From positions 124,001 through 188,000 of the IMG/VR virus record IMGVR_UViG_3300046810_000338: a stretch of 64,000 bases of DNA, one strand, 5' to 3'. How positions within the stretch are numbered: position 1 is the stretch's first letter; each line of letters begins with the position of its first letter. Both the position numbers and the translations under genes were made by a program. Positions 1-64,000 of this stretch are shown piece after piece. The notes under the pieces were generated by a model. That model was not told where the DNA came from and searched no databases. It worked only from the letters and a program-made list of their open reading frames with translations.

Positions 1-2423
1 ATGAGGGCAGAAGAGTAGAGCTTAAGGCCAACCACTTTAATGACCTTGTTCATGTCGTTGATGTTTTCCATCCCCTCATTGAACAAGATATTGCCGTAGT
101 CTTCTGCTGTGCCGACTTTGAACATGTCGGTCAGTTGCGGCATGATGTTGTTTTCACGGCAGTAACGCAGCACCAGAGTGGACTTAACGCTGGCTTTAAC
201 CAGAGTGACCCATTCATTACTGCTTGTGCCAACTGCTTGTGCGCCCAACACGTCGTCTGGCAGAATCAGGTCCAGCAGTTTCTCCAACGCATCGGAGTAT
301 TCACCCAGTTCAGTCATGCGATTGCTCAGGCCAGTATCTGGCCGTGGCAGAGTGCAGGTGTAGATACTGAAGAAGATCTCGACGTATTTGTCGATACCCA
401 CTGTAGCAACCTTCTCTTTACCACCCAGATCTTCAACGTACTGACCCACCACTTCACGCAACTGATCCATGATACCCTGGTGGTTGATCACGATCTTGAT
501 GATCGTTTCACGGGTCAGGATATTGGTACGGTCCTGGATAATGATTGCGCGTTTGAGAGACAGTTCGTTACTGGTCGCAATCTTGGAGGAGAACTCAATC
601 TGGTTAGACAGATCGACAATCTCTGGCGCCAAGCCATAGCCCATGGTTTGACGTTTGGCCAGGGATTCATCCATGGACAAATCGATCTCACGATACTGGA
701 TATCACGAGGAACGATCTCAACTTTGGTCCCTGGGTAGTTATCACCCCCTTCCACGCTTACCGACAGGCCAGAGTCCTGAGCCATTTCGATCATGCGTTT
801 AGGGTTGGAGGTAGCCCAAGGAATAGAGTTGCTACGACGACGTGCATACTCGTGGACGATCATCTCTTTGGTGCGAGACTTGTTAGGATCGTCTTCATCG
901 ATCGTGATCTTCATGTCACGGTGATCGATCGAGTTACGGATCATGGTCTCAACGTTCATGAACAGCGTCAGCGCGCGGATAGAGGAAAGGATCTTGTTAT
1001 CCTCCATCAGAGAGCGACCGGTGCCGTTGTCGTTGAAGCGATACGCCCAGTAGACCACCATGTCGGCTGGGATGTAAACCAGACGAGTTTGCTTACCCGA
1101 CAGAGCCCGCTCAAACATCAGGTCGTATGCCATCTGCTGACGACTGACGGTGACATTACCCACACTGCCTGCCATGAAGCGGCTTTCAATGTCCCGTGCT
1201 GCCATGTCGCGAAATGCCATGGACGCCTGTTGAGACATCTGTTGAGTGGCGTAGCCGTCTTCATCGCGCAGCTGACTGGCAGCAGCGCTCAACATACCAG
1301 ACAGTGCAGAGCGGTTGTTAAACACGCCGGCATTGATGGTGTTGAAGTAGTCGGTACGCGCCGTCCTGGAGATCATGCTACCGAATTCATCCAGGATAGC
1401 AATGAACCCGATGGGCTTGTCTGGCTTACCCGGTGGGTGAATCGCCATCAGTGCTTCGGTGGAACCTGGCTTGATCAGAGGACCACCAATCGTTTCACGA
1501 CTGGCTTCTTCTTGACGGTTCAACATGAAGATCTCTTCGGCGCGTAGGTTGCCGTTGTGATAAATGTCTTCAATGTTACGGTAGGAGTTACCACCCAGAC
1601 CTTCCAGCACCATGTTCTGCTTGGCAGTCATGGCAGACTGGGTGATGTCTTCTAACTTCATCATCATCGGGTTGTCGTAAATCTCTGGAGACACCCAACC
1701 CTTGCATTTAGTAAAGACACCACACTGCATAACCGGCAGTGGCTGGGTTGGAATAACCAGTTCCGAATTGACGTCATTGAGCATGGACTCAAGTGTCATC
1801 TTGCGGGCAGTAGGTGTGGCGCTTGGAGCGCCCATGTAGCCAACTGGCTTGCCGATGTTCTTGAGGTCGGTAGATTTACGGTACTCTTCCAGAGCAACCT
1901 TCTTACCAGTACGGCCGTTGATCAGGTCGTCCAGCGAGTTTTCTGGGATGATAAGCGTAACGTCGGCGCCTTCCACGAAAAGAGCTTTACGCAATTTATC
2001 CGGAAGCATGGCCTTAATCTTATAGTCGTTCTCGGCATAGTTCTTGACAATGGCGATCATTTTCGCAGTCATCTCTGCCGGCAGAATATTCGGCTGCACC
2101 TGGTGAGACAACTCTGTGTTGATCATGTCCTTAGGGGACAGGACCAACGCGGTCAGAATCTGGATACAGATTTCGACCTCAGGCTGAAGCTGTTGCTGAT
2201 TGATGGCGTCTTCGATGTTACCAGCGACTTGGTCACTGATCTCTTGAAGATAGCCAAAGTTACCCAGGTAAGGGTCTGACCCTGGTGGTCGTGCATACGG
2301 GCTGGTGTCGTGAATCATTTTCGAATGCACGGCAGCAGCGTCTACACCTGGTCGTACGTGGGCAACACGGGCGCTTGGCTTCGCGGTACGGATAACCGTC
2401 TGCGCAGAGACTTTCTGGTTCAT
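1..2423 (-). CDS. Probable portal protein (phiKZ gp129-like), 3'-truncated by the window edge
   Basis: Not in the ORF track. Manual translation from ATG 2423 gives MNQKVSAQTVIRTAK...CIQILTALVLSPKDMINTEL. The same frame is open where spot-checked (about 1560 and 1-120: KVGTAEDYGNILFNEGMENINDMNKVIK). The LSPKDM motif and divergent position next to a gp128-like gene are recalled from phiKZ-like phages. Confidence 0.7.
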   Translation of the reverse strand, partial: MNQKVSAQTVIRTAKPSARVAHVRPGVDAAAVHSKMIHDTSPYARPPGSDPYLGNFGYLQEISDQVAGNIEDAINQQQLQPEVEICIQILTALVLSPKDMINTELSHQVQPNILPAEMTAKMIAIVKNYAENDYKIKAMLPDKLRKALFVEGADVTLIIPENSLDDLINGRTGKKVALEEYRKSTDLKNIGKPVGYMGAPSATPTARKMTLESMLNDVNSELVIPTQPLPVMQCGVFTKCKGWVSPEIYDNPMMMKLEDITQSAMTAKQNMVLEGLGGNSYRNIEDIYHNGNLRAEEIFMLNRQEEASRETIGGPLIKPGSTEALMAIHPPGKPDKPIGFIAILDEFGSMISRTARTDYFNTINAGVFNNRSALSGMLSAAASQLRDEDGYATQQMSQQASMAFRDMAARDIESRFMAGSVGNVTVSRQQMAYDLMFERALSGKQTRLVYIPADMVVYWAYRFNDNGTGRSLMEDNKILSSIRALTLFMNVETMIRNSIDHRDMKITIDEDDPNKSRTKEMIVHEYARRRSNSIPWATSNPKRMIEMAQDSGLSVSVEGGDNYPGTKVEIVPRDIQYREIDLSMDESLAKRQTMGYGLAPEIVDLSNQIEFSSKIATSNELSLKRAIIIQDRTNILTRETIIKIVINHQGIMDQLREVVGQYVEDLGGKEKVATVGIDKYVEIFFSIYTCTLPRPDTGLSNRMTELGEYSDALEKLLDLILPDDVLGAQAVGTSSNEWVTLVKASVKSTLVLRYCRENNIMPQLTDMFKVGTAEDYGNILFNEGMENINDMNKVIKVVGLKLYSSAL

Positions 2424-2470
2424 CAAGAAGTCCTTCTATTTACAGGTGTTTCATTTTTGGGGTGCTGGCT

Positions 2471-4693
2471 ATGGCCAACGACTTTTATCAGATCTATCGC
2501 GCTGATGTGATGCGTTTGGCCAAGACCATGGTCATCAAATCAGAACTCAGTGCGGTGGCTACGAACAGAGCACTGGTAGAAAAAGGTTTTGCCGTTAGTG
2601 CTGATAAAAGCACCTGGCGTTACTACATGAATATCGCGGGTCTATATCATTCTACGAACTCACCGATGCAGGTGGTGTCGCAGGATACTGGCGAGATCAT
2701 TGATTTTACGGTAGAAAACCTCAAGATACACCGGGCAACCGCTCGTGAATACGCTTACGGCTCTCGTTATTACAACACGTTGAAGAATCAGTACAAGCGT
2801 CAGGAATCGCTGATTCTGGGTATCCTTAATCCGGTACCCATGGCCAAAGCCATCGCTGCCAGAGAGTACGAGATTCTTTGGATCGATCCTTTGCTGATCG
2901 ACTCCAACGAGGAAAGCTTCCAGCAACTGGTGCAGAATCAAATCTACGCAGCGATGGATCGTTGGCACGTAGAGATGTATTCGTTCACTGAAGACCTCTA
3001 CGACTGGCTACGCTTTGAGTTGTTGTTCACCAACCTGCCACAGTTCATCATGGTAGCGCGGACACAACTTAGCCGTACAATCCAATCGCACAGCTTCCAC
3101 ATCCGTCAGTTCCTGGCCAGCAATGGCCAACTGGATGTGTACATGGATGCCATGACGAAGAAGCAACAACTCTTCTTCTACCGCAACCTTACGTATCTGC
3201 ACAGGTTCCCTGGTCATACCTCGTCGTTTAATCTGCTGGTACAGAAGGTCTTGGAAGACCGTCAGTTCCCGCTTGCAGATTACACCATGATTCAAAACGT
3301 TTCAGACATGCCTAACAGCGTCGAGCCTACCGTTGAATTGGTTCGTCGTGAGACCACCGCTGATTATGCCGGTGTTGCACCTACCAAGGTGAGCGTGTTG
3401 AGCGTGTTGCAGAAACAGGTTAAGTTGGCTCGCAGTAACGGCGCATTGATTGGCGATAACGAAACTGAGACCACCAGTCTCATGTTGTCTGCCAAGTCCA
3501 GCACTGTGCAAACCAAGGTGCTTGAGTCCAGCGTGTTGGACATGACGGATTCCCAGATTTATCGTCTGGAAGACTTCCTGCTCAACAACTGGGTGTACCT
3601 GTCTGCCAATGAACGGTATCGGGCTCTGGTAACGTTTGCCAACCCTCGTACTGGGGTGCCTGTACAACTGACGGCACTGGATGCGTTTATCCTGTTCCTG
3701 TTTGCGTACAACCGGTCGATGGGTCAGGATTTACCATTGGTGCCAAACATCAATGCGATCTGTGTGCCTAAGACGCCTGCTCCTACTCCAGCAGAGATGT
3801 TGGATAAGATGGGCACCGTTGGACACTCGACACTGGAAGTGGCGATTGCACTGTGGGACATGTTGCCTCCCATTGGTACGTTCACCTCAACCGATGCTTT
3901 CTACAATGCGATCTACGCCCTTTACATTGGGGCCATGGACCAGCAGACGGTGGCATCGTTTCAGGGTAACTACAACTCCCGTGCTGAAGCTGAAGCCATG
4001 GGCATGTACATGTTCCAGGACGTGTTCGTTAACCTGGCCGATGAAATCCCTACTGCACAGTGGCTGAATGTGCGGGGTCTGGATTCGGTGCTGGACTTCA
4101 GTCAGGCTGAGCTGGATGATCTGTGGACCAACCTGTTGTCTAAAGCTACAGGGATGGACCTTAACACCACGATGAGCCTCAACGATATTCACCGTGCCAT
4201 GATCGGTATCATGTCCCGGCTTTCGTCGTACACGGTTCAGTACCTGCGTGAGATCAACGATGGTCCTCTCAAGCCACTGGCGGTTAAGTTCATTCGCTTC
4301 GGTGATTCTGACAGCGCTGAGGAAGCCACTCACAACTGGGACCTGTTAAAGCTTAAGGAGTTTACTTCCAAAGGCTCCAGCTGGAACCGGTCTGATATGA
4401 CCAAGCTTGAGGATTACCCAATCATCAAGCGGGAAGTGTCGGGTGAGGGCAATGCTTTCATGAAAGTGGGGTTGGAGTTTGAGCAGAACACCACCGCTCA
4501 GGGTTACTCTGAATGGACCCTGCCTACTCTGAGAATGTTTGACCCGGTATTAAGGCCACCTACCGACCTTAGTAACCTCAGCGGTACCAGTGAGTTAAGA
4601 CTGGCGCCTCTGGAACCTGCACTGCGTGACATCCGTGAGTTGATTACGGTAACGACGTTGTCTGGGTTGAACTACCCTAATCGGCTTACCTAG
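2471..4693 (+). CDS. Virion structural/baseplate protein (phiKZ gp128-like)
   Basis: About 740 aa. The N-terminus (MANDFYQIYRADVMRLAKTMVIKS...WRYYMNIAGLYH) resembles recalled jumbo-phage gp128 homologues. ATG 2471 is preferred over GTG 2462. Confidence 0.6.
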   Translation: MANDFYQIYRADVMRLAKTMVIKSELSAVATNRALVEKGFAVSADKSTWRYYMNIAGLYHSTNSPMQVVSQDTGEIIDFTVENLKIHRATAREYAYGSRYYNTLKNQYKRQESLILGILNPVPMAKAIAAREYEILWIDPLLIDSNEESFQQLVQNQIYAAMDRWHVEMYSFTEDLYDWLRFELLFTNLPQFIMVARTQLSRTIQSHSFHIRQFLASNGQLDVYMDAMTKKQQLFFYRNLTYLHRFPGHTSSFNLLVQKVLEDRQFPLADYTMIQNVSDMPNSVEPTVELVRRETTADYAGVAPTKVSVLSVLQKQVKLARSNGALIGDNETETTSLMLSAKSSTVQTKVLESSVLDMTDSQIYRLEDFLLNNWVYLSANERYRALVTFANPRTGVPVQLTALDAFILFLFAYNRSMGQDLPLVPNINAICVPKTPAPTPAEMLDKMGTVGHSTLEVAIALWDMLPPIGTFTSTDAFYNAIYALYIGAMDQQTVASFQGNYNSRAEAEAMGMYMFQDVFVNLADEIPTAQWLNVRGLDSVLDFSQAELDDLWTNLLSKATGMDLNTTMSLNDIHRAMIGIMSRLSSYTVQYLREINDGPLKPLAVKFIRFGDSDSAEEATHNWDLLKLKEFTSKGSSWNRSDMTKLEDYPIIKREVSGEGNAFMKVGLEFEQNTTAQGYSEWTLPTLRMFDPVLRPPTDLSNLSGTSELRLAPLEPALRDIRELITVTTLSGLNYPNRLT

Positions 4694-4694
4694 C

Positions 4695-4726
4695 CATAGC
4701 GGGCCTTGTGCCCGCTTATTTTTTTG
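4695..4726 (+). terminator. Intrinsic terminator-like hairpin with U-tract
   Basis: AGCGGGC(4698-4704)/GCCCGCT(4710-4716) followed by TATTTTTTTG, immediately after the 4693 stop. Confidence 0.7.
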
Positions 4727-4743
4727 TCGAATGGAAGAAGATC

Positions 4744-5961
4744 ATGAGCGACTTCTATTATGAACGTGCAGTTCGGCTTCCGCCAGCGGATGCCGTTTTG
4801 TTCATGTTCAACTATGAAAACAATACCGGCATCAACATGGACGAGGTGACCATCAGTCCTCCCTATGGCACTGATGAGCAAGGCCACACGATGGTCAAGA
4901 TTACTGGCCTCAACGGAACCACGGTGGCAGGTGACGGTGGTTATTTTAACACCGCAACCTTTGGCTACTACCGCGTGGCTCTGAGTCAGATTGGGTTGTC
5001 GACCACGGGCTCGTTCTTTGACGTGATTGGTTCGCGACCAGGGTTCTTGGACATTGTTGAAGAGCTGACTCGTCAGACCCAGTTCAATTGCTCACCTGAG
5101 GATTTCTATCAGGTGGAGTATCGCTCGGACATCGAGGGCGGGTATGTGCTCAAAGCGCATCCCAATAGCTGGCGATTTACGGGAGAGATCAACATTGGTC
5201 ATCCTCGTCGTGCTAACTTCGACGATGTAATCCCAGCGGGTCTTGAGCTGTCGTTTGAAGACTACAACGGCATCTTCGATCTCAAGGTGGACCGTTTGGC
5301 TATCAACTACGACCTGACCGAATACCCAACGGTTGTTCCTAAACTGATTCAGGGTTACAAGGTTCAGCTCAACGACATCGTGTTGTTCAACACGCTGCTC
5401 GTTCAGGCAGATTACAGTGGGTTGACACTGACCAACTCCACAACGCCTGACTCATTGCTCAACATCTACCAGGCACAGGTGATCTACCACGGACCCCTGC
5501 GCCAAGACAAAGACCCCAAGCACCTGTTCACCTCTCGTGACATGGTGATCGAGCTGCAACCGTCTAGCACCTATGCGCCATTGGCCCTGGGGACTATGAA
5601 GCTTTACTATGCTTCTACGGGGACAGTGGTTCCAACATCTGGCAATGAGTTGATCTATGCGATGCAAATGTACAGTACGCCGGCCTCTGGTAGCCTTCAG
5701 GCAGCCTTCTGGTCTCAGTGCGTAGTGGGCAAGGTGTTGGAGGACAACGGCGGTGCTATGGACGTCTCAGTGGCTTTTGAGGCAGCCTTTGGTCTAAGTT
5801 ATGATGCACTCATCAAACGCGCCTTGAAAGTGACCTACAATGGTCCTGCTAGACCTAACGATTTGGTCCCAGAAGGCAAGACGACTTGTAACGTGGTTGA
5901 ACTCTCCGTCGTGGACAGTCCGCTCACATTTGTCTATGGGCCAGCCAAGGTGTACTACTAA
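4744..5961 (+). CDS. Virion structural protein (phiKZ gp130-like; probable baseplate/fibre-associated)
   Basis: Long ORF with beta-rich composition in a structural operon. ATG 4744 follows a GGAAGAAG purine tract; the track start at 4708 lies inside the terminator. Confidence 0.55.
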   Translation: MSDFYYERAVRLPPADAVLFMFNYENNTGINMDEVTISPPYGTDEQGHTMVKITGLNGTTVAGDGGYFNTATFGYYRVALSQIGLSTTGSFFDVIGSRPGFLDIVEELTRQTQFNCSPEDFYQVEYRSDIEGGYVLKAHPNSWRFTGEINIGHPRRANFDDVIPAGLELSFEDYNGIFDLKVDRLAINYDLTEYPTVVPKLIQGYKVQLNDIVLFNTLLVQADYSGLTLTNSTTPDSLLNIYQAQVIYHGPLRQDKDPKHLFTSRDMVIELQPSSTYAPLALGTMKLYYASTGTVVPTSGNELIYAMQMYSTPASGSLQAAFWSQCVVGKVLEDNGGAMDVSVAFEAAFGLSYDALIKRALKVTYNGPARPNDLVPEGKTTCNVVELSVVDSPLTFVYGPAKVYY

Positions 5962-6530
5962 TGAGCACAACTATTGATCTTTTGGCCATCTCTCAGGAGG
6001 AGGCCGTCATTCGTGCGTTGTCCGCTCGAATGGCCATCGATTACTCATTGATTCAACCGGGGTTCTTCTTCTTTGGGTATAACCACATTGACGATACCAA
6101 AGTCACTGTGACGTTGAATGCCCGTGCTATCACCATTGATGGCAACGCAACCCCGTGGATCAACGAGCGCAGCATTCAGTTCAGCCGAGCTATTCTGCGC
6201 GGCTTGCCTAGTCAGCGTGTCATGACGGTTAACTGGGTATCGGGCATGGCCATGGAACATGTGTTGCGAGCATTGTTCGTACTGCACAGTTTCTATGTCA
6301 CGTTGGCAGAGCTTGAGTTCTACGATGCCGGCTCTGATACCTGGGTAGCACTGGCTGAAACCTATCGACCACCTGTGGGTGTCATGCGAGTGCGGTTCAA
6401 TACTGCACAGGCACGGATCGTTCCTAGCAGCAGTGAGTTCCAGGTTGAGCTGGTTACCACCCAGCGCTACGACATTGGCGAATACCTGCGGATCATTTCT
6501 GCCGGTACCATCACGGGGGCATTGCAATGA
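5961..6530 (+). CDS. Putative virion structural protein
   Basis: 189 aa, translationally coupled (TAATG) to the upstream gene. Confidence 0.55.
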   Translation: MSTTIDLLAISQEEAVIRALSARMAIDYSLIQPGFFFFGYNHIDDTKVTVTLNARAITIDGNATPWINERSIQFSRAILRGLPSQRVMTVNWVSGMAMEHVLRALFVLHSFYVTLAELEFYDAGSDTWVALAETYRPPVGVMRVRFNTAQARIVPSSSEFQVELVTTQRYDIGEYLRIISAGTITGALQ

Positions 6531-7024
6531 AGACGATCGGTCGATCCGAGCTTCGGGGCATTGGTCCCACTCAGCTGATCCTGTTGTATTTGAACCGCGC
6601 TAATGACTTTGTCATTACTGCTGATCAGATCAAGCAGGGGTCGGTTGAGCGCAATGCCGATGGCAATGCGGTCGTTACGCTTCAGCCGGGTGATAAAACC
6701 AATTGGATCAATGGTCCGATCGAGGTGATCATTCCGCCTGTGCAGGTAGACGTCATTTACGGCGCTACTGCAACGATTGAGTACCCCTCTATTGGTGAGC
6801 TTACTCGTGCACAGGTTCTGGCTGCCGCTGACCTACCGCCACTGGCTCCAACGACGGTGGGGGTGGGCGACTTTGCGTTCAATGACGACGGTCCTCTGAC
6901 CGTCTCATACCGCCTCACGTACAACAACTATTTCTTCCAGGGATCGATTGTGGTTGAGATTGCGAATGCTCCAAACGATCTGACTGTACTCGCCCACCTC
7001 AACCAACTGTTTCTGGACATGTAA
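6527..7024 (+). CDS. Putative virion structural protein
   Basis: 165 aa, ATGA overlap with the upstream gene. Confidence 0.55.
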   Translation: MKTIGRSELRGIGPTQLILLYLNRANDFVITADQIKQGSVERNADGNAVVTLQPGDKTNWINGPIEVIIPPVQVDVIYGATATIEYPSIGELTRAQVLAAADLPPLAPTTVGVGDFAFNDDGPLTVSYRLTYNNYFFQGSIVVEIANAPNDLTVLAHLNQLFLDM

Positions 7025-7033
7025 GGACAGGTC

Positions 7034-7894
7034 ATGAAAAATACGATCTCTACCATTTACGGTGCATACTTGCAGGCCTGCCAGTATTTCAAGCAGCCTT
7101 TCGAGCTAACACCGTTCACTACCCTCAATGAAAAGATGGGGGTGTTGTCAGGTGTACAACCATATGAGGGCGAAATGCCATCTGTGGGTTACGTGGCTAT
7201 CGGTAACGGTGGGCACAAGTCGGTGATGTCGGCCAGTGGTCGTCCCTACACCGTGGGCGAGCAGCATTCCACCACGGATGCCAGCTTGTTCAACATGATC
7301 CCATTGGTCGTCCGTCCTCTGACCGCCGACCTGACGCTGGCTGAGCGACTGAACTACAAGATCCGCGTGGTTAAGCTGCACAATGGCGTTTGGTACGCGA
7401 TCTACTACGTCAAGGTATTGGACATGTCCACTGCCCGTCCGAAGATGACGATGAACACTCGCGTCAATGGCCAGATCAGCAGCCGTCCATTCGTGCCGGA
7501 TACCACCAACCTCAACCCAACCCCGTTGGTGCTAACCTCTACTACGCCTCTGGTTGCCAGCGGCGAGTACGCAGCTGTCAACTCGGTAGTGGACGCTATC
7601 TTCTCGGCAGCAGAAATTGCTGACATCATCCTGGGTCAAACGATTCTGGAAGACAACGAAGGTCTGGCGATCATCTCCGAGATTGCAGTGGTGTCGGGTA
7701 TCCCTCGCATCGTTCAAGGCATTGGCGCTGGCAACACCAGCATCGAGTACGGTGATTTGGTTGCTGCCCAGGTTTGCGGTATTCTGAACACCTACCACAG
7801 TCTGCCAAACTCCAACTCCATGGTGAAAGAATCCATGGTATTGGGTACCAGTGATCCAATGTTGACCAACACTGGGTTGACCACTTCCTCCTGA
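7034..7894 (+). CDS. Virion structural protein (phiKZ gp139-like, probable baseplate)
   Basis: AAGGA RBS. Motifs FTTLNEKMGV, YVAIGNGGH, LFNMIPLVVR and YYVKVLD are recalled as conserved in this jumbo-phage family. Confidence 0.65.
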   Translation: MKNTISTIYGAYLQACQYFKQPFELTPFTTLNEKMGVLSGVQPYEGEMPSVGYVAIGNGGHKSVMSASGRPYTVGEQHSTTDASLFNMIPLVVRPLTADLTLAERLNYKIRVVKLHNGVWYAIYYVKVLDMSTARPKMTMNTRVNGQISSRPFVPDTTNLNPTPLVLTSTTPLVASGEYAAVNSVVDAIFSAAEIADIILGQTILEDNEGLAIISEIAVVSGIPRIVQGIGAGNTSIEYGDLVAAQVCGILNTYHSLPNSNSMVKESMVLGTSDPMLTNTGLTTSS

Positions 7895-7908
7895 TACAAG
7901 GCCCGGAC

Positions 7909-8493
7909 ATGGAAACTACCGACAGAGACTGTGTCCGTGTCATGGCGATAGACCCAGGGAGCCGATCCCTGGGTATCTCGATTGTGGACTGCTTTCTTCA
8001 CGAACAGGAACTGGTGTTGACAGAAGCTTGGACGCTCACGACTGAGCAAGCCTTGCGACGTCAACGCTTTAGAGCAGCACGCATTGGCGAGCATGCTGTG
8101 CGACTGGAAGCGATCTATACTGAAGTTCTTCATGGGTTGCAAACGTATTATCCAGATGCCGTCGTCATGGAAACCCCCTACCTGGGTCGGCTTCCACAGT
8201 CCTTCTTTGTTCTAACGCAGGTCATGACCTGCATTGAACGAGCGGTGGCAGATTACTCGTCTGCCATGTACTTGCAAAAGATTGACCCGGCTACTGTTAA
8301 GAAGGCAATAGGAGTCCCTGGGAACTCCTCTGACAAGGAACTAGTTAGACAAGCGGTGTATGCTTTGCCGAACTTGGAAAACCTCTCAGGACGCTCGCTG
8401 GAGAGTCTCAGTGAGCATGCCATTGACGGTACTGCCGTGGCGCATTACTACTGTGTATCCGAACTCGGGCTCAAATGGGTTAAGCCAACATGA
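7909..8493 (+). CDS. ruvC: Holliday junction resolvase, RuvC family
   Basis: MAIDPGSRSLG (catalytic Asp), VVMETPY (Glu), PATVKKAIG and HAIDGTAVA match the RuvC motif layout. Confidence 0.9.
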   Translation: METTDRDCVRVMAIDPGSRSLGISIVDCFLHEQELVLTEAWTLTTEQALRRQRFRAARIGEHAVRLEAIYTEVLHGLQTYYPDAVVMETPYLGRLPQSFFVLTQVMTCIERAVADYSSAMYLQKIDPATVKKAIGVPGNSSDKELVRQAVYALPNLENLSGRSLESLSEHAIDGTAVAHYYCVSELGLKWVKPT

Positions 8494-9026
8494 TAGACAA
8501 ACTAAAGGGCTGGATCATTGGGGTATTGATCAGTGCCGTAATACTTGGAGGTGCGTTCTTTGGAGCAGCTTCTATCTACGGTACCTGGAAAGTGCACCAG
8601 TCACTCCAAAAGGTTGAAGAGACTCGGGTAGCGAACTTGGAAGAGAAATCGTTTGCCGAGGTGAATACAGAATTGGACGTGGCTAACAAAGCCATTGACA
8701 CCAACGCTGCAACTGCTAAAGATACATTAAAGGAGATCCTCCATGACGCTTCAGCCGAGAGTGACCAGCGGGAGCGCAAGGTTCCAGCCGCCGCCATTAT
8801 CAGCAGCAAAACCACGCCAGGCTCAGTCTCTGCGCCTGCCAAAGTTGAAACAGTGGCTCCTGTCCATCGTCCTAGTGGCACTACCCTGCGTACTATTGAC
8901 AGCGTGTGGGGGAACTACTGTGGAAACTTTCCAGACCAACCTGGTTGCGAAAACTACAAAGCTGGACAAAAAGACGTGTCTGCCAGTGCCACCGCCACCC
9001 CGGTCGCTGATCGAACAGTCAACTGA
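8490..9026 (+). CDS. Putative inner-membrane spanin (Rz-like)
   Basis: N-terminal TM helix (WIIGVLISAVILGGAFFGAASIYG) and helical periplasmic region with two C-terminal Cys. Overlaps a +1-frame lipoprotein ORF. Confidence 0.65.
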   Translation: MIDKLKGWIIGVLISAVILGGAFFGAASIYGTWKVHQSLQKVEETRVANLEEKSFAEVNTELDVANKAIDTNAATAKDTLKEILHDASAESDQRERKVPAAAIISSKTTPGSVSAPAKVETVAPVHRPSGTTLRTIDSVWGNYCGNFPDQPGCENYKAGQKDVSASATATPVADRTVN

Positions 9027-9156
9027 CCAGGAAACTGTAGTGATCTTCGGTGAAGCGATCATTGAGCGTGACGGGGTCATTGCCAAGTGCATTAAGCAGT
9101 TGGACGCCAATGACAAATATCAGCAGCAGATCGATAAAGGTTTGAAAGATAAATGA
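8845..9156 (+). CDS. Putative outer-membrane spanin lipoprotein (Rz1-like)
   Basis: TTG 8845 gives MKQWLLSIVLVALPCVLLTA|CGG, a signal peptide with a lipobox, followed by a Pro-rich segment CLPVPPPP and further Cys. It starts inside the Rz-like gene. The track ORF starts upstream at 8743. Confidence 0.7.
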   Translation: MKQWLLSIVLVALPCVLLTACGGTTVETFQTNLVAKTTKLDKKTCLPVPPPPRSLIEQSTDQETVVIFGEAIIERDGVIAKCIKQLDANDKYQQQIDKGLKDK

Positions 9157-9569
9157 ACCTATTAGCAGCCACGATGGGTGACCCAGCGGCAGCGATCGGT
9201 GTCCAGCCATGGTACTCATCGATTGTGCCGCTGATTCAACTGAGTTTCCCAACAGGTACCGACATATCTCCTGTGTTGACCTGTAATGAGTTTCTCCAGC
9301 TCATACTCAGCCTGCCGCCTGATGTACGGACACGGATCTTGAACACTGAGATCCCTGAGACGGCCGAACAGATCGAGGAAGTAAAACGAGCGGGACATAA
9401 GAACCTGTTGGTTGCGATCTGCATCGTCCTCCTGGTCTTCACCATTCTTATCACTGGGTTCTATGTTTCCATGACCACCGATCGTGGGCAGCCTATTGAT
9501 TCGAACGTGATGAGTCAGTTCTTTACGTTCATCATCGACATTCTCAAGATGTTGATTGGCGACAACTAA
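9153..9569 (+). CDS. Membrane protein, possible holin
   Basis: 138 aa with a strong TM helix (LLVAICIVLLVFTILITGFYV) and a C-terminal amphipathic helix. Its start overlaps the o-spanin stop codon. Confidence 0.45.
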   Translation: MNLLAATMGDPAAAIGVQPWYSSIVPLIQLSFPTGTDISPVLTCNEFLQLILSLPPDVRTRILNTEIPETAEQIEEVKRAGHKNLLVAICIVLLVFTILITGFYVSMTTDRGQPIDSNVMSQFFTFIIDILKMLIGDN

Positions 9570-9570
9570 A

Positions 9571-9617
9571 CATATGGCCACTGCCATTCCCTGTGAGGGG
9601 AATGGCAGTGGCTTATG
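9571..9617. terminator. Bidirectional hairpin between convergent genes, flanked by CATA/TATG
   Basis: 15-bp perfect stem GCCACTGCCATTCCC(9577-9591)/GGGAATGGCAGTGGC(9598-9612). Confidence 0.75.
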
Positions 9618-9620
9618 CTG

Positions 9621-10889
9621 TTAGATGAACAGGTCTCGCTTGATATCCAAGATGGCCCCACGGCCAGGCTGTAGGCGGTGCAAGTTGGTACGCACTGAGT
9701 CTACGGCTGGAGCGTTATGCCATTGGATAGAATGCATGCGCAGCCGGTCGTGAATGCCATCTGGCACAATGACCACCCATTTGTCCCCTTCGTCTTCCAA
9801 CACGTAACTCATCAATCGCCCATCGTGGTGAACGGCTGGAGAGGTTACGGTTTCGTGGTGCAGGAACACACAAGGATGCTGTGTGGTTTCCAAAGGGATC
9901 TTGTCGCAATAGACGTCCGGCGACTGGACGGCAATGACAAACGATTGACTGGTGGTCAACAGTTCCAGCAGGAAGTTACGACCCTTGGACTCTGGTACAG
10001 AGATCATGGTGGGGGCCAGTGGGTTGGTGGAGATAGCCGCTCGGATACGCTGCAAGTCCAGATACTTCTCAGCCTTGAGGAAGTTCTCCAAGTACGGGTA
10101 GCGCAACAGGTTCAGTTCAAAACCTGAGTTACCGATCGAGCGGAACGTGCTGCCCAGTGGAATCAGGTAACCACACAGAGAGAGCATGGCCGTGCAGTTA
10201 TCCCAATCCACATCCTGTACGTTGAGATACAGCGGGGTGTCCAACGTGGCACCGTCTTCGGGCAGCCCTGTGATCATGCTTTCCACGATCGGATAGATCT
10301 TGCACCCCCCAAGAGGAGCCAGACTCACAATGCCCACCGAGTTGATCTTGGCTACCTGAGCAGACCGACCACCTTGCTTAACGTAGAGCCCACGTTCAGA
10401 GGAGTAGGTGCGATGCAGAAAGCCGTTGACTTCCACCAGTACGTTTGCCTCAACCAGTCCAGGGGAAAGCGTTGGGTGAGTCAGCAGTAGGTCTGTACGC
10501 TCAGAGAACGGCACTGTTGGATTAGGTCCAGCACCTGGGATAACTTCCTCTACTGAAAAGTTTGCTTCCAATGCGTTGGCGTACTTGGCTTTCACCGTCT
10601 TGGTTGCGGTGAACTCGACAGTAGGCAGTGCTTTGTTAGCCAGTGCAATGAACCAATTGGCAACGGTGATTGCCGAGAAGAAGGGTTGAACGAATGTCGC
10701 CCCATCCTGAGTGAAGTCGAAAAGGTATTGCACGTTGGGACTGGCATCGTGAGTCAAGATCATGCGGCTTTGACCATAAGTTGCAGTCAGTGTCCGAACG
10801 TCCGCTGCGAGGACTTCGGCCAGGTCAACTTCTAACCAGCGCATTCCATTGGCATTCACTTTGTGATAGAACTTTCTTAGCGTGTACAT
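9621..10889 (-). CDS. Virion structural protein (conserved in phiKZ-like phages)
   Basis: 422-aa ORF. Motifs NVLVEVNGFLHRT and LSLCGYL, and a position divergent from the tail-fibre genes, are recalled from relatives. Confidence 0.55.
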   Translation of the reverse strand: MYTLRKFYHKVNANGMRWLEVDLAEVLAADVRTLTATYGQSRMILTHDASPNVQYLFDFTQDGATFVQPFFSAITVANWFIALANKALPTVEFTATKTVKAKYANALEANFSVEEVIPGAGPNPTVPFSERTDLLLTHPTLSPGLVEANVLVEVNGFLHRTYSSERGLYVKQGGRSAQVAKINSVGIVSLAPLGGCKIYPIVESMITGLPEDGATLDTPLYLNVQDVDWDNCTAMLSLCGYLIPLGSTFRSIGNSGFELNLLRYPYLENFLKAEKYLDLQRIRAAISTNPLAPTMISVPESKGRNFLLELLTTSQSFVIAVQSPDVYCDKIPLETTQHPCVFLHHETVTSPAVHHDGRLMSYVLEDEGDKWVVIVPDGIHDRLRMHSIQWHNAPAVDSVRTNLHRLQPGRGAILDIKRDLFI

Positions 10890-10992
10890 AGTTCCGGTCC
10901 CTATATAGAGAGAAGTATGTTATGGACGATAGATGGCTATAGAATAGCCGCCCTACAAACACCCTAGAGACGGCTTTCGGAGTGCACGAGAC

Positions 10993-13620
10993 ATGGCAAC
11001 TGATCTCAACACTGTAACCCTCCCCTTCGACCGCTGGGGGACTGCCCTCACCAACAAGCGTGAAGGCGAACGGTACGAGCTGACCGCTGTAACGTGGTCG
11101 GAATTCAACATAATCATCCCGCAGTATGCCCCTTTTTACTCGGCCTCCATCGACTACCTCGTGCATTACCCTAGCGGTGACAAACTGTATCGTGGCATTC
11201 ACTGGATCGAAGGCTGGTACTACCAGTCCGCCTCCGGTGAGATCGGCCTGGACTTGCATTGCTGCATTTACTTCTACGATCCAACGCTGAGCGGGGAGAT
11301 TCTTATCCCAAGCTATCAGGCGATGGGTGGGGAGTGGCAACTCAACGGTATTCTGTTGACTCAGATCCTGGCTAACAAGCTGCTGAACCCACTGCGTTAC
11401 TACTGGGAACAGATTGCTAACCTGCCTGAGATCTTCAACCCGCTGGACCATGACCAGGATATCCAAGACTTCACCAAACTGGGTGACCTGATCGACGTTC
11501 TGCAAGACATGGCTCGTGCGATTGACAGCACCACCGGCGATGCCGGCGCTGACTTCCGTGCACACATGATCAACTACAACAACGTTCACCAGGTAAACAA
11601 AGCGCAGGTCGGGTTGCCGTTGGTTCAGAACTACGGCATTGCTACGGCTTCTGACATCGCTCAAGGTGTGATGACCTCAACGGTGTACATGAACCCACCG
11701 ATGACCAACCTGATGATCCAGCAGATTGCCATTGCTGCCCTGGCTCAACACACCGCCGACCAGACCAACAGCCACCATGTGACTGCTGCTCAAACCGGTG
11801 CGTACAGTCAGTTGGAAATCAACGCGATGTTGGAGTCCCTGGCCAACGGGTTGCTGTACAACATCAAAGCCTACCGTCTGGAAGGCAAAAGTGTTAGCGA
11901 CATCGTGACCATGGCCAAGGAGGATTTGAATGCCTCCATCGACGCCATCAGCAAGAACGTTCAGGCCATTGTGGACAACGTTCTCAAAGATGCTCAAGTT
12001 ACCAACGCCACTCGCTTTGATAACAAGACATCGGCTGAATGGAACGTACTGATTGCTCAGTCGGCCACCGACGTAGCAACTGGTTTGATCGCTACGAAGA
12101 TGGCTGCGCTCAGTGCTACCAACTGGACGTCGATTCCTTCCATCGAAGATCTGATCAACTTGCAGATCGCTGCGGCACCAAAAGATGCCAACGGCAACCC
12201 GATCGTGCTGAACCCGCTGAACGTGACGGATAAAACCGTCGTCTTCTTTGGCGAGTACACTGCGTTCAAAGCCAACGTGGTCAACGGTGCGACAGTGCTG
12301 GAGCCTAACCAGTTCCCGCTAACGATCCAGTACAAGGCCGTGGACACCGTAAGCGATCTGTCGATCCATGCCGAGGTCACGTATAACGCTGTCATGAAAA
12401 ATGGCACTGTCATTTACACGACCGTGCTGGCCAATCCAGAAGCGACCATGATCCCAGTGATCCGTCGTCACCCAACTGACCTTACCAAAGTTCAGGTGGG
12501 CATGCGTTGGGACGCATCGAGCATGCCAGAGATTGGCTATCAGGTCATGATGGGTGTGTCGATGTTCGCCAAACTGGCAGCACCTATCGCCTGGCACACT
12601 GACGCGGCTAACGCAGGTGTTATCACCTTGCCTGCCAACTACGTCGAAGTGGTCAAGCGGATTGAGTTGGTAGGGGATGCCTCGGGTGCTGGTAAGGACT
12701 GGACTGCCGACATCACTGCCCTTAAGAAGGCGCAGGATGATCTGAAAGCTTCGATTGGCGTCATTCAGGACGCCCTCACGCTGTTCAGTAAAAACGCTGC
12801 GACAATGGGTAACCGTGTATCCGCATTGGAACGACTGAACACCCGTAACCTGACGATGTTCGCTGCTGCGAGCATCACTGGTACGGCTGGGGTCAATGTG
12901 GCTCAACCAGTTCTGGGTTGGTTTGCAGAGGCGTTGGTTACAGCTGCTACTCCAATCACGATGACCTTCCAGTTGGACAAAGGTTACATCACCTACCGCA
13001 TTGCCTACGACTTCAATTCGGCAGTGCTGCATGCGGCGTCCGACCACGACGACCTGACTACCCGTCTGTTGCCGGTGGTTACTCTGGATAGTCGCACTGT
13101 TGACGGCGTTACCAGTCAGTACCTGCGTCTGGGTGCCATCAACTTCGATGCTGCCAAGCAACTGACCATGGTTAACATCGTGTCGGTGGGCACTGCGGTG
13201 ATGGTCTTGGCTGCCCCGGTCTACAGTAACGTTGTGGACTCCAGTGCAGTAACGGTTCCGCCTGGCTTCACGCTGACCAAGTTCAGCAGTGCAACTCGGG
13301 TAGAGCTGAATGCTGTGTCGATGGCGGTCACTCAGCTGACACCGGCAGTGATGGCGGGCGATTCCTCTATCTCGGCAGCTGACACGAACATCATTGACTT
13401 GAGTGTCTTGGATGAAACCGTGTTCGATGTAGCGCATCCTAAAGTGACGGTCAGTCTTCTGGACGACACCGTAGGTAGTGCGACCCATGGCATGTACATC
13501 AACTCTGAGGCGGTCATTGTTGTGGCAACCGATGGCACCGCGGTGTATCTGGTTAACACCGATCCGGCCAATGCAGTGGACTGTCGTTACCGGGTGGAAG
13601 TTCCACGACTTCCTGTTTAA
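10993..13620 (+). CDS. Tail fibre / baseplate fibre protein (phiKZ gp145-like N-terminus)
   Basis: N-terminal IIIPQYAPFY domain; fibre repeats HMINYNNVHQVNKAQVGLPLVQNY and HTADQTNSHHVTAAQTG; coiled coil; beta-rich C-terminus with GMYINSEAVIVVA. Confidence 0.75.
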   Translation: MATDLNTVTLPFDRWGTALTNKREGERYELTAVTWSEFNIIIPQYAPFYSASIDYLVHYPSGDKLYRGIHWIEGWYYQSASGEIGLDLHCCIYFYDPTLSGEILIPSYQAMGGEWQLNGILLTQILANKLLNPLRYYWEQIANLPEIFNPLDHDQDIQDFTKLGDLIDVLQDMARAIDSTTGDAGADFRAHMINYNNVHQVNKAQVGLPLVQNYGIATASDIAQGVMTSTVYMNPPMTNLMIQQIAIAALAQHTADQTNSHHVTAAQTGAYSQLEINAMLESLANGLLYNIKAYRLEGKSVSDIVTMAKEDLNASIDAISKNVQAIVDNVLKDAQVTNATRFDNKTSAEWNVLIAQSATDVATGLIATKMAALSATNWTSIPSIEDLINLQIAAAPKDANGNPIVLNPLNVTDKTVVFFGEYTAFKANVVNGATVLEPNQFPLTIQYKAVDTVSDLSIHAEVTYNAVMKNGTVIYTTVLANPEATMIPVIRRHPTDLTKVQVGMRWDASSMPEIGYQVMMGVSMFAKLAAPIAWHTDAANAGVITLPANYVEVVKRIELVGDASGAGKDWTADITALKKAQDDLKASIGVIQDALTLFSKNAATMGNRVSALERLNTRNLTMFAAASITGTAGVNVAQPVLGWFAEALVTAATPITMTFQLDKGYITYRIAYDFNSAVLHAASDHDDLTTRLLPVVTLDSRTVDGVTSQYLRLGAINFDAAKQLTMVNIVSVGTAVMVLAAPVYSNVVDSSAVTVPPGFTLTKFSSATRVELNAVSMAVTQLTPAVMAGDSSISAADTNIIDLSVLDETVFDVAHPKVTVSLLDDTVGSATHGMYINSEAVIVVATDGTAVYLVNTDPANAVDCRYRVEVPRLPV

Positions 13621-13668
13621 AGCATCGCCCCTCTCAGGAGGGGCGTTACCACCTAAGGGCTTATTGTC

Positions 13669-14511
13669 ATGTCCATTCGGCCAGTCAAGTACGAAATTGA
13701 TAAAACCGGTCTTAACCCCAATAACTTGGTTCTCAATGAGGATCATGTTCTGCCGGCTTCGGGGAAACGCTTTCTTGTCACGGACAATGGACCGTTTTAC
13801 ACCCATTCTGTTGTTTTGACAGACATGGCGACTGGTCAGGTTCTGGCACCTAGAACACAGTACACCGCTATCCAGCTGGAAGAAGAAGCCACGCTGGAAT
13901 CGGGCAAAGAAGTTTGCTCTATTCTCATCATCGACGATGACACGGTCAGTGCTAACGTGATGGTCACCTACCAGTGCTATGGCGGCTGGATGAGTTATTC
14001 TGTTCGAGCCATTCTGGAGATGATCCAGAACCTTGATCTGGATAACCGGGTGATTGATTGGGGTATGATTGTTGGTGCCCCTGATCGTTATCCTCCAGCA
14101 CCTCACGCTCACCCACTGTCTGACATTTACGGTTGGAGCAAACTGTTCCCTGCCTTGAATGCCATCCGTGATGCCATTCTGCGTGGCGATGAAGCCAAGT
14201 TCGATGCTATCCGTACAAGCTTTGCAGCAGAGATTGCCAGACTTGAAGGGCGCATCAATGCAAACGACGGTATATTGCAGATCCACATTGCTGACCACGG
14301 CAACCCTCACCAGGTTGACAAGGCTCAAGTTGGCCTGCCTTTAGTACCAAACTTTGCCATGGCTACCAAGCTTGAGGCAACTGCCGGTGTCTTGGACACT
14401 CGGTTCATGAGCCCACTGCGTGTAAGTGATTCTGTCAACTACATCAACGATGGCATGTTGGCCGAACTCTCCGCGCTGTGCCAAAGTCTGACGGTGGTCT
14501 TCGAGGCATAA
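13669..14511 (+). CDS. Tail-fibre-associated protein (phiKZ gp146-like N-terminal domain)
   Basis: KYEIDKTGLNPNNLVLNEDH, DNRVIDWGMIVGAP..YPPAPHAH and the fibre repeat HIADHGNPHQVDKAQVGLPLVPNF. Confidence 0.7.
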   Translation: MSIRPVKYEIDKTGLNPNNLVLNEDHVLPASGKRFLVTDNGPFYTHSVVLTDMATGQVLAPRTQYTAIQLEEEATLESGKEVCSILIIDDDTVSANVMVTYQCYGGWMSYSVRAILEMIQNLDLDNRVIDWGMIVGAPDRYPPAPHAHPLSDIYGWSKLFPALNAIRDAILRGDEAKFDAIRTSFAAEIARLEGRINANDGILQIHIADHGNPHQVDKAQVGLPLVPNFAMATKLEATAGVLDTRFMSPLRVSDSVNYINDGMLAELSALCQSLTVVFEA

Positions 14512-14514
14512 TCC

Positions 14515-15783
14515 ATGGAAAACCTGGCTGCTTACAAGTCAAGGTTCTCAGCGATGATTGAATCCCTCAAACGGTACGCTGAAGTCAGCGGTGCCGTTTG
14601 TTTGGATGGGGCTCGTAACTTTGTGGCCCAAGGTGAAACCCATACCTTCAACATCACGAACTACGACCGTTTCAGTACGTATGCGGTGACTACCAATCAG
14701 GGGTCGGTTACCCTGATTAAAGACACCATCACGATCACCACGTCCGCCACCTTAACCCCAGTTAATCCCTTTGTACTGACTGTTCGTAAGAACGGAATTA
14801 CGCGGGTGATTAATATGAAAATTGTCTCCATTGGGGTTTCGCCGATCGAGTTCATTGCTCCAACGCCGTTTCAGTTCATCGACGGCAACTCGACCTTGTT
14901 GTCGGTTAAGCCGTTCGATGTTTACCCAGCTGGCAGTCAAACGCATGTTAGTACGGATTGGCAAGTTTCTGCTGATCCCAACTTTATCAGCGTGGCCTTC
15001 CAGTCCATGGGTGACGCGGTCAACAAGCTTTCGATCAATGCACTTGGATTGCCTTACGGTACCAGGTTGTATGCTCGGGCCAGACACAATGGTAGTTCGA
15101 CCAATGCCGCTATCAATCAGGGCCCATGGGTTAACGTAGAGTTCAGAACAGGTCAGACTCGTTTGACCAATTTCGATACCAGTTGGGTCACCAGTTGGGA
15201 AGAAGGAATTCTGCGTCAAACCAGTCGCAACACTGCGTGGGACACTCAAGCTGAGCGCTTCAATCAAGACACTCAGCAATACGAGACCTACACCCGGCAG
15301 ACCAGTCGGACTACGTTGTTTGACACGGTTGAATCGTATCAACGACAGACTAACCATTACACTGATAACTTTACCGAATGGGATACGACCAAGCAGGTCT
15401 ACACCAGCTACCAGACTTCTCAGGTCACTGGTTACTGGCAGGCAGGCGGTCCGCGGTACAGTTCTTACGTGTCGGCTGTGGCCAGATACCAGTATGGTCC
15501 GCAAGGTGTCTTCGATGCCAACGGTAACCCAACTGGTGAAGTGATCATGGTCAACCAGTTCATGGGTTACGACTATGTGCCGGTAAACGTCTATGTCGGT
15601 CAGAATCCAGACTACTACGTGAGTTACAACACCGCCTATCAGGCAGGTCGTTGGACAGACTACATCACGCATAAAACGTCTGGCTATAAAGGCCAAACCT
15701 ACTACCTGACAGCAATTGATCCACGACAGACTAGTCGGGTCACTCACGCTACAACAGAGCGCTCTACCCGAGTCGATCCATAG
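14515..15783 (+). CDS. Fibre-like protein copy A (Ig/FN3-like N-half, Thr/Ser-rich repeat C-half)
   Basis: FN3-like STDWQVSADPNF...LPYGTRLYARARHNG and repeated TS-x-x-T-x-W/F/Y motifs. Clear paralogue of 16771-18039. Confidence 0.65.
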   Translation: MENLAAYKSRFSAMIESLKRYAEVSGAVCLDGARNFVAQGETHTFNITNYDRFSTYAVTTNQGSVTLIKDTITITTSATLTPVNPFVLTVRKNGITRVINMKIVSIGVSPIEFIAPTPFQFIDGNSTLLSVKPFDVYPAGSQTHVSTDWQVSADPNFISVAFQSMGDAVNKLSINALGLPYGTRLYARARHNGSSTNAAINQGPWVNVEFRTGQTRLTNFDTSWVTSWEEGILRQTSRNTAWDTQAERFNQDTQQYETYTRQTSRTTLFDTVESYQRQTNHYTDNFTEWDTTKQVYTSYQTSQVTGYWQAGGPRYSSYVSAVARYQYGPQGVFDANGNPTGEVIMVNQFMGYDYVPVNVYVGQNPDYYVSYNTAYQAGRWTDYITHKTSGYKGQTYYLTAIDPRQTSRVTHATTERSTRVDP

Positions 15784-15801
15784 GTCGGGGGGTAGAGTAA
15801 T

Positions 15802-15819
15802 GGGGGAGGCGACTCCCCC
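15802..15819 (+). terminator. GC-rich hairpin
   Basis: GGGGGAG-GCGA-CTCCCCC between fibre copy A and the next gene. Confidence 0.45.
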
Positions 15820-15834
15820 GTCTTTACCCACGGG

Positions 15835-16737
15835 GTGTTTACATTGAATCCAGTTGACCGTTTGTACCTAGGTTCCCCTCAGGCATCTGAAGTCTCCCGC
15901 ATTGGTCCCAATCAAAGGACCTGTGACAATGATGCCATTTTGGAGTTGGAGAAACTCATTGATCGGATGTGTCCTCTGGCCGTGACGTGCGATGCCCGTC
16001 CCTGCCACCCGCCATTCTTCGACGAATTCTGCTATACCGACATCCAGAATGGGTTGATGCTGCGCACGTTGTCGAGTGAGTTGAATGCTCGTTCGATGAT
16101 GTACGCTTCTAATCAAGAAGCTCGGGAAGCGTTTCCTATCGAGAAGGTTATCGATAAGTACGCATTGGGCGACAATGGCCGTAAGTATCGACGTGTCATC
16201 TTTTTGCCAGGCAACAACTCTGTGTCGTTCATCGACCAGAATCGCATGGCGCAACTGATGGCTACCGGGGATTGGTTTATTAAACCACATCCCGTCTGCA
16301 TTCCTGAAATGGTGAAAGACCTGGCCCGTGTATACGGCTACAGTCGCATCATTGAACCCAACGTATCTGGACATCGTCTATTGGTCGATGCCCAAGAGAT
16401 CGCCACCACCGCCGCCTCTGAGATGTACCTGATGGCAAGGCTGATGGACAAGCCGGTCCTCAACGTTGGGGCGTTTGTCAACCAACACCTAATGTCGTAC
16501 GATTCGATCGTTCGACTTCTGACCAATCGGGATACAGACAAGGCCATCATCAACCGTTGTTTGATGTCGGACTCCTCTGGCTATATTCGTCCCGAGTGGC
16601 CGCTGGAACTGAACCAGAAAATCATTGCCAACTACATCGACTTCGTCATGCACGAACGCGAGAAGTTCAGGATGGTCACCCAGCAGCGCCTGGTGGCTGA
16701 CACCTTTGAAGTTCGCAGTTGGCAGGGTAAGGTCTAG
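15835..16737 (+). CDS. Glycosyltransferase-like (GT-B / capsule-synthesis KpsS-like) protein
   Basis: VIFLPGNN...WFIKPHP...DAQEIATTAASEMYLMARLMDKPVLNV follows the pattern of the C-terminal nucleotide-sugar-binding Rossmann domain (KxHP; T..S..G.EA...GKPV). The start is uncertain (GTG). Confidence 0.5.
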   Translation: MFTLNPVDRLYLGSPQASEVSRIGPNQRTCDNDAILELEKLIDRMCPLAVTCDARPCHPPFFDEFCYTDIQNGLMLRTLSSELNARSMMYASNQEAREAFPIEKVIDKYALGDNGRKYRRVIFLPGNNSVSFIDQNRMAQLMATGDWFIKPHPVCIPEMVKDLARVYGYSRIIEPNVSGHRLLVDAQEIATTAASEMYLMARLMDKPVLNVGAFVNQHLMSYDSIVRLLTNRDTDKAIINRCLMSDSSGYIRPEWPLELNQKIIANYIDFVMHEREKFRMVTQQRLVADTFEVRSWQGKV

Positions 16738-16770
16738 CGTTACAGATTTACTCACTATTGGGAACAGTCA

Positions 16771-18039
16771 ATGGATAATTTAACGGAGTATCAGAGCGAC
16801 TTTTCCGCCATGGTGGCATCGCTCAAGCGTTATGCCGAAGTGGCAGGTGCTGTGGCGCTGGACGGTTTGAAAGGCATCATTGCTGAAGGTGAAACCCATA
16901 CCTTCAATATCACGAACTATGACATCTTCAGCACCTACACAGTGTCCTCTAACCAAGGTACCGTGTCCATTGCCAAAGATGTCATCACCATTTCGACTTT
17001 GCCAGGCGTGCGGGTAATCAATCCGTATCTGCTTAAGGTAACCAAGAATGGGGTGCCGCGCACAATCGAGATGAAGATTGTGTCCACAGGTGTTTCGCCC
17101 GTGGATATTCTGGCACCGATTGCCATGGAAACCTTCGATACCAATGCCCTGACTATCCGCACGTCGGACTTCGCTGTTTATCCGGTTGGCAGCCAGACGC
17201 ATGTTTCGTCGGACTACCAGATTGCCAGCGACCCCGACTTTACCAACATCGTCTGGTCGTCGATGGCAGACACGGTTAACAAGACTGTCATCTTGGTTAC
17301 CGACCTGCCTTACGCTGAGAAGTTCTACATCCGAGCCAGGCATCGCGGTAGCAGCGCAGACGTGACTGCTAACTTAGGTGATTGGACCAGTGTGGCCTTC
17401 CGTACAGGCAAAACCAAACTGACCAACTTTGCCACCAGTTGGGACACCAGTTGGGATGTGGGTCGCGTCCGTCAGACCAGCCGTCAAACAGCTTGGGCAA
17501 CCGATGTGGTCAAGTGGAATGAAGATGCGCAGGGTTATCAAACCCAGCAGCGTCAGACAAGTCGCCTGACCACCTTCGATACTGTCGAAGCGTATGTTCG
17601 TCAGACCAATCATTACACTGACGACTACACCGAGTGGGACACCACCAAACAAGTCTACACCAGCTACACTGTCTCTCAGATGACGGGTTACTGGCAAGCA
17701 GGTGGTGTACGTTACTCCAGCTACATGAGCTATGGCCAAGAGCAGCATGCTCGCTACACGGGTATCCCTGGTATTCCTGGCGTGCCAGACACCGGCTCTG
17801 ACTGGATGACCATCTGGTACGAGAACAACGGTGGTAGTTTGGTGACAGTGCCTGTGGGTACTAACCCAGATGTCTACGTGAGCTACGCCACGGCGTACCA
17901 AGCGGGTAACTGGACCACGTACACCACCCGTAAGTCGTCTGGCTTCAAAGGCCAAACCTACTACGACACTGCGATTGCGACGAGCCAAACTCATCGCACT
18001 ACCAGTATTCAAACTGAACGCAATACTGACGCCATCTAA
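16771..18039 (+). CDS. Fibre-like protein copy B (paralogue of 14515-15783)
   Basis: 422 aa, colinear with copy A. Shared blocks include GETHTFNITNYD, RQTNHYTD.TEWDTTKQVYTSY, TGYWQAGG.RYSSY and KGQTYY. Confidence 0.65.
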   Translation: MDNLTEYQSDFSAMVASLKRYAEVAGAVALDGLKGIIAEGETHTFNITNYDIFSTYTVSSNQGTVSIAKDVITISTLPGVRVINPYLLKVTKNGVPRTIEMKIVSTGVSPVDILAPIAMETFDTNALTIRTSDFAVYPVGSQTHVSSDYQIASDPDFTNIVWSSMADTVNKTVILVTDLPYAEKFYIRARHRGSSADVTANLGDWTSVAFRTGKTKLTNFATSWDTSWDVGRVRQTSRQTAWATDVVKWNEDAQGYQTQQRQTSRLTTFDTVEAYVRQTNHYTDDYTEWDTTKQVYTSYTVSQMTGYWQAGGVRYSSYMSYGQEQHARYTGIPGIPGVPDTGSDWMTIWYENNGGSLVTVPVGTNPDVYVSYATAYQAGNWTTYTTRKSSGFKGQTYYDTAIATSQTHRTTSIQTERNTDAI

Positions 18040-18053
18040 GGCTAGGAGCAGTC

Positions 18054-18677
18054 ATGTCTGTTGCACTGTCTGATTTCAACAAGAAGTTCATCATCACTCG
18101 CTACACCGGCATCGAAGCCGGTTACGTGAATGATCCATCCGATCTGGGTGGTGAGACCAACCACGGTATCACCAAAGGTTTGGCGACTCAGTACGCCGCT
18201 GACCTGAAAGCCAAGTTCGGTTGGGACGGCACCATGCGTAACCTGTCCACTGACGCAGCGTTCTATCTGTACGACGTTGAGTTCTGGGGCAAGATGCAGT
18301 TGGACAACGTCTTCAGTCTGCATCCTCTGATTGCCGACAAGATGTTCGACATCGGTATAAACGCTGGCAAGACGCGTTCGGTGACTTTCCTGCAAGAGTT
18401 CCTGAACGTCAACAACAACGGTCAGAAGCTGTACGCTGACCTCGTGGTAGACGGTGGGATCGGTACCAAGACCTTCAGTGCCCTGCAAGGCTTTGTTACT
18501 GCTCGTGGCAAGGATGGCCTAAAAACCCTCCTGCACTGCCTGATCGCTCGTCAGACCAGCTACTACACCGACATCTCGATGGCGCGTGAGGCTAATGAGC
18601 GCTTTACCTGGGGATGGTTCGGCAGAGCTTACAACTCAGCTGCCGATTACCAGGCACTCGGTTACCTGTACCACTAA
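18054..18677 (+). CDS. Endolysin, glycoside hydrolase family 108 with C-terminal peptidoglycan-binding domain
   Basis: EAGYVNDPSDLGGETNHGIT (GH108 EGGY..D..D.GG.T..GIT), KMFDIGINAG, LVVDGGIGTKT and NERFTWGWF. Confidence 0.9.
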   Translation: MSVALSDFNKKFIITRYTGIEAGYVNDPSDLGGETNHGITKGLATQYAADLKAKFGWDGTMRNLSTDAAFYLYDVEFWGKMQLDNVFSLHPLIADKMFDIGINAGKTRSVTFLQEFLNVNNNGQKLYADLVVDGGIGTKTFSALQGFVTARGKDGLKTLLHCLIARQTSYYTDISMAREANERFTWGWFGRAYNSAADYQALGYLYH

Positions 18678-18684
18678 GCTGCAC

Positions 18685-18715
18685 CATAGAGCCGGGGCAA
18701 TGCCCCGGCCTTATG
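18685..18715 (+). terminator. Hairpin with CATA/TATG flanks
   Basis: GCCGGGGCA(18691-18699)/TGCCCCGGC(18701-18709), TATG at 18712-18715. Confidence 0.65.
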
Positions 18716-18774
18716 CCCCTAGTTTATGACGCTACGTGATAGGGTCTTTATCCACCGTCTAAAGGAGACGCAAG

Positions 18775-19242
18775 ATGGTCACTCGTTATACTGGTTGGGT
18801 AGGCCTGTCCCTAGGCCTGTTCATGATTGCGGCTGCGGTATGGCTTGGCTACTACCGCTGGTTGTTTGGCACCGCAGTGTCCCTGACCTTCATTGGTTAC
18901 TGCTTGATCAAAACAGCCAACGAAGTTGTACGCTACAAAGCATTGGCGGACTCAATGCGTCGGGCTACCAGAGCCACGGAAGAACTACTGGAAAGGACTT
19001 CAGAGGAGGCCCGAGTATTGAAGACTGCTCTGGACCTCTCTAATCGCCGTAACGACGCGATAAGCTTTGAGCTTAGCAAGTTGATCAAGGATAAGGAAGA
19101 TACGTCTGAGACGCCTTCCAGGCGCTTTAACGACGTAATGCTTGATGATCTTCTGGGATTGGACGCAGACATGGCCGGTAGTGGTGGTCGTAGAACGTCA
19201 GATCTTATCAACAGGGTAGCACGCAAGGAAGACAAGTCTTAA
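18775..19242 (+). CDS. Two-TM membrane protein with cytoplasmic coiled coil (possible lysis accessory)
   Basis: AAGGAG RBS, two hydrophobic helices at the N-terminus, position directly after the endolysin. Confidence 0.6.
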   Translation: MVTRYTGWVGLSLGLFMIAAAVWLGYYRWLFGTAVSLTFIGYCLIKTANEVVRYKALADSMRRATRATEELLERTSEEARVLKTALDLSNRRNDAISFELSKLIKDKEDTSETPSRRFNDVMLDDLLGLDADMAGSGGRRTSDLINRVARKEDKS

Positions 19243-19330
19243 ACCGCGATGGCCCTCTCCCATTCTGTGCGAGTGGGAGAGGGCTTGTCGATGCCTCTTA
19301 GCTGCGCCTAACTAAGTGGAGAATGCTACA

Positions 19331-20173
19331 ATGTCTAATTTGCATGCAAACTTGTTGCCGGGCACCAAAGTCATTCACGTTCACCCCGTTGCAAAGTTGC
19401 CGGTGATCCATAGCCGGTACCTGCAAAAGATCACTGCCAATGCCCGCCGTGAAATGAACCTGGTTGGTGCGCGATTCGATGATCAAATTATCTGGCGGTA
19501 TTTCCCAGAAGAGGTTGTTGACGACTTCTTGGTTCGCCAAGGTCAGCAGCCCATGATCGCCCCGTTGATCTTTGCCTACATTTCCGAATGGGCTACTGCT
19601 GAGATTGCAAAGCACGATCGAGTACATGACGGTGGGGCCATGCTGATTGACTCAGACAGCATGTCCATGGCGGCCATCGTTGTTCCTCGACTCAGCGCTT
19701 TCCCAAGCATCCATAGCTTTGCCTTTGTGGAAGTGAAAGGCATCTTGCGTTATCTGGACGCTGGCAGGGACTTCAAGGCAAACATTGGTCAAGTGGCGGT
19801 CGTTGCTGATCCAGACATTGACGTTAACTGCTGGATGTACGCTACGGTACCCTTACGACCACTGAAGTATCTGTGGGAGCTAGAGTGCAAGAATTTCAAT
19901 GAAAGCTCCGGCGAATCATTCTGCACCGCTGCATGGGAAAGAATGAGTTATGATAAACGGCTGGAGTTTGCCAAGAGTGTTATAGGGCAAATGGTTCCGC
20001 CTACCGTTCAAGAACTCTACGACAGACTGGCGGTTAAGAAGGAACTGTTTTGGCACCACCTTTCTTACGAAGAGCAGGTTAGCGCCTCCCAGTGCTTGAG
20101 ACGTCATGGGTTTACTTTCATGAAAGTTCAGCCAGTTGTCTTCCGAACCGATGCATCGGGTCACGGAGAGTAA
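19331..20173 (+). CDS. Hypothetical protein
   Basis: About 280 aa. GGAG RBS upstream of ATG 19331. No recognised motif. Confidence 0.6.
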   Translation: MSNLHANLLPGTKVIHVHPVAKLPVIHSRYLQKITANARREMNLVGARFDDQIIWRYFPEEVVDDFLVRQGQQPMIAPLIFAYISEWATAEIAKHDRVHDGGAMLIDSDSMSMAAIVVPRLSAFPSIHSFAFVEVKGILRYLDAGRDFKANIGQVAVVADPDIDVNCWMYATVPLRPLKYLWELECKNFNESSGESFCTAAWERMSYDKRLEFAKSVIGQMVPPTVQELYDRLAVKKELFWHHLSYEEQVSASQCLRRHGFTFMKVQPVVFRTDASGHGE

Positions 20174-20217
20174 GTTGTGTGGCTAGGGCTAACTGCCCTA
20201 GCCATTATGCCGCTACT

Positions 20218-20240
20218 GGACTTATGTACTCTATGTGAGA
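20218..20240 (+). promoter_or_regulatory. Putative phage promoter (weaker match to the shared 23-nt motif)
   Basis: GGACTTATGTACTCTATGTGAGA aligns with the motifs at 21171, 21468 and 45666. Confidence 0.4.
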
Positions 20241-20305
20241 ATTCTAAGATTGACAACCTTGGATGAATCTATCGACACCCACCCACTCTCATCTAGAGAA
20301 CACTC

Positions 20306-21112
20306 ATGAAAGCAATCGTCCGTGTAAGTCCATACACCACTGTACCTACCATCCCGGTCAGTGCACTGCATACATTGAAACAGGGAATGAACACTGTTTT
20401 TAATATCAACGAAGAATACCTAGAACGCCACCTGGTCTGGGAATACGTCGCCACTCGCGAAGAAGGTAGCAGTGGCCGCATCATGGTCACGCCGCTGGTC
20501 CATGTCTTCCTGAGCGTCGAGCTGTCGAAGGTGCTGGCCGAGCGCATGCGTTATCCGTTCATGCCACCCGTGATTAGTCTGCCAAGTGGTCCTCGTTCCA
20601 TGGACTGGCAGATCGTTCTTTACACAGACGCTTTTGTGTCCGTGAAAGAACTTCTCTTTATCGAGAAGAACGGTCTGTTGCAAACCTTCGGCCGCACCGA
20701 TCGGTTCCAGAAATGGATTGACAACTATATCGACCTGGGGGAAGACGACTCTTTCGATGTAGGTCAATACTCTGCCGAATGGGCAGCGCCACTGCCTGCG
20801 CCGTTGAGTGCTAACCTGCCAGAAGTTGCGGCGCACGAGGTCAACCGTCAAGGTATGACTCTGCGCGAACTCACGGTCAACCGACTGCATCAGTACACCG
20901 AGCTTGGCAAGCCGGTTGGTCAGGCTAAGAACATCCCCGACGTTTTGGTTGGCCGGCTGTCTCCAAGTCTGACCAAGCAAATTATTGATGAGGGCCTGAT
21001 TCTCAAGGTTGACGACGATGGTTGCCTCACTGCTGTAACTGACAGCAACGGTACCTACCTCGACGGAATGACCGGTCTACCGGCAATCATCTCTGCTGTG
21101 CTGAGTCGCTAA
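20306..21112 (+). CDS. Hypothetical protein
   Basis: 268-aa ORF between two intergenic hairpins. Confidence 0.6.
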   Translation: MKAIVRVSPYTTVPTIPVSALHTLKQGMNTVFNINEEYLERHLVWEYVATREEGSSGRIMVTPLVHVFLSVELSKVLAERMRYPFMPPVISLPSGPRSMDWQIVLYTDAFVSVKELLFIEKNGLLQTFGRTDRFQKWIDNYIDLGEDDSFDVGQYSAEWAAPLPAPLSANLPEVAAHEVNRQGMTLRELTVNRLHQYTELGKPVGQAKNIPDVLVGRLSPSLTKQIIDEGLILKVDDDGCLTAVTDSNGTYLDGMTGLPAIISAVLSR

Positions 21113-21165
21113 GCAGCCTCTGCTCCTCCCGGCGTAGGTCGGGAGGAGCAGTATGCCGTAACTTT

Positions 21166-21193
21166 TTTTAAGACCTAGATTATCTAAGTGAAT
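21166..21193 (+). promoter_or_regulatory. Putative early promoter (phiKZ-type TTTAA-N4-TATATTAC architecture)
   Basis: TTTAA-GACC-TAGATTAT-CTAAGTGAAT. Confidence 0.6.
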
Positions 21194-21420
21194 GCCTTAG
21201 GATCATTCGACGGCATAGATGCCCTCGCCCAGGTCTTACCCTGAGCGAAGGACTTATTCCTGAAGAGAGATAACATGACGAAAGACTGAAATAAAGGAGC
21301 CCGCTATACGGACGACTGTCCCGACAGATAACCTGAGGCGTTACCTTGACCAACCGGAGATAGCTGTAGTGCCATGCATTCCCTCATGACACCCTCACCT
21401 TATCTAGCTCATTACTATAT
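21190..21420 (+). ncRNA. Candidate structured non-coding RNA / long leader
   Basis: ORF-free region after a promoter motif. Helices: ATGCC/GGCAT (21192-21216), TCGC.CAGG/CCTG.GCGA (21225-21248), CTGTC/GACAG (21316-21327). Confidence 0.35.
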
Positions 21421-21463
21421 TGCTTTGTTTGTTAAGGATAATGGAATGCCCTAAATAAAGAAA

Positions 21464-21490
21464 TTTCAAACCTATATTCTTGTTGTGAAA
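21464..21490 (+). promoter_or_regulatory. Putative early promoter
   Basis: TTTCA-AACC-TATATTCT-TGTTGTGAAA, about 45 nt upstream of ATG 21535. Confidence 0.6.
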
Positions 21491-21534
21491 TAAGGAAACT
21501 TAACTTTCCCTTATACCAACATTGGAGAAGTAAC

Positions 21535-22248
21535 ATGCATAATCGAACTATGTTTCCAGTCACCAATCCGTACCTGGCTCAAGCTCTCGGGCAACCGGGT
21601 ATCTGGTCTGGTTCCTCGGTACTGGTATCGGGTCGTGAAAAACTGTTGGCCATTGAGATGGCCGACTTGGTATATCAACTGGCGAGTGGTAGCCCAGGCG
21701 ATGGCAGTGAGCCTAAGCCAACCATTCTGCTGCTGTCCTTTCGTGAACAGGACACGATCGAGATGGATCACCTCTGCGGCGAGCTGGAACAGATCGGCTG
21801 GAACGTTGTTCTGCTGGCTATTGAACCAGAGCCAGAGGGTTTGGCGTTGGCAGCAAGTACGCTCAACAACATGCCCAAGGGCGCCCCAAAGATCATGGCG
21901 ATCAACCACCCGCACTTGATCTCTAACGGCAATGACGGAATCTATCAGGAGATGCGTCACTTTGCAGCCGAGCAAGACGTGATCCTGATCTACACTCACC
22001 CCTTCAGTGAAGACGGTGAAACTGCTCTGACCATGATCCATGGCTCAGAGCGTGTGGTTGAAGTAAGCTGTGGTGGCTTCCATCTGGGCAATCCTCGATT
22101 GACTCAGGAGGTTGACATCGAACTACTGGTAGACTCTGGCCCTATGGTCATGGGCTGCTGGCTCACTCGCTATATTGCCAAGCACCGCTCCGTCAATGTG
22201 GTAAGCCGCGATAAGCGCGTCTTCTCCACGTTTATCCCAACCGCCTAA
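21535..22248 (+). CDS. Degenerate DnaB/RecA-fold protein (no Walker A)
   Basis: C-terminal RLTQEVDIELLV...WLTRYIAKHRS resembles the DnaB-type motif recalled from jumbo-phage helicases (LDQEVDLE...LTVQRGKHR). No GxxxxGK[ST] is present. Confidence 0.45.
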   Translation: MHNRTMFPVTNPYLAQALGQPGIWSGSSVLVSGREKLLAIEMADLVYQLASGSPGDGSEPKPTILLLSFREQDTIEMDHLCGELEQIGWNVVLLAIEPEPEGLALAASTLNNMPKGAPKIMAINHPHLISNGNDGIYQEMRHFAAEQDVILIYTHPFSEDGETALTMIHGSERVVEVSCGGFHLGNPRLTQEVDIELLVDSGPMVMGCWLTRYIAKHRSVNVVSRDKRVFSTFIPTA

Positions 22249-22266
22249 TAGGCAAAGGAAGTTATC

Positions 22267-22881
22267 ATGGAAAAATTAGTGTTTGCGCTGATTGCAATGT
22301 CGGTCGCATTCTTGTGGCTGGCTATTGTATCCCGTAGTTGGTTGCATGCAGCATCCGATTTGCGTGCACGGATCAAGAAGTTGGAGGTTGATCTGGAGAA
22401 CTACGCTGAAACCTATCGGCAATTGCAGCGGGATTACAACCGGCTGGCACCACGGACTGCCAACATGGAAGCACGGGCACTGGCTGCTGAAGCCATGTTG
22501 ATTGGTGCGATCCCTACCATCAGTGGTATGGGTGACACTGCTCGGCGCGCTCCGCTGCATGTTGAAACTGCTCGCGAGATATTGCAACGGGCCGAAGAGT
22601 TCACGCAGTCTCCTAAGGCGGCTGGAACGACCAAGCCGCTTGCAGAACAACGTCGACCAGCCCACCCTATGTCGGCTCCGGTTAATACAGGGCGGGTATC
22701 GATGAGTCACCCTCACGATAACTCTGATGACTTCACCCTAGCAGCTATGGCCACTACTGCATGGTCGGGCAACGACGGTGGTTCGAGTCATCGTTCCTGT
22801 GACAGCGGTAGTTCTGGTGGTTACAGTGGTGGCGGTGATAGTGGTTCGAGCGATTCGGGTGGTGGCGGTGGCTGCGACTAA
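22267..22881 (+). CDS. Membrane-anchored coiled-coil protein with Gly/Ser-rich C-terminal tail
   Basis: N-terminal TM helix; the C-terminus is SSHRSCDSGSSGGYSGGGDSGSSDSGGGGGCD. Confidence 0.65.
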   Translation: MEKLVFALIAMSVAFLWLAIVSRSWLHAASDLRARIKKLEVDLENYAETYRQLQRDYNRLAPRTANMEARALAAEAMLIGAIPTISGMGDTARRAPLHVETAREILQRAEEFTQSPKAAGTTKPLAEQRRPAHPMSAPVNTGRVSMSHPHDNSDDFTLAAMATTAWSGNDGGSSHRSCDSGSSGGYSGGGDSGSSDSGGGGGCD

Positions 22882-22909
22882 CACTGGGTGAGTTGGAAGG
22901 AGCTATCGA

Positions 22910-23254
22910 ATGATAACCTCTCAAGGAGCATTGATAGCTATCGTGGTACTGGTCATAGTCGGAACTATGATCTCTGTGTGGGTAGCTTTTTGTGTGTGGG
23001 CACATAATCCCAAATGTAAGGACTGGAGGTCAATTACTGTATCATTCGACACAGTGAGTCCCCCCGAAGAGAACCCCGAGTTCTTCTTCGAGTGCACAGC
23101 CTCTGGAAAGCACATCACCGTCATAGTGGATAATCCCTACGACCTTGATGAAATGGAGATTGTTCATGCTGTTAGATATGCAGCTGAGCAAGCCAACTTC
23201 GCGGTTGGTCAAATTAGTATTAAGGGGAAGACCTTTGGATTTCGTCGGCTTTGA
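22910..23254 (+). CDS. Small membrane protein
   Basis: GGAG RBS and N-terminal TM helix LIAIVVLVIVGTMISVWVAFCVW. Confidence 0.6.
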   Translation: MITSQGALIAIVVLVIVGTMISVWVAFCVWAHNPKCKDWRSITVSFDTVSPPEENPEFFFECTASGKHITVIVDNPYDLDEMEIVHAVRYAAEQANFAVGQISIKGKTFGFRRL

Positions 23255-23567
23255 ATGGATTACTGCGCTGAAGGCTTTGGGTGTTGCTGTACTGGTTGTC
23301 GTAGGTCTCTTTATGCCTGGTCACTTGGTAAGGGTTAAAAGAGCGCGTGCGGTTATTACTGGTGCTGGCCATACTCAATTTCTGGTCATCTCTGTAGATA
23401 ACAAAACTGGGCAAGTCGTAGACAACCCAGTGAGTGTCAAGTTTCCTCCGCACAATAAAAAGCGGGTGATTCGTGCAATACAAGCCTGGGGCGAACTGCG
23501 CCAGATTCCTGTCATTGAAATAAAAGTGAGTGATAAGAATGGAAAAACAATTTTCATTACCTACTAG
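23235..23567 (+). CDS. Small membrane protein
   Basis: TTG 23235 after AAGGGGAAG gives MDFVGFEWITALKALGVAVLVVVGLFMPG. The track start at 23145 is probably too far upstream. Confidence 0.5.
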   Translation: MDFVGFEWITALKALGVAVLVVVGLFMPGHLVRVKRARAVITGAGHTQFLVISVDNKTGQVVDNPVSVKFPPHNKKRVIRAIQAWGELRQIPVIEIKVSDKNGKTIFITY

Positions 23568-23583
23568 CGTTCAGGAGAATGCG

Positions 23584-23997
23584 ATGCAAGATACGTTTAA
23601 TTACGTGCTGTTGATTCTAGGTGCTATCGCTATCCTCGCAGGATCGGTGACTAGCAGTCCTACGTTGCTTGTAGGGGGAATTGTTGGTGTGGTGCTGACC
23701 TATCTACTCTTGCGCAGCTCGCGCATCGTAGAAGAGCTTCAGGCAGCTCTGGTGGAATCCACTCGCAAGGCAACTGCCGCTGAAACCAGCGCACGGATGT
23801 CTCGTCGTAGTGAGCAATCGATTGCAACCGAACTGCAAATGGTTCGTCGCTCGGTTGCAGAATGGCAAGGCCGGTATCACAAGTTGCTGATGGATTCGTC
23901 GCATGAACAGATCAAAGAGCATGGGCATCTGCCATTGCCACCCAAACCTGTTCTGATACGGATGCACTCGGTAACCGATATCCAGTCTCGAATGTAA
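23584..23997 (+). CDS. Two-TM membrane protein with coiled coil
   Basis: AGGAGA RBS before ATG 23584; helices VLLILGAIAILAG and LLVGGIVGVVLTYLLL. Confidence 0.6.
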   Translation: MQDTFNYVLLILGAIAILAGSVTSSPTLLVGGIVGVVLTYLLLRSSRIVEELQAALVESTRKATAAETSARMSRRSEQSIATELQMVRRSVAEWQGRYHKLLMDSSHEQIKEHGHLPLPPKPVLIRMHSVTDIQSRM

Positions 23998-24074
23998 ATG
24001 TGTTGATTCAGATCCACCCATCGGCGGGCCCCTAGAGGGGCCTGCCATTATGCCGCTGAAGCAAGGAGCTTATC

Positions 24075-24269
24075 ATGCGTACTGTTAACTTGATTGAGAT
24101 GAACAACCTCACTTTGTCTATTGGCGAAAAACTCAGGTTAGTTTCCCGAGCGATTACCAAGGCAATGCGAGAGCGTCCAAAAGAGGTAGAGTTGTTAGAA
24201 CATGAACAAAAACGCTTGTTGGAAATCCACTCGGATCTGTGTGCCTACATGGGTACATGGAAATTTTAA
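24075..24269 (+). CDS. Small hypothetical protein
   Basis: AAGGAG RBS; 64 aa, helical. Confidence 0.6.
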   Translation: MRTVNLIEMNNLTLSIGEKLRLVSRAITKAMRERPKEVELLEHEQKRLLEIHSDLCAYMGTWKF

Positions 24270-24353
24270 TGACCGCAGAATCGACAGATTCTTAACGTCA
24301 TTCCTTGAGTGCAGTTAATAATCTTCTCGCCTAGTCCTAAGGAGGACTGCTGT

Positions 24354-24986
24354 ATGTCATTGCCAGGTGAAATCGACCGCGTTGCCAAGCCCCGCAGCTG
24401 TGAAGTTAGAAAATGTAGGGCAGAGGCGTTTAATCGTATTTGCATTGAGTCCGATTCGTTCGGTTCAGAATACGAGTACATGTGTGACAAGCACATTGAT
24501 GGGTATCGGGCCAATCTGGCCAAGGCTGAGCCTGAGGAAGGCGAGTGCCGGTGGTGCAAGAAGATGGCCATTCTAAAACCAACCAGAGACTGGGAGGAGG
24601 GTTCTCACGGGCCAGTGTACTACGTCTGCCAACCCTGTATCGATCGTAACAATCAAGTCGATGACAGTGAGGAGGAAGAAGAGGAAGATGACGACTGGGA
24701 AAGTCAGGAAGACGAACCTGATCTGATGGACGATGACGACGATGAACCAACCCTTGAGGAAGAGTTGGAACACAGTCTTAAAACCACATTGCTTAATAGT
24801 GGTATGTCTCATCATTCGGCCATGGAACTCATCAGTCGCATTTGGACATTTGTCGAGGTAGTCGATGCACACATCACTCGACATGAAGTTCTCCAATCAA
24901 TCATTGGAAACATTGAGAAGAGGATCATCGATGAACAAGCCGAAAGAAAAGCCGCTGCCCTCATCAGAGCCATCCAAGCCCCCTGA
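24354..24986 (+). CDS. Zn-finger-like protein with long acidic tract
   Basis: TAAGGAGG RBS before ATG 24354. Cys clusters CEVRKC, C..CDKH, CRWC and CQPC, then DDSEEEEEEDDDWESQEDEPDLMDDDDDE. Confidence 0.65.
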   Translation: MSLPGEIDRVAKPRSCEVRKCRAEAFNRICIESDSFGSEYEYMCDKHIDGYRANLAKAEPEEGECRWCKKMAILKPTRDWEEGSHGPVYYVCQPCIDRNNQVDDSEEEEEEDDDWESQEDEPDLMDDDDDEPTLEEELEHSLKTTLLNSGMSHHSAMELISRIWTFVEVVDAHITRHEVLQSIIGNIEKRIIDEQAERKAAALIRAIQAP

Positions 24987-25074
24987 TCTACCGTCTGACC
25001 CAGATTCTGGTTGGGCGTTAGATGAACAGTGGCCAGATGAGTCACCTGATGGATTTGATCCACCAGACGAATAA
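24931..25074 (+). CDS. Overlapping 47-aa Pro/Asp-rich peptide
   Basis: AGAGGA RBS 6 nt before ATG 24931. The ORF ends just before the 25086 hairpin. Confidence 0.4.
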   Translation: MNKPKEKPLPSSEPSKPPDLPSDPDSGWALDEQWPDESPDGFDPPDE

Positions 25075-25140
25075 AGCCCATAATGCCCACTCCTCCTAGC
25101 TCTAACTAGGAGGAGTGGGACTTCTACTACAGGAGGAGCT

Positions 25141-25272
25141 ATGACTCCCTTTGAACGACTCAAACTGCTCACTGGTGCTCAGTGTGCAGCTCTTCCATCT
25201 GCTACCCAAAAGCGCACTTCGCCTCAGGAGCTACTGGCTTTGGTAACGCGACTTAAATCGCTCACACTATAA
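25141..25272 (+). CDS. 43-aa small protein (not in the ORF track)
   Basis: AGGAGGAG RBS; MTPFERLKLLTGAQCAALPSATQKRTSPQELLALVTRLKSLTL*. Confidence 0.55.
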   Translation: MTPFERLKLLTGAQCAALPSATQKRTSPQELLALVTRLKSLTL

Positions 25273-25335
25273 GGATGATAAGGCTGGCCTCTACGGAGGC
25301 TGGCCTGTCTTTACTCTACCCTTTATTTTTTTGTA

Positions 25336-25352
25336 TTTAAGTGCAAATTATT
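25336..25352 (+). promoter_or_regulatory. Putative early promoter
   Basis: TTTAA-GTGC-AAATTATT, preceded by TTATTTTTTTG; same spacing as the 21166 and 21464 motifs. Confidence 0.45.
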
Positions 25353-25359
25353 CCACCTA

Positions 25360-25565
25360 TTTTTAGGGGGAACCTAGCGGAGCGACGGAGGGGGTCAGGT
25401 GATATGCCGTTGGCTAGATGAAGCGATTGTGAGGGGTTCTAACAATTACTGCCAACGCTTCCTTTGTTCTCAACTAAGCTGAAGGGCTTGTCCTGGAGGG
25501 ACAGCCCAGAAGCGACTAGGAGGCCCACAGGGCTTCAATGCAGTAAATACCATACACACTACTAG
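25360..25565 (+). ncRNA. Candidate structured non-coding RNA
   Basis: ORF-free region between convergent gene clusters with three separate helices (25374-25417, 25420-25461, 25484-25507), ending at the 25568-25609 hairpin. Confidence 0.4.
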
Positions 25566-25623
25566 GGCATAAAGCCAGGCTCCCTACAGGGGAAGCCTGG
25601 CGACTTATGACACAGAGGATTGC

Positions 25624-26079
25624 TTACGTTGACGGATCAGTTCCAGAGCCAGACCCTGAATGGTCTTTCGTAATACATTCGCCGCCTGCACTTGCTGTGA
25701 CGGAGTGTGTTTCAGAACACTTTGCACCAGGTCGATCTGGCACAGCGGTTGTCCAGGCATTGAGGAAGTCTTCCTGTCGGTCGTAGTGTTTGTCCAAGGC
25801 TTCTTTAAGCCACTGGTCGTTCATACCCAATGCAGCAGTGCCAGGGAAGCGCCGTAGGCTACGGACCCATTCCTTGTCCTCGGCAGATAGCGTACCACCG
25901 TTAAACAATTGCCCATTTATTTCAGCCAATCGATCAATCATCTTGGCTTGATCGACCACCTGTTCTTTGAGCTTTTCAATGATGGCATTGAAAGGACTCA
26001 GCAGTGCCTGAGTAAACCCATCCTTAGGTTCCTTAGGAGGTTGTCCCAAGACCGTCATTCGTTCCTGAAACCTTCTCAT
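25624..26079 (-). CDS. Hypothetical protein
   Basis: An ATGA overlap with the upstream gene suggests a start at 26079. Confidence 0.55.
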   Translation of the reverse strand: MRRFQERMTVLGQPPKEPKDGFTQALLSPFNAIIEKLKEQVVDQAKMIDRLAEINGQLFNGGTLSAEDKEWVRSLRRFPGTAALGMNDQWLKEALDKHYDRQEDFLNAWTTAVPDRPGAKCSETHSVTASAGGECITKDHSGSGSGTDPST

Positions 26080-26387
26080 GCGCTCACCCCCAACAAGTTC
26101 ATCCACGCAGCCTTTTCCTCTTTGGAATAGGTTTCGGTGAAGGTGAAGGATATGTTTGACCGATCGGTCAGCTGAGAACCGCCAATGTCGACAGAGTAAT
26201 CCGACACAGGTTGGCCGCGCATAGCTGCCAACAACTTGCTAGGCATGGCCGATGGAAAGAGCTGAGAGGCATTGACGACTGGTTGGAAGTTGGCTACCAG
26301 GTAATTATCCACGATCCGTTTGATTTTCGGCTTAGGCTCGTAGTACCAGACCAGGGAGTGGTGCGGTGAAATGAGGTCGTCATTCAT
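26076..26387 (-). CDS. Hypothetical protein
   Basis: 103 aa, coupled to both neighbours; GGAGGAAAG RBS. Confidence 0.55.
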   Translation of the reverse strand: MNDDLISPHHSLVWYYEPKPKIKRIVDNYLVANFQPVVNASQLFPSAMPSKLLAAMRGQPVSDYSVDIGGSQLTDRSNISFTFTETYSKEEKAAWMNLLGVSA

Positions 26388-26892
26388 CTTTCTTTCCTCC
26401 AGCAGGTTCCCCTGCCTTGTCCATGACCATGTTCAGAAAGGTGCCCAGATCAGGAGCTACCACGTTACGGTTTGCCTTAGCAGACCGGAACATGATGATC
26501 TGCCCGACCTTACCACCGTCACCTGGGGTGGTGTCAACGCAATAAAGGTCACCGCCATTGATACGAGCGAATGGAATCCAACCATCGCTCCACCAGGCCT
26601 GTGCAACGCCCTTGCCTGGTTTGGCACGGGCATCGTCCTTCTCCTTGTTCTTTTCCTTGGAGAAGAGGCTGCGCTGTACGACGATGGTGTCGAAGATCTT
26701 CTTGTAGGGCAAGAAAGTAATCTTGCCCGTCTTGGTCTTGATCAGCATGCCGTTGGCTTGCGTGAGCATGTTGGTCAAGTCAGAAGGCAGCTGTACTTCG
26801 AACTTCTTCTCCAGAGCTGCCACGTTGTCAGGCTTATAGCCCTTACCGCGCTTGACTGCTTTGGGTAATTCTTTCCAGTTAATCTTAGCCAC
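26380..26892 (-). CDS. SMI1/KNR4 (SUKH) family protein
   Basis: VAALEKKFEVQLPSDLTNMLTQANG and WWSDGWIPFARINGGDLYCVDTTPGDGGKVGQII.F are the hallmark SMI1/KNR4 motifs. Confidence 0.85.
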   Translation of the reverse strand: MAKINWKELPKAVKRGKGYKPDNVAALEKKFEVQLPSDLTNMLTQANGMLIKTKTGKITFLPYKKIFDTIVVQRSLFSKEKNKEKDDARAKPGKGVAQAWWSDGWIPFARINGGDLYCVDTTPGDGGKVGQIIMFRSAKANRNVVAPDLGTFLNMVMDKAGEPAGGKKDE

Positions 26893-26894
26893 GA

Positions 26895-27314
26895 TTAAAT
26901 TCCTATCGGGTATCGGCAGAACAGCTCACGAATGAGTTTAGTCGACCAATTGAAAAAGAAGGGTGTTCTGGCATGCAGGGAAACAAACCCATGTGCACCC
27001 AGACCATATCTCGCACGCTCCAAACGAATCGCTTCCATTTCTTGGAAGAGACGATGACAATGGTCGTGAACAGACCACTCTCCACCCAGCGCGCGGTAAG
27101 TGGTTAGCTCCTCCAACTTAACGTGCAGTTGATCTTCCTGAACGATCCCCAACATCCTCATGACAGCATTGCCCCAACCATCCCGAAGCTCCATAAGGCT
27201 GCGGCTGATAGACGGGGCACCGCTAGGGTAGCTGGATAGGTCGGCCCGGTAGCCCTCATTGCCTGGCGGAAGTGCTGAACCTTTCGTGGTTAACGGTGCT
27301 TTATTCCAACTCAT
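26895..27314 (-). CDS. Hypothetical protein
   Basis: 139 aa in a tightly packed minus-strand cluster. Confidence 0.5.
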   Translation of the reverse strand: MSWNKAPLTTKGSALPPGNEGYRADLSSYPSGAPSISRSLMELRDGWGNAVMRMLGIVQEDQLHVKLEELTTYRALGGEWSVHDHCHRLFQEMEAIRLERARYGLGAHGFVSLHARTPFFFNWSTKLIRELFCRYPIGI

Positions 27315-27645
27315 CTTTCACCTCCATCAATTTATCCAGACGATCTGTCAGGGGCTTGGAGAGCCCACAGTCCTCTGGAGCGGTCACACGAGAGGCCATC
27401 CACATCTCGGCCCACTGATCATTACGAACGCGCTGCTTGAGCCACGCAACGCGGTTGGCGAAGTTCTCTTGTTGATCATCGCCGGTGAGGTGAGCCGTAA
27501 CGCAGAACGCCACCAGATTGGGTCTGGAGGTCAGAGGCCTTGACTGCTGCGCAGCATCCATCAGTTCCTGGATGTTGTAACTGTTGTCAAAGCTTTTCAG
27601 AGCCTTGGCGTTACGGCGTTTTGCTTTCTGGCGACGGTTGGTCAT
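27301..27645 (-). CDS. Hypothetical protein with basic N-terminus
   Basis: GAGGAGG RBS; MTNRRQKAKRRNAK. Confidence 0.6.
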   Translation of the reverse strand: MTNRRQKAKRRNAKALKSFDNSYNIQELMDAAQQSRPLTSRPNLVAFCVTAHLTGDDQQENFANRVAWLKQRVRNDQWAEMWMASRVTAPEDCGLSKPLTDRLDKLMEVKDELE

Positions 27646-28249
27646 CCTGCCTCCTCGTAGTGATGATCATGTACTCGGGGGTGAGAATAACGGTTGGCCC
27701 GTGAGACTCGCCGATGTTGGCCAAGGCAGCTGCCCAGTTGGACGCAGTCAGCATTTCATCAGCAGATGCCTTGACTGCTGCTTCGTAGGCATCGACGGCA
27801 CCGTTAGTCGCCATGCGGTGCAGCATCTGATCGGACTTGACCTTGAACTCATCCTGGGTAAGTTCTGTCTTGCCGCCGTACTGGGCCCAGACCTGTTCAG
27901 AGATTCGACTAAGGTCCTTGGCGATCTGCTGGGTCATCATGTCGTGGAGGACGCTTGTATCGTCCATCTTTGTTACGGGACCTTTCCACGCCTCGCCCTG
28001 ATTATAATCGACGGCACCAGGCTTCGGTAGTTGTTCCCACAACGCCGCTTGCCAGAACTTGTAGATAAAAAACAGACACAGCACCAACCAGACCAAATAG
28101 AGAGCGCCTGAGGTCTGACTGTCTTCGATGCTGTCAGAGCACTTTTTAGCCAGCCACGCAACTGCGATTATGTGTCCACCGGCGCACAGAAACAGATAGG
28201 CTACCCACAGTGCGGGCAGCGTTTTGAGGTAATCATTTATCCGACGCAT
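27611..28249 (-). CDS. Membrane protein
   Basis: Two N-terminal hydrophobic helices; GGAGA RBS. Confidence 0.6.
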   Translation of the reverse strand: MRRINDYLKTLPALWVAYLFLCAGGHIIAVAWLAKKCSDSIEDSQTSGALYLVWLVLCLFFIYKFWQAALWEQLPKPGAVDYNQGEAWKGPVTKMDDTSVLHDMMTQQIAKDLSRISEQVWAQYGGKTELTQDEFKVKSDQMLHRMATNGAVDAYEAAVKASADEMLTASNWAAALANIGESHGPTVILTPEYMIITTRRQDDQPSPESKTP

Positions 28250-28670
28250 CGTCGTTCTCCGACTTACGGGTTAGTGGAAGGGGGAAGTATTCTGGGATGT
28301 ACAACACCGTGCCAAAGCTCAACGGGTCGGACTTCCAGACTTCCGGGACTTTCACAAAATTGGTGACCGGTACTTCGCTGACACCGTTTTCGCGGGTGAA
28401 TCGGCCGTCGTCATGCATCGTGACCTTGACGTATTCCAGCTGTCTGGTCAGTGCACTGACAGGGTTATCGGCATTCCAGTCAATACTGAAAGTGACGATG
28501 TCGCCATCGGTGAAATACAGTTCGCCCGTCGAGACCGCAACAGGATAAAGGCTTTCTGGATCAATCCCATGCTTTTCACATTCCGAGCGCAGAATGTCAA
28601 GCATGGCTTTTGGAGAAGTGAGATCACCCTTTGGGACTTCCAAAATATCACGGGTCATAGTCTGCACCAT
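28233..28670 (-). CDS. Hypothetical protein
   Basis: 145 aa, overlapping-coupled to its neighbours. Confidence 0.55.
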   Translation of the reverse strand: MVQTMTRDILEVPKGDLTSPKAMLDILRSECEKHGIDPESLYPVAVSTGELYFTDGDIVTFSIDWNADNPVSALTRQLEYVKVTMHDDGRFTRENGVSEVPVTNFVKVPEVWKSDPLSFGTVLYIPEYFPLPLTRKSENDDASDK

Positions 28671-29164
28671 TTTTCGTTAACAAGGTGGAAGAACACCATC
28701 GATTGAGAACCACGATGGAGTTCTATTTTCAGGATCGGGATGTCCAACACGTTGTGGATGAAGTCATTGACGGTGAGTTCAAACGCAGCGGTCGAGAGCA
28801 CCTCGGACTTGGCGTACCGTGCGAACACCGCTGCTGCCAGAGTGGACAAAGACTGGCGCAGCGCGTACCGATGTTCAGGATTGCTTTTGGCCATAGCCAT
28901 CCACTTCTTGACAAAGGCTGCTTCACTCAACAGTTTGGCCAAGCCGTCATCGGGCGGAATAGCTGGCTCTGATGTCTGACCAAGTTCCAGAGACTTGACC
29001 ATGGGTAGGGCGATGGCAGGAGTGCCCCAGCGCATCACCTGGAAGAAGTACGGCAGATTAACACGCACCTCCTCTACAATGCGATGCTTCTGTTCCTCGG
29101 TCAGGTCAGGGCTCCATGGATCAACCCCAACCAATGATTTATCTTTCAGAGTAACGTTAGACAT
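28655..29164 (-). CDS. Protein with an N-terminal terminase-large-subunit-like motif
   Basis: LVGVDPWSPDLTEEQKHRIVEEVRVNLPYFFQVMR resembles the recalled jumbo-phage terminase N-terminal segment (GVDP.DP.LT.EQK..I..E...NPWYFFRE..R). No ATPase motifs. Confidence 0.5.
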   Translation of the reverse strand: MSNVTLKDKSLVGVDPWSPDLTEEQKHRIVEEVRVNLPYFFQVMRWGTPAIALPMVKSLELGQTSEPAIPPDDGLAKLLSEAAFVKKWMAMAKSNPEHRYALRQSLSTLAAAVFARYAKSEVLSTAAFELTVNDFIHNVLDIPILKIELHRGSQSMVFFHLVNEKWCRL

Positions 29165-29321
29165 GTTCGATTCCCAGTTTGTGAATGATGTCGCGAGTCA
29201 TCGCATTGACTTCTGACCAGTAAGCTGGCATTGTCGGGAGGAGGCAGTGCCGAATTCTGACCTCTATCTTTCCCCGACCATTAGACAATGTCCCGCGATA
29301 AAGCAGCCTGCCTGGAAACAT
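29157..29321 (-). CDS. 54-aa small protein (not in the ORF track)
   Basis: GAGGA RBS; MFPGRLLYRGTLSNGRGKIEVRIRHCLLPTMPAYWSEVNAMTRDIIHKLGIEHV*. It fills the gap between two genes exactly. Confidence 0.55.
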   Translation of the reverse strand: MFPGRLLYRGTLSNGRGKIEVRIRHCLLPTMPAYWSEVNAMTRDIIHKLGIEHV

Positions 29322-29323
29322 GA

Positions 29324-29809
29324 CTATTCCTCGTTTGGGACATACGGCGGAATGGCTAGGATTTCGGCAAGGGTGTAAACGGAGATTACGTCGAGACGGA
29401 GGATAAAGAGTAGCAGGTTATCCTCTGTTGCCAACTCGATCATGTGGTTGTCCCCGAACCGCTGCTTGCAGTAATCGCGGAGCATGGCACACATACCTCC
29501 CAACGTAGAAGGTAGGTTATTCGCGTGTATGAAGAGCGCCCGTTGAATGGCTCCGTAAAAACCTACTCGCCACATGGCCTCAGCGGATTTCAGAGCGACG
29601 TCTTCCGTATAGACCGTTGTAAATGTCGTTGGATAAGGAGAAGGCTCCTTACCGCCCCGTACTTCTGCCAGGGCGGCATCGAGCCGCTCTTTTAGCTCTG
29701 GCTTAAGGTACAGGCCACCGTCCGCCGTTACCCCAACCCGACTGTCTTGCGGCTGGCTTGGGTCTTTGGTAGCCCGGTATGTTTCAAAAGCGGTGCTGGA
29801 CTTATTCAT
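29324..29809 (-). CDS. Hypothetical protein
   Basis: 161 aa, ATGA-type overlap with the upstream gene. Confidence 0.55.
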   Translation of the reverse strand: MNKSSTAFETYRATKDPSQPQDSRVGVTADGGLYLKPELKERLDAALAEVRGGKEPSPYPTTFTTVYTEDVALKSAEAMWRVGFYGAIQRALFIHANNLPSTLGGMCAMLRDYCKQRFGDNHMIELATEDNLLLFILRLDVISVYTLAEILAIPPYVPNEE

Positions 29810-30123
29810 TTGATTCTACTCTCGAAGTTTTCAGAGATAATCCTTTCTACCAAAGCCTGGCTCTGTTTCAGAGCCGGAGTCGCCGGCCAAAGCGCTTCTG
29901 CCTGTGTGCGGTTGAGCCTGAACTGCTTGAACTTCGGTACGCGGTCGTACCAGAAGTGACCCCGGTCAGTGACCAGCACGGTGGAGCGGTTGCGGGTAAG
30001 CCCGATGTGGTAAACCCGCTTGCTCCCGATGTTGACGCCATGCTCATCGAGGAAGCACAGTTGAACAAAGTCGGTGGGCACCAGAGTGCCCATTACGTTG
30101 ATACCAGGATTGTTAGGAATCAT
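29806..30123 (-). CDS. Hypothetical protein
   Basis: 105 aa, coupled to the sbcC stop. Confidence 0.55.
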   Translation of the reverse strand: MIPNNPGINVMGTLVPTDFVQLCFLDEHGVNIGSKRVYHIGLTRNRSTVLVTDRGHFWYDRVPKFKQFRLNRTQAEALWPATPALKQSQALVERIISENFESRIK

Positions 30124-32597
30124 TCGATTATCACCTGAGTGTTGCAGCCATCCGGCCGAGTTATGTTGCGGTCATCCAATACCACAAACTCGGCCTGATT
30201 AAATGAGCCGTACATCGCAGAGTAGTGACTGACCATGAAAAGTTGACTGAACCGCTGTTGGTCCATCAGCGACTTGATGTAACTCACCAGACGCTCGCGG
30301 TGCTCTTCATCGAAGTCTTTACCGAACTCATCCGCCAGCAGAGGATAGTCGACCAGACCTAACAGCTCCATGGCTACAAGCTTGAAAGCAAAGTCAAACA
30401 TGCTGACCTGCCCGGTTGAACCATCGGAGAAGTCCTCCACTGACTGATCACTGTCGCGCATGATGATAGGAAACTTGCAAGTAAGACTGGCACCGTCTTC
30501 AATGACAGCGTCTACTTCCATGCTGTAGCTCCACACCATCCCCACATGTTCGTTAAGCATGCGTTGGAAGTGCCCAATGAAGTTCTTCACCGTCTCAGCG
30601 ATAATGCCTTCAGTGGGCGACAGGGCGCGTGCAATCAACTTGAATGCCGAATGCTTCTCATCACACTCGATGATCTGTTCCCGGTTGTTTTCATACCGAG
30701 TTGTCAGATCGCGATAGCGTTGAGTTTGGGTGTGCAAAACACCCAGACGAGCCATCGCATTGTCACGAATGGTTTCCAACCCATCTTCTTGCATGGCCCG
30801 ATCAGCAATGGCTTTGTACATGTCGAAGTCGGCCAGAGCATGCTGCATTTCCTCAACGAGTTTATCCAACTTCTCCAGATGGTAAATCTCTTCGCTGATA
30901 GCCCCGCAATCGCCAACCATGTCACGCATCAGATTGGACTTGGAGAAGATCTGAGATTCGAGCAGATCAGACCGAGCCAACAGGAACTTAGGGTCGCCCG
31001 AGTTCTGAATCAGATCCATCCTCGATTGCAGGTCAGCCAAATGCAAACCGACTCGCTGCATCCTCACCTGGTTGTTGAGACGACGAATGGTCTCAGCCAA
31101 CAGAGTAGCAATGGTTGCAGGAGAGTTACGTACCAACTGATCGTCAGACACCTTGTCCCAGAAAGCACCCAATGCCTTGGAGGCATGGCGCAGTCGGGAC
31201 AGTTCGCCCAGCTTAAAGCTGTAGCCGGTGAAGTCTTCAATCTGAACGCTCAGACCATCCAACTGGGTGGTGAGCGCAGCGCACAGGTTACGCGTCTCTG
31301 TGACCTTGGCCTGCATCCTGTTCAACAGGTCAGGGTCCCAGCCTGGCTTAAACGCAGTGCTGCATTTAGGGCAGTTGGTTTCTGGGGTATGGCCTGCATG
31401 TTCCAGTTGGCCTTCCAGCTTGCTAACCAGATTCTGTCCTTCCAGCAGTTGTTGTGACAACCGCTTGTGACGCTCTGTGTTGGCCGTGTACTCGCCACGG
31501 GTGTATGTGTTGGCAGAGTTGACGGGAATCGTTGCACAGAGCTCTGAGAGGCTTACCTGAATGCCTTCTGCAATGGCCAGCAGACCTTCTGGGTTTTCTC
31601 CACGGCAATCGTAGTCAGAGCCTTGAGTTTTGAGATAAGCAATCTCCCCTTCTGCCTCTGCAATGCTGGCAGTCAGAATAGAAGGATCATCCAGAGCTGA
31701 TCGTCCAACGTGACGAATCAGCGACTGAATACCTTCCAGTGCTTTCTCATGCTCGTTGCATTCGCCACGCATCAGCATCATGCGATCACGCAGTTTAACC
31801 AGATCGGCTTCCAACTGCACTTTGGACTTACCGGCCATGGCTTCTGGTCTACGGATGGTCTCAGCCAGAATGGTGTCAGAGCGTTGACGAATGGTCTTGT
31901 AGGCTTCCAGCATGCGGGTGATGGTCTTTTCGCTGTGACCTTCCACAATGCGACCGGCCAATAGCCCACCTACCTGAGCTGCAATCTCTTTGAGCTGCAA
32001 GACCTCATCATCTTTAGTCTTGTAGTCTTCTTCCAGAGACTCAATCTCTTCAGCCATCTTCTTGGTGTTTTCCAAGAGGTAGTTGATAGTCCCTTGCAGG
32101 TCCCGTGCTTTGACACGGAACCGCTCATGCAACTGTGTAGCGAAGGTGAAGTCGGTGCCACTGATCCGCATCAGCCACTCGCGACGCAGTGCAGAACTCA
32201 TCCGGGAGAAACGCAGTTTGCCAGTCACCAGGTCAATGATGTCCTGAGTCAGGTTCACATGTTTCTCAACCAGTTCGCGCTGAGTGGCCTGAGTGCCACC
32301 GTCATTAAGGTTGACACCATTCAACCAGAACTCATGGTACCCGGCCTTAACTTTATAGAGGCTGAAGACCCGGATAATCTGGTTCTCATGATCGAAGGTA
32401 TGATCGTACGAACCCCCTGGAGCAAAGTGCTTGCCCTCAGGTACCAGATTCATAATGGCTCTTAGCAAAGAACTCTTGCCCGCACCATTGCTACCCAGGA
32501 TAACCTGTTCCAGTGCTTCTGGGGTATAAGTGAACTGTCTGATGTTGCTCAACGAAAAACGTTTGTAGCCGACGAGTATAAGGCTGGTGGTGCGCAT
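30120..32597 (-). CDS. sbcC: SbcC/Rad50-like SMC ATPase (phiKZ gp165-like)
   Basis: Walker A GSNGAGKSS, coiled coils with CPKC zinc hook, signature-like FSDGSTGQ, Walker B LLADEFG, H-loop MVSH. Probable start ATG 32597. Confidence 0.9.
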   Translation of the reverse strand: MRTTSLILVGYKRFSLSNIRQFTYTPEALEQVILGSNGAGKSSLLRAIMNLVPEGKHFAPGGSYDHTFDHENQIIRVFSLYKVKAGYHEFWLNGVNLNDGGTQATQRELVEKHVNLTQDIIDLVTGKLRFSRMSSALRREWLMRISGTDFTFATQLHERFRVKARDLQGTINYLLENTKKMAEEIESLEEDYKTKDDEVLQLKEIAAQVGGLLAGRIVEGHSEKTITRMLEAYKTIRQRSDTILAETIRRPEAMAGKSKVQLEADLVKLRDRMMLMRGECNEHEKALEGIQSLIRHVGRSALDDPSILTASIAEAEGEIAYLKTQGSDYDCRGENPEGLLAIAEGIQVSLSELCATIPVNSANTYTRGEYTANTERHKRLSQQLLEGQNLVSKLEGQLEHAGHTPETNCPKCSTAFKPGWDPDLLNRMQAKVTETRNLCAALTTQLDGLSVQIEDFTGYSFKLGELSRLRHASKALGAFWDKVSDDQLVRNSPATIATLLAETIRRLNNQVRMQRVGLHLADLQSRMDLIQNSGDPKFLLARSDLLESQIFSKSNLMRDMVGDCGAISEEIYHLEKLDKLVEEMQHALADFDMYKAIADRAMQEDGLETIRDNAMARLGVLHTQTQRYRDLTTRYENNREQIIECDEKHSAFKLIARALSPTEGIIAETVKNFIGHFQRMLNEHVGMVWSYSMEVDAVIEDGASLTCKFPIIMRDSDQSVEDFSDGSTGQVSMFDFAFKLVAMELLGLVDYPLLADEFGKDFDEEHRERLVSYIKSLMDQQRFSQLFMVSHYSAMYGSFNQAEFVVLDDRNITRPDGCNTQVIIE

Positions 32598-32659
32598 GGC
32601 TAAATCCTGTGGCTGGGCATTCTCTAATAAAGTGCCCCTAATCTTTAGGAGATAACATC

Positions 32660-33580
32660 GTGGAAGATGATCGCGATCTATCAAAGTTTAAGCTCTATTC
32701 ACTGGGCACCGCGGTCGATAACAATGACTTTGGACTGTGGGATATTGAAGTTACTCCCATTGAACAGCTCAACCAATTGGATGGCGTCTTGGTTAACCAG
32801 GGCGTGTCTATAGAAAGCTCTGGGACCGACTCTGCGGGCAATGCTTACGCAGACAAGGCTGTGACCTCAACTACCATTAAAGCCACCTGGATGGGCTTAG
32901 GGGAGTCTAACAGACGTACCGCACCTAACGTGGTATCGGGCGAAGAGATTCTCATCTACACCTACGAACAGACAGGCGTCTACTATTGGACGTGTCGGCA
33001 CAGTAACAACAATCGTCGTCGATTGGAAACGGTGGTTATGGCCTGGAGCGGTTCATCTGCCAGTGGCGAGAAGGCAATGAACGACGACGATAGCTACATG
33101 TTGGAAGTCAGCACGCATAAGAAGCGAGTGCTCTTCACTAACAGCCGTGCCAACGGTGAGCTGAGTAAATTCAACATTGCCAGCGATCCAGGGGTAGGTA
33201 AGTTCACAGTGGCCGACGATCACGACAACGAGGTCACCATGGATTCGTTGGAGAACCGTGTCACACTCATCACTGGTAACGACTGTGAGGTCACTCTCAA
33301 AGGGACCAACCTTGACATTACAGTGCCAGGCAATGAGACCCACACGATCCAAGGCAATCTGAACATCACTGTAAATGGCAATGCCTTGGTTAACGTGAAA
33401 GGCAATGCTACTGTGACGGTGGCCGGGTCAGTTGACTACACCGCCGCCAGCATGGCTTTCAAAGCAGCCAACTTTACCTACACAGGTATCTTTGAAATCC
33501 AAGGTACGCTAAACGTGACCGGTGCAACCACGTTGAACGGTGCAAGCAGTCCTCTTCCAATCACTGCTCCAAACATTTGA
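32660..33580 (+). CDS. Baseplate central spike / Gp5-like beta-helix protein (phiKZ gp164-like)
   Basis: AGGAG RBS with GTG start. N-terminal OB-fold-like region (IKATWMGLGESNRRTAPNV) and C-terminal beta-helix repeats (NETHTIQGNLNITVNGNALVNVKGNATVTVAG). Confidence 0.75.
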   Translation: MEDDRDLSKFKLYSLGTAVDNNDFGLWDIEVTPIEQLNQLDGVLVNQGVSIESSGTDSAGNAYADKAVTSTTIKATWMGLGESNRRTAPNVVSGEEILIYTYEQTGVYYWTCRHSNNNRRRLETVVMAWSGSSASGEKAMNDDDSYMLEVSTHKKRVLFTNSRANGELSKFNIASDPGVGKFTVADDHDNEVTMDSLENRVTLITGNDCEVTLKGTNLDITVPGNETHTIQGNLNITVNGNALVNVKGNATVTVAGSVDYTAASMAFKAANFTYTGIFEIQGTLNVTGATTLNGASSPLPITAPNI

Positions 33581-33583
33581 CAG

Positions 33584-33629
33584 CATAATTCCCTCCTTCC
33601 CCTAATGAGGAAGGAGGGAATGGCCTATG
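33584..33629. terminator. Bidirectional hairpin with CATA/TATG flanks
   Basis: ATTCCCTCCTTCC(33588-33600)/GGAAGGAGGGAAT(33609-33621) between convergent genes. Confidence 0.7.
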
Positions 33630-34491
33630 CCGTGTACACGTATTCAGCTGGGGCTGGAGCATCTTCGCCAGCGACATGCCAGTTACGACCTTCGGCCAAC
33701 ACACCGTCGGTTTTGATCAGGCACTCGTTGAAACCATTGTTTGGCGTCATGGTAATAATGCTGCGGCGGCCAGTGTGTTTGTCGAAGTCGATTTCGCCGA
33801 TCCATTTGCCTTGGGCGTTGAAGTACGGAATCAGAGCTTCCAGCAGAATCTTCGACCAGTTCTCGAAGCCTGCACCGGTTTCCAGGTCGTCCAACAGATC
33901 ACGCAACGAAAACATGCCACGAATGATCTGATTAGGCTCTTTACTTTCGATGACGCTACCGGCCGGCAGAGTAGCAACCGACAACGCAGCGAAGTGGATT
34001 TGACCGATGGCGTTGGAGTTGTCGTTGATCCAGCCGAAATGAGAGTAGACTGTGGGGTGCATGCCCGACCCACGAGGCTTGATGATCTCGATCTCTTCTG
34101 CACCCACTTCACGCTCACGGCTGGCTTCCAGGGAAGCGAAGAAGTCGGTGTTACCTTCCCCGTCGCTACGCCGGTCGGTGGCAAAGTCAACGTGACCACT
34201 GTAGCCGAGGGAGTACAGGCCCATCAGTTTTTCTTCGCCAACAGTTTTGGCCCGTTGATAGACAGAGAGCAGATCAGGCTTGTTCTGGTCATCATTGAGG
34301 ATGATGAAGAAGGTGTAGTCGATGGGTTGTTTCTCTGTGGCCCGAGCCTTGAGCACGGCCCGGTCTTCCCAGACAGCATCACCGGATACAGCACAACCGA
34401 AACCTTCGCGGGTCTGCGTGCTGTCCAGAAACAGTTGGTCCAGCAGATCGTCTACGGCTTCGCGTGGATAAGCCAATACTACTTCACCCAT
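33625..34491 (-). CDS. NUDIX-fold hydrolase (COG4112-like)
   Basis: KQPIDY, VYQRAKTVGEEKLMGLYSLGYSGHVD, REVGAEE and GWINDNSNAIGQIHF match the recalled pattern KQ.IPY / Y.R....GE.RL.G..SIG.GGHI / RE..EE / G.INDD...VG.VH. AAGGAG RBS before ATG 34491. Confidence 0.65.
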   Translation of the reverse strand: MGEVVLAYPREAVDDLLDQLFLDSTQTREGFGCAVSGDAVWEDRAVLKARATEKQPIDYTFFIILNDDQNKPDLLSVYQRAKTVGEEKLMGLYSLGYSGHVDFATDRRSDGEGNTDFFASLEASREREVGAEEIEIIKPRGSGMHPTVYSHFGWINDNSNAIGQIHFAALSVATLPAGSVIESKEPNQIIRGMFSLRDLLDDLETGAGFENWSKILLEALIPYFNAQGKWIGEIDFDKHTGRRSIITMTPNNGFNECLIKTDGVLAEGRNWHVAGEDAPAPAEYVYTA

Positions 34492-34558
34492 GGGGTTACT
34501 CCTTTTGCGTGATTGAAGGTACGTACAAACTATCCCTCCCTTCAATTTCATTTAACGG

Positions 34559-34592
34559 CATAACTCTCCCCCACTCGGGGGAGAGCCTTATG
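34559..34592. terminator. Hairpin with CATA/TATG flanks
   Basis: CTCTCCCCC(34564-34572)/GGGGGAGAG(34577-34585). Confidence 0.65.
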
Positions 34593-35211
34593 TCGTGGCT
34601 GGTTTAACAATGCCCGATTGAAGAATGATCTGCTCGTAGCGTGCAGCCAAAGCAGTAGCCTTGTTCAATTGGTCTTGCAGGGTTTGGTTCTGAGCGTAGT
34701 GAGTAGTGCGACCACGGATGGCTGCAATACGGTTCTGCTCAAAGCTCTCTGCCTGCTCAGGAGTCAGCAGCCCGGTGATAGGTGCTGTGAACTGCTGTAC
34801 ATCGCTTTGCAGCCCGGTCAAGTCACTGACCAGTGCTACGATCTCGGCGGTCACGTAGGTAAGGTCCAGGCCGTCTGGCAGAATACCAATGTCCACTCCA
34901 ATCACCATCCGACTGAAACCTTCCCCAACCGTGGTTGGGGCAGACAGGATGTAGGTGGTTGGAATGATAACCGTCGGATGCTCGTCTGCCTGCAATGTAA
35001 CCAGGCTGGTAGCATTTACCCGATCAGAGTCATAGGTCGCCTGGTCCAGACCCATGGGCGCATAGTAGTTGGCAAAGATATCAATGCCCGCTGCCTGCAC
35101 CTCACGGAAACTACGAATGGCGGTGGCCGTGTAACTAACATCTGCCACCAACGCAAACGGAGCTTGGACCTCGAACTTACCCCGTGCATAGATAAGAACT
35201 GAAGTTGCCAT
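34588..35211 (-). CDS. Virion structural protein (conserved in phiKZ-like phages)
   Basis: AAGGAG RBS. GKFEVQAPF, IRSFREV and VTLQ...HPTVIIPTTYILSAP are recalled as family motifs. Confidence 0.6.
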   Translation of the reverse strand: MATSVLIYARGKFEVQAPFALVADVSYTATAIRSFREVQAAGIDIFANYYAPMGLDQATYDSDRVNATSLVTLQADEHPTVIIPTTYILSAPTTVGEGFSRMVIGVDIGILPDGLDLTYVTAEIVALVSDLTGLQSDVQQFTAPITGLLTPEQAESFEQNRIAAIRGRTTHYAQNQTLQDQLNKATALAARYEQIILQSGIVKPATT

Positions 35212-35222
35212 TACTTATCTCC

Positions 35223-36560
35223 TTACTGGGATACCACGACTGGGTTCTTCTCCAACATCGATTCACGGGACACCACGATCAGACTGGTCCGCTCGTAGGT
35301 GCAGGTGACATAAAGAATGTCATCGCGAACCAACCGCAGGAACCCACGAGGCACCGAAGTACGCACGGTCATGGTCTCTGCAATCTGAAGCATTTGGTTA
35401 AGCAAGACGATGAACTTCTGAGTCGCATCGTCCATGCGGCGAAAGTCAATCGAGCTGGTGCTGACCGAGATGTAGTCTTTCCAGCGCTGGTTGATCTGGT
35501 TCTGGCCATCACGGTTGTGGTAGCCACCGATCACGTTGATGTGCAGCGACTTATACACCGAGCTGATGATCGACATGTTGTCGTTCACGTAAGCATCGGT
35601 ATAGCCGGTGCCACGAATCACCAACTTAGCCGCAGCGATAGCCGTAGACAGTTTGGAGATAGGTGAATAGATGCCACCGTTGACCGCATCTTCTGCCATG
35701 GCAATCTGCTGCCAGCTAGGCGCAAAGATGAACTCGGTTGCACTGAAGATGTCGGGGAAGATAACCTGCCACTGGTCTTCGGTGTACGCGGTGTTCGCCA
35801 TGATGTATTCTTGCAGCGCTCGGCGGTTGGCGTCAATGTTACGACCGCCATCACCGTAGGTCAGCACTGGCCATGGAAACGGAATACGGATAGCATCGTT
35901 GGTAGGATCGTGCCACTCGTATTCCTCAGTGACGATCTGAGAAGGAGGGTTACGGCCTTGAGCAATGTTGACCCGAGCCATGATGTCAACGACACCGACC
36001 TCGTTAGTCAGCAGAGCCTGCACGGCGGTTGCGCTGTCGAAGAAACGGTCGATGTTTTCAATCGGCGGTACAACACGGGTTTCCCACAGGTCATACTCGT
36101 TGATCCAATGCTCGTCGGCAAACCAGACCTTGGCCTGATAAGGGGCAGTGGTTGAGGTGCCTTCAAACTGGATATAGCTTGGGAACCAACGGTTGCCGTC
36201 GGTGACCATGACGCCCACGTCAACGTTCTGCAACTGCTCCTGCCACTGGCCCTGGATGTATTCCTTGACTGGGATAGTCTCATCACCCATCAGCCCAGAT
36301 TCGGCGTGACCATAAAGGTTTTCCATGATCTCGATCAGGAAAGCAGAAATGGCTGGCGGTACTACAACGTCCTGCGTGGTGGTCGCTGTCAGTTCGTTGA
36401 AGGAGGCAAACGTCAGCAGGTGACTGTTGGCTCCTTTATAGATCCCTCGATCAATAGCAAAGGTAGCCCCATACAAGGATAGCTCGCCAATTGGGTTGAC
36501 CAGGTTCGGCTGGTTGTTGGCGTAGATTGGAAACTCGCCAAATGCTTTTACACGATACAT
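35223..36560 (-). CDS. Virion structural protein (phiKZ gp157-like)
   Basis: AAGGGAG RBS. MYRVKAF, PIGELS, IFPDIFSATEFIFAP and C-terminal YVTCTYERTSLIVVSR. Confidence 0.65.
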   Translation of the reverse strand: MYRVKAFGEFPIYANNQPNLVNPIGELSLYGATFAIDRGIYKGANSHLLTFASFNELTATTTQDVVVPPAISAFLIEIMENLYGHAESGLMGDETIPVKEYIQGQWQEQLQNVDVGVMVTDGNRWFPSYIQFEGTSTTAPYQAKVWFADEHWINEYDLWETRVVPPIENIDRFFDSATAVQALLTNEVGVVDIMARVNIAQGRNPPSQIVTEEYEWHDPTNDAIRIPFPWPVLTYGDGGRNIDANRRALQEYIMANTAYTEDQWQVIFPDIFSATEFIFAPSWQQIAMAEDAVNGGIYSPISKLSTAIAAAKLVIRGTGYTDAYVNDNMSIISSVYKSLHINVIGGYHNRDGQNQINQRWKDYISVSTSSIDFRRMDDATQKFIVLLNQMLQIAETMTVRTSVPRGFLRLVRDDILYVTCTYERTSLIVVSRESMLEKNPVVVSQ

Positions 36561-36608
36561 AGTCGCTCCCTTAATTAGAACAGAACTACTCTATGATAGC
36601 CATGTTTG

Positions 36609-37067
36609 ATGAGTGATCCCGAAATGTCAGCACTTTTAAGCGCACTATATCGTTTGCTGATGCCGCTTATCCGGGAATGGTGGAAGAAAAGTAACTGGTC
36701 GGCACATAGCATCCAGAACCTAAAAGAAATCCACTATATTTTTATTGCCGGATTGATTCAGTTTTCGGTGTTTCTCTACGTGGTTGACCATGGGTTAACC
36801 ATGTACCTCTATTACTCCGATATGGCCCACAAGGCTGCGTTGGCTGCCAGTGGCGTTGAGCCATTGATTGCATCTAACAAGACCTTGACCGACCGTAACG
36901 ACCGTTTGGAGGAACAAGTAAAATCCGCCAATGAGTTGATTGCTGAACTCATTCGTAATAACCCAAGTCTTGCCCCTAAGAGATCGCCGTCGGACACTTC
37001 TGTGACCGACTCTGCCGATACCTCTGGACGGTTGGACGCTTTGAAACAACGGTACAAGGGGGAATAA
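36609..37067 (+). CDS. Single-TM membrane protein with C-terminal coiled coil
   Basis: Amphipathic N-terminal helix, TM segment YIFIAGLIQFSVFLYVV, then coiled coil. Confidence 0.6.
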   Translation: MSDPEMSALLSALYRLLMPLIREWWKKSNWSAHSIQNLKEIHYIFIAGLIQFSVFLYVVDHGLTMYLYYSDMAHKAALAASGVEPLIASNKTLTDRNDRLEEQVKSANELIAELIRNNPSLAPKRSPSDTSVTDSADTSGRLDALKQRYKGE

Positions 37068-37068
37068 G

Positions 37069-37530
37069 ATGGGCAGATATTGGATACCTTTGCTTGGGGT
37101 TGCTTCCGCGATTGTCATGGGCGGTTTGGCCATGACAGTCCTGGACAAGCTGTCAGCCATTATGGCGTCGGTTGAGAGTCGATCATCTGTGGTCTGCGTG
37201 GTGGGTAGCACCTGCCTCAAGTTTCACCACGAGAGCGAGCTGATCCTGCCACCGATCGACACCAAAGGCTGTGCGCCTTACAAGCTGCCAGAAATGGCCC
37301 AGCTGCCTAATCCTGACATCATCAGGATTCCTCCTGGTGCTAGCGAGCCTACCATCAACAAGATCCTGCTCGAATACATCGATAAGGTCATGGACAATGA
37401 CCGCATTGGTCGTGCCATGTTGATGCAGAATTACCAGACTTACCTGTTGGGTTGCAGTCCTCCGGCGCCGACTACGCCTCCGGTAACCCCCGCTCCTGTC
37501 ACTCCTCCTTCACCCCCTACTACTCGGTAA
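37069..37530 (+). CDS. N-anchored/secreted Pro- and Cys-containing protein
   Basis: N-terminal G/A/S-rich hydrophobic helix, four Cys, Pro/Thr-rich tail. Confidence 0.55.
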   Translation: MGRYWIPLLGVASAIVMGGLAMTVLDKLSAIMASVESRSSVVCVVGSTCLKFHHESELILPPIDTKGCAPYKLPEMAQLPNPDIIRIPPGASEPTINKILLEYIDKVMDNDRIGRAMLMQNYQTYLLGCSPPAPTTPPVTPAPVTPPSPPTTR

Positions 37531-37560
37531 TATGTGGTAGTGAGTAATAAGGACTGAGTC

Positions 37561-39342
37561 ATGAGCGATCTTCCATTTGACGTGGCGTCACCGATCAGTA
37601 ATGGTGGCCGCGGTTTCTCCAAAGAGTTCATCGAGAGCATCGGTGGTCAAGAGGTCGATCAATCGACGCTCAATGCCACCGATGCGGGTGTGCAACCCCG
37701 ATTCGTTCACATTGCTTCGTTGCCGATAGTGACCTCGTTGAAGGTGGACGCTATTTTTACCGAAGAACCACCGAGCAAGAAAGGTAAGGCAAAAAAAGAA
37801 GCGGTGCCCGAAGAGGAACCCTTCAACGAATTCGCCTGCTTTTATATCAACGAAGCTTCTGATCCAAACAGCCACGATTATGCGGTTGGGGTTCATGGCT
37901 ACGTATCGTCCCAGCTGGTGGCCAAGCGAGGCTATGGGTTGAAGAAGATTATCCCGACTCCTCAGGGATACTCAGACACCTCCACTGACCCTCTCAAGGT
38001 CATCGCCGAGGTCATTGATATTCGCATCCCGCTGTATAAAGAGTCCGACAGGCTCACAGTGGGTAACCTGTTGGCGGCAGGGATGAATGCCACGTTGCAG
38101 TTGGTTGCACAGATGGAGGACATTCCAAAGTCCATTCACCTGATGTTGCCTCGCAAGAACCTGGTGGCCTTTTTCACCAAAGGCTACATCAAGGCAGTCG
38201 AAAACGACTACAAGGACGCCAAAGGTAATCCCATTCCTTTCAAGGAAGGTTTGATCGAATACCTGAGACTGTCTGAGGTGCTCACAGGGAAGGGTTCTAC
38301 GGTAACCCTAGGCCATGTGGCGGCGGATGCTCCAATGGGCTTCCACGAGTCTCTGGCGAACGCTAACGACGGTCTTATGGCCAGCGTTAAGTGTCATTCA
38401 GGGGAGGCCGAATCCCACTGTCTGATCTCTGCACCAGAAGGGTACTGGAACCACGAGCACGGCAGGCATCCTTTGCTGGGCAAGTCTCGTATGGTCTTTC
38501 GTATGCAGGGCGGGGAACCGGTCTGGGGTGAGCACGTCTACCTCATGGACTTTGAACCCACCTCCAAGAAGAAAGAGCAGTTGCACAAGTTGGAGATTGA
38601 GGTGGGACAACTCCTGCCTTCTGCTTCTTACTGTGTGGCCAAGATTGCTAACCTCGATCCCATTATCCATGAGATCGCGGATGAGCATGCCAAGTACCTG
38701 GATACCAAGGTAGGCCGAATGGCGGTGATGTTCCTGGATGCTGTGTTTAAGCCAGGGGCGCATTCGGTAATGACCAAGGTAGGTGCGCGCTTCTTGCACA
38801 GTCGTACCGTGGTAACGGATTTGGTGGACAGCTATGGGTCTATGTTCACGCACGACCTTAACCCTGTTCGCCGAGCTGATCGGGCGTGGGACACCTACTT
38901 GGAGATGGGTGGCCTGGTGAAAGAGTTTCTAAGCACTCTGGAACCTACCAATCCTGACGTTACTGCGTTTCAGCATGTGGCCGGTCCTTATGTGGCTACT
39001 CGTATTACCGACAGCTTCTTCTCGGCGATCGAGGGCGCTAAAGGAAAGGTTGAGTACAAGCCTTCTAAATTGGTAGAGACACCTGCTACCAGTGTCCGAG
39101 TAAAAGGATTCTACTTGGATGAAGCGCTGACGATGCAGCAGTCAGAAGTTAACCTGTCTATTGGCGTGGACATGCCAAAGCGAAATGTAATAGCCGGGCT
39201 AGCCAGCGAAGCTGCCCAAGCGTATATCCTGCTCAGACAGGACACTGCCTTCACTGTGCGACACTTTGTCGTGGTCACGAACGGGGATGAGTACGGTATC
39301 TGGACAGCCCCATTTGCCAATCGAACCTTTGTTAAAAAATAG
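37561..39342 (+). CDS. RNase H-family protein (phiKZ gp155-like), apparently lacking catalytic residues
   Basis: FYINEASDPNSHDYAVGVHGY aligns with the recalled YTDG...PNPG..GWG.HGY. TLGHVAA aligns with WVKGH. The C-terminal YGIWTAPFAN and the position next to the uvsX block fit. Confidence 0.6.
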   Translation: MSDLPFDVASPISNGGRGFSKEFIESIGGQEVDQSTLNATDAGVQPRFVHIASLPIVTSLKVDAIFTEEPPSKKGKAKKEAVPEEEPFNEFACFYINEASDPNSHDYAVGVHGYVSSQLVAKRGYGLKKIIPTPQGYSDTSTDPLKVIAEVIDIRIPLYKESDRLTVGNLLAAGMNATLQLVAQMEDIPKSIHLMLPRKNLVAFFTKGYIKAVENDYKDAKGNPIPFKEGLIEYLRLSEVLTGKGSTVTLGHVAADAPMGFHESLANANDGLMASVKCHSGEAESHCLISAPEGYWNHEHGRHPLLGKSRMVFRMQGGEPVWGEHVYLMDFEPTSKKKEQLHKLEIEVGQLLPSASYCVAKIANLDPIIHEIADEHAKYLDTKVGRMAVMFLDAVFKPGAHSVMTKVGARFLHSRTVVTDLVDSYGSMFTHDLNPVRRADRAWDTYLEMGGLVKEFLSTLEPTNPDVTAFQHVAGPYVATRITDSFFSAIEGAKGKVEYKPSKLVETPATSVRVKGFYLDEALTMQQSEVNLSIGVDMPKRNVIAGLASEAAQAYILLRQDTAFTVRHFVVVTNGDEYGIWTAPFANRTFVKK

Positions 39343-39355
39343 CAGGTAACTCCCA

Positions 39356-39721
39356 ATGGCTACTGAGACCCTATGGACTAAATTATTGCGACTGATCGTC
39401 CCTAAAGGCGTGAAACGTACTCTGGTTCTTATTACGGTGTTCTGTGAGCTGGAAAAGGTACGCGGCAAGGAATCGCCCAGGCTCACTAGTCTGAATGCGC
39501 AAATGCATTTGTTTGACGACGACATGATCCTTGAGCGGATGGCTGATCTCTCCAGTGTGATATTCCAGTCAGCGCCGGCCTGCCCAATTAGCCCTAACGC
39601 TTCTGTTATGGACAATTGTGCCGAGCTGCTCTGCTGGTTGCCGAATTGGTTGGCCTATGGCGATCGGGATGTCATGGTTCACGATCTGGCAGAAGTGACT
39701 GTTTCAAATTTTGACAGTTGA
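39356..39721 (+). CDS. Hypothetical protein (conserved jumbo-phage neighbourhood)
   Basis: 121 aa following the RNase H-like gene. Confidence 0.6.
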   Translation: MATETLWTKLLRLIVPKGVKRTLVLITVFCELEKVRGKESPRLTSLNAQMHLFDDDMILERMADLSSVIFQSAPACPISPNASVMDNCAELLCWLPNWLAYGDRDVMVHDLAEVTVSNFDS

Positions 39722-39724
39722 CAG

Positions 39725-39770
39725 CATAACCCCTCCCTCCGACCGTCAGGCTGGAGGGAGGGAAGTTATG
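39725..39770. terminator. Bidirectional hairpin with CATAAC/GTTATG flanks
   Basis: CCCTCCCTCC(39731-39740)/GGAGGGAGGG(39753-39762). Confidence 0.7.
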
Positions 39771-41027
39771 TCATTGCCAGTTATAGATCTTGCTGTCGTC
39801 GTCTTGAGTGAACGCCAGCACCAGTGCCTCAACCGTCAGGATACTGCATGCGATGGTATCGCTGTCGGAGCCCTGAGCCGCTGCCAATAGGTTAAGGTTG
39901 GTGATCGGATACAGATGCTCGCCGATGCGTACCGCACCTACAGCGTCCTTGGAGTAGCTGTATTCATCGGTGTCATCGGTACCTACCAACGGGTCACGCT
40001 GAAGGTGCTCGAACACCCAATCCAGATCGGACAGGGGAACCACCTCGTGGTCAGGCCAGTTCAGTTTGTCTTTGACGAAACTGTACGGGATCTTGACGCC
40101 GCCGAACGTGAAGTGTTGTTCGCTCGTCTGCACGAAAGACTCGGTGGCCATCTTGCGACTTTCAGCCAACGGCTTCTTGAGTTCGCCGACTTGATGATCA
40201 CATGCAACCACCAGCTCACGAATCAGGATACCCATTTGACCATACAGGTCAACTGCCTGACTCATGTTCAGGCAGATGCCTGACAGAATAGTAGCAGTCT
40301 GCGCCGAGAGCTTGGGCGTACTCTCATCAGTGCCCTTCTCGATGATGTCGATCACACGACCCACCTTCTCGGAGATCTCACGCACCTGTTTTACAATCTT
40401 GCTAGGATTGGTTTCCAGGTAACGAGTGGCCAACGAGTTAGCGTTGTCCCAAGTAGGCTTGATGGCCGACAGGTTAGGGTACACCGCTTGCAGGGGCAGA
40501 GAATCCACACGCCCGGTTGGATCAACGAACTTGCTCAGTGCGGCACGAGTGCCTTCGATGTCCTGTTCCTTGAAGTGCTTGAGATCGGTTACGCCAGCAG
40601 CCGAGGCCAGGGTGTCAGGACTGGCGATGCGCAGGCTCAACCAGATGCTGAAAGGCTTGAGCACTTCGTTCTCAATGTTCTCAACCTTGAGCAAGGCGTC
40701 GAACAGAGACTCGCTGTAATCGGCCAGGCCGCCCTTGAGACCACGAGGGGTGGTGATCTTGACCTGAGAGATGTCGCTGAAGCGGGCACCGGCCAGATCT
40801 TTGATAACGCTGTTGTAGGCAACCAGAGGAATCTTGGCATCGGGACGGATGCGGTTGTTGGACCAGTCGCCAATGATGTTGGCCACACCACGCAGTTTGG
40901 CATGCACAGAGGACACAACGTCGCCCACCATGCCGATCCCCAACGCGTCGGTGATGATCATCTGGTGTTTAAGTTCAAGATCGCGCATTTCAAGTACCGT
41001 CCACAATGTCGGATTAATAGGTTCCAC
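39771..41027 (-). CDS. Virion (head) protein (phiKZ gp153-like) with C-terminal extension
   Basis: 418 aa, divergent from uvsX. Helical core followed by MATE|S and an extra ~120-aa domain. Confidence 0.5.
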   Translation of the reverse strand: MEPINPTLWTVLEMRDLELKHQMIITDALGIGMVGDVVSSVHAKLRGVANIIGDWSNNRIRPDAKIPLVAYNSVIKDLAGARFSDISQVKITTPRGLKGGLADYSESLFDALLKVENIENEVLKPFSIWLSLRIASPDTLASAAGVTDLKHFKEQDIEGTRAALSKFVDPTGRVDSLPLQAVYPNLSAIKPTWDNANSLATRYLETNPSKIVKQVREISEKVGRVIDIIEKGTDESTPKLSAQTATILSGICLNMSQAVDLYGQMGILIRELVVACDHQVGELKKPLAESRKMATESFVQTSEQHFTFGGVKIPYSFVKDKLNWPDHEVVPLSDLDWVFEHLQRDPLVGTDDTDEYSYSKDAVGAVRIGEHLYPITNLNLLAAAQGSDSDTIACSILTVEALVLAFTQDDDSKIYNWQ

Positions 41028-41123
41028 TCGTAAGCGGCTATACTATTTGAATCACTTAAGCGCTACGAGACAGAGAAACGTATTAGAAAGCTATACCGCA
41101 CTTACACGAATTGGGGATAAAAG

Positions 41124-42632
41124 ATGCGTCGTGCTAAATTTGAATCATCGTCCGCAGTATTGCCCGTATTGAATACCGGTGGTATCTGGGACTTGCCTAC
41201 GGGTACTTACTTGACTGGCAAGCATGGGGAAATGATTCTCTGTGGCGGCCTGTCCTGGCTGACGGGCATCGCAGGGCCAGGCAACACCTACAAGTCGTTG
41301 ATGCTCTGGGACATGATCCTGTGTGTTCTGGAAGCCTACTTCGGTCTGGCAGAAGCAACCAGCTACGACACCGAGATGTCGCAGAAACGCAGTCGTCCTC
41401 GCAGCTTGTCTAAGGCGTCTGTATTCGAGCGCCTGCGCGAACTGCATGACATTGTCTTCGATGAGAAGTCCAACGTCGAAGGTATCTTGCAGATGACGTC
41501 TGCTCGTGAATACCTGGGCGACAAATGGTACTCCATTTTGTCCGACGCAATGGACGACAAATGGGACGAGTTTCTCAAAGAAGAGAAACGCAATGCCAAA
41601 GATCCACAAGTATGCCTGACGACCCCTTTCGTCGACGACGACGGCGTCTTTGTCAAGGCTTCTGTGCCAGATCTCTACGGCATCGACTCACTCTCCAACT
41701 TCTTGACGTCTTCCGTTGAGAAGCTGCAAGACGAACACGACATCGGTGAATCCGGTCGGAACATGGAAGTGATGCGCGGTGGCATGGCCAAGACGCAGAT
41801 GATGATGGAGCTGCCTGTTAAGACGGCCCGTGGCGGCGGCTACGTCATCATGACAGCGCATGTGGGCAAAGAGTTCCAGATGGACCCCCGCACCCCTCCA
41901 CAGAAGCAACTGGCGTTCCTCAAGCAAGGGCTCAAGTTCAAGAACGTGCCTGAGAAGTTCTCGTTCCTGGTGAACAACTGCTGGTTCTGCATGATGGCCA
42001 GCCCGCACTGGGTCAGTTCCAGCGACCGCGTGCCGATGTATCCGCGTAACAGTGATGACAAGGTCAGCGGTGATACCGATCTGATGACGGTGTTGATCTC
42101 TAACCTGCGTGGTAAATCTGGTGGCTCCGGCATGCCATTCGATGTTGTGGTTAGTCAATCCGGCGGCGTTAAGCACGGCCTGACCCAATTTGAATGGTTG
42201 AAGAAGTACAACCGTTTCGGCCTGACCGGCGATCTTCAGAAGTATGTGCTGGATCTTCTGCCAGACATTAAACTGTCGCGTACTGCCATCCGTGACAAAC
42301 TGGACAACAGCTACACTCTGCGTCGTGCAATGCATATCACCTGGGAAATGTCGTTCATCCGTACCTGCATGCAGGACTGGCCAGAGAAATGGCGTAACGT
42401 TGCTCCACAAGAGCTGTACGACGGTCTGAAGGCTAAAGGCTACGACTGGAACCAACTGCTGGAAACTCGCACCACCTGGAACTTCAACGAAGCTTCTCAT
42501 CCTCGTGAGTTCCTGTCCACTGCCGACCTTCTGAACATGTACCACGATGAGTACGTTCCTTACTGGATGAAGGAGCCACCAAAAGCCGCTGTCGCAGCCC
42601 ACCAGAAGTGGAAGGCTACGCAGCCGGCATAA
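41124..42632 (+). CDS. uvsX: RecA/UvsX-like recombinase (phiKZ gp152-like)
   Basis: LNTGGIWDLPTG, variant Walker A GIAGPGNTYKS, YDTE, Walker B-like YGIDSLS and IMTAHVG. Confidence 0.85.
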   Translation: MRRAKFESSSAVLPVLNTGGIWDLPTGTYLTGKHGEMILCGGLSWLTGIAGPGNTYKSLMLWDMILCVLEAYFGLAEATSYDTEMSQKRSRPRSLSKASVFERLRELHDIVFDEKSNVEGILQMTSAREYLGDKWYSILSDAMDDKWDEFLKEEKRNAKDPQVCLTTPFVDDDGVFVKASVPDLYGIDSLSNFLTSSVEKLQDEHDIGESGRNMEVMRGGMAKTQMMMELPVKTARGGGYVIMTAHVGKEFQMDPRTPPQKQLAFLKQGLKFKNVPEKFSFLVNNCWFCMMASPHWVSSSDRVPMYPRNSDDKVSGDTDLMTVLISNLRGKSGGSGMPFDVVVSQSGGVKHGLTQFEWLKKYNRFGLTGDLQKYVLDLLPDIKLSRTAIRDKLDNSYTLRRAMHITWEMSFIRTCMQDWPEKWRNVAPQELYDGLKAKGYDWNQLLETRTTWNFNEASHPREFLSTADLLNMYHDEYVPYWMKEPPKAAVAAHQKWKATQPA

Positions 42633-42683
42633 ATGCTATCTGTGCGGGAGTGGTCCTGTAGCCACTCCCTTGAGGCCTGAACA

Positions 42684-43031
42684 ATGAAAGCTTATCGCGA
42701 TAATATCTATGAGGTCCTGAGCACTCTGGACTCGGCAGTTGCCAGACAATGGCGACTGTCTTATTACCCACCAGTGGCTCATGCATCTCGCGCTGAAGAG
42801 ATCAAAGCTCTGATGGATTATTTCTTCCGAGCCTTCTCTCGGTTGCCGGGTGATAACACCCACGTACTCAACTGCCTCATTGCTAACGCCAACAACTGGG
42901 AATACTGGTTGCATGACTTCACCCATGTGGTGGCTGTCCAGTTCGTTAGCAATGCTCGCCACATTTTCGCTCCCACTCGCGACCTCGCTGATAACGTCAG
43001 TGAGCTTGGTCAATTGCTGGGAGCCTATTGA
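42684..43031 (+). CDS. Hypothetical protein
   Basis: 115 aa between uvsX and the RNAP fragment. Confidence 0.55.
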   Translation: MKAYRDNIYEVLSTLDSAVARQWRLSYYPPVAHASRAEEIKALMDYFFRAFSRLPGDNTHVLNCLIANANNWEYWLHDFTHVVAVQFVSNARHIFAPTRDLADNVSELGQLLGAY

Positions 43032-43043
43032 CATAGGTGCCCC

Positions 43044-43718
43044 ATGGCTGGTAATCGTAAAGTTGCTGAAAAAATCCTATTTGCAGATTACGCCTTGTAT
43101 GACCCACAGGGCGAGAATCTGAAACGCTATGCTACCTATGTGGCAGGCATGAACGATGGCCAGTTCGATGCGTTTATCAATCGACTGGGGTCAGGTGAAG
43201 AATTCCTTTACCTGAAAGTGCCTAACTTCAAAGGCAGAAGTCTGACCTTTGAACGTATCCTGGAAATCGGTGATATCGTTGGGTACAAGTTCTTCCAGCG
43301 GATCTGGATTACTGACCGGGCAACCGGTGTCACCATGCTCAGTAACCATGAGTACATGATTGTTGTTCTGCCCAACCGTCGGCAGAGTCAATCGCTCATG
43401 GGCAAGATGTCCGTGGCCAAAGATAACAGCCATGTCGATACCTTGACTGACCAGCCTACCAACGAATCCAAAACCAGTAGCCTCTCTTTTGTCGAGACCC
43501 AGGTTCTTTCCAACCAAGGGGTTGATCGGCCATTGGAAGAGTTGATGCGGGTACGGGGCGGTAACCTTAAGGCACTGGCCCGGTTTGAACAACAGTTCCT
43601 GGAAAAAGGTTCGGCCAGTCTGGACGCTCCAGGCATGGAAGTGGGCAAGGTCAAGTCCGTGCAGAACACTTCCATCTATCTCAAAGCCATGCATTTGGAT
43701 AACACTTTCAATCAGTAG
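43044..43718 (+). CDS. rpoB: Virion RNA polymerase beta subunit, C-terminal fragment (phiKZ gp149-like)
   Basis: FFQRIWITD, LPNRRQSQSLMGKMSV, DTLTDQPT..SK.SSLSFVETQVL...G and LEELMRVRGGN (beta C-terminal RLGEME-like region). Confidence 0.8.
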   Translation: MAGNRKVAEKILFADYALYDPQGENLKRYATYVAGMNDGQFDAFINRLGSGEEFLYLKVPNFKGRSLTFERILEIGDIVGYKFFQRIWITDRATGVTMLSNHEYMIVVLPNRRQSQSLMGKMSVAKDNSHVDTLTDQPTNESKTSSLSFVETQVLSNQGVDRPLEELMRVRGGNLKALARFEQQFLEKGSASLDAPGMEVGKVKSVQNTSIYLKAMHLDNTFNQ

Positions 43719-43727
43719 GAGATTGTA

Positions 43728-44333
43728 ATGGAATTGGATCGCGCTCAGGCAGCTGCGCATTACGTGGGTCAGGCACAAGAGGCTTTGGCTATTGTTCTGG
43801 CTCGCTGCGAATGGACCTATGGTCAAGACGCCGCCAAGAAAGCTGCACTGATGTTCACGCAGTTGTTCTTCGGTCACAACCTGCCGCTCTACTGCGAACC
43901 CAATGAAGTGCTGACCTTGTTTAACACGATCAGTACCACCGCCATTTCCCCAAAGGTTTGGGGTGGTGAATTCATTATGGGCCTGAGTCAGCAGTTCAAC
44001 ATGTTTGTTGAACCTGCCGTGCAGTACCCACACGTCAAGTCGCCCGCTGACCAGCAACCAAAACTGACAGAGTTGGGCTGGCACCTGGTTGCAGCCATGA
44101 CAGGCATGCATGGCGATACGCCTAAGGACGTTGATCAAGACCTGGTACACCCTTACGGTCACTACATGCTCGACGTGCCCAAGGCGTACCAGGTGACAAC
44201 GATCCTGTTCAACTTCCCTTGGATGACACCGCTCTATCTGTTGTCTCTGGCAGACCCTGCGCACATCTCGGTCATCGTCGGCCCGTATGGCTCACGAGAC
44301 ATCCCTGCCGGTTCCGAGCAAGACGGTGCGTGA
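43728..44333 (+). CDS. Hypothetical protein
   Basis: AGGAG RBS; 201 aa. Confidence 0.6.
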   Translation: MELDRAQAAAHYVGQAQEALAIVLARCEWTYGQDAAKKAALMFTQLFFGHNLPLYCEPNEVLTLFNTISTTAISPKVWGGEFIMGLSQQFNMFVEPAVQYPHVKSPADQQPKLTELGWHLVAAMTGMHGDTPKDVDQDLVHPYGHYMLDVPKAYQVTTILFNFPWMTPLYLLSLADPAHISVIVGPYGSRDIPAGSEQDGA

Positions 44334-45076
44334 ACCGTCGTAAGTTCTGCGTGTTCCTAGACGCTATTCTGGATACGCGTCTGGGAGCCATGAACACCTT
44401 CAGTCCGGATATCTCTGGTAAGCTGGTAGAGACGCCCGACTACTTCAACCGTATCGATGACAACTATGATCGGTTTGGTCCAGGCGTGACCATGATGTGG
44501 CGCAACATCTACGCAGGTCGTAATGTTGAGGTCTTGAAAAGCAGTTTCCCAACCATGATCCCTGCACTGGTAGGTTTGGAAGTTCGCTCGATCTACGCCA
44601 AAGCCATTGACCACCCAGTGCACAAAGGGGTGGACGTTGACATCAACATCTGGCCTTACAAGCTGGATGATATCGAGCAGGATGAAATCTGTCTGGCGTT
44701 GCAGTCTATGATCATTCCCGTCGACGAGTACGACGAGTATGCATTTGACACCCGGTTCAGAACGATCAGTGTTGCTCCCAAGGATTTTACCCTGGAACTG
44801 ATTCGTGAGAACTACGCCATGGTGATCATGTACGACTTTCAGGAGTGGTACGACATCCAGGCAGCGGAGATCATCAAAGGCGAGTCTACTGCGCGTCTGA
44901 CTACGATGTGTGTGCCGATGTTGTTCAAGCACACGCCCAAACGTAAGGATTTGATTGCGCAGGATGGGCAGATACAAAACCCATTCGACGATACCAAACG
45001 AATCCTCTCCCTGTACATCCAATTGGATTTCTGGGATGCACGGGTGTTTTCTCTACCGAGCCCATTCGAAGCATAA
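44330..45076 (+). CDS. Conserved jumbo-phage protein (HAD-like N-terminal motif)
   Basis: GTGA overlap start at 44330. VFLDAILDTRLG, INIWPYKL and MIMYDFQEW are recalled family motifs. Confidence 0.55.
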   Translation: MNRRKFCVFLDAILDTRLGAMNTFSPDISGKLVETPDYFNRIDDNYDRFGPGVTMMWRNIYAGRNVEVLKSSFPTMIPALVGLEVRSIYAKAIDHPVHKGVDVDINIWPYKLDDIEQDEICLALQSMIIPVDEYDEYAFDTRFRTISVAPKDFTLELIRENYAMVIMYDFQEWYDIQAAEIIKGESTARLTTMCVPMLFKHTPKRKDLIAQDGQIQNPFDDTKRILSLYIQLDFWDARVFSLPSPFEA

Positions 45077-45115
45077 GCCCTCTCCCTCTTCCCGCAAAGG
45101 AAGAGGGAGAGTATG
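45072..45115. terminator. Bidirectional hairpin with CATA/TATG flanks
   Basis: CTCTCCCTCTTCC(45080-45092)/GGAAGAGGGAGAG(45099-45111). Confidence 0.7.
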
Positions 45116-45117
45116 CC

Positions 45118-45648
45118 CTAGCTTGGATCATGTTCAAGCAGGTTGTTATTGACCCGTGCGTGCTTCTGAGCCAGGTCTTTGTAGGTTATCGTTTGAACAC
45201 CCACATCCATCTCACCAGGCACCGTTGATATCTCAGGCAGACTGGAGTCGTCGATGTGCGGCAACTCGCGTATCCCCGTACGAGCAGTAGGGTCACGCAA
45301 CAGGGGCTTGTTACCTTGCCGCCGGCTGAGTTCAACCAAAGCCTGTGCCACCAACTGTTCGCGCGCAGCAGCAGTGTTGTCGGTCTTCTGTTTCATCAGA
45401 CCAAATGAAACTTGGTCCATGTTGGACAACGTGACCAACAGCAGCTTGGCATCATCCAGATCTTTAGGGACCTTGGTGCCGTCATTGGTTAGGTTGTTGA
45501 CTATCTTGAGCCTGACCGACTGTGTAAGGGCCAAAACCCCTTCAGGTGTATCAGGCAACTTATCTGGATTCTCGTACGCCGGGATCTTGCTAGGCACGTA
45601 GGTATCCAGTTCTTCTTCTCCCATCAATTCTGTCATGATATTCTCCAC
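45118..45648 (-). CDS. Conserved hypothetical protein (phiKZ gp171-like)
   Basis: LALTQSVRLKIV, LLVTLSNMD and C-terminal VPGEMDVG are recalled family motifs. Confidence 0.5.
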   Translation of the reverse strand: MENIMTELMGEEELDTYVPSKIPAYENPDKLPDTPEGVLALTQSVRLKIVNNLTNDGTKVPKDLDDAKLLLVTLSNMDQVSFGLMKQKTDNTAAAREQLVAQALVELSRRQGNKPLLRDPTARTGIRELPHIDDSSLPEISTVPGEMDVGVQTITYKDLAQKHARVNNNLLEHDPS

Positions 45649-45660
45649 GAATATAAGGAA

Positions 45661-45688
45661 ATCTCAGACCTAAATTATCTACGTGAGA
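45661..45688 (+). promoter_or_regulatory. Putative early promoter
   Basis: TCTCA-GACC-TAAATTAT-CTACGTGAGA; differs at only 4 of 23 positions from the 21171 motif. Confidence 0.6.
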
Positions 45689-45753
45689 TAGACAAGTCTG
45701 TTATATTTCAAAGCTACTAAATATGTGTATAGGCTACTTACGACTAGGCGCAT

Positions 45754-46269
45754 GTGATGTTCAAGAAAATCTGGAGATGGATAATGGAGGAGGATGAGGA
45801 CGTAATTACCCCTCAGCCCGATCCGCTAGCAGATCGCATGACGTCGATGTTGGATGTACTTGGCCGATTTGCAAGCCTGCTAGCGCAACACCGGTGGAAA
45901 GGACGCAGGGTAACCTGGCGCACCTCCACAATAACCAGTGTCCATTCGGACATTTATAATCTAATCGATACCGTACGGAGCACCACCCATGCAGTCATGG
46001 TCAAAGGAAAACCAGAAACGACCACCCGACTCAGCCGCAGATTTGTGGACAACCTAACCACGACTACTCTCGATGGCTACCTCGTTGACGAACAAGGTAT
46101 GTCTACCGAACCGAGTGTCATTATGCAGGAGCTGATTACCGCTGTCAGGGAACTGGTCGCCAACATCAACCTGTGTAAGGAAAGCGATGCCATGAACTAT
46201 GAATGGTATCTTGCACAATGCTCAAATCTGTTTGTCGAGCTAGAGATTGTATTTAAGGCCTACCTCTAG
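45754..46269 (+). CDS. Hypothetical protein
   Basis: 171 aa downstream of the promoter motif. Confidence 0.6.
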   Translation: MMFKKIWRWIMEEDEDVITPQPDPLADRMTSMLDVLGRFASLLAQHRWKGRRVTWRTSTITSVHSDIYNLIDTVRSTTHAVMVKGKPETTTRLSRRFVDNLTTTTLDGYLVDEQGMSTEPSVIMQELITAVRELVANINLCKESDAMNYEWYLAQCSNLFVELEIVFKAYL

Positions 46270-46295
46270 TCTCCTCAAGCTGAGGGTCTTTCTGG

Positions 46296-46988
46296 ATGAG
46301 TACACAAAGAGGGAGTGACATCTCAATTTTGTTGGCCTCTCACGACAAACGTATCCGAGAAGCGTCTGGCTTATTGAGCAGGCTGTATCGGTTAACCTTG
46401 CTTGAGCTGTCGATAACCCCGTATAAGTGGAACCTGTTGCTGACCAACTACTTGGACAATCTGGCTCACACCCAGAGTCTGTCTCAGGACAAGATTACGA
46501 ACGAGCGCAACAACCTGCGTAAGGGACTGTCTGAGCCTGACATGACATTCGAGATGTTGGCCCGAGGATTAAAGGTCCTCAATCCAAAGGAGATTCATTT
46601 TGACGTGGAGTTAATGTTCCCCCAGAACGTGACACTCACAACGACGATCAACATGATCTCCCCACAGAACGGCGAACAGGGAAAGCTGACTGAGATGTAT
46701 AGCAACATCCTTGCCATGCTTGGCAAGGACGTGAACAACCTGGAACCGGAGATAGATGCCTACCTCTCCAATCCGTTGATTCGCGAAGATATAAAAGGAC
46801 GCAAGAAAGGAAACGACAAGGGCAACCTACGTCGTGAACTACCAGGCATGGCCATGACTTTTGACGTGTTCAAGAAAGGACTACGGATTCTTGCACCCGA
46901 TGAAGTAACCATGACCATCCGACTGCGGTGGAATCGCAGTCGTGTCACCAAACACAAGCTTATCATTGTTACCCCCAAGCAAGCATAA
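46296..46988 (+). CDS. Conserved protein with an internal tandem domain duplication
   Basis: Two similar halves: NERNNLRKGLSEPDMTFEMLARGLKVLNPKEIHFDVEL and NDKGNLRRELPGMAMTFDVFKKGLRILAPDEVTMTIRL. Confidence 0.65.
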   Translation: MSTQRGSDISILLASHDKRIREASGLLSRLYRLTLLELSITPYKWNLLLTNYLDNLAHTQSLSQDKITNERNNLRKGLSEPDMTFEMLARGLKVLNPKEIHFDVELMFPQNVTLTTTINMISPQNGEQGKLTEMYSNILAMLGKDVNNLEPEIDAYLSNPLIREDIKGRKKGNDKGNLRRELPGMAMTFDVFKKGLRILAPDEVTMTIRLRWNRSRVTKHKLIIVTPKQA

Positions 46989-47088
46989 GTCAGCCCTCTC
47001 TCCAGCCTTCGGGTTGGAGAGAGGGTCTGTTGCCCTCGGTTTATTTTTTGGCCAATCCTATAGTCCTTTTATCAGTGGAATCCTAATC

Positions 47089-48099
47089 ATGAGAACAAAC
47101 ATTGCCCCGACTACGATCTACACGGGTATCGATGAAAAGCTTAAGGTTAAAGACGCCGCTGATATCACGGGCGCAACCGGTAACACCTCGGTAATCGATG
47201 CACTGTCTGGCATGAAAGATGAGGTCGTAGATACCTTACGTAAAACACCTCAGCTGGCTTCCAGGTTGACCCAGTTGGTTCTGGATGTAAAGAATGGTCG
47301 GGCAACAGGCACCGATACCGCTTCTCGTATTGCCAGTGTCTTTAGCAACCGAGGCGGGGTGTTGGACGATCTGTCTAACAGAGCCAAAGGCGTCATGCAA
47401 GATTCGCTGGGTATGTCCCCAGCACTGGCTAACCAGGTATTCATTGCAGCCAAGGGCACTGTCCTGGCCGGTACTGCGTACTTGGGTTCTAGCCGAGACA
47501 TCAGCAGTGCCTCAGGCGTTGCCTCGACACTGCAACGCCTGCTCAATGACAAAGACGCTATCCAGTACGTGGATCTGTCTGCTCAAGCTTCTCTGCTGTC
47601 CGGTGTGATGAACGAGGCTATCAAGTCGGGCATCCCTCAAGGCATCGACATGCTGATGAAGCAGGCGGCCACAGACGCCCAGCGTAGTGCCATTGCCAGT
47701 CAGAACTTGTACGCTGTGGTGTTCAGCGGTAACTTGGATACCGTGGAAGCTATGGTCAAGTACGTAACCCCTGAGGCTATCAAAGCTCGCTATCCAACCT
47801 TTGCTCGTGACTTCCTGGCCCAGTACACCTTGCTGGCCACCGATAACCCACTCACCTACGCTCCAGCTAAAGCCAGAATCTTGGCGCTGTTTCGACTGAT
47901 TGATCCCGTTTGGGACATTACGATGCGTAACGGTGCGCCGGTCCCCTCCCTAGCTCCGTTCGTGTCGGCCTCATCGGATGCTGTGAAAGTATTTGCAACC
48001 TCCGATGAATACCGTAATGCAATGACCATTGCTCCTGGCTTCAAGTCAGTTGAGGCCAAGGCTTGGATTAAACAGCATTACTCGTTCTTCCCTGCTTAA
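47089..48099 (+). CDS. Putative virion structural protein
   Basis: Probable start ATG 47089; the track ORF extends through a terminator. About 336 aa, helical. Confidence 0.55.
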   Translation: MRTNIAPTTIYTGIDEKLKVKDAADITGATGNTSVIDALSGMKDEVVDTLRKTPQLASRLTQLVLDVKNGRATGTDTASRIASVFSNRGGVLDDLSNRAKGVMQDSLGMSPALANQVFIAAKGTVLAGTAYLGSSRDISSASGVASTLQRLLNDKDAIQYVDLSAQASLLSGVMNEAIKSGIPQGIDMLMKQAATDAQRSAIASQNLYAVVFSGNLDTVEAMVKYVTPEAIKARYPTFARDFLAQYTLLATDNPLTYAPAKARILALFRLIDPVWDITMRNGAPVPSLAPFVSASSDAVKVFATSDEYRNAMTIAPGFKSVEAKAWIKQHYSFFPA

Positions 48100-48113
48100 C
48101 AAAGGCAAAAGTC

Positions 48114-48692
48114 ATGGCTGACAAAGTGCTGATCGTCCCCATACGGCAGTTTAACTTGTATAGCGTTGCATACAACAAGGAGTTCACAGAAGCACTCGGT
48201 AAACCCTACTGGCTGACCAATGAAAACTACGTTTATTACTTGGGCGATAAGTTCAGTAATGAATGGGTGCTGGTACCCCGTGGGTTTGGTACGGATGGCG
48301 CAACTGTCCCTCCAGCCTTTCAGGGCATTCTACCGGTGTTTGGTAAACATGGAGCAGCCGTTATCTTGCATGACTGGTTGTGTGAGAACGGCTATGTGTG
48401 GCACATGGACAAGGCAACTGGGATTGTCCATAAACGGGTGCTGACCCGTAAGGAAATCGATTCTGTTTTCATCGAAGCCCTGACCGTGGTTGAAATGCCA
48501 GCCGATACTATCAAGCTGGTTAACTTGGGCTTTATCGCCTATCGCAGTTGGGCTAACCCATCTGTCCCTAACCCCAACATTGAAAAGAACAAATTGGAAA
48601 TGAACTGGGCTGCCAACAATGGGGTAGTCCCCTTTTCTGGTGAGCAGCTGTACGACGTTGTAGGTCACCCGCCTGCTTGGGTATTCGTGTAA
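48114..48692 (+). CDS. DUF1353-family protein
   Basis: VLVPRGFGTDGATVP...GAAVILHDWLC...TRKEIDSVFIEAL. Confidence 0.8.
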   Translation: MADKVLIVPIRQFNLYSVAYNKEFTEALGKPYWLTNENYVYYLGDKFSNEWVLVPRGFGTDGATVPPAFQGILPVFGKHGAAVILHDWLCENGYVWHMDKATGIVHKRVLTRKEIDSVFIEALTVVEMPADTIKLVNLGFIAYRSWANPSVPNPNIEKNKLEMNWAANNGVVPFSGEQLYDVVGHPPAWVFV

Positions 48693-48696
48693 GCGA

Positions 48697-48735
48697 CATA
48701 GCCTCCTGCTCCTGTGAGGGAGCAGGAGGCGTATG
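48697..48735. terminator. Bidirectional hairpin with CATA/TATG flanks
   Basis: GCCTCCTGCTCC(48701-48712)/GGAGCAGGAGGC(48719-48730). Confidence 0.75.
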
Positions 48736-48738
48736 CTG

Positions 48739-50865
48739 TTAGTTGTTGGCCACGGTACCACGACCAAAGATGGAGAGAATCCGACCAGGCAAACTCCCTG
48801 CTACGTTGTTGATAAAACTGGATTGACTGGACCAGGTGTCGAATGAGGTCATCATTCTGGTTTGAGCCAATCGAATCTTCTGCGTGGTGTAGATTTGTTC
48901 TTGCAGTGACAAGCCGCCCAGCACAGCCATCATCTCACTGAACTTGCTGGAGTCGTCATAGGTTGCCGGGTCGAGCAGAGTGGCTTTGGCTTGGGATGAG
49001 TTAGTAGCCTCACCTGTCACCAGGCCGCGCAAGCCATCGTCAATCTTGCCCACAGTTTGCGTCAGGCCGGACCAGAAACTAGCTTCTGTGCTGATTGGCA
49101 TGTGCACGATGCTGGACAGGTCAACGATTTCAAAGTTCAGCGTGACGCCCAGCGCTTCACCTTCAGAGTTACGGCCCAGGTTACCAACACCTACTGCGAT
49201 AGACAAGTTACGTACCATGCCCAGCTTGATGGTGCAGCGCCCACGAGAGTACGCTTCCAGAATGAAAGGCGAGGTGTAGGACATCTTACCGGTCGATTGA
49301 GGCATGACTGTAGCTAGTGCCATGGACACTGGAACCCAAATGTCCTTGAACCGACTGATAGGATCGCCCGACCAACCCCGCAGTTCGATCGTGTAGTTGG
49401 TAGCCGGCATGCTAGCAGCCGAACTCTGCCACACTTGCGGAATGTCAACAAAGGCGTTACCCATCAGCGCTGTCAGGTTAGACACACCGATGAAGTCCAG
49501 ACCGCCTGAGATGACGTTCTTGATCGAACCCACTACTGTGTCAACCAGCCCAATACCGGTTTGGAACTCAGCCGCATTGAAGCGGATAGAGCGTGCGTTG
49601 GATACAGTGCCGTTGAAACCAGAAGCAATCGAAGACTCGCCTACGGTGTTGTCAAACGAGAAGGTACTAGGACCGCTGTTATCCACACGGAAGGTTACCC
49701 ACTCGGCACCCTCGTTCATGCCCGCCTTTTGGTGTTCAACCATGGCGTCCAACATGCTCCATTTGGCCAAGGTACTGGCGTCGGCCGTCTTCTTGCCTGA
49801 GGAGTCAGTGCCACCTGTTTCGTTGTCCGCCTTAAACGACAGCACCGCCCGTTCAAGCTTATCACTGTCCAGGTTCTCAAACTGGTTACCCGTAGCGTTC
49901 AGATAACGACGGGTGTAGGTCATGACGTCACCGATCTTAGTATCGGTTAGCGCGCCAAACGCCGCGTTGTTTGCCCATTGCCTGAAGGAGTCAATGAACC
50001 CGCCCTTAGACGTGGCCTGAATGGCCAGGTCGTTAACCGCTTCCTGGAACTTGAGCGATAGTCGGTTATAGCGGTTGGCCACACCAAACAGATCGATGCC
50101 ACCGTCCTTACGGAAGATGTCTGGCAACATTGCGTTGTACTGCTTGATCTCGTCTGCACGAGCAGCAATCTCTTCCTTGGAATCATCGCGGCCACCCACA
50201 CGAGGAATAATCCCCATGTTGGTAGCCAAGGAGTTGGCAATGTTGTTCGCCGCCATCCAGTAGTTGTGCATCGTTGGTTCCAAGTAGTAATACCTGGAAA
50301 TACTTTTGCCCAACAGAAAAGCAACGGCCTTGCCGACAAACATAATAGGCGCAATGGTTGCCCCCACCACCGCCGTCAGCATCCGCCCCGCCTCATAGAA
50401 GACGCTAGGGCCCGCACCTGTACGAGCCACCACCGAAGCAGTAGGATCATAGAAGCTGAAGAAGAACGACAACAGCCCGTTCATCTTAGGCACACCCAGA
50501 CGCATGGTGATGTATTCACCTGTGTCGTCGTACATCGCCGAATAAGCGCGACCAAGGCCACGAGACGCTGCCACGCTGTTACGCACGTCTGTCTTGCGGT
50601 CTTCTTCACTGATCAACAACTGGTACACCGGGTTGTCAATCGAATAGCTCAGCGCAGTGTTGAGCCCAGGTACCGTCATATCGGCATACTGGGTAAACTG
50701 TGGAAACGGGTTGATGCAGCGAGCGCCACCCAATGTGGTGTCGCTGAATTTTACGCGTGCACCCGAATCCAATCGATTCTGTCGGTCTTGAATGGTACGG
50801 CCTGCCTTTGTAATCAAAAAGCTGGACCGTACCCAACTGTCGTTCCGTACCTGGGTGGTCGCCAT
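48739..50865 (-). CDS. Tail/baseplate hub-associated virion protein (phiKZ gp182-like)
   Basis: DTTLGG..CINPFPQFTQYAD, YYYLEPTMHNYW, FVDIPQVWQSS and PFILEAYSRGR; directly downstream of the tape-measure gene. Confidence 0.7.
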   Translation of the reverse strand: MATTQVRNDSWVRSSFLITKAGRTIQDRQNRLDSGARVKFSDTTLGGARCINPFPQFTQYADMTVPGLNTALSYSIDNPVYQLLISEEDRKTDVRNSVAASRGLGRAYSAMYDDTGEYITMRLGVPKMNGLLSFFFSFYDPTASVVARTGAGPSVFYEAGRMLTAVVGATIAPIMFVGKAVAFLLGKSISRYYYLEPTMHNYWMAANNIANSLATNMGIIPRVGGRDDSKEEIAARADEIKQYNAMLPDIFRKDGGIDLFGVANRYNRLSLKFQEAVNDLAIQATSKGGFIDSFRQWANNAAFGALTDTKIGDVMTYTRRYLNATGNQFENLDSDKLERAVLSFKADNETGGTDSSGKKTADASTLAKWSMLDAMVEHQKAGMNEGAEWVTFRVDNSGPSTFSFDNTVGESSIASGFNGTVSNARSIRFNAAEFQTGIGLVDTVVGSIKNVISGGLDFIGVSNLTALMGNAFVDIPQVWQSSAASMPATNYTIELRGWSGDPISRFKDIWVPVSMALATVMPQSTGKMSYTSPFILEAYSRGRCTIKLGMVRNLSIAVGVGNLGRNSEGEALGVTLNFEIVDLSSIVHMPISTEASFWSGLTQTVGKIDDGLRGLVTGEATNSSQAKATLLDPATYDDSSKFSEMMAVLGGLSLQEQIYTTQKIRLAQTRMMTSFDTWSSQSSFINNVAGSLPGRILSIFGRGTVANN

Positions 50866-50891
50866 GTAAATTCTCCAGAAAGAGGATTGAT

Positions 50892-50934
50892 CATAAAGTA
50901 AGCCCTGACTCCCACAGGTAGGGGAGTCAGGGCT
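50892..50934 (-). terminator. Hairpin followed by TTTATG on the minus strand
   Basis: AGCCCTGACTCCC(50901-50913)/GGGAGTCAGGGCT(50922-50934). Confidence 0.65.
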
Positions 50935-50941
50935 CTAAGGT

Positions 50942-53900
50942 TTACGTAGGGATTCTCAGACTCATGGGACCCGCAGCACGAGGACCTTGATTAGACAAAC
51001 TCTGGCTCAACCCAGCGATGGCTTTAATAACACCTTCAAAGCCATCAGTTTGAACCTTCAATTGCTTCTCAGATACCTCTACCAACTTATCAACCCCACC
51101 ACCGCTCATGTTAGCCGCAGAGGTGGTTTGTGCCGAAGCACTGGCTGCCCGCTGACGATCAATGGCCTCGGCAGTAGGGATGGGCAATGCTGTTTGGGTA
51201 GGTTGAGCAGTAGGCACCGGACTGTTCTGCACAGGATCGGACACTGGCAACATCCCACTAGGGGGCGATGCAATGTCAGAACCCATAGCGTTACCAGCAC
51301 GAGCTGTAGCCGCAGCAGAGGCGACTGGTTGCTCTGTAGCTGGCCCAGTCTCAGGGCCGGACGGTTTGACCTCTGGAGTGGCACTGGAGGCCGCTGTAAC
51401 ACCCATGTCTGGAGCTGGAGCCCCAGTTGCACCCGCAGCAGCAGCGCTGGCAGCGGTATCAGACATCGTTTGTGGAGTGGTTTTAGGAGCATCCATAGAT
51501 GGATTAACCGAAGCGCCACCGGCATTGAAGATGCTATCGTCCACCGTCTCGCCTTTCGACTTGAGGTAGGCGTTCATCATCGGACCGTAGAGGTTGCGGT
51601 TCTTGATTTGCTTGTTGCCTTGAATCGTCAAGATCTCCCTGGCCGTCCGAGGACGATCCAGCTTACCATCCACATAGAAGATCGACTTGTTATTGGCAGC
51701 AGCCTTGGAGTCCAAGTCTTTGCCCAAGCGATCTGGGTTCTTCACCATCTGAGCGTAACCGCCTGCGCCCAAGAAGTGAGCCCCGTACAAATCGACGTCT
51801 GTGAAGTTATCACGACCCAGCGACTTTTTAAGTTGCTCGGAGTTCTGCTTCATGTACATCACCGTCATCAGAGCGTTAGCCCTTGGATCGGTGGCTGGAG
51901 TGTTGGCTGGAATGCCAAACATTGGCCCGTAGGTCTTGAGCATCGTCTTCCATGTACTGCCGATGAACTGACCCAGACCCGTAGCCGAACCCACGGTGTT
52001 CTTGACACTGGAGTTGAATCCAGACTCAGTCGCCACCAACCCTGCCAGAATGCCTGGGTTGATCCCAGTCATCTTGGCCACAGCTGCCAGCAGTTCCTTG
52101 TGCTCGTTAAAGCCTTTAGGTCCTGTTGGCATTGGCAGTTCGGTATAGTTTCCGTACTTACCGCCTTCCCCGCCCTGTGCAAAGGTTGTTGCGACCCCGC
52201 CACCCTGTTGAGGTGTGTACTGATCACCGCCCCCGTTGTATCGGTCTGCCTTGTCGTAGTTGGTCGTTGCATTACTGCGACCACCCGCTACGCTAGGCGT
52301 TGTCCCACCATTGATTCCTTCATTGGGGGACTTGGCACCGAACAACTTGGCAAAGAACCCAGGTTGGTCATCGGCTACAGGCTTGGGCTTGTCATCCCCA
52401 CCGAACCAACCACTGACCGTATCACCAATGCTTGCAAAGAAGCCTTTGGTTTTAGACAGCAGGGAACTTTTGGTCTTACCGTTCTCACCCGACTCTTCGT
52501 CCAGCTGATCCTTCTCGCTGGCTTTGATGATCGCTTTCATGTTCTCAGCGACAGTCGAGGCATCCGTGTTTGGCTTCTGGCCCAGGGTAGGGCTCAGTGG
52601 AATCGACCAAATGGATACAAAGCTGTCTTTGTACACAGCACCGGAACCAATCATGGCTTCGGCCACTTTGTACATCTGAGCAGACTTAAGCTTCTCATGT
52701 GCACGGCTAGGCGTTGCAGTACCCGACACTGCTTTCACAGCGCCAGCAAAGGTTGTCCACGCAGGCAGGAACCGAAGGTCCAGCCATTGTTTGAAGTTGT
52801 TGTAGCTGGCCGACCCAATCTCACCCACACCGAAACGTGGACCACACTGAGCAATCAACTCTTCCAACTTACCTTCATAAGTACCCGCCCCATTGCTATC
52901 CACCTTGGTCTTCTGGTTAGCCACCCATTCCAAATAGATCAATCCATTGACCAGTTCGGTGTTGAGTGTTGTCAGACCGTAGACCCGCATTCGCACAGTA
53001 CGAAACGCATCCAACACTGTCGTCGGATAAAGGTCTTCAGGGAATTGCACAGGGACACCGTCTTTGCTCGTGAACGTCGAGTAAGCACCCGCGATCACAG
53101 CCAGAGCCGCCATACCAGCCGCCCCCGGAGCACCTGCCATCAAAGGAGCCTTGATGCTTACGCCACCAGCTCTTGCAGGCGCCCCTGAGGCCGATGCGCC
53201 TTCAGCCCCGACCAATGCCGCAACTCCGGCAGCAGTAGCCGCAGCAGCTACTGTAGGAGCTGTGGGGGCCACACCCGGTAGAGGAAGCTGGGTGCGTTCC
53301 AATGGTTTGGCACCATCCTTCTTAAAGACGGCTTCTGCTTCGGCTGCAATGTCATCGATCTTCTTCTCGTCGGTCAGAGGCGACATCCCTGGGGTTGCCG
53401 TAACTCCAATCGACCAAGCGTCACGACCCGCGCCACGCACTGCATTGAGCAGGGCGAGTTTGGTATCGGCTTTGAGGTCGTCATCGAGCTTGTTCAAAGC
53501 CTCTTTGATTTCCAACTTAGCCATGGCCTGCAACCAGGTGCTGAACACAGGACGGAACCTGCGCTCGTACCAGATGGAGAAGTTACGCATTGGGAGCGAA
53601 CCAGGCTTCTCTGGATCAAGGTCAAGTTCTTTGATAGCTTCCAGAGCATCATCGCCTCCGGAGGTTACATTGACCTTGCCATCGGTAACGGTAACGTGTT
53701 TGAGCAACTTCTCCTCAAACGCCAACATCTTCTTGGCATAGTCATCGTCATCACCCGAGAACCCGTATTGCGCCAACCGAAGTTTCTGCAATGGGCGTGA
53801 CTTGCTGGAGTCGTACCACTTGTAAGCCATCCAACCCAGCGAAGCCACACCGATCACAGTGCCTGCGATCGCTGCCACGGGAGCAGAGATAATGCCAGCC

Positions 53901-56900
53901 GCTACTGCACCAGCACCCAGAGCACCCCGTAGAGCCCAACTGCCCGCAGTACGAACACCTGCGCCTATCGCTGTGCGGACAGCACCGCTACCCAACAGAC
54001 TACCCAGCTTACCAACCCCTGGTATCTTGTTGAGCATCCGACCCCCCCAACGCATCCCGCGCCCGCCCCAGTTGCGCAGCTTGCCCAACACTCCCTTACC
54101 ATGACTTGCAAGGTCAGCAGCGTTAGCAGCGTCTTGCAAGGACATGCCATCGTCATCCCCTTTCTTCTTGCCGAACAAACCTTTCAGTTTGTCACCCAGG
54201 CCACCGAGCAGGGCAGCAATGCCGCCCTTACCCAATGCTTCTTTCCCAGTAGCTTTACCACCTGCGGCTGCGATCTTGTCCTTGACAGCCTGAGCGCGTT
54301 TACGCTCTTGGTCCTGCCACGAACCATCGACCACGCCATCCCCATCAGCATCGCCCACCTTGCGCTTTGCCTTTTTAGGCTTGCTCAGGTTGGAAACCTG
54401 CTCCAGGATACTCATTTGCACTTGCAGCTGTGCTTTGAGAATGTCGCTGGAATACCCGTCGTCGGAGAACATGTTGGAGATCTTGGAACCGGCCTTGGAC
54501 AACAGACCTACGCCCCACTTACCAAACTTGCGCAACCCATTACCGACAGACTTGCCGATCTTCTTGATACCGTCGAGTGCCCGAGTACCTGTGTTCTTGA
54601 GCCGGGTAATGCCACGCCCAACCCGAGTCATCGCCATTGCCCAACCGGCTTTGATATCTTCACCGTATTGGTCAACCATGCCCTTGCGCATGTCCTTGAG
54701 CGACATCACCAAGTTGCCGTTAGCATCAACAATGTCGCCTTTGATGTCAGACAGCTTCTTGATCACGTTGCCGGTAGCTTTGTCAAAGTACCCACCGTTC
54801 TCCAAAACGGTTTTAAGCAGTCGAGGCAGCTTCTCGCCTTTGAGGTAAACGTCGTGCAGTCCGTTGAGCTTATTCCATGCCCAGTCCTTAACCGCAGTGA
54901 GTTTACCCAGCGCGAAGTTCTTGACACCTGCCCAACGTCCCAGAGCAGAATCGATCAGACTGTTCGCCCCATCCTTGAGGTTCTTCCAGCCAGCCAGAAT
55001 AACGCGCTTACCCAGACGGTCAGTCAGACCCGTCTTGAGATCTTCCAGGCTCAGAACAATGTTGCCAGCCTCATCGACCACAGCACCCTTGATATCAGAG
55101 AGCTTCTTGATGATCTTGCCAGTGGCTTGGTCACGGTAAAGTCCAAGTTGCAACTTACGCGCTTCCAGAGCAGGGTGCTCCCAGCCTTTGACGTAGATAT
55201 CAACCACACTGCCCCGGAAGTTATCCAGTGCAGTACCTGCCTTGCCCAACATGTCGGTAGCACCGCCCACGAGGCTCTTGGCGCGATCCTTGATGTTCTT
55301 GAGATGCTTGTTAGCAAACCCACGGGCACCACGGAACGCGTCCCCAATGCGCTTACCGCCACGCTTAGCACGGTCTTTCCACAGACCGGCCTCTGTGCCT
55401 AACTGTTTACCGCCCACAATGAACAGGTCATCGGTGACTTTAACATTGGCAAACTGACGACCATCCTGGAGAATGTCCATGATCTCTTCCAGAACCAAAG
55501 TTTGGTAGCCTTGGTTGTAGGAATCGTTCAGGGTTTCCAGTGTAGCGATGATCTTGTCCATTTTGTCCAGCGTTGGCTGGGCATCATGGGCTTCAGCTTT
55601 GGGCATAGCGGCTGCAAAGGTGCGTCCCATCAGTTCGTAGTCAAACACGAACGGAGCAGCGGCAGCAGGGGCAGGTTGTGGTGGAGCAGCTTTACCTGGA
55701 TCGTTAGCCGCTTTGGCACCTGACAAAATGTCTTGCAACATTTTGCGCAGTTGATCGTCTTCCTTTTTACGGCGACGAGGAGAACGACTGCCCGGCCCAC
55801 CTGGACCACCATTTCCTCCATTGCCCCCATTCCCGCCGTTGCCTCCATTACCACCGGAACCGCCTGGGCCCCCTGGACCACCAGGGCCGGCTGGAGCAGG
55901 ACGAGGTTTGGACTTAGGAGAGAAGAGGCTGTCTTGGTCGAACAGTTTACCGTCATCTTCGCCGAGGCGCATGTCGGTGACTTTATCGAAGTTGATCGAT
56001 ACAGACCCATTCTTGTTAACCAAGATCCCTGCGTTGAGCAACTCCTCTTTATAGCCCGCTTGAATAAGCGCCTTGATAGGGCCAGACGGGTCAGAGAAGT
56101 TGTGACGCATTGATTGCAGCATGGTGCCTACATCGGCTTCATGACTGTTAACCGCCTCACGGTCTTCCTGGGCAATGTCGCCGTTGATGTCCACCTTGTG
56201 CCGTTGTTGCAACAGCTTACGGATAGCAGCTTTGTCAGCTGGGTGAGCATTGCCATGCAATGCACCACCATTGGCGATGTCTTTAACCTTGAAGGCTTTG
56301 TTGGTCATGTTCAACTGAACCAGATGACGCCCCAACGCTTTACGTTGGTTCTGAGTCAGCTTCTTCTCAGGATCGATTGTATCAATGATACCGTCAAGCC
56401 CTTTGACGTTGTGAGCAGACTGTCCGTCACGTACCAATGAGTTCTTAACCCGACCGATCATGGTGCGTGCATCGGTAAAGGTACCCGAGGCCATGTCGTA
56501 GCGGATCATTGGTACAGAGTCATCGCCTGTGCGTGCTTTAACCGCTTCGTGGTGAATACGGCTCAGCAATCCAGGAATGATGTCGATCAAAGAACGGTTG
56601 GACAGTTTGTTGAAGTTATCAGGCATGTGACCTTTGGAGAGGTCCTCATTCTTGATAGAACTGTCCAGGTTGGTCGAGTGCAGCAGGGACCGACCGAAGT
56701 CAAGCAGCGTACCTTTAATGCCGTCGTGGGTATTACGCTTGCCGGCCTGTTCGTCCAACCAGCGAGCACCGTTGGTCAAGGCATTGCGGGTCAGACCCTG
56801 TTTGCCGTTGAACCGAACGTTCTGCCCCAACCGTGCCCGAGCCTTACCACCAAACTTGTTGATGCCCCAATCACCTGCCGCACCCATGGCCAGTTCAATG

Positions 56901-57946
56901 AGAGAGCCGACAGAGTCATCAGACCCGCCCATCTCCTCTTGCATCTGAACCATGTCACCGCCCATGTCGCCGGCGTCGCGGAATCCATCACGAATACCAC
57001 GCAGTTTGTCACGGGCGGTTGTGGTAACCCGGTCCTTGACACCCTTGGCGGTTTTGTTGATGTAGTCACCGAGGTTGCCATACATGCCAGAACCCAGCGC
57101 CTCCAACAGACGCGCTTGGTTCATCTTGCCAAATTCTTCACTGGCAGTAATCTTGGCAGCTTCAGGCAAACCGGTGTTCTTGGCAATGGCATCCAGTCGT
57201 GCCATGATGTCGACACTGGAACGACCCTGTTGGTCGACCAAATCGTTCATCAGGTAGTTGGACTGCATTTGCAGTTCCAACGTCTTACGCTTCCAACGAG
57301 AATCCAAGCCCTCGTTATAGTCACGCAGCTGTCTTAGGCTGGTGTCCATGGAACTGAAGGCAGCCATCTGCGTCTTGAAACGCTTACGGCCGATTGTTTC
57401 ATTGTTAATGCGACGAGCTTCGCCAATCTCACGATCAGATTGACTCTGGTCGTTCATGGCACCCATGATGTCGTCAAGGCGAGCAGAGGTTTCTTCGGCG
57501 CGTTCCTGCTCCTTGGTTTTACCGCGGTAAGCCGAATCGTCCTCCCCTGCTAATTTCTTAAGCAACGTGCCTAACTTATCAGGGAGCTTTCCTTGAATTT
57601 TAGGCAAAGTGCGACGCAAGGTCTTTTGCATGTCCTTGCGGGTCTTATCGATTTCACTTGCCCCAGCATCGAAGACATCTTTCATCGATGTAGCGGCATC
57701 AAAACCTACGCCCACAGTGTCGCTGTAAGCGCCTGGCAAAACGGCTGTAGCAGCTTTGCGGATACGGGCTGGGTCAGCGACTGTCTTGACCGCTCCTTTG
57801 AGAGCAGAAGAGGCGACCTTGCGGACTGGGGTTCGGTCGTCTTTAGGCTCTTCTATGGAGTCCTCGAAGTCGAAGTCGGGCCAATCCATGTCCTCCATGT
57901 TATCAAAATCGAAATCGACCTTGCCACCGGCTTTCTTGCTGGCCAT
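50942..57946 (-). CDS. Tape-measure protein with C-terminal lytic transglycosylase domain (phiKZ gp181-like)
   Basis: About 2330 aa, mostly helical. SLT motifs LVATESGFN, SATGLGQFIGSTW and DLYGAHFLGAGG. Divergent from RNAP beta'. The start is 57946 (ATG) or 57958 (GTG). Confidence 0.85.
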   Translation of the reverse strand: MASKKAGGKVDFDFDNMEDMDWPDFDFEDSIEEPKDDRTPVRKVASSALKGAVKTVADPARIRKAATAVLPGAYSDTVGVGFDAATSMKDVFDAGASEIDKTRKDMQKTLRRTLPKIQGKLPDKLGTLLKKLAGEDDSAYRGKTKEQERAEETSARLDDIMGAMNDQSQSDREIGEARRINNETIGRKRFKTQMAAFSSMDTSLRQLRDYNEGLDSRWKRKTLELQMQSNYLMNDLVDQQGRSSVDIMARLDAIAKNTGLPEAAKITASEEFGKMNQARLLEALGSGMYGNLGDYINKTAKGVKDRVTTTARDKLRGIRDGFRDAGDMGGDMVQMQEEMGGSDDSVGSLIELAMGAAGDWGINKFGGKARARLGQNVRFNGKQGLTRNALTNGARWLDEQAGKRNTHDGIKGTLLDFGRSLLHSTNLDSSIKNEDLSKGHMPDNFNKLSNRSLIDIIPGLLSRIHHEAVKARTGDDSVPMIRYDMASGTFTDARTMIGRVKNSLVRDGQSAHNVKGLDGIIDTIDPEKKLTQNQRKALGRHLVQLNMTNKAFKVKDIANGGALHGNAHPADKAAIRKLLQQRHKVDINGDIAQEDREAVNSHEADVGTMLQSMRHNFSDPSGPIKALIQAGYKEELLNAGILVNKNGSVSINFDKVTDMRLGEDDGKLFDQDSLFSPKSKPRPAPAGPGGPGGPGGSGGNGGNGGNGGNGGNGGPGGPGSRSPRRRKKEDDQLRKMLQDILSGAKAANDPGKAAPPQPAPAAAAPFVFDYELMGRTFAAAMPKAEAHDAQPTLDKMDKIIATLETLNDSYNQGYQTLVLEEIMDILQDGRQFANVKVTDDLFIVGGKQLGTEAGLWKDRAKRGGKRIGDAFRGARGFANKHLKNIKDRAKSLVGGATDMLGKAGTALDNFRGSVVDIYVKGWEHPALEARKLQLGLYRDQATGKIIKKLSDIKGAVVDEAGNIVLSLEDLKTGLTDRLGKRVILAGWKNLKDGANSLIDSALGRWAGVKNFALGKLTAVKDWAWNKLNGLHDVYLKGEKLPRLLKTVLENGGYFDKATGNVIKKLSDIKGDIVDANGNLVMSLKDMRKGMVDQYGEDIKAGWAMAMTRVGRGITRLKNTGTRALDGIKKIGKSVGNGLRKFGKWGVGLLSKAGSKISNMFSDDGYSSDILKAQLQVQMSILEQVSNLSKPKKAKRKVGDADGDGVVDGSWQDQERKRAQAVKDKIAAAGGKATGKEALGKGGIAALLGGLGDKLKGLFGKKKGDDDGMSLQDAANAADLASHGKGVLGKLRNWGGRGMRWGGRMLNKIPGVGKLGSLLGSGAVRTAIGAGVRTAGSWALRGALGAGAVAAGIISAPVAAIAGTVIGVASLGWMAYKWYDSSKSRPLQKLRLAQYGFSGDDDDYAKKMLAFEEKLLKHVTVTDGKVNVTSGGDDALEAIKELDLDPEKPGSLPMRNFSIWYERRFRPVFSTWLQAMAKLEIKEALNKLDDDLKADTKLALLNAVRGAGRDAWSIGVTATPGMSPLTDEKKIDDIAAEAEAVFKKDGAKPLERTQLPLPGVAPTAPTVAAAATAAGVAALVGAEGASASGAPARAGGVSIKAPLMAGAPGAAGMAALAVIAGAYSTFTSKDGVPVQFPEDLYPTTVLDAFRTVRMRVYGLTTLNTELVNGLIYLEWVANQKTKVDSNGAGTYEGKLEELIAQCGPRFGVGEIGSASYNNFKQWLDLRFLPAWTTFAGAVKAVSGTATPSRAHEKLKSAQMYKVAEAMIGSGAVYKDSFVSIWSIPLSPTLGQKPNTDASTVAENMKAIIKASEKDQLDEESGENGKTKSSLLSKTKGFFASIGDTVSGWFGGDDKPKPVADDQPGFFAKLFGAKSPNEGINGGTTPSVAGGRSNATTNYDKADRYNGGGDQYTPQQGGGVATTFAQGGEGGKYGNYTELPMPTGPKGFNEHKELLAAVAKMTGINPGILAGLVATESGFNSSVKNTVGSATGLGQFIGSTWKTMLKTYGPMFGIPANTPATDPRANALMTVMYMKQNSEQLKKSLGRDNFTDVDLYGAHFLGAGGYAQMVKNPDRLGKDLDSKAAANNKSIFYVDGKLDRPRTAREILTIQGNKQIKNRNLYGPMMNAYLKSKGETVDDSIFNAGGASVNPSMDAPKTTPQTMSDTAASAAAAGATGAPAPDMGVTAASSATPEVKPSGPETGPATEQPVASAAATARAGNAMGSDIASPPSGMLPVSDPVQNSPVPTAQPTQTALPIPTAEAIDRQRAASASAQTTSAANMSGGGVDKLVEVSEKQLKVQTDGFEGVIKAIAGLSQSLSNQGPRAAGPMSLRIPT
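54665..55201 (-). repeat. Two ~60-aa internal repeats in the tape-measure protein
   Basis: DIYVKG...YRDQATGKIIKKLSDIKGAVVDEAGNIVLSLEDLKTGLTD versus DVYLKG...YFDKATGNVIKKLSDIKGDIVDANGNLVMSLKDMRKGMVD. Confidence 0.8.
55790..55900 (-). repeat. Gly-rich GGP/GGN triplet repeat
   Basis: PAPAGPGGPGGPGGSGGNGGNGGNGGNGGNGGPGGPGS, encoded with varied synonymous codons. Confidence 0.8.
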
Positions 57947-58009
57947 ATCGTCACCCACTATTCAAATAGCTTACAAATCATAAATTAACTGTCATCAGAG
58001 AAGGGTGCC

Positions 58010-59635
58010 ATGAAAAGATCCTCTTTACCGGCCAACGTCACTATCCTGGATACACGTTCGCCGCGGGTCGCCCAACTGCGCGAAGTGACCAGTTTGGACA
58101 TCACCGTAGCGGCCACCCGTAACCTGCACCCTGAAGGTCTGTTCTCTACTCAGATCTTTGGTCGTGTCGGATCGGATGAACGCGACACCACGTTCGGTCG
58201 AATCAAGATTGCCGTGCCGGTCTTTGACCCGACCACCTTCGACATCCTGATGTCGCTCAAGGGACTGTATCCTGCGATCATCAACGAAACCAAGTTTGCA
58301 GTGTGGGATGAGGTTGAGCGAGATTTTGTCGCCTCCGATCCCCTCAAGGGCGATACGGGTTACGACTTCTTCTTCCGTCATTGGAACAAGATCCAGTTTG
58401 CCAAGAGCAACTCTGATCGACGCAACATCAAGATCCAGATGTTGGAGAAGTACAAAGACGAAGCGACCCTGCAAAGCTTCGTTGTGCTGCCTGCTGGTTT
58501 GCGTGACATCGAAACCAACGAAGCGGGGCGTCTGGAAGAGAACGAGGTCAACGAGCTGTACCGTCGCGTACTGTCCTCTGCCCGTGTTTTGAACATCGGT
58601 GTAACGACTGGTGATTTGCGTTCACTCAATGCCCCTCGTAGGTCCTTGCAGCGGGCTATCCAGGAAGTCTGGCAGTATTTCTTTGACTTCATTGGTGGCA
58701 AGCGCGGTTACATGGCCCAACGGATGGCCAGTCGTCGTATCTTTGACGGTACTCGAAACGTCATTACAGCGATGGACCCTATTCGTGCTGAGATCGGCAT
58801 GGGTGAGGCGCTGGACATTAACAAGACCCAGGCCGGTATCTTCCAGACCGCCAAGGGCACTCGCCCTATGACAATCGGTATCCTGCGTAAGGTGCTGATG
58901 GAGCATGTCTTCGAGGACACGCCTGAATCCACTCACGCCTGGTTGATCAACCCCAAGACGTTTGAGCGGGTTCATGTCAATGTGGGTTTCCAGATCAAAG
59001 ACCGTTGGACGACCAAAGACGGTTTGGGCAAAGTGATTGAGAGTTTCCGTGAAGACTCTCTGCGTCAATCTGCCCTACAAATCAACGGCATGTACTTGGG
59101 CCTCATCTATGAAAAAGATGGGGCATACAAGATGTTCTATGACATTGCCGAGTTGCCAGAAGGATTGTCTCGTCACAACGTTCGGCCTATCACACTGACC
59201 GACTTCCTTTACCTTAACTGCGTAGAGCGTTGGTTGCAGTGCTACCTGATCCCTACCCGTTATCCGGTGGCAGGTGCTGGTTCTATCTATCCAAGCCAGA
59301 TCGCTCTGGTGTCCACCGTGCCTGCCACTCAGGCTCGGCGGTTGGATGAGAACTGGGAAGCAGGGCCAAACAGCTTTGTGGTAAACAGCTACCCACTGCG
59401 TAACGCTGTGTACTTTGACTCGATGTCGGTGCACCCTGCGATGCTGGTAGGCCTGGGCGCCGACCACGACGGTGACATGGCTTCGGGTAACATTGTCATG
59501 GCCGATGAGTCTATCAAGGAGCTGGACAACTTGATGGATCAGGCAACCACCTATTTGAACCCCCAAGGCGGGTTGAAGTCCTCAATGGACTATTACACCA
59601 CAGCCCTGGTCACTCACAACATGAGCTTGCGTTAA
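58010..59635 (+). CDS. rpoC: Virion RNA polymerase beta' subunit, catalytic part (phiKZ gp180-like)
   Basis: PEGLFSTQIFGRVGS, GKRGY...RRIFDGTRNVITA, PTRYP and the catalytic GADHDGD (DxDGD). Confidence 0.9.
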   Translation: MKRSSLPANVTILDTRSPRVAQLREVTSLDITVAATRNLHPEGLFSTQIFGRVGSDERDTTFGRIKIAVPVFDPTTFDILMSLKGLYPAIINETKFAVWDEVERDFVASDPLKGDTGYDFFFRHWNKIQFAKSNSDRRNIKIQMLEKYKDEATLQSFVVLPAGLRDIETNEAGRLEENEVNELYRRVLSSARVLNIGVTTGDLRSLNAPRRSLQRAIQEVWQYFFDFIGGKRGYMAQRMASRRIFDGTRNVITAMDPIRAEIGMGEALDINKTQAGIFQTAKGTRPMTIGILRKVLMEHVFEDTPESTHAWLINPKTFERVHVNVGFQIKDRWTTKDGLGKVIESFREDSLRQSALQINGMYLGLIYEKDGAYKMFYDIAELPEGLSRHNVRPITLTDFLYLNCVERWLQCYLIPTRYPVAGAGSIYPSQIALVSTVPATQARRLDENWEAGPNSFVVNSYPLRNAVYFDSMSVHPAMLVGLGADHDGDMASGNIVMADESIKELDNLMDQATTYLNPQGGLKSSMDYYTTALVTHNMSLR

Positions 59636-59656
59636 TCGTAAGTAAAGGAGATCACC

Positions 59657-62600
59657 ATGGTTCGTTTTGAACCCTTCAACCGACACTACGGGATTGTCCG
59701 AGGTGAGCAAGTAAGCTCTCCTCGAATGTCCGATATGGTTGATGTTGAGTTTCCAACCGGGTCGGTGCTGCACTTCCTGCCCGGCGACATGACTGAGTGG
59801 GCCCCAGAGCCTACCTGGTGGATGATTCGTAAAACTGAGGGCGCTGTCTGGGTTGATCACGTTACCGAGTTCACAGCGACTCACGGTAAGACAACGCCGG
59901 TTACGGGGAGTCCAACTAACTTCATCCGTAAGTTCCACCAAAAGTTCCCATCGCTCAAGAAAGTGATCAACCTGGATGTGCCACTGGGTTCTGCTACCAG
60001 CACCATCGTGATCAACCACGCTCTGGGTATGCACTTTGTTAAGTACCAGTCCAACCGCTTCCTGGACTTCCAGCGCAACCAGAACTTGCGTGACAACATC
60101 TTCGCCAAGGTTAAGGCCTTGGTTGAACAGGTGGATCGTCCGCACTTCATTCCGCTCAAGATGCCTACAAGCTTTCCATCGCTGGGTAAGATCCAGCGGG
60201 CTGAGAAAGAGATGGGCGTGGAAGAGATCAAGTTGTTCGGATCTCTTGAGCGTCTGATGTTCTTGGAAGTGTGGAAATGGTTGGGTGATCCTACTCAGGG
60301 CATTATCGCAACACTGGATCAGTCCAAACTGCATAACGTGAACTTTGTGTTCATGGTGCGGGGCAACTGGTACTTTGCCAACCTCGCCACGCTGGGCGAG
60401 TTGCGCAAAGAGATCATCGTCAAGACCAAGGAATCGGTTAAGGCTGTCGGCGCAGTCTCCGCGGTCTCTTCTGAAGAGTCGACGGAAGAAGTTGCCATTG
60501 CAGGTAAGGTCGGCAAGAAGTCTGGCAAGTACGAACCTGTACAACTGCAAAAGCACTTCCTCAATGGCTTGATCGATTTGATCGAAGCTGGAGTGGTGGC
60601 CGAAAAAAAGCAGCCGCTGCCGCTCGACGACGGGCATGTTCAAAACGACCAGTCCCAAAAAGACCCGTTGACCCAGGCAGAGATCCAGACCCAGAACGAG
60701 GCAACACTGAGTCGAGTGACGGCATCGAAGGAGGTGTCGGGGAAATACGAACAGACGCCCAAGACTTTAGCCAATATCGGCGTGGACAACTCCCAAGCGA
60801 CTACAAAGCAGTCCGTGTCGGTGGAGGAGGAAGCCTCGGCGAAGGAACAGGCGGTCTTGGAAGCGGAACGATCCGAGGCATTATCCAGAAACTTACAGGC
60901 CGGCAAGGTTACCACTGAGTTAACCGACGAGGAGATCGATGCCAACCTGGAAGCACTGGATCGTGTGGATCAGATCCAGAACGGCAACGATTTCGCAACA
61001 CCCCATAACCCCAACACCAACCCGTTGGAAGAAGGCATTCTGGCACCTATTCGTGCTCGGGCCAAAGATGGGTTGATCTCGGGTGCTGAGCTACGTCGTG
61101 GTGAGGCACTGGCAGTTGCCTATAAAAAGATCAAGAACCCGTATGGTTCTGGTCTGCTGCATGAAGCTGCGGTGGTCAAGCCTGAGGAGCTGGTAGTGAC
61201 TCCAGCCAAGTACAAGGTCAAAGGCCTGGTGCTGGATGAGTCCATGCTGGAATCTTCTGTACGGGAGATCAACAAGACCTACGTGCAGAACACCATGCAT
61301 AAGGACTTGGTTAACTCGGTCCTGCATTTCCAGAAGTCGGGCATGGCGGTTGTTGACTACAACGTCAACAAGTCGCGTACCGTGCTCGGGGCTCAAGACA
61401 TTACCTCTGCGCGTTTCCAACCGGTAGACGGTGCTCCAAGTACCGTTCGGTTTATGACGCCGGTGATCGATGATGAGGGTGTGTTCAAGGCCGGTGGTAC
61501 CCGTTATCGCTCACGCTTTCAACGGGTCGATGTGCCTATCCGTAAGGTCAAGCCCAGCCAGGTGTCCCTGACCAGCTACTACGGCAAGATCAGTGTTACG
61601 CTGTCTGATAAAGAAGTACACAACTACCCGACGTGGTTGGGTAATCAATTGTCTGCTATGGACATTGATAAGAAAGGTGTGCTCAAGGACGTTCACTTCA
61701 CCAACGTATTCGACCGTGAGTTCAAGAGCCCCAAGACGTATTCGTTGCTGGCCCACAAAGTCCACTCGATGCGCATTGGTGATCTGACCTTCAACTTCCG
61801 TCATCAAGACCGTTTGACCTGGGGCCTGGACTCCACCATTGCAGCGCTGGAGAAAGACGGCGGTGTGGTGTGTGGGATTGACAGTAAGAAACAACTGGTG
61901 CTCATGGATCGCCAGAACAAGCTGTCGGTTAACGGTCAACCACTGGGCACGATCGAAGAGCTGCTGGGTCTTGACCTGAGCGCTGCTCCTCACCAGATGG
62001 CCATCATCCGGGTACGTGGGCAGAACATCCCACTGGGCGTTGTGATGGCAAGCTACCATGGCCTGACCAACTTGATCGCCATGCTCAAGGCCACTACCCG
62101 CCGTGTGTTGGCTGGCGATCGTGCCAACCTTGAGCGCCACGAATACCCTGTACGCTTCTCTGATGAAACGCTGGTGTTGGATACGCGGGAACCTTTGGCA
62201 ATGATGTTGTTGTCGGGCTTCCGTTACTACCACAAGCAAATCCGTCAGATCAGCATCTACAGTTTTGACACCATGTCGGCTTACAGTCATCTGTTGGATG
62301 CCAATAGTCGTAACGGCACCTACACCGTGGAACTGGATCTGCTGGATAAGCAGTTCGTTGATCCGATGACCGAGCGTACCCTGATTGAGATGGGTGAGCC
62401 TACCACCTGGCGTGGTCTGTTGACGCGTTCTGCTGAGCTGTTGTTGACCGACTACTCCCCTGAGGAAGTAGATGGCGATTACATGCTCTACAAAGGCTAC
62501 GAGCGTGTGGCAGGGGCGGTGTACAAAGAGTTGGTGGTTGCAACGCGTCAGTACAAACTGCGCAGCCGTGTCACCAAAGCTGCAATGGACATGAAGCCCA

Positions 62601-64000
62601 CTGCGGTGTGGAACGTCATCACCGGCGACTCAGCAACCAGCCCTATCAACGACTGTAACCCCATTGCCGATCTGCGGGCTTCTGAAGCCGTTACGTACAT
62701 CGGTACAGGTGGTCGCTCCAAGCGGTCTATGGTGGCGCGTACTCGCAAGATGCACAAGAACGACCGTGGCACTATCGGTGAGGCTACCGTAGACAGCGGT
62801 GACGTGGGTATCAACGTTTACTTCTCGGCCAACCCTCGGATTGTTAACACCGGTGGTAAGGCGTTGATCGGCGATCCAAAAGACATGGGCGTAAGTTCCA
62901 TGGTGTCCACCTCTGCCATGTTGGCTCCGGCGGGCGACATCGACGACCCTAAGCGTTTGGCATTTGTCAGTATCATGCATGGTTCGGGTATTGCAGCGGT
63001 GGGTTATCGCACCATGCCGTACGGTACCAACTATGAAGATATCATTCCTCACCGGGTGGGCAAGAAGTTCTGTTACGTAGCGCGTGGGGCTGGGGTGGTC
63101 ACCAGTTTGAAAGCTGGGGTAATGAAAGTTACCTACGCTGACGGCTCTATTGATGCATTGGAAGTGGGTCGAGTCTTTACCTCTGGTGAAGGTCACACCT
63201 ACCCCAACGATTTGATTACCTTGGTCAAGGCTGGCGACACGTTCATTGAAGGCGACTGCTTGGTTTACAACAAAGCCTTCTTCGAGGAGTCTCCATTCGA
63301 ATCGCGGGCTGTCATGTACAAACATGGCGTACCGTGCACCATCGCTCTGTACGAGTCGGTTAACACGCTGGAAGACAGCTCGATGATTAGCGAGCGGGTG
63401 AGTAAGGCCATGCGGGCTTACGAAACCGAGATTCGTGACGTCGTGATTGACTTCAAAGTCACCTTGCACACCATCGCTCAAGAGGGCGAAACGGTTGAGC
63501 CGGATGATATTTTATGTACTATGGAAGATCCAACTTCCCAAGCGGCAGACCTTTTTAGCGAAGAAGCGGTTGAGTCTCTTCAACTGTTGGCGGATAAATC
63601 GCCTAGCGCTAACCTGCATGGCGTGATTGACAAGATCGAGATCCTCTATAACGGTGAGCTTGAGGACATGTCTCCTTCGCTGCGTAAGTTGGTCGAAGAG
63701 TCTGATCGCAAACTGCGTAATCGCAACCGTGATCTGGGTGACCCTGTGGAAAGTGGACGTGCAGACGAAACTCTGCGCATCCGTAACCAACCTCTACAGA
63801 TGGACACCATGACTATCCGTTTCTACATCTCCCACGGCCGCGATGCGTTCGCAGGCGATAAGGGGGTGGTGGGTAATCAGATGAAAACGGTGTTTGGTCA
63901 GGTTATGGGTGGGACGTTTGAAACCGAGTCTGGTCAGCCATTGGACATGGTGTGCTCCGACAAAGGGATCGAAGATCGAATTGTTCGCTCTGCTCGCAAG
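59657..64000 (+). CDS. rpoB: Virion RNA polymerase beta subunit (phiKZ gp178-like), 3'-truncated by the window edge
   Basis: Not in the ORF track. AAGGAG RBS and ATG 59657 (MVRFEPFNRHYGIVR). The frame was spot-checked at 60542, 62642 (PINDCNPIADLRASEAVTYIGTGGRSKRSM) and the end (GDKGVVGNQMKTVF...KGIEDRIVRSARK). Confidence 0.88.
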   Translation, partial: MVRFEPFNRHYGIVRGEQVSSPRMSDMVDVEFPTGSVLHFLPGDMTEWAPEPTWWMIRKTEGAVWVDHVTEFTATHGKTTPVTGSPTNFIRKFHQKFPSLKKVINLDVPLGSATSTIVINHALGMHFVKYQSNRFLDFQRNQNLRDNIFAKVKALVEQVDRPHFIPLKMPTSFPSLGKIQRAEKEMGVEEIKLFGSLERLMFLEVWKWLGDPTQGIIATLDQSKLHNVNFVFMVRGNWYFANLATLGELRKEIIVKTKESVKAVGAVSAVSSEESTEEVAIAGKVGKKSGKYEPVQLQKHFLNGLIDLIEAGVVAEKKQPLPLDDGHVQNDQSQKDPLTQAEIQTQNEATLSRVTASKEVSGKYEQTPKTLANIGVDNSQATTKQSVSVEEEASAKEQAVLEAERSEALSRNLQAGKVTTELTDEEIDANLEALDRVDQIQNGNDFATPHNPNTNPLEEGILAPIRARAKDGLISGAELRRGEALAVAYKKIKNPYGSGLLHEAAVVKPEELVVTPAKYKVKGLVLDESMLESSVREINKTYVQNTMHKDLVNSVLHFQKSGMAVVDYNVNKSRTVLGAQDITSARFQPVDGAPSTVRFMTPVIDDEGVFKAGGTRYRSRFQRVDVPIRKVKPSQVSLTSYYGKISVTLSDKEVHNYPTWLGNQLSAMDIDKKGVLKDVHFTNVFDREFKSPKTYSLLAHKVHSMRIGDLTFNFRHQDRLTWGLDSTIAALEKDGGVVCGIDSKKQLVLMDRQNKLSVNGQPLGTIEELLGLDLSAAPHQMAIIRVRGQNIPLGVVMASYHGLTNLIAMLKATTRRVLAGDRANLERHEYPVRFSDETLVLDTREPLAMMLLSGFRYYHKQIRQISIYSFDTMSAYSHLLDANSRNGTYTVELDLLDKQFVDPMTERTLIEMGEPTTWRGLLTRSAELLLTDYSPEEVDGDYMLYKGYERVAGAVYKELVVATRQYKLRSRVTKAAMDMKPTAVWNVITGDSATSPINDCNPIADLRASEAVTYIGTGGRSKRSMVARTRKMHKNDRGTIGEATVDSGDVGINVYFSANPRIVNTGGKALIGDPKDMGVSSMVSTSAMLAPAGDIDDPKRLAFVSIMHGSGIAAVGYRTMPYGTNYEDIIPHRVGKKFCYVARGAGVVTSLKAGVMKVTYADGSIDALEVGRVFTSGEGHTYPNDLITLVKAGDTFIEGDCLVYNKAFFEESPFESRAVMYKHGVPCTIALYESVNTLEDSSMISERVSKAMRAYETEIRDVVIDFKVTLHTIAQEGETVEPDDILCTMEDPTSQAADLFSEEAVESLQLLADKSPSANLHGVIDKIEILYNGELEDMSPSLRKLVEESDRKLRNRNRDLGDPVESGRADETLRIRNQPLQMDTMTIRFYISHGRDAFAGDKGVVGNQMKTVFGQVMGGTFETESGQPLDMVCSDKGIEDRIVRSARK

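What the first reader, a model, noticed from the sequence alone, without database searches (positions are those of the whole stretch)
9571..50934. Window-wide family of hairpins followed by a conserved TATG-Y-Y-G motif instead of a U-tract
At least 11 GC-rich intergenic hairpins are followed, usually within 0-5 nt and in the direction of transcription, by TATG (9571, 18685, 20180, 21120, 24023, 25568, 33584, 34559, 39725, 45072, 48697). Between convergent genes the mirror CATA flanks the other side. The following bases are strongly conserved: TATGCCG (20206, 21152, 24049, 33626, 34559 minus), TATGTCG (34589, 48697 minus) and TATGCTG (9614, 48732, 33584 minus, 39725 minus). Poly-U is mostly absent. 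TATG is the reported TSS motif of phiKZ late promoters, and TATGCTGTT resembles the sequence-specific T7 class II terminator (ATCTGTT). Inference: this is a dedicated sequence-specific terminator, processing site or terminator-promoter switch for the phage-encoded multisubunit RNAPs.
Basis: partly seen in the sequence, partly recalled or inferred. Interest (0 to 1): 0.72.

Follow-up and report, generated by a model that had tools for sequence, protein, structure and literature searches.

The report
PhiKZ-type hairpin-TTATG transcription terminators
The GC-rich hairpins followed by TTATG-Y-Y-G are real and far beyond chance, but they are this uncultured jumbo phage's copies of a terminator motif already mapped by RNA 3'-end sequencing in phages phiKZ and 201phi2-1, so the finding is sound but not new.

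Summary
Every listed site is there. Across the 228-kb genome, 65 of 767 TATG (8.5%) have a stem of 9 or more pairs ending within 8 nt upstream, against about 0.6% for most control 4-mers. The tail consensus is tTATG-C-Y-g-T, and T-tracts are absent.

The elements sit 2-10 nt after stop codons. They occupy 19 of 24 convergent, 24 of 88 co-directional and 1 of 24 divergent intergenic regions. That is a terminator distribution, not a promoter one. At convergent genes the flanks are palindromic (GGCATAA-hairpin-TTATGCC).

The architecture matches the published phiKZ terminator motif (stem-loop + YTTATKYYGT, 61 terminators) and 201phi2-1 motif A. Published phiKZ 3' ends fall mostly at TATGYY|, 7-8 nt after the stem. 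No mapped phiKZ start site coincides with a terminator TATG. 201phi2-1 terminators of this kind also stopped host RNA polymerase.

The "terminator" reading is therefore supported. "Dedicated to phage RNAP", "terminator-promoter switch" and "T7 class II-like" are not.

Added here:
- The TTATGYYG tail is shared with Erwinia, Ralstonia and Xanthomonas relatives.
- Seoulvirus, a Vibrio phage and Elvirus use TTATTT instead.
- TTAT is the family-wide core.

Verdict: a new member of a known kind, of modest interest.

The parts
9571..9620 (.). Bidirectional terminator between convergent genes 9153-9569(+) and 9621-10889(-): CATA-tGGCCACTGCCATTCCC-loop-GGGAATGGCAGTGGCt-TATGCTG
   Evidence: (-36.9 kcal/mol, z -7.7)
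18685..18718 (+). Terminator after gene 18054-18677(+): CATAGA-GCCGGGGC-aat-GCCCCGGC-CT-TATGCCC. The mirror CATA is present. A second TATG lies at 18725.
20180..20212 (+). Terminator after gene 19331-20173(+): hairpin + tTATGCCG, no upstream mirror
21120..21158 (+). Terminator after gene 20306-21112(+): hairpin + TATGCCG, followed by an early-promoter-like motif at 21171-21191
21210..21262 (.). Hairpin 21222-21251. The minus-strand tail is catcTATGCCG (CATA at 21214). The plus-strand tail is the variant ACTTATTCC.
24023..24055 (+). Terminator after gene 23584-23997(+): hairpin + atTATGCCG
25079..25119 (-). Minus-oriented terminator: hairpin 25086-25119 with tail catTATGGGC on the minus strand (CATA at 25079)
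25568..25612 (.). Hairpin flanked by CATAAA and gacTTATGACA, downstream of gene 25624-26058(-)
33584..33632 (.). Bidirectional terminator between 32660-33580(+) and 33625-34491(-): CATA-hairpin-ggccTATGCCG
34559..34595 (.). Terminator between co-directional minus genes: GGCATAA-CTCTCCCCC-loop-GGGGGAGAG-ccTTATGTCG. The minus-strand tail is TATGCCG.
39725..39773 (.). Bidirectional terminator between 39356-39721(+) and 39771-40988(-)
45072..45118 (.). Bidirectional terminator between 44330-45076(+) and 45118-45636(-)
46984..47035 (.). Hairpin 46994-47026 with upstream GCATAAG (minus-strand tail TTATGC) and a variant plus-strand tail TCTGTTGCC
48697..48738 (.). Bidirectional terminator between 48114-48692(+) and 48739-50865(-): CATA-hairpin-gTATGCTG
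50892..50934 (-). Terminator after the 2338-aa tail-fibre/lysozyme gene 50942-57958(-): hairpin 50901-50934 with minus-strand tail acttTATGATC

Best explanation
These are hairpin-dependent (intrinsic-type) transcription terminators of the phiKZ-type family, carried by a nucleus-forming, phiKZ-like jumbo phage assembled from a rhizosphere metagenome.

Proposed working. The nascent RNA folds into a 9-16-bp GC-rich stem with a pyrimidine-rich 5' arm, usually capped by a tetraloop. Where bacterial terminators have a U-tract, these have (U)UUAUG-Y-Y. By analogy with phiKZ, the transcript ends about 6-8 nt after the stem, at UAUGYY, with G as the next templated base.

Where genes converge, the tail is mirrored upstream (GGCATAA ... 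TTATGCC), so one palindrome terminates both directions and lengthens the stem.

Shown here: sequence architecture, placement, orientation and homology to mapped terminators.

Inferred: the UUAU stretch supplies the weak proximal RNA:DNA hybrid, and the Y(-1)/G(+1) step after a G-rich 3' arm supplies a pause. That step resembles the G-10/Y-1/G+1 elemental pause consensus, which I recall from prior knowledge and did not test.
For: Placement
- 49 elements start 2-33 nt (median 8) after a same-strand stop codon.
- The element is present in 19/24 convergent, 24/88 co-directional (25 nt or longer) and 1/24 divergent intergenic regions.
- In co-directional regions the forward TATG is present in 21 hairpins; only 4 have the reverse TATG alone.
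- Convergent region 113321-113449 (genome coordinates) holds two hairpins, each followed by TTATGCC in its own transcription direction.

Enrichment
- 8.5% of TATG against about 0.6% of most control 4-mers lie next to a strong stem.
- TATG is enriched 24-fold in flanks of strong hairpins.

Match to published data
- phiKZ motif BCCYCCCCHWWDGGGRRGGBYTTATKYYGT, 61 terminators, from ONT-cappable-seq 3' ends (PMC10914365).
- 201phi2-1 motif A (n=59), with A+B giving an elongated stem (PMC11512511).
- My own scan of 100 kb of phiKZ shows the same GCATAA-GCCCTCCC-loop-GGGAGGGC-aTTATGTCGT units.
- Published phiKZ TTS map at TATGYY| in 6 cases, TATGY| in 3, and TAT|G or T|ATG in 4. T070 and T071 lie on opposite strands of one convergent hairpin.
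- Eight 201phi2-1 terminators were functional in a host reporter trap, six of them as well as or better than lambda T0.

Pause geometry and phage identity
- Relative to the predicted end: G at -10 in 30/49, Y at -1 in 44/49, G at +1 in 24/49.
- The phage encodes homologues of chimallin, nvRNAP gp123 and gp68, and a vRNAP beta subunit.
Against: - No RNA data exist for this phage. No RNA run was listed, and the only holders are metagenome DNA runs. Termination here rests on homology and placement.
- ONT 3' ends in relatives cannot by themselves separate termination from 3' processing.
- The literal 30-nt phiKZ consensus finds no match within 3 mismatches in the window, because stems here are longer, 10-16 bp against 8.
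- The role assigned to the tail (weak hybrid plus pause) is inference only.
- 5 co-directional hairpins also carry the mirror flank and 4 carry only the reverse one. Termination of the annotated genes does not require that; it may reflect antisense termination or errors in my crude gene map.
Confidence: 0.85

Rival explanations
1. Dual terminator-promoter unit. The TATG after the hairpin is also a late-promoter start site for the non-virion RNAP (G = +1), so each element ends one transcript and starts the next.
For: - TATG with G = +1 is the necessary core of phiKZ late promoters and is bound by nvRNAP subunit gp123.
- This phage keeps most pocket residues of gp123.
- In 17 of 21 co-directional elements the terminator TATG is the only TATG between the hairpin and the next gene, 11-100 nt upstream of the start codon in most.
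- The extra determinants of late promoters are still unknown.
Against: - 35 of 66 intergenic flanks point into the 3' end of a converging gene, where a gene promoter makes no sense.
- The element is nearly absent from divergent regions, 1 of 24.
- In phiKZ no mapped TSS lies at a terminator TATG in 118-190 kb. Late TSS near terminators use a different TATG 10-42 nt downstream, as at P075 and P078.
- P119L has no upstream hairpin.
- Several elements here are followed by a distinct early-type promoter motif instead.
Confidence: 0.08
2. Promoter-mimic pause. The phage nvRNAP recognises the non-template TATG of the tail with the same beta-lobe pocket that reads the late promoter, and this sequence-specific pause replaces the U-tract.
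For: - The same 4-mer is used at promoters and terminators, and pocket residues are largely conserved here.
- G and YYG are conserved in phages from 37 to 59% GC.
- TATG is depleted inside genes in every clade that has TATG-type terminators.
Against: - The pocket is described as incomplete in the transcribing complex.
- 201phi2-1 terminators of this kind also work with host RNAP.
- Mapped 3' ends lie mostly 2 nt past the G, not in the promoter register.
- SPN3US shows equally strong TATG avoidance (0.58) but uses TTATTT tails, so the two signals can be uncoupled.
Confidence: 0.12
3. RNA processing or stability elements. The 3' ends arise by nuclease cleavage or trimming at a hairpin-plus-UAUG signal rather than by RNAP release.
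For: - ONT 3' ends cannot tell termination from processing.
- The phage encodes a ribonuclease-like protein at window 37561-39342.
- The conserved tail could be a nuclease recognition site.
Against: - 3' ends 7-8 nt after the stem are the canonical termination geometry.
- Cloned 201phi2-1 terminators reduce downstream reporter expression in uninfected host cells.
- Elements sit at nearly every convergent junction, where stopping RNAP matters.
Confidence: 0.05
4. DNA-level palindromes: cruciform or protein-binding sites, or mobile REP/MITE-like repeats, unrelated to transcription.
For: - There are perfect inverted repeats with conserved outer arms (GGCATAA/TTATGCC).
- Two loci share identical stems (CTCTCCCTCTTCC at genome 88892 and 169080).
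Against: - Orientation follows transcription in co-directional regions, where many elements have only the downstream tail.
- Stem length and sequence vary while pairing is kept, so arm spacing is not fixed.
- Elements sit 2-10 nt after stop codons.
- RNA 3' ends map there in relatives.
Confidence: 0.02

Closest known systems
Conserved phiKZ intrinsic-terminator motif (Putzeys et al. 2024, Microlife 5:uqae002; PMC10914365)
   Same: - GC-rich stem-loop with a pyrimidine-rich 5' arm and G-rich 3' arm, followed by YTTATKYYGT.
- Intergenic position after genes.
- Bidirectional use at convergent genes with mirrored GCATAA.
- Tetraloops are common.
   Different: - Stems here are 9-16 bp and variable, not the near-invariant 8-bp GCCCTCCC.
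- The tail prefers TATGCC(G) over phiKZ's TATGTYG.
- The genome is 52% GC against 37%.
- The literal 30-nt consensus does not match.
- There is no RNA evidence for this phage.
201phi2-1 terminator motifs A and A/B (Microb Biotechnol 2024;17:e70037; PMC11512511)
   Same: Motif A is reported to resemble the phiKZ motif. A+B gives an elongated stem, as the CATAA/TTATG extension does here. Terminators are functional in vivo.
   Different: I could not see the 201phi2-1 logos or tables, because no supplements are held. The equivalence of motif B with the upstream mirror is my inference.
Canonical bacterial intrinsic terminator (GC hairpin + 7-9-nt U-tract)
   Same: - The hairpin lies directly upstream of the release site.
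- 3' ends lie 7-8 nt after the stem in phiKZ.
- The first tail bases are U-rich (UUAU).
- An upstream complement gives bidirectionality, like A-tract/U-tract pairs.
   Different: - There is no U-tract: mean 3.3 T in 8, never 6 or more.
- Conserved A, G and YYG occupy the tail.
- The standard hairpin + T-tract scan is not enriched.
phiKZ late promoter (TATG, G = +1; Yakunina et al. 2015; PMC4666361; structure PMC12809450)
   Same: It shares the tetranucleotide TATG. This phage has homologues of the nvRNAP subunits that read it.
   Different: - Validated late promoters lack the hairpin.
- They are followed mostly by A, G or T rather than YYG.
- They map to other positions than the terminator TATG.
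- The elements here are enriched at convergent junctions, not divergent ones.
Hairpin-TTATTT(T) tails of other Chimalliviridae (SPN3US, Vibrio phiKT1019, Elvirus phiRU), surveyed here
   Same: A strong hairpin followed by TTAT. TTAT is enriched 5-25-fold after hairpins in all eight genomes examined.
   Different: After TTAT these lineages continue with T-rich sequence. TATG occurs in only 6-15% of flanks, against 60-71% in this phage, phiKZ, Ea35-70 and Xoo-sp14.
T7 class II (sequence-specific) terminator ATCTGTT
   Same: It is a hairpin-independent sequence signal. Four listed flanks here read TATGCTGT(T/C).
   Different: T7 RNAP is an unrelated single-subunit enzyme. The signal here always has a hairpin. 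CTGTT is not part of the consensus TATGCYGT.

Membership tests
phiKZ-type conserved terminator motif | GC-rich stem-loop with C/T-rich 5' arm and G/A-rich 3' arm | tested here: met
   The 5' arm is 72% pyrimidine. Stems are 9-16 bp and the loop is 4 nt in 29/49. Folds reach -21.6 to -36.9 kcal/mol.
phiKZ-type conserved terminator motif | Tail YTTATKYYGT directly after the stem | tested here: met
   The position matrix gives T-TATG-C-Y-G-T, with a spacer of 0-2 nt in 36/49. Top 6-mers after hairpins are TATGCC and TTATGC.
phiKZ-type conserved terminator motif | Literal match to the published 30-nt IUPAC consensus | tested here: not met
   0 matches within 3 mismatches in the window. The cause is longer, variable stems, not a different architecture.
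phiKZ-type conserved terminator motif | Lies downstream of genes and is bidirectional at convergent pairs | tested here: met
   The hairpin starts a median 8 nt after the stop codon. The element is in 19/24 convergent regions, and 13 of 22 convergent hairpins have both tails.
phiKZ-type conserved terminator motif | Transcript 3' ends map to the tail | not testable with these tools
   No RNA run was listed for this metagenome-derived phage. In phiKZ the ends map at TATGYY|.
phiKZ-type conserved terminator motif | Host genome is a phiKZ-like phage with its own multisubunit RNAPs | tested here: met
   vRNAP beta (PHROG 2986, E 1e-173), gp123 homologue (E 1e-56), gp68 homologue (E 1e-35) and chimallin homologue (E 3e-26).
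Canonical intrinsic terminator | U-tract (5 or more U in 8) after the hairpin | tested here: not met
   Mean 3.3 T in 8, and none of 36 window flanks has 6 or more. The consensus scan is not enriched.
phiKZ late promoter | TATG with transcription starting at G, placed upstream of a gene to be expressed | tested here: inconclusive
   TATG is present, but 35/66 flanks face a converging gene and only 1/24 divergent regions has the element. The TSS is not testable here. In phiKZ no TSS lies at a terminator TATG.
T7 class II terminator | Conserved ATCTGTT acting without a hairpin on T7-type RNAP | tested here: not met
   The consensus after TATG is CYGT, and a hairpin is always present. I looked for no T7-type single-subunit RNAP; the RNAP genes found are multisubunit-type.

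The most novel reading that the evidence does not exclude
The terminator tail is a promoter mimic. During elongation, the phage non-virion RNAP re-reads the non-template TATG with the same gp123 beta-lobe pocket that fixes the late-promoter start site. The resulting sequence-specific pause, together with the hairpin, replaces the U-tract.

Probability: 0.12. Interest if true: 0.7.

Novelty: new member of a known kind. Interest (0 to 1): 0.3.

Why it matters
For annotation, the result is practical. Standard terminator finders that look for a hairpin plus T-tract miss nearly all terminators of this phage. A hairpin + TTAT(G) rule finds about 48 and delimits its transcription units.

For biology, the motif is now seen in phages from 37 to 59% GC that share less than 40% identity in RNAP subunits. 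TTAT is the family-wide core and G-Y-Y-G is a clade-specific extension. This suggests selection by the phage transcription machinery rather than chance.

It also gives a clean comparative handle for asking how non-canonical multisubunit RNAPs terminate. The termination mechanism of phiKZ-type RNAPs has not been studied biochemically in the literature I could search. The kind of element itself, however, is already published.

Tried and rejected
- RNA evidence. No RNA run was listed, and only two metagenome DNA runs hold the sequence.
- Close relatives. No near relative is in the phage collection; megablast gave nothing and the best vRNAP-beta identity is 39%.
- Rfam. There are no matches in the window.
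- Literal phiKZ consensus. It gave 0 matches because stem lengths differ.
- TTATGYYG alone is only weakly enriched: 12 sites against 5.9 +/- 2.5. The signal lies in the hairpin association.
- Supplements. None are held for the two journal papers, so I used the bioRxiv supplement instead.
- Ceyssens et al. 2014 could not be read.
- TATG avoidance as proof of function. TATG and CATA are depleted to 0.62 and 0.51 against synonymous shuffles, but TATA is too at 0.50. Only the contrast with TATC (0.94-1.0) is informative.
- gp123 pocket comparison. It rests on alignments at 20-33% identity and a handful of related lineages. I treat the Y406 to F or H/W pattern as a hint only.
- Chance, a sigma-70 promoter role and a T7 class II relationship were considered and rejected.
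- My gene map comes from a crude home-made caller. A few 'reverse-only' elements may reflect missed small genes.

Full report
**What the window is.** The 64-kb window is bases 124001-188000 of a single 228,499-bp contig, 52% GC. IMG/VR and CheckV rate the contig a linear virus record, 82% complete. The DNA is held by a rhizosphere metagenome run.

The phage encodes these phiKZ hallmarks:
- a virion-RNAP beta subunit (PHROG 2986, E 1e-173);
- homologues of phiKZ nvRNAP gp123 (E 1e-56) and the sigma-like gp68 (E 1e-35);
- a homologue of the nuclear-shell protein gp54 (E 3e-26).

It is therefore a phiKZ-like, probably nucleus-forming jumbo phage. No close relative is in the phage collection; the best vRNAP-beta identity is 39%.

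Ten of the hairpins fold at -21.6 to -36.9 kcal/mol, with z from -3.0 to -7.8. I found further copies in the window. These are minus-oriented elements with hairpins at 21222-21251, 25086-25119 and 50901-50934, and a hairpin at 46994-47026 that has only the upstream mirror.

Genome-wide figures:
- 65 of 767 TATG (8.5%) have a stem of 9 or more pairs ending within 8 nt upstream. Most control 4-mers give 0.4-0.8%.
- TATG is the top 4-mer next to strong hairpins, in 50 of 84 flanks. That is 24-fold over background.
- Anchored on TATG, 49 sites give t-TATG-C-Y-g-T. The spacer is 0-2 nt in 36, the loop is a tetraloop in 29, and the 5' arm is 72% pyrimidine. The first 8 tail bases hold on average 3.3 T.
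- Classical hairpin + T-tract sites and sigma-70-like promoters are not enriched.

**Where the elements sit.** I used a self-trained ORF caller that gave 237 genes covering 89% of the genome. By that map, hairpins begin 2-33 nt (median 8) after a same-strand stop codon.

| Intergenic region type | Regions with the element |
|---|---|
| Convergent | 19 of 24 |
| Co-directional, 25 nt or longer | 24 of 88 |
| Divergent | 1 of 24 |

At convergent pairs, 13 of 22 hairpins carry the tail on both strands, forming the palindrome GGCATAA-hairpin-TTATGCC. In co-directional regions, 21 have the forward tail, 5 of those also have the mirror, and 4 have only the reverse tail. One convergent region (genome 113321-113449) has two hairpins, each followed by TTATGCC in its own direction of transcription.

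This is the distribution expected of a terminator. It is the opposite of what a promoter would show.

**It is a known motif.** Putzeys et al. 2024 mapped 133 phiKZ termination regions by ONT-cappable-seq. [quoted passage not shown]

The 201phi2-1 study found a strongly similar motif A (n=59). It also found that co-occurrence with a second motif elongates the stem. Eight such terminators were functional in uninfected Pseudomonas chlororaphis, six of them as well as or better than lambda T0.

My scan of 100 kb of phiKZ shows the same units, for example aacaGCATAA-GCCCTCCC-loop-GGGAGGGC-aTTATGTCGT. I placed the published TTS coordinates on the phiKZ sequence:
- The 3' end falls at TATGYY| in 6 cases.
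- It falls at TATGY| in 3 cases.
- It falls within TATG in 4 cases.
- That is 7-8 nt after the stem, with G as the next base.
- T070 and T071 lie on opposite strands of one convergent hairpin.

The literal 30-nt consensus does not hit the window, because stems here are longer. The architecture is the same.

**Promoter or terminator-promoter switch?** TATG with G = +1 is the necessary but insufficient core of phiKZ late promoters. It is read on the non-template strand by a pocket in gp123.

Three results argue against a dual role in phiKZ:
- The validated promoter P119L has no hairpin.
- None of about 30 mapped TSS between 118 and 190 kb coincides with a terminator TATG.
- Where a late TSS follows a terminator, it uses another TATG 10-42 nt downstream, as at P075 and P078.

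In this phage several terminators are followed by a different motif, ttttAGACCTAAATTATCTAAGTGA, which is early-promoter-like. A dual role cannot be excluded here, because 17 of 21 co-directional elements have no other TATG before the next gene. It has no positive support.

**How it probably works.** What is shown is a hairpin plus a conserved tail at the ends of genes, homologous to mapped terminators that also work with host RNAP. What follows is inferred.
- UUAU supplies the weak proximal hybrid.
- Release occurs at a Y(-1)/G(+1) step, with G at -10 from the G-rich 3' arm. The counts are G-10 in 30/49, Y-1 in 44/49 and G+1 in 24/49.
- This resembles the elemental pause consensus of multisubunit RNAPs, which I recall from prior knowledge and did not test.
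- The upstream mirror gives bidirectionality and a longer stem.

**Comparative extension, which is new here.** Tails after strong hairpins in whole genomes:

| Genome | Flanks with TATG | Typical tail |
|---|---|---|
| This phage | 60% | TATGCC(G) |
| phiKZ (100 kb) | 71% | TTATGC, TATGCT |
| Erwinia Ea35-70 | 67% | TATGCC(G) |
| Xanthomonas Xoo-sp14 | 64% | TATGCC(G) |
| Goslar | 22% | mixed |
| SPN3US | 6% | TTATTT |
| Vibrio phiKT1019 | 14% | TTATTT |
| Elvirus phiRU | 15% | TTATTT |

Ralstonia RP12 behaves like the first group in a 42-kb sample. TTAT is enriched after hairpins in all eight genomes. The distant Staphylococcus S6 and Bacillus PBS1 show no TATG tails in 41-kb samples.

TATG is depleted inside genes relative to synonymous-codon shuffles, while TATC is not:
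- This phage 0.58, phiKZ 0.85, Ea35-70 0.66, RP12 0.60, Xoo-sp14 0.40, Goslar 0.62 and SPN3US 0.58.
- There is no depletion in Elvirus, JM-2012, S6 or PBS1.

All TATG-tail lineages therefore avoid TATG. SPN3US avoids it too without using it in terminators, so the two signals can be uncoupled.

In the gp123 homologues the pocket residues F151, H331 and Q466 are invariant. In this phage S144, K158 and S334 are also kept, H185 becomes Y and Y406 becomes F. Position 406 is H or W in the TTATTT lineages. These are low-identity alignments of few, related lineages, so this is a hint only.

**Verdict.**
The elements are terminators with a conserved non-U tail. No evidence shows they are dedicated to the phage RNAPs, that they are promoter switches, or that they are T7-like.
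- The kind of element is already published for phiKZ and 201phi2-1.
- This is a new member in a divergent, uncultured phage. The modest added value is a family-wide picture and an untested promoter-mimic hypothesis.

Noticed in passing
window 21171-21191 and 45666-45686; 13 more copies elsewhere in the genome: A conserved motif tttt[c/a]AGACCTAAATTATCTAAGTGA has 15 copies within 5 mismatches. All are on the + strand and most lie 40-150 nt upstream of + genes. They often sit 15-20 nt after a hairpin-TTATG terminator. The motif resembles phiKZ early promoters (..AGATCTATATTAC..), so it is probably this phage's early (virion-RNAP) promoter.
   Followed up: partly
window 21113-21534: This 420-nt gap has no convincing ORF. 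The early-type promoter at 21171-21191 is followed by hairpin 21222-21251, which has the tail ACTTATTCC and upstream GGCATAGATG. This could give a small RNA of roughly 60-70 nt, like the short 5'UTR-derived RNAs reported for phiKZ. About 30 nt at 21455-21490 (gaaatttcaaacctatattcttgttgtgaa) recur near genome position 213,830.
   Followed up: partly
window 4719 and 25326; about 15 further sites on the + strand of the genome: Runs of the form TTA-T(6-10)-GT lie 10-25 nt after terminators or directly before ribosome-binding sites. The same TTATTTTTTTTGT follows hairpins in Salmonella phage SPN3US and Vibrio phage phiKT1019. It could be a second terminator class or part of a promoter upstream element.
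   Followed up: partly
whole genome, coding regions: TATG (sense) and CATA (antisense) are depleted to 0.62 and 0.51 of the synonymous-shuffle expectation (z -12 and -9), while TATC is 0.94. The same holds in phiKZ, Ea35-70, RP12, Xoo-sp14, Goslar and SPN3US, but not in Elvirus, JM-2012, S6 or PBS1. TATA is depleted too, so part of the effect is general TA avoidance.
   Followed up: partly
genome 119708-121267 (outside the window, locus L013): This is the homologue of nvRNAP subunit gp123. Of the residues that contact TATG in phiKZ, S144, F151, K158, K190, H331, S334 and Q466 are kept. H185 becomes Y, Y406 becomes F and Y399 becomes R. Position 406 is H or W in lineages whose terminator tails lack the G.
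   Followed up: partly
window 19247-19290 and 46994-47026: These strong hairpins lie after genes and lack TATG on the transcribed side. Their tails are CTTGTCGATGCC and TCTGTTGCC. The second has the upstream mirror GCATAAG. They are variant or decayed terminator tails.
   Followed up: no
genome 61502-63226 and 71481-72671 (outside the window): These are homologues of the phiKZ nuclear-shell protein gp54 (E 3e-26) and of the sigma-like nvRNAP subunit gp68 (E 1e-35). The phage is likely nucleus-forming. The contig is rated 82% complete and comes from a rhizosphere metagenome.
   Followed up: yes
genome 88892 and 169080 (window 45080): Two terminators at distant loci share an identical 13-bp stem, CTCTCCCTCTTCC/GGAAGAGGGAGAG, with different loops. 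Stems throughout are variations on a CTCCC-rich theme, as in phiKZ (GCCCTCCC). This suggests either a constraint on stem composition or spread by duplication.
   Followed up: no

What the first reader, a model, noticed from the sequence alone, without database searches (positions are those of the whole stretch)
15469..17853. Divergent tip segment between conserved flanks in the two fibre paralogues
The segment between RYSSY and VGxNPD is essentially unrelated between the copies: A 15469-15594 (42 aa, VSAVARYQYGPQGVFDANGNPTGEVIMVNQFMGYDYVPVNVY) and B 17725-17853 (43 aa, MSYGQEQHARYTGIPGIPGVPDTGSDWMTIWYENNGGSLVTVP). The flanks are highly conserved, including short identical DNA stretches (ggttactggca upstream, aaaggccaaacctactac downstream). 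This resembles a receptor-specificity loop exchangeable by recombination, giving two alternative specificities per virion or per population.
Basis: partly seen in the sequence, partly recalled or inferred. Interest (0 to 1): 0.6.

Follow-up and report, generated by a model that had tools for sequence, protein, structure and literature searches.

The report
Swappable tip in duplicated phage fibres
Two duplicated tail-fibre genes of an uncultured giant soil phage are alike except for one roughly 42-residue block near the end, and in related phages that same spot is a swap site for different binding modules, so it most likely sets which bacteria the phage can grip.

Summary
Genes A (14515-15783) and B (16771-18039) each encode 422 aa and are 56-57% identical. 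Residues 319-360/361 are statistically unrelated, between flanks that are 72-82% identical.

The genome is a phiKZ-like jumbo phage from a rhizosphere metagenome. A and B are distal tail-fibre subunits: N-terminal helix, Ig/FN3-like domains, a threonine period-4 repeat shaft, a non-repeat knob (the variable block), and a conserved repeat arm.

- **Supported at family level.** In six paralogue or orthologue comparisons from related contigs, variation concentrates at this pre-C-terminal site. In one lineage (L009/L031) the flanks are 92-99% identical in DNA between paralogues and between phages, while the tips are unique. One orthologue carries a whole Kelch propeller at the site.
- **Not supported for this genome.** Synonymous sites between A and B are saturated. 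Exact DNA runs are 22 nt or shorter and not specific to the flanks. I found no reverse transcriptase, invertase, inverted repeats or chimeric contigs.

So this is an old duplication giving two fixed specificities, not an active switch.

The gene between A and B has a KpsC/WbbB-like glycosyltransferase fold and accompanies threonine-repeat fibres in every context examined.

The parts
10993..13620 (+). 875-aa fibre/baseplate-attached protein. Its N-terminal adaptor domain (about aa 1-270) is paralogous to the 280-aa protein.
   Evidence: PHROG phrog_2163 (virion structural protein) 1.8e-51 and phrog_13857 (tail protein) 7.6e-40. Homologous N-termini occur in L007, L009 and L012 fibres.
13669..14511 (+). 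280-aa adaptor-only protein. It corresponds to the N-terminal part of fibres that are fused to an A-like part in relatives. Its stop is 3 nt before, and in frame with, the start of A.
   Evidence: phrog_2163 3.7e-77. tblastn hits in 290 phiKZ-like phage records, 33-42% identity. It aligns to aa 19-287 of P0066, while A aligns to aa 328-584 of the same protein. Sequence read.
14515..15783 (+). Paralogue A, 422 aa: N-terminal helix (aa 1-25), Ig/FN3-like domains (aa ~28-212), Thr period-4 repeat shaft (aa ~216-318), knob, C-terminal repeat arm.
15469..15594 (+). Variable knob of A (aa 319-360, 42 aa). It interrupts the Thr repeats: T 2%, G+P 19%, aromatics 17%.
15595..15780 (+). Conserved C-terminal Thr-repeat arm of A (aa 361-422).
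   Evidence: 72% identity to B and pN 0.25. Invariant Thr at 4-residue spacing across the family.
15802..15819 (+). G+C-rich hairpin (7-bp stem, 4-nt loop) followed by GTCTTT, between A and X. Possible terminator or RNA-stability element.
   Evidence: Read directly. The simple scan did not list this stem, and it found no more terminator-like sites overall than shuffles give.
15835..16737 (+). Gene X (300 aa; the likely true start is TTG at 15844). It has a KpsC/WbbB-like GT-B glycosyltransferase fold and is a constant neighbour of Thr-repeat fibres.
   Evidence: AF2 pLDDT 89.1. Foldseek hits to WbbB, E 1e-5, prob 1.0. VIA Z 10.4 to KpsC, 216 residues aligned. Adjacency shown.
16771..18039 (+). 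Paralogue B, 422 aa, with the same architecture as A.
17725..17853 (+). Variable knob of B (aa 319-361, 43 aa): T 9%, G+P 25%, aromatics 12%. It keeps an aromatic-x-E-N-(N)-G-G turn seen in the knobs of P0036 and P0097.
18054..18677 (+). GH108 + PG_binding_3 endolysin. This is context: the same fibre-X-fibre-endolysin layout occurs in L014-L016.
   Evidence: Pfam PF05838 1.7e-16 and PF09374 1.1e-14. Layouts.

Best explanation
A and B are two anciently duplicated distal tail-fibre (receptor-binding) subunits of a phiKZ-like jumbo phage. Each is a threonine-repeat shaft interrupted, about 60 residues before the C-terminus, by a short non-repeat knob rich in Gly, Pro and aromatic residues. That knob is the family's cassette site: the place where binding modules are inserted and replaced, while the repeat arms on both sides are kept.

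The two knobs most likely contact different host-surface receptors. Both genes are intact, co-oriented and under purifying selection, with no switch between them. The phage therefore probably displays both fibres, or a mixture on a shared adaptor (the 280-aa protein), and so has two fixed specificities.

Knob replacement happens on evolutionary time by homologous recombination or gene conversion across the conserved arms. This is seen directly in a related lineage. In this genome the last such event is too old to leave a DNA trace.

Shown: the divergence pattern, its recurrence at the same site, the DNA-level flank identity in L009/L031, and the Kelch domain at the site.
Inferred: receptor contact, distal geometry, co-display of both fibres, and trimeric state.
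For: - **Divergence in the window.** The knob is 20% identical against 72-82% in the flanks, P = 1.5e-4. pN is 0.62 in the knob against 0.22-0.32 elsewhere, with pS saturated.
- **Fibre identity.** The genes sit in synteny with adaptor and baseplate genes, and relatives carry adaptor-fused versions. Ig/FN3-like domains are shared with hundreds of multi-repeat proteins.
- **Same site variable in other sets.** This holds for the L007 pair, the L009 trio and the L014/15/16 orthologues.
- **Close-orthologue test.** P0062/L031 p2 and L009 p2 are 80-97% identical everywhere except this one block, which is 20% aa identical with an indel. P0097 vs L009 p1 also has its minimum here.
- **Flank DNA in L009/L031.** Flanks are 92-100% identical between L009 p1 and p2, including a 98-nt exact run, while the rest of the genes is 40-60%. 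They are 97-99% identical to L031 p2. The tips have no DNA match anywhere.
- **Kelch domain at the site.** L031 p3 carries about 320 aa, with a Kelch propeller, exactly where L009 p3 has a 44-aa knob.
- **No programmed mechanism.** Searches found none.
Against: - No structure was obtained. AF2 on a 2-sequence alignment gave pLDDT 34.6, the complex predictor was unavailable, and there is no PDB or Atlas relative. 'Tip' and 'trimer' therefore rest on analogy.
- The host, the receptor and virion proteomics are all unknown.
- In the window itself no recombination tract is detectable.
- No close orthologues of A or B exist in any collection searched. The family-level evidence comes from proteins only about 30% identical to A and B.
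- The L014-16 orthologues have a second variable block in mid-shaft, so the pre-C-terminal site is not the only variable one.
Confidence: 0.62

Rival explanations
1. The block is an unconstrained surface loop or linker that has drifted neutrally since the duplication. It has no role in specificity.
For: pN (0.62) is about equal to pS (0.66) in the block. The segments are not alignable. No function has been tested.
Against: - Length (42 vs 43 aa) and the Gly/Pro/aromatic-rich, Thr-poor composition are kept.
- In L009/L031, gene-conversion tracts stop at the block's borders on both sides, although the flanks are homogenised. A neutral loop would be converted along with them.
- Another non-repeat insert in L009 p2 is 87-93% conserved between orthologues, while only this site is replaced.
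- A folded Kelch domain occupies the site in L031 p3.
Confidence: 0.12
2. The block is a chain-sorting or folding-nucleation determinant. It makes each paralogue assemble only with itself, preventing mixed trimers between co-expressed fibres that have near-identical arms.
For: The paralogues are co-encoded, and their arms are 72-100% identical (window; L009). Many fibres fold from the C-terminal end (general knowledge, not tested here).
Against: The same site also differs between orthologues in different phages, where no sorting is needed. A Kelch propeller at the site suggests ligand binding rather than registry. This role is compatible with a receptor role, not exclusive of it.
Confidence: 0.12
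3. The block is actively diversified or switched in this phage: a diversity-generating retroelement, site-specific inversion, or ongoing A/B recombination that produces chimeras in the population.
For: There are conserved flanks with short identical DNA stretches, and the clustering of identical codons is borderline (P = 0.018-0.05).
Against: - The 228-kb record holds no reverse transcriptase and no template copy of either block.
- There is no resolvase/invertase and only one 16-nt imperfect inverted repeat.
- The genes are co-oriented.
- The only public run holding the locus shows one contig with no joints or variants. Contigs hide rare forms, so this point is weak.
- Synonymous sites are saturated.
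Confidence: 0.04

Closest known systems
gp38 adhesins of T2/T6-type phages: hypervariable segments between conserved glycine-rich motifs (Trojet et al. 2011, PMC3157838)
   Same: Specificity-determining variable segments are embedded in a conserved structural scaffold near the fibre end. The conserved scaffold-coding DNA allows segments to be interchanged. The Thr-repeat/knob protein also occurs as a small stand-alone protein next to fibre genes in some phages (L010, L011, L027, L028).
   Different: No sequence relationship: Pfam and PHROG give nothing. The scaffold here is a Thr period-4 repeat, not polyglycine motifs. There is one main variable site rather than four. In the window the module is the C-terminal half of the fibre protein itself.
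T4 gp37 receptor-binding tip, where the chain runs out to a small head domain and back along the needle (Bartual et al. 2010; recalled from memory, not read here)
   Same: A short variable segment lies between two conserved arms close to the C-terminus. In L009/L031 both arms are conserved together, as expected if they pack against each other.
   Different: There are no His-x-His iron-binding repeats and no homology. The out-and-back topology is a hypothesis here, with no structure to test it.
Phages with several receptor-binding proteins on one virion, such as the jumbo phage phiKp24 with branched fibres (cited in PMC13282480)
   Same: Several fibre genes with a shared attachment part and different distal parts lie in tandem. 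Relatives carry 2-3 A-like paralogues plus adaptor proteins.
   Different: The distal parts here are not depolymerase tailspikes. Branching or co-display has not been shown.
Repeat adhesins with a dedicated glycosyltransferase, such as AIDA-I/Aah and streptococcal serine-rich repeat proteins (from memory); for gene X, the beta-Kdo transferases KpsC (GT107) and WbbB (GT99)
   Same: A hydroxy-amino-acid-rich repeat protein is always encoded next to a GT-B-fold enzyme. X matches KpsC/WbbB over nearly its full length.
   Different: No Pfam PF05159 hit at sequence level. Donor, acceptor and activity are unknown. X could be a non-catalytic assembly factor.

Membership tests
Thr-repeat/knob fibre module with X partner (defined here; I found no published description) | Thr at 4-residue spacing over tens to hundreds of residues | tested here: met
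   Invariant Thr at A positions 240/244, 263/267, 283/287/291, 381/385, 395/399 and 410/414/418 across 5-7 proteins. The periodicity is weaker in A and B than in relatives.
Thr-repeat/knob fibre module with X partner (defined here; I found no published description) | Non-repeat Gly/aromatic-rich block inside the repeats, followed by a conserved repeat arm to the C-terminus | tested here: met
   Seen in A and B, and in P0036, P0097, P0062, P0066, P0070, L009, L014-16, L026 and L028.
Thr-repeat/knob fibre module with X partner (defined here; I found no published description) | An X homologue encoded directly beside the repeat protein | tested here: met
   All 16 contexts examined: the window, L007, L009-L016, L026-L028, L031, and Caulobacter phages Lullwater and Cr30. 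In L012 the repeat fibre follows X. In the window A precedes X and B follows it.
phiKZ-like jumbo phage tail fibre with YomR-like N-terminal adaptor | phiKZ-type major capsid protein in the genome | tested here: met
   PF25620 hit, 1.1e-158, at G000:C1:115979-117856.
phiKZ-like jumbo phage tail fibre with YomR-like N-terminal adaptor | Adaptor domain (phrog_2163/13857) within the same polypeptide | tested here: not met
   A and B lack it. It is carried by the neighbouring 280-aa and 875-aa proteins. It is fused to the A-like part in L007 and L012.
T2/T6 gp38 adhesin | Sequence homology and glycine-rich motifs | tested here: not met
   No Pfam or PHROG match. No tblastn hit in 50,697 phage records.
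Diversity-generating retroelement target protein | Reverse transcriptase plus a template repeat of the variable region | tested here: not met
   PF00078 is absent. Neither block has a second copy in the 228-kb record. The record is about 82% complete.
Invertible fibre-tip switch (Mu Gin / P1 Cin type) | Serine invertase, inverted crossover sites, and alternative tips in opposite orientation | tested here: not met
   PF00239 is absent. There is one 16-nt, 88% inverted repeat only. A and B are on the same strand.
Gene X: beta-Kdo transferase-like GT-B (KpsC GT107 / WbbB GT99) | Fold similarity over most of the protein | tested here: met
   Foldseek E 1.1e-5, prob 1.0, TMq 0.43. VIA Z 10.4, rmsd 4.0, 216 residues aligned to KpsC 6mgc. 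Atlas clusters carrying PF05159 score 0.95.
Gene X: beta-Kdo transferase-like GT-B (KpsC GT107 / WbbB GT99) | Family sequence signature and catalytic residues (His-Pro motif, catalytic Asp) | tested here: inconclusive
   K147-x-H149-P150, D104 and E193 are invariant in 22 homologues. There is no Pfam hit even at E 10. I did not verify residue-level superposition on the KpsC/WbbB active site.

The most novel reading that the evidence does not exclude
The Thr-repeat/knob protein and gene X form a previously undescribed mobile two-gene host-recognition module. It is found in podo-, sipho-, T4-like and phiKZ-like phages. In this reading, a KpsC/WbbB-like glycosyltransferase O-glycosylates the threonine repeats of the fibre shaft using a host nucleotide-sugar. 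The unglycosylated knob, set at a recombination-prone cassette site, provides specificity and can be anything from about 30 residues to a whole Kelch propeller.
Probability: 0.3. Interest if true: 0.75.

Novelty: new variant of a known kind. Interest (0 to 1): 0.5.

Why it matters
Tail fibres of phiKZ-like jumbo phages are poorly characterised; a 2026 review says little beyond their length. This locus and its relatives define a fibre type with no Pfam, PDB or literature match in what I searched. It has one sharply delimited site where binding modules are exchanged, flanked by arms that in some lineages are kept near-identical in DNA.

That gives a concrete, testable rule for locating host-range determinants in uncultured jumbo phages, and a natural scaffold for studying how receptor-binding modules are swapped. 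The constant pairing with a glycosyltransferase-fold gene raises the testable possibility that phage fibres are glycosylated by their own enzyme.

Tried and rejected
- **Close relatives of A and B: none found.** Megablast and tblastn against 50,697 phage records gave nothing for the whole genes or for the C-terminal 123 aa. IMG/VR pattern scans with A and with X found nothing. The word-index search found only self, the paralogue and an FN3-repeat protein. With a 5-sequence profile it was swamped by repeat words.
- **Structure: not obtained.**
  - AF2 of A with a 2-sequence alignment gave pLDDT 34.6 and was not used.
  - PDB sequence searches found nothing.
  - The Atlas search on the C-terminal half gave only TM below 0.4, to outer-membrane barrels, which I judged meaningless.
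- **Population test for A/B chimeras: uninformative.** Only one public run holds the locus. It is kept as contigs and is probably the source sample, so it cannot show rare variants.
- **Programmed diversification: rejected.** I tested for a diversity-generating retroelement, an inversion switch, and recent gene conversion in the window.
- **Repeat-gap heuristic: dropped.** A crude scan for breaks in Thr periodicity was too noisy for A and B, and the script ended in an error on the last protein. I used it only qualitatively.
- **Phage-encoded CMP-sugar synthesis genes as support for X: absent** (PF02348, PF03102).
- **KVP40-type distant X-like genes:** these are not in a fibre context and were set aside.
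- **Hint-like C-terminal domain in the L012 fibre:** Pfam gave no hit.
- **Literature:** searches for threonine-rich or glycosylated tail fibres found nothing relevant.
Full report
**1. Observation**

The window holds two co-oriented 422-codon genes, A (14515-15783) and B (16771-18039). Their products are 57% identical (E 3e-166). They are the only two copies in the 228,499-bp virus record from which the window comes.

In 40-column windows identity is 62-75% at the N-terminus and 42-57% through the middle. It rises to 82% at columns 261-320, drops to 20% at 321-360, and returns to 72%.
- So low a minimum arises in 0.015% of column shuffles.
- The two blocks align no better than shuffled sequences (z = -1.1).
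- Their composition breaks with the flanks: Thr is 2-9% against 18-23%, and Gly+Pro is 19-25% against 5-11%.

**2. Age of the duplication and DNA-level tests in the window**

A and B are 58% identical in DNA. The Nei-Gojobori proportion of synonymous differences is 0.66-0.79 in every part of the gene, which is saturated. The non-synonymous proportion is 0.22-0.32 outside the block and 0.62 inside it.

The duplication is therefore old. Both copies have been kept by purifying selection, and the flanks are conserved as protein, not as DNA.

However, the longest exact run (22 nt) lies in the N-terminal domain, and 11-nt runs occur three times. A permutation that keeps the amino-acid alignment gives P = 0.05 for the 22-nt run and 0.018 for the 18-nt run. 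This is at most a faint hint.

No other route to active diversification was found.
- No direct repeat longer than 25 nt outside the general homology.
- No meaningful inverted repeat.
- No reverse transcriptase or second copy of either block.
- No invertase.
- The single public run that holds the locus, a rhizosphere metagenome and probably the source, shows one contig without joints or variants. That cannot exclude rare forms.

**3. What the genes are**

The genome carries a phiKZ-type major capsid gene. The upstream 280-aa protein has 33-42% identical homologues in 290 records of phiKZ-like phages, including Ralstonia RP12/RP31, Pseudomonas pPa_SNUABM_DT01, Goslar, PhiEaH1 and Xoo-sp14.

The 875-aa and 280-aa proteins upstream of A share an N-terminal domain assigned to virion/tail PHROGs. 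A and B themselves have no Pfam hit and almost no PHROG hit.

A profile search of 1.84 billion representatives gave 1192 hits. Nearly all matched only aa 25-215, often as many repeated copies in long proteins, which indicates Ig/FN3-like modules. P0004 carries PF16655 and PF25788.

A handful of proteins match further: P0036, P0097, P0062, P0066, P0070 and P0154. In P0066 and P0070 the A-like part is fused behind the adaptor domain. The 280-aa protein aligns to P0066 aa 19-287 and A to aa 328-584. The window therefore encodes adaptor and distal part separately. The adaptor's stop is followed after 3 nt, in frame, by A's start, which has its own GAGG ribosome-binding site.

A and B share a well-conserved N-terminal helix (62-75% identity). 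That fits docking on a common adaptor, but this is inference.

**4. Architecture of the C-terminal half**

From about aa 216 the proteins consist of Thr at 4-residue spacing. The invariant Thr columns are listed. The repeats are interrupted by the variable block and resume for the last ~60 residues.

Every relative has the same plan: repeats, then a non-repeat block rich in Gly and aromatics, then a conserved repeat arm.

No solved structure or Pfam family matches this region. The low-confidence AF2 and Atlas models suggest only long beta-hairpins.

**5.

Six independent comparisons say yes.
- **(a) Window, A vs B**.
- **(b) L007 tandem pair, 967 and 822 aa.** The block differs in sequence and length between conserved arms. 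There is also a large shaft indel.
- **(c) L009 tandem trio.** The blocks are unrelated, and the arms are almost identical between paralogues 1 and 2.
- **(d) L014/L015/L016 orthologues, 633/695/607 aa.** Identity is 60-90% except in two indel-rich blocks, one in mid-shaft and one before the C-terminus.
- **(e) L031 p2 (= P0062) vs L009 p2.** Identity is 80-97% along the whole protein, including another non-repeat insert. The exception is one block at this site, with 20% aa identity and an 8-aa indel.
- **(f) P0097 vs L009 p1.** The minimum, 33-40%, is at this site.

**6. Recombination signature in a related lineage**

Between L009 paralogues 1 and 2, DNA identity is 40-60% over most of the genes. 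It is 92% over 128 nt just upstream of the block. Just downstream, 122 of 123 nt are identical, including a 98-nt exact run.

The same flanks are 99.1% (112 nt) and 97.3% (113 nt) identical to L031 p2. They are 90% identical to L031 p1 and 84-87% to L031 p3.

Between the orthologues L009 p2 and L031 p2, the flanks are 90-98% identical in DNA with nearly all codons the same. The rest of the gene is 62-80%. The blocks themselves have no DNA match anywhere in the loci held.

Flank identity that exceeds what the protein requires, is shared across paralogues and phages, and ends at the block's borders is the expected trace of homologous exchange or gene conversion that spares or replaces the block.

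L031 p3 is more than 85% identical to L009 p3 over its first ~390 aa. Yet it has about 320 aa, with a Kelch propeller (Pfam 5.8e-14), exactly where L009 p3 has a 44-aa knob. The shared C-terminal arm then follows. The site therefore accepts whole binding domains.

**7. The gene between A and B**

X (15835/15844-16737) has 32-45% identical homologues directly beside a Thr-repeat protein in every context I opened.
- L007, L009, L010, L011, L012, L013, L014-16, L026, L027, L028 and L031. In L027 the repeat ORF had been missed by the gene caller.
- The cultured Caulobacter phages Lullwater (gp41/gp42) and Cr30 (gp254/gp255).
- Sources.

These contexts span podo-, sipho-, T4-like and phiKZ-like genomes.

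With a 22-sequence alignment X folds at pLDDT 89.1. Its best structural matches are the beta-Kdo transferases WbbB and KpsC: Foldseek E 1e-5, and VIA Z 10.4 with 216 residues aligned. Atlas clusters with PF05159 are among its nearest neighbours.

Sequence-level Pfam membership fails, and I did not verify the active site. The own genome lacks CMP-sugar synthesis genes.

X is thus a glycosyltransferase-fold partner of the repeat fibre. Whether it glycosylates the repeats or only helps assembly is open.

**8. Mechanism and rivals**

The best-supported reading is this. A and B are distal fibre subunits whose knob, at the family's cassette site, sets receptor specificity. The phage carries two fixed specificities from an old duplication. 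Knob turnover occurs by homologous exchange across the arms on evolutionary time.
- **Neutral drift** is disfavoured by the conversion tracts that stop at the borders, by the conserved second insert in L009 p2, and by the Kelch domain.
- **A chain-sorting role** is possible alongside receptor binding, but it does not explain differences between orthologues.
- **Programmed diversification** in this genome is not supported.

**9. Comparison with known systems**

The logic is that of T2/T6 gp38, where hypervariable segments lie between conserved motifs (PMC3157838). It also resembles fibre-tip mosaicism in general. There is no sequence or demonstrated fold relationship, and the scaffold (Thr period-4 repeats with a glycosyltransferase-fold partner) appears undescribed in the literature I could search.

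I therefore class the finding as a new variant of a known kind.

**10. Limits**

- There is no structure, host or proteomics.
- The relatives used for family-level tests are only about 30% identical to A and B.
- The recombination signature comes from one lineage.
- The record is about 82% complete.

Noticed in passing
window 15835-16737 (+); homologues in L007, L009-L016, L026-L028, L031, Caulobacter phages Lullwater gp42 and Cr30 gp255: The gene between the two fibre paralogues has a confident KpsC/WbbB-like glycosyltransferase fold. It is always encoded next to a threonine-repeat protein, across very different phage types. This suggests a two-gene module, possibly fibre glycosylation.
   Followed up: partly
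window 14509-14517: The 280-aa adaptor gene ends with TAA. After 3 nt, and in the same frame, fibre gene A starts. In relatives (L007, L012) the two parts are one polypeptide. The arrangement is either a split gene or a candidate for occasional read-through; being in frame has a 1-in-3 chance by itself.
   Followed up: partly
window 15802-15819: A 7-bp G+C-rich hairpin with a 4-nt loop, followed by GTCTTT, lies right after A's stop. It may separate A from X-B-endolysin transcriptionally.
   Followed up: no
L031 11835-14150 vs L009 10001-11515: These are orthologous third fibres. One has a 44-aa knob. The other has about 320 aa with a Kelch beta-propeller at the same site, and then the same C-terminal arm, which is 84-87% identical in DNA to the downstream flank of another paralogue (L009 p1).
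   Followed up: yes
L012 10923-14006: A 1027-aa fibre lies directly after an X homologue. It has an adaptor, four copies of the NPH..VTK.QVGLG motif, Ig/FN3 domains and Thr repeats. These are followed by a run of seven Gly, a Cys, and a ~190-aa non-repeat C-terminal domain that looks Hint-like by eye. Pfam gave no hit.
   Followed up: partly
L027 3210-3650: A 146-aa Thr/Ser-repeat ORF directly upstream of X was missed by the source's gene caller, which called two antisense ORFs instead. Repeat fibres of this kind may be systematically under-annotated.
   Followed up: partly
window 9621-10889 (-): A 422-aa gene on the opposite strand, unrelated to A and B despite the equal length, is conserved and syntenic upstream of the fibre cluster in L007, L009, L012 and L031 (23-28% identity). 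Function unknown.
   Followed up: partly
window 12319-14328 (-), 14752-15831 (-), 17374-18012 (-): Long antisense open frames (669, 359 and 212 aa) overlap the fibre genes. They have no support and are probably by-products of composition.
   Followed up: no
L003 (Pseudomonas phage pPa_SNUABM_DT01) and L004 (Ralstonia phage RP12), downstream of the adaptor-type fibre genes: Clusters of three to seven radical SAM genes follow the fibre genes in these phiKZ-like phages. In the window the A-X-B module occupies the corresponding position.
   Followed up: no
L014, L015, L016: These are three related contigs with the same layout as the window: fibres, X, a DUF1353 gene, an adaptor-type fibre of 533-781 aa whose distal end differs completely between the three, then a GH108 endolysin.
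   Followed up: partly

Follow-up and report, generated by a model that had tools for sequence, protein, structure and literature searches.

Introduction

Retaining beta-Kdo glycosyltransferases build bacterial capsule and LPS glycans. They include KpsC (GT107), WbbB (GT99) and KrkA (GT140), and related enzymes include KpsS and the Pse-transferase KpsS1 (GT118). These enzymes have a modified two-domain GT-B-like fold, a (K/R)xHP motif in the C-terminal domain that binds CMP in Kdo- and sialyl-transferases (PMC12887879, PMC10148158) and, in GT99, GT107 and GT140, an invariant QxxxD motif supplying the Asp nucleophile (PMC10148158, PMC12887879). Protein-directed systems are also known. Mycobacteriophage glycosyltransferases decorate virion proteins at C-terminal regions (Freeman et al. 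2023, as summarised in PMC12619734), and the autotransporter heptosyltransferases TibC/TibA and Aah/AIDA-I pair a GT-B-type enzyme with a repetitive beta-rich adhesin, which is hyper-glycosylated on many hydroxyl residues in the cytoplasm using the LPS precursor ADP-heptose (PMC4358343). Flagellins are O-glycosylated with CMP-nonulosonates (Maf, FlmG) and Ser-rich-repeat adhesins by GtfA/B, in each case by a dedicated soluble enzyme that modifies multiple Ser/Thr residues of a filament or adhesin subunit before export or assembly. GT60 enzymes are polypeptide/Skp1 GlcNAc-transferases (Pfam GlcNAc, PF11397).

Here we analyze a phage locus in which two paralogous Thr- and aromatic-rich fibre proteins flank an enzyme predicted to resemble the Kdo transferases. 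It lies in a 64,000-nucleotide stretch, IMGVR_UViG_3300046810_000338:124001-188000 (hereafter the window). A sequence-only reading had proposed that the middle gene, with GT-B/KpsS-like motifs, glycosylates or chaperones the fibres, or that the three genes form a virion-borne module recognising or modifying host capsule or LPS, and knew of no characterised system of this kind in phiKZ-like phages. We found no description of the module in the literature we could search.

Results

Two fibre paralogues flank a 300-aa gene

The arrangement described from sequence alone is real. All three ORFs lie on the + strand, and the locus contains the following features:

13669-14511 (+), 280-aa fibre anchor (virion-attachment N-domain only)
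14515-15783 (+), fibre paralogue A, 422 aa: helix 2-24, Ig-like domain about 25-105, FN3-like domain 106-213, Thr/aromatic-rich distal half 214-422
15154-15780 (+), proposed acceptor domain of paralogue A (residues 214-422)
15790-15829 (+), bulged 17-bp RNA hairpin between paralogue A and the enzyme gene
15835-16737 (+), predicted KpsC/WbbB-like glycosyltransferase-fold enzyme, 300 aa, GTG start; a cytidine-nucleotide-dependent transferase candidate
16207-16218 (+), P125-G126-N-N128, after the first strand of the C-terminal Rossmann domain
16282-16293 (+), K150-P-H152-P153, the (K/R)xHP cytidine-nucleotide motif
16405-16422 (+), T191-T192-A-A-S195-E196, candidate phosphate/ribose-binding element
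16771-18039 (+), fibre paralogue B, 422 aa, same architecture as A; its Thr/aromatic-rich half is 17410-18036

Fibre-type genes lie upstream (10993-13620 and 13669-14511, phrog_2163) and a GH108/PG_binding_3 endolysin lies downstream (18054-18677). An independent Logan assembly of what is probably the same rhizosphere sample gave identical sequence. The two 422-aa proteins are colinear, with 57% identity over 419 residues and one gap (E 3e-166). At the DNA level they have diverged throughout, with no near-identical stretches that would suggest recent conversion.

An AF2 model of the fibre paralogue was confident for residues 1-213 (block means 59-92, mostly above 70) and showed a helix followed by two beta-sandwich domains. 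These matched the NCAM Ig5-FN1 tandem (Z 11.0 over residues 25-216) and many single FN3 domains (rmsd 2.3-3.0 Å over residues 106-216), and residues 134-213 aligned to repeats of a protein, P0004, that hit Pfam PhoD_N and Ig_Rha78A_N. The helix + Ig + FN3 shaft is homologous to that of two bona fide tail fibres, P0156 and P0157, which begin with Phage_tail_fib (PF12571; sub-threshold hits, E 0.0011 and 0.0002) and carry Kelch or Lcl_C tips. It is also homologous to part of a 651-aa fibre with a phrog_2163-type anchor in one of the loci examined below (L010). By shared modules and location in the fibre gene block, the paralogues qualify as tail fibre proteins, although their presence in the virion was not examined.

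The C-half of each paralogue (210-422) is Thr- and aromatic-rich, with Thr at 16-18%, Thr+Ser at 23-26% and Tyr+Trp+Phe at 15-16%. Ser itself is not enriched, so the earlier description of these halves as Thr/Ser-rich was slightly overstated. Of 109 window ORFs of at least 120 aa, these two have the highest T+S+Y+W density per 100 aa (0.44 and 0.43). The distal half of paralogue A has 10 [R/K]-x-T sites, including three RQT(S/N)(R/H)xT units, and eight [R/K]-x-T positions are shared with paralogue B (216, 234, 238, 261, 265, 277, 408/409, 416/417). Residues 331-360 are only 27% identical between the paralogues and are a likely specificity patch. In paralogue A the AF2 pLDDT of the distal half was below 50, with low-confidence beta-strands, the ESM Atlas model was also poor, and no PDB sequence relative was found.

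The 280-aa ORF upstream of paralogue A probably belongs to the module too. It matched phrog_2163 ('virion structural protein', E 3.7e-77) only over profile positions 5-266 of 574, and tblastn found jumbo-phage fibre N-termini in 290 records. It aligned to residues 3-203 of the single 651-aa protein in L010, whose residues 227-392 align to the 422-aa paralogues, and it is in the same frame as 14515-15783, separated only by TAA TCC. It is probably the proximal piece that carries the 422-aa fibre(s). Between paralogue A and the enzyme gene, the hairpin ends 5 nt before the GTG start. The fold of 15770-15860 gave -37.4 kcal/mol (z -2.5 against shuffles), and a terminator scan flagged only sub-stems. 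Speculatively, the hairpin could act as an attenuator or stabiliser that sets enzyme dosage.

The middle protein is predicted to resemble Kdo transferases but lacks their nucleophile motif

The motifs IFLPGNN (122-128), FIKPHP (148-153) and TTAASEMYLMARLMDKPV (191-208), from which a GT-B/KpsS-like enzyme had been guessed, are all present in the middle gene. A fold comparison had been proposed in advance as a test of this guess, and it came out positive. The protein modelled at pLDDT 95.6 (pTM 0.91) with a GT-B-derived fold of two alpha/beta domains, and two independent aligners placed it nearest to the retaining beta-Kdo transferases. The top Foldseek hit in the PDB was WbbB (E 3.9e-5, probability 1.00), and VIA-align gave KpsC 6mgb (Z 10.5, 222 residues aligned), KpsC 6mgd (Z 8.6), WbbB (Z 7.9) and KrkA (Z 7.0). 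In AlphaFold DB it was nearest to KpsC/KpsS homologues and 'capsule biosynthesis' clusters, with hits including FixF, LipA and LpsZ, and ESM Atlas neighbours carry Capsule_synth. Profile-to-sequence hhalign to E. coli KpsC-N and KpsS gave E about 1e-5, over about 85 residues only.

We identified 207 representative homologues and examined conservation in 96. K150, H152 and P153 are invariant (96/96), aligning with VKVHP of KpsC and IKHHP of KpsS, and the (K/R)xHP motif is present in all 16 linked enzymes described below. Also conserved are E196 (93/96), S195 (75/96, plus T in 19), G126 and N128 (94/96 each), D53 (93/96) and D107-K108-Y109 (88-95/96). The T191-E196 element aligns to the TSQ...GKPV segment of KpsC, and KrkA uses S271/S272 and E276 in the same way (PMC12887879). 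The public gene call starts at M45 and drops conserved R22, G24 and E39.

At the place where KpsC, WbbB and KrkA carry QxxxD, the family has P-G-x-N with no conserved Asp following. No conserved Q...D lies between that strand and the HP motif in the 16 linked enzymes. Two show sporadic, non-conserved matches, one of them (locus L006) from a window anchored on an earlier KxHP-like match. This absence rests on sequence and secondary-structure register, without coordinate superposition. E39, D53, E64 and E82 are conserved in the N-terminal domain, but they were not superposed on the KpsC or KrkA bases, and whether one of them is the general-base Glu is left undecided. Lacking QxxxD, which defines GT99, GT107 and GT140, the protein is a relative and not a member of those families, and it is not a bona fide KpsC/KpsS member.

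Sequence models do not recognise the family as a glycosyltransferase, a history that PMC10148158 also notes for KpsC. The window protein had no Pfam hit at E 0.1 and so does not match Capsule_synth (PF05159) at its gathering score; only 3 of 96 homologues gave weak hits (best E 0.001). The comparison with GT-B sialyltransferases (GT38/52/80) could be read either way: the HP motif is present, but structural matches were partial and weaker (polysialyltransferase Z 5.9; GT80 enzymes Z 4.3-5.0, C-domain only). The protein is not a Phage_tail_APC (PF16778), Tfa or gp38-type chaperone by sequence or predicted fold, giving no such Pfam or PHROG hit and matching phrog_26179, function unknown.

The enzyme recurs beside Thr-rich proteins

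Conserved co-occurrence with TSxxT-type fibres had likewise been set out beforehand as a test, and it too came out positive. In 16 of 16 loci examined, a Thr/Ser/aromatic-rich protein or domain lies within two genes of the enzyme. These loci include a podophage, T4-like phages, jumbo phages and metagenomic contigs, and the enzymes share 18-49% identity (median 26%). The module is not specific to phiKZ-like phages. Cultured carriers include Caulobacter phages Lullwater and Cr30 and Vibrio phage KVP40; in KVP40 the pair does not sit among tail genes. The 16 loci are not a random sample of the 207 representatives. Only 2 of 119 non-neighbouring genes reach the same composition, and both are fibre proteins of the same modules. 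The module is really a two-part unit of Thr-rich acceptor plus enzyme, here with two acceptors.

The Thr-rich partners share a directional motif. R-x-T occurs 104 times against 36.6 expected from shuffles (z 12.5) and T[ST][RK]xT occurs 34 times against 3.2 (z 17.6), about tenfold, while the reversed T-x-R gives z 1.5. This motif was chosen after looking at the sequences, and homology among the partners is weak (E 1e-4 to 1e-2 in a tiny database). Relatives of the enzyme are fused to a SET protein methyltransferase (E 1e-13), a SAM methyltransferase (Methyltransf_23) or a GT60-type polypeptide GlcNAc-transferase (Pfam GlcNAc, E 2e-15). The last of these (P0124) lies 4 nt downstream of a 643-aa ORF made of about 60 tandem WGGQSRTTS repeats. 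A separate Phage_tail_APC chaperone gene lies beside the enzyme in two loci (L008 and L012), and a short unscored chaperone-like ORF in a third (L014), indicating that the enzyme is not simply the fibre chaperone.

Discussion

The interpretation offered from sequence alone is supported, and of its alternatives we favour glycosylation of the fibres, because the nucleotide-binding residues are invariant, relatives are fused to protein-modifying enzymes, and a separate chaperone gene sits beside the enzyme in some loci. In this view, which we hold with moderate confidence, the 300-aa protein is a soluble, cytoplasmic glycosyltransferase of the KpsC/KpsS/WbbB/KrkA structural superfamily that binds a cytidine-nucleotide-activated sugar. 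The most likely donor is a CMP-ulosonic acid that the Gram-negative host already makes, such as CMP-Kdo or, in some hosts, a CMP-nonulosonate. The enzyme would transfer this sugar to Thr (or Ser) side chains in the distal halves of the two paralogues, probably at the recurrent (S/Q)-R-x-T or T-S/T-R/K-x-T sites, before or during fibre assembly. Because the paralogues share a shaft and most acceptor sites but differ in a variable patch, the phage would display two glycosylated tips with different specificities, probably docked on the 280-aa anchor.

Our analysis establishes the fold, at the level of a confident model, together with the conserved nucleotide motif, the gene linkage, the motif enrichment and the domain fusions, whereas catalysis, donor, acceptor residue, timing and benefit (tip stability, protease or antibody shielding, or receptor binding through the glycan) are deduced from them. 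There is no biochemical evidence in any member: retaining transfer of Kdo from CMP-beta-Kdo was not assayed, no enzyme-dependent glycan on a virion protein was measured, and we found no virion proteome or glycoproteome. Without QxxxD, the chemistry cannot be copied from KpsC, and loss of catalysis is not excluded. Kdo linked to protein has no precedent that we know of. In the window proteins the Thr-rich half is only moderately enriched and may be a folded tip and not a mucin-like acceptor. Support for a virus-encoded virion glycosylation system is only indirect, from the linkage, the motif and the fusions.

Of the other explanations, each of which we consider unlikely, the likeliest is that the protein is an assembly factor, a possibly nucleotide-binding chaperone that holds or folds the aggregation-prone Thr/aromatic-rich beta-structure of the fibre tip without modifying it. 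The gene sits where fibre chaperones usually sit, directly after the distal fibre gene, the canonical nucleophile is missing, and the Thr-rich half is not foldable as a monomer in silico, as is common for chaperone-dependent trimeric tips. However, the strictly invariant residues are exactly the nucleotide-binding motif of the enzymes, fusions are to other transferases and not to chaperones, a separate chaperone co-occurs in some loci, and in KVP40 the Thr-rich partner is not among tail genes.

Almost equally doubtful is the same logic with different chemistry, in which the enzyme transfers a polyol-phosphate or another group from a CDP-activated donor (TagB/TagF/TarL-like) or builds a polymer (poly-Kdo or polysialic-like) primed on the Thr-rich domain, instead of adding single ulosonic-acid residues. 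TagB, TagF, TarL and Glyphos_transf proteins and a polysialyltransferase appear among weaker structural hits, one family member hits Pfam A-2_8-polyST, and the absence of QxxxD means that the KpsC mechanism does not apply directly. Yet the four best VIA-align hits are all Kdo transferases (Z 7.0-10.5, against 4.3 for TarL and 5.9 for the polysialyltransferase), the (K/R)xHP motif is described for sialyl- and Kdo-transferases (PMC12887879), and no second catalytic His of the TagF type is conserved.

Somewhat less likely still, the enzyme could act on the host envelope and not on the fibre, modifying LPS core or capsule during infection, for example to block superinfection or release progeny, while the Thr-rich tips bind that same glycan. 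Its nearest relatives all build capsule or LPS glycans, and phage glycosyltransferases that alter host serotype are known (as reviewed in PMC12619734). This reading does not explain the tight, orientation-conserved linkage in 16/16 loci or the fusions to SET and GT60 polypeptide transferases next to repeat proteins. The model is globular over its 300 residues, with no membrane anchor such as KpsC has, and all carriers with a known lifestyle are lytic. Chance adjacency or hitch-hiking of an unrelated moron, with the Thr-rich composition an ordinary feature of fibre tips, is very unlikely: although fibre proteins are often Thr/Ser-rich and two non-adjacent fibre proteins also reach the threshold, the pairing is 16/16 against a background of about 1.7% per gene, persists in KVP40 and across 18-49% enzyme identity, and comes with a shared directional motif.

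Compared with the Kdo transferases, this enzyme shares the predicted fold, the CMP motif and the downstream S/T...E...GKPV segment. It differs in having P-G-x-N in place of QxxxD, no membrane-anchoring region and a single module of about 300 aa, and in being encoded by phages next to a protein and not in a glycan gene cluster, so that its presumed acceptor is a polypeptide and not a glycolipid or glycan. In the mycobacteriophages the targets are capsid and tail-tube subunits of phages of Gram-positive-type hosts; to our knowledge the enzymes are not KpsC-like, although their GT families were not examined here. In our locus the target would be the fibre tip in phages of Gram-negative hosts, with a dedicated repeat-motif acceptor. 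TibC/TibA and Aah/AIDA-I share an enzyme encoded beside its adhesin and an LPS-precursor donor (perhaps CMP-Kdo here), but they are bacterial and belong to a different GT family with a different nucleotide; the enzyme is a dodecamer and modifies Ser and not Thr (PMC4358343). The flagellin and Ser-rich-repeat systems, a comparison not tested here, have unrelated enzyme folds and families, and no viral examples are known. The GT60 domain is not present in the window and bears on the family's role and not on this gene's own chemistry.

The recurrence of the pairing in very different phages suggests a widespread, undescribed system that puts sugars on phage fibres. In its fullest form, which is tentative, a new glycosyltransferase family with a KpsC-like fold, a CMP motif and no QxxxD nucleophile O-links a host-derived ulosonic acid (Kdo or a nonulosonate) to Thr in an R-x-T-type sequon on fibre tips. 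If true, this would be the first protein-directed enzyme of the Kdo-transferase superfamily. It would also be the first fibre-glycosylation system in phages of Gram-negative bacteria, with a portable acceptor domain that ranges from about 8 sites in this window to about 60 tandem nonapeptides.

The fibre block lies on a 228.5-kb metagenomic phage contig (IMGVR_UViG_3300046810_000338) from a rhizosphere sample. The phage is a phiKZ-type jumbo phage: it has a split RNA polymerase beta subunit (phrog_2986), and its fibre anchors are most like those of Pseudomonas, Ralstonia, Xanthomonas and Erwinia jumbo phages. Context genes at 30120-32684, 41124-42632 and 58010-59635 include an SbcC-like nuclease subunit, a UvsX-like recombinase and a phiKZ-type RNA polymerase beta-subunit fragment, and several large ORFs match only unknown-function PHROGs (3222, 3181). 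The gene order at the locus is as follows:

9621-10889, - strand: an ORF of exactly 422 aa just upstream of the fibre block (phrog_3337, unknown function, E 6e-59), unrelated to the paralogues
10993-13620, + strand: an 875-aa fibre
13669-14511, + strand: a 280-aa ORF that contains only the fibre anchor domain
14515-15783, + strand: paralogue A (422 aa)
15790-15829: a bulged 17-bp hairpin
15835-16737, + strand: the 300-aa middle gene
16771-18039, + strand: paralogue B (422 aa)
18054-18677, + strand: a GH108 endolysin

The five consecutive genes starting at 10993, 13669, 14515, 15835 and 16771 are all in reading frame 1. The hairpin lies directly after the stop of paralogue A and ends 5 nt before the GTG start of the middle gene, with a GGAGG buried in its 5' arm. 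The 91-nt fold gives -37.4 kcal/mol (z -2.5), and it may set the enzyme-to-fibre expression ratio. An independent assembly is identical over the region, but probably derives from the same sample, and only one DNA run, also probably the source sample, holds the region, so there is no independent or RNA evidence. Megablast of the region against GenBank phages found nothing.

The fibre paralogues share a predicted Ig-FN3 shaft and a Thr-rich distal half

The two paralogues are 57% identical over their whole length. AF2 modelled residues 1-213 with good confidence as a helix (2-24) followed by two beta-sandwiches, whose best structural match is an Ig-FN3 tandem (Z 11.0). Residues 106-216 match single FN3 domains at rmsd 2.3-3.0 A. 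The same shaft module occurs in recognised tail fibres that start with the Phage_tail_fib domain (sub-threshold Pfam hits) and end in Kelch or Lcl_C tips, as well as in several paralogues of other jumbo-phage contigs. Pfam and NCBIfam gave nothing for the paralogues and PHROGs gave only families of unknown function; a word-indexed protein search found few relatives of the fibres, and tblastn with a 422-aa paralogue found none.

In one related contig (L010), a single 651-aa protein (1999-3954) joins a phrog_2163-type anchor, this shaft and a distal domain. Its residues 3-203 align to the 280-aa ORF of the window and its residues 227-392 align to the paralogues, so the fibre in the window looks like a split gene. 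We infer that the 280-aa anchor probably carries one or both 422-aa proteins, perhaps through their N-terminal helix. Because the anchor ORF and paralogue A are in the same frame and separated only by TAA TCC before the ATG, we also considered stop-codon read-through joining the two. We found no evidence for it: TAA is a strong stop, and a GAGG lies 9 nt before the ATG.

The C-terminal halves (214-422) are Thr-rich (16-18%) and aromatic-rich (15-16%), with ordinary Ser content. They are not confidently foldable. AF2 of paralogue A with a 10-row alignment left residues 214-422 below pLDDT 50, the ESM Atlas model was also poor and its beta-barrel look-alikes (TM about 0.3) are not meaningful, and the PDB holds no sequence relative of this half. 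Between the paralogues, segment 271-300 is 83% identical and segment 331-360 only 27% identical, and eight [R/K]-x-T sites are positionally conserved.

The middle gene encodes a candidate cytidine-nucleotide-dependent transferase

Sequence libraries were uninformative about the middle gene. It had no Pfam or NCBIfam hit, it matched only phrog_26179 ('unknown function'), and a word-indexed protein search returned only the window's own proteins. An exhaustive HMMER search, however, found 207 cluster representatives, typically about 300 aa. The fold of this protein had been singled out in advance as a test of the sequence-only reading, which expected a glycosyltransferase. With 96 representatives as the alignment, AF2 gave a model with pLDDT 95.6 and pTM 0.91, and the structural comparisons agreed. 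Foldseek against the PDB ranked WbbB first (E 3.9e-5), followed by generic GT-B enzymes, and an independent aligner ranked KpsC-N (Z 10.5, 222 residues), KpsC-C (8.6), WbbB (7.9) and KrkA (7.0) as the top four. Swiss-Prot models gave FixF, LipA (the KpsC counterpart) and LpsZ (the KpsS counterpart), and AlphaFold clusters gave many 'capsule polysaccharide biosynthesis' proteins. BFVD gave a 321-aa unnamed phage protein (TM 0.83, probably the homologue in Caulobacter phage Cr30) and a KVP40-like Vibrio phage homologue (TM 0.70). Finally, a profile of the family aligned to E. coli CFT073 KpsC-N and KpsS with E about 1e-5, placing the family's IKPHP on VKVHP and IKHHP, and its S195-E196...K206 on the TSQ...GKPV segment.

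Residues K150, H152 and P153 are invariant in 96 sequences, and E196, N128, G126, D53 and the D107-K108-Y109 triad are nearly so. In Kdo- and sialyl-transferases, (K/R)xHP holds the cytosine and phosphate of CMP, and an S/T pair plus a Glu holds the phosphate and ribose (PMC12887879). The structural papers also define these families by an invariant QxxxD whose Asp is the covalent nucleophile (PMC10148158, PMC12887879). That motif is absent here, as the corresponding loop reads P-G-x-N with no conserved acid after it, although this rests on sequence and secondary-structure register and not on a coordinate superposition. Candidates for what replaces the QxxxD Asp are D107, D53, E39, E64 and N128. 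We therefore call the protein a cytidine-nucleotide-dependent transferase candidate of the KpsC/WbbB structural superfamily, and not a member of GT99, GT107 or GT140.

The public gene call for this protein (256 aa, starting at M45) omits 15835-15966 and with it the conserved residues R22, G24 and E39. The ESM Atlas model of the truncated form is poor (pLDDT 0.59), compared with 95.6 for the long form with an alignment. The longer ORF, from GTG 15835 or TTG 15844, is the real one.

The enzyme lies near a Thr-rich protein in all 16 loci examined

Whether the pairing with Thr-rich fibres is kept in other phages had likewise been proposed beforehand as a test. We examined every homologue for which flanking DNA could be obtained. 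Single-protein scans of viral, metagenome and genome contigs gave only the source contig, one weak partial match (contig L018) or nothing, and the survey therefore rests on 16 loci, chosen by availability, and not on a full census. In each case a Thr/Ser/aromatic-rich protein or domain lies within two genes of the enzyme, usually directly upstream. The 16 enzymes share 18-49% identity (median 26%).

In the Caulobacter podophage Lullwater, tail fibre gp40 is followed by the Thr-rich gp41 (T+S 40%) and then enzyme gp42. In the T4-like Caulobacter phage Cr30, fibre gp253 is followed by gp254 (Thr 20%, aromatic 23%), enzyme gp255 and then the neck genes. In Vibrio phage KVP40 (131224-132886), KVP40.0254, with TSRST/TTRSTAY repeats (T+S 48%), lies two genes before the enzyme homologue KVP40.0256; this pair sits beside QueC-like and radical-SAM genes and not among tail genes. 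The N-terminal 85 residues of KVP40.0254 contain a duplicated G-x-ISL/ISI...(D/Y)(L/Y)RG(G) motif of unknown meaning.

Three jumbo-phage contigs (L004, L009 and L010) carry fibres with the same shaft as the window and Thr-rich or aromatic tails ending in ...TSRxTE-like motifs. In L004 (459-9516), there are four fibre genes with FN3/PhoD_N-like domains, three upstream with a common N-terminus and one downstream with a phrog_2163-like anchor, but with different tips (FG-GAP/beta-propeller-like, Thr-rich, other). A DUF1353 gene follows the enzyme and the same GH108 endolysin lies downstream, so that this looks like a fibre cassette system. The pairing was also found in seven short contigs (L006, L007, L008, L011, L012, L014 and L017). 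A Phage_tail_APC (PF16778) tail-assembly chaperone gene lies immediately beside the enzyme gene in L008 (1223-1705) and L012 (1305-1808), as does a short chaperone-like ORF in L014 (1963-2217; judged by eye, with no Pfam hit on record), and in these phages the module has three parts.

In two further contigs, relatives of the enzyme are fused to other domains. In L015, an E217-like myophage contig, an uncalled 120-aa ORF (4639-5001) full of SRQTTR/SRTTRW motifs sits directly upstream of a SET-domain fusion of the enzyme family, next to baseplate wedge and FN3 fibre genes, and an FN3 baseplate fibre nearby also has a Thr/Arg-rich tail. In L016, a 643-aa ORF (3066-4997) of about 60 tandem WGGQSRTTS units (27-bp repeat, 60.8 copies) ends 4 nt before a fusion of a GT60-type GlcNAc-transferase domain with the enzyme. 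The public gene call annotates the antisense strand at this repeat. A phmmer hit of the repeat protein to the Spt5 C-terminal nonapeptide repeat we regard as a compositional, low-complexity match.

Among 119 genes more than two positions away from the enzyme, only two reach the composition threshold, and both are fibre proteins of the same modules. The partners share a directional motif. R-x-T occurs 104 times against 36.6 in composition-preserving shuffles (z 12.5), and T[ST][RK]xT occurs 34 times against 3.2 (z 17.6). We chose the motif after seeing the sequences, so these z-scores are indicative only, and the asymmetry between R-x-T and the mirror pattern T-x-R, which is at expectation, serves as the internal control. 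T-x-T is depleted (z -6.1), and we therefore reject an antifreeze-like TxT ladder. Homology among the Thr-rich partners is only weakly supported, and tblastn with one of them found nothing; we treat them as a motif and composition class.

Discussion

The simplest account of these data is that the enzyme uses a CMP-activated sugar available in the infected Gram-negative cell to O-glycosylate Thr residues of the fibre's distal domain. CMP-Kdo is universal in such hosts, and CMP-nonulosonates occur in Caulobacter and Vibrio. No CMP-sugar biosynthesis gene was seen among the window ORFs scanned, which cover only 64 kb of the 228-kb genome. What our analysis shows is an invariant nucleotide site, a tight linkage of the pair across otherwise unrelated phages, a recurring motif that is short, directional and sequon-like, fusions of relatives to a SET protein methyltransferase, a SAM methyltransferase and a polypeptide GlcNAc-transferase, and, in three loci, a separate Phage_tail_APC chaperone (or, in L014, the short chaperone-like ORF) beside the enzyme. 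Each of these supports an enzymatic, protein-directed role, but glycosylation itself is inferred, as there is no biochemical or expression evidence. Without QxxxD, the reaction may run by another route, for example inverting, as in HP-motif sialyltransferases, and it is also possible that the acceptor's Arg helps to bind the donor carboxylate; both ideas are speculation. The function of the glycan is unknown, with tip stability, shielding and receptor contact all possible. The competing explanations are a different chemistry from a CDP donor, or polymer priming; a non-catalytic assembly factor; action on host glycans; and chance adjacency.

The nearest known enzymes are KpsC, KpsS, WbbB and KrkA. 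By logic, the nearest known systems are mycobacteriophage virion glycosylation (cited in PMC12619734) and the TibC/TibA and Aah/AIDA-I adhesin heptosylation pairs (PMC4358343). Flagellin and Ser-rich-repeat adhesin glycosylation are likewise among the nearest by logic. Full-text searches for fibre glycosylation, Kdo transferases in phages, Thr-rich phage proteins, Cr30 and KVP40 found no description of this pair. Virus-encoded protein glycosylation is already known; the claim made here, which rests on inference as no mass shift has been measured, is that this instance would involve a likely new GT family and a new acceptor class.

If correct, the enzyme would extend the KpsC/WbbB superfamily from glycolipid and glycan acceptors to proteins and would define a new GT family with a different catalytic arrangement, and the short R-x-T-type motif could serve as a sequon for glyco-engineering. 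The hypothesis is directly testable, because the cultured Caulobacter phages Lullwater and Cr30 and Vibrio phage KVP40 carry the pair. It would also assign a role to about 200 families of 'hypothetical' phage proteins and to their unannotated Thr-rich neighbours, some of which are mis-called by gene finders. Fibre tips decide host range, and a covalent glycan coat on them would change how receptor binding, phage neutralisation, stability and host-range engineering are understood for phages of Gram-negative bacteria.
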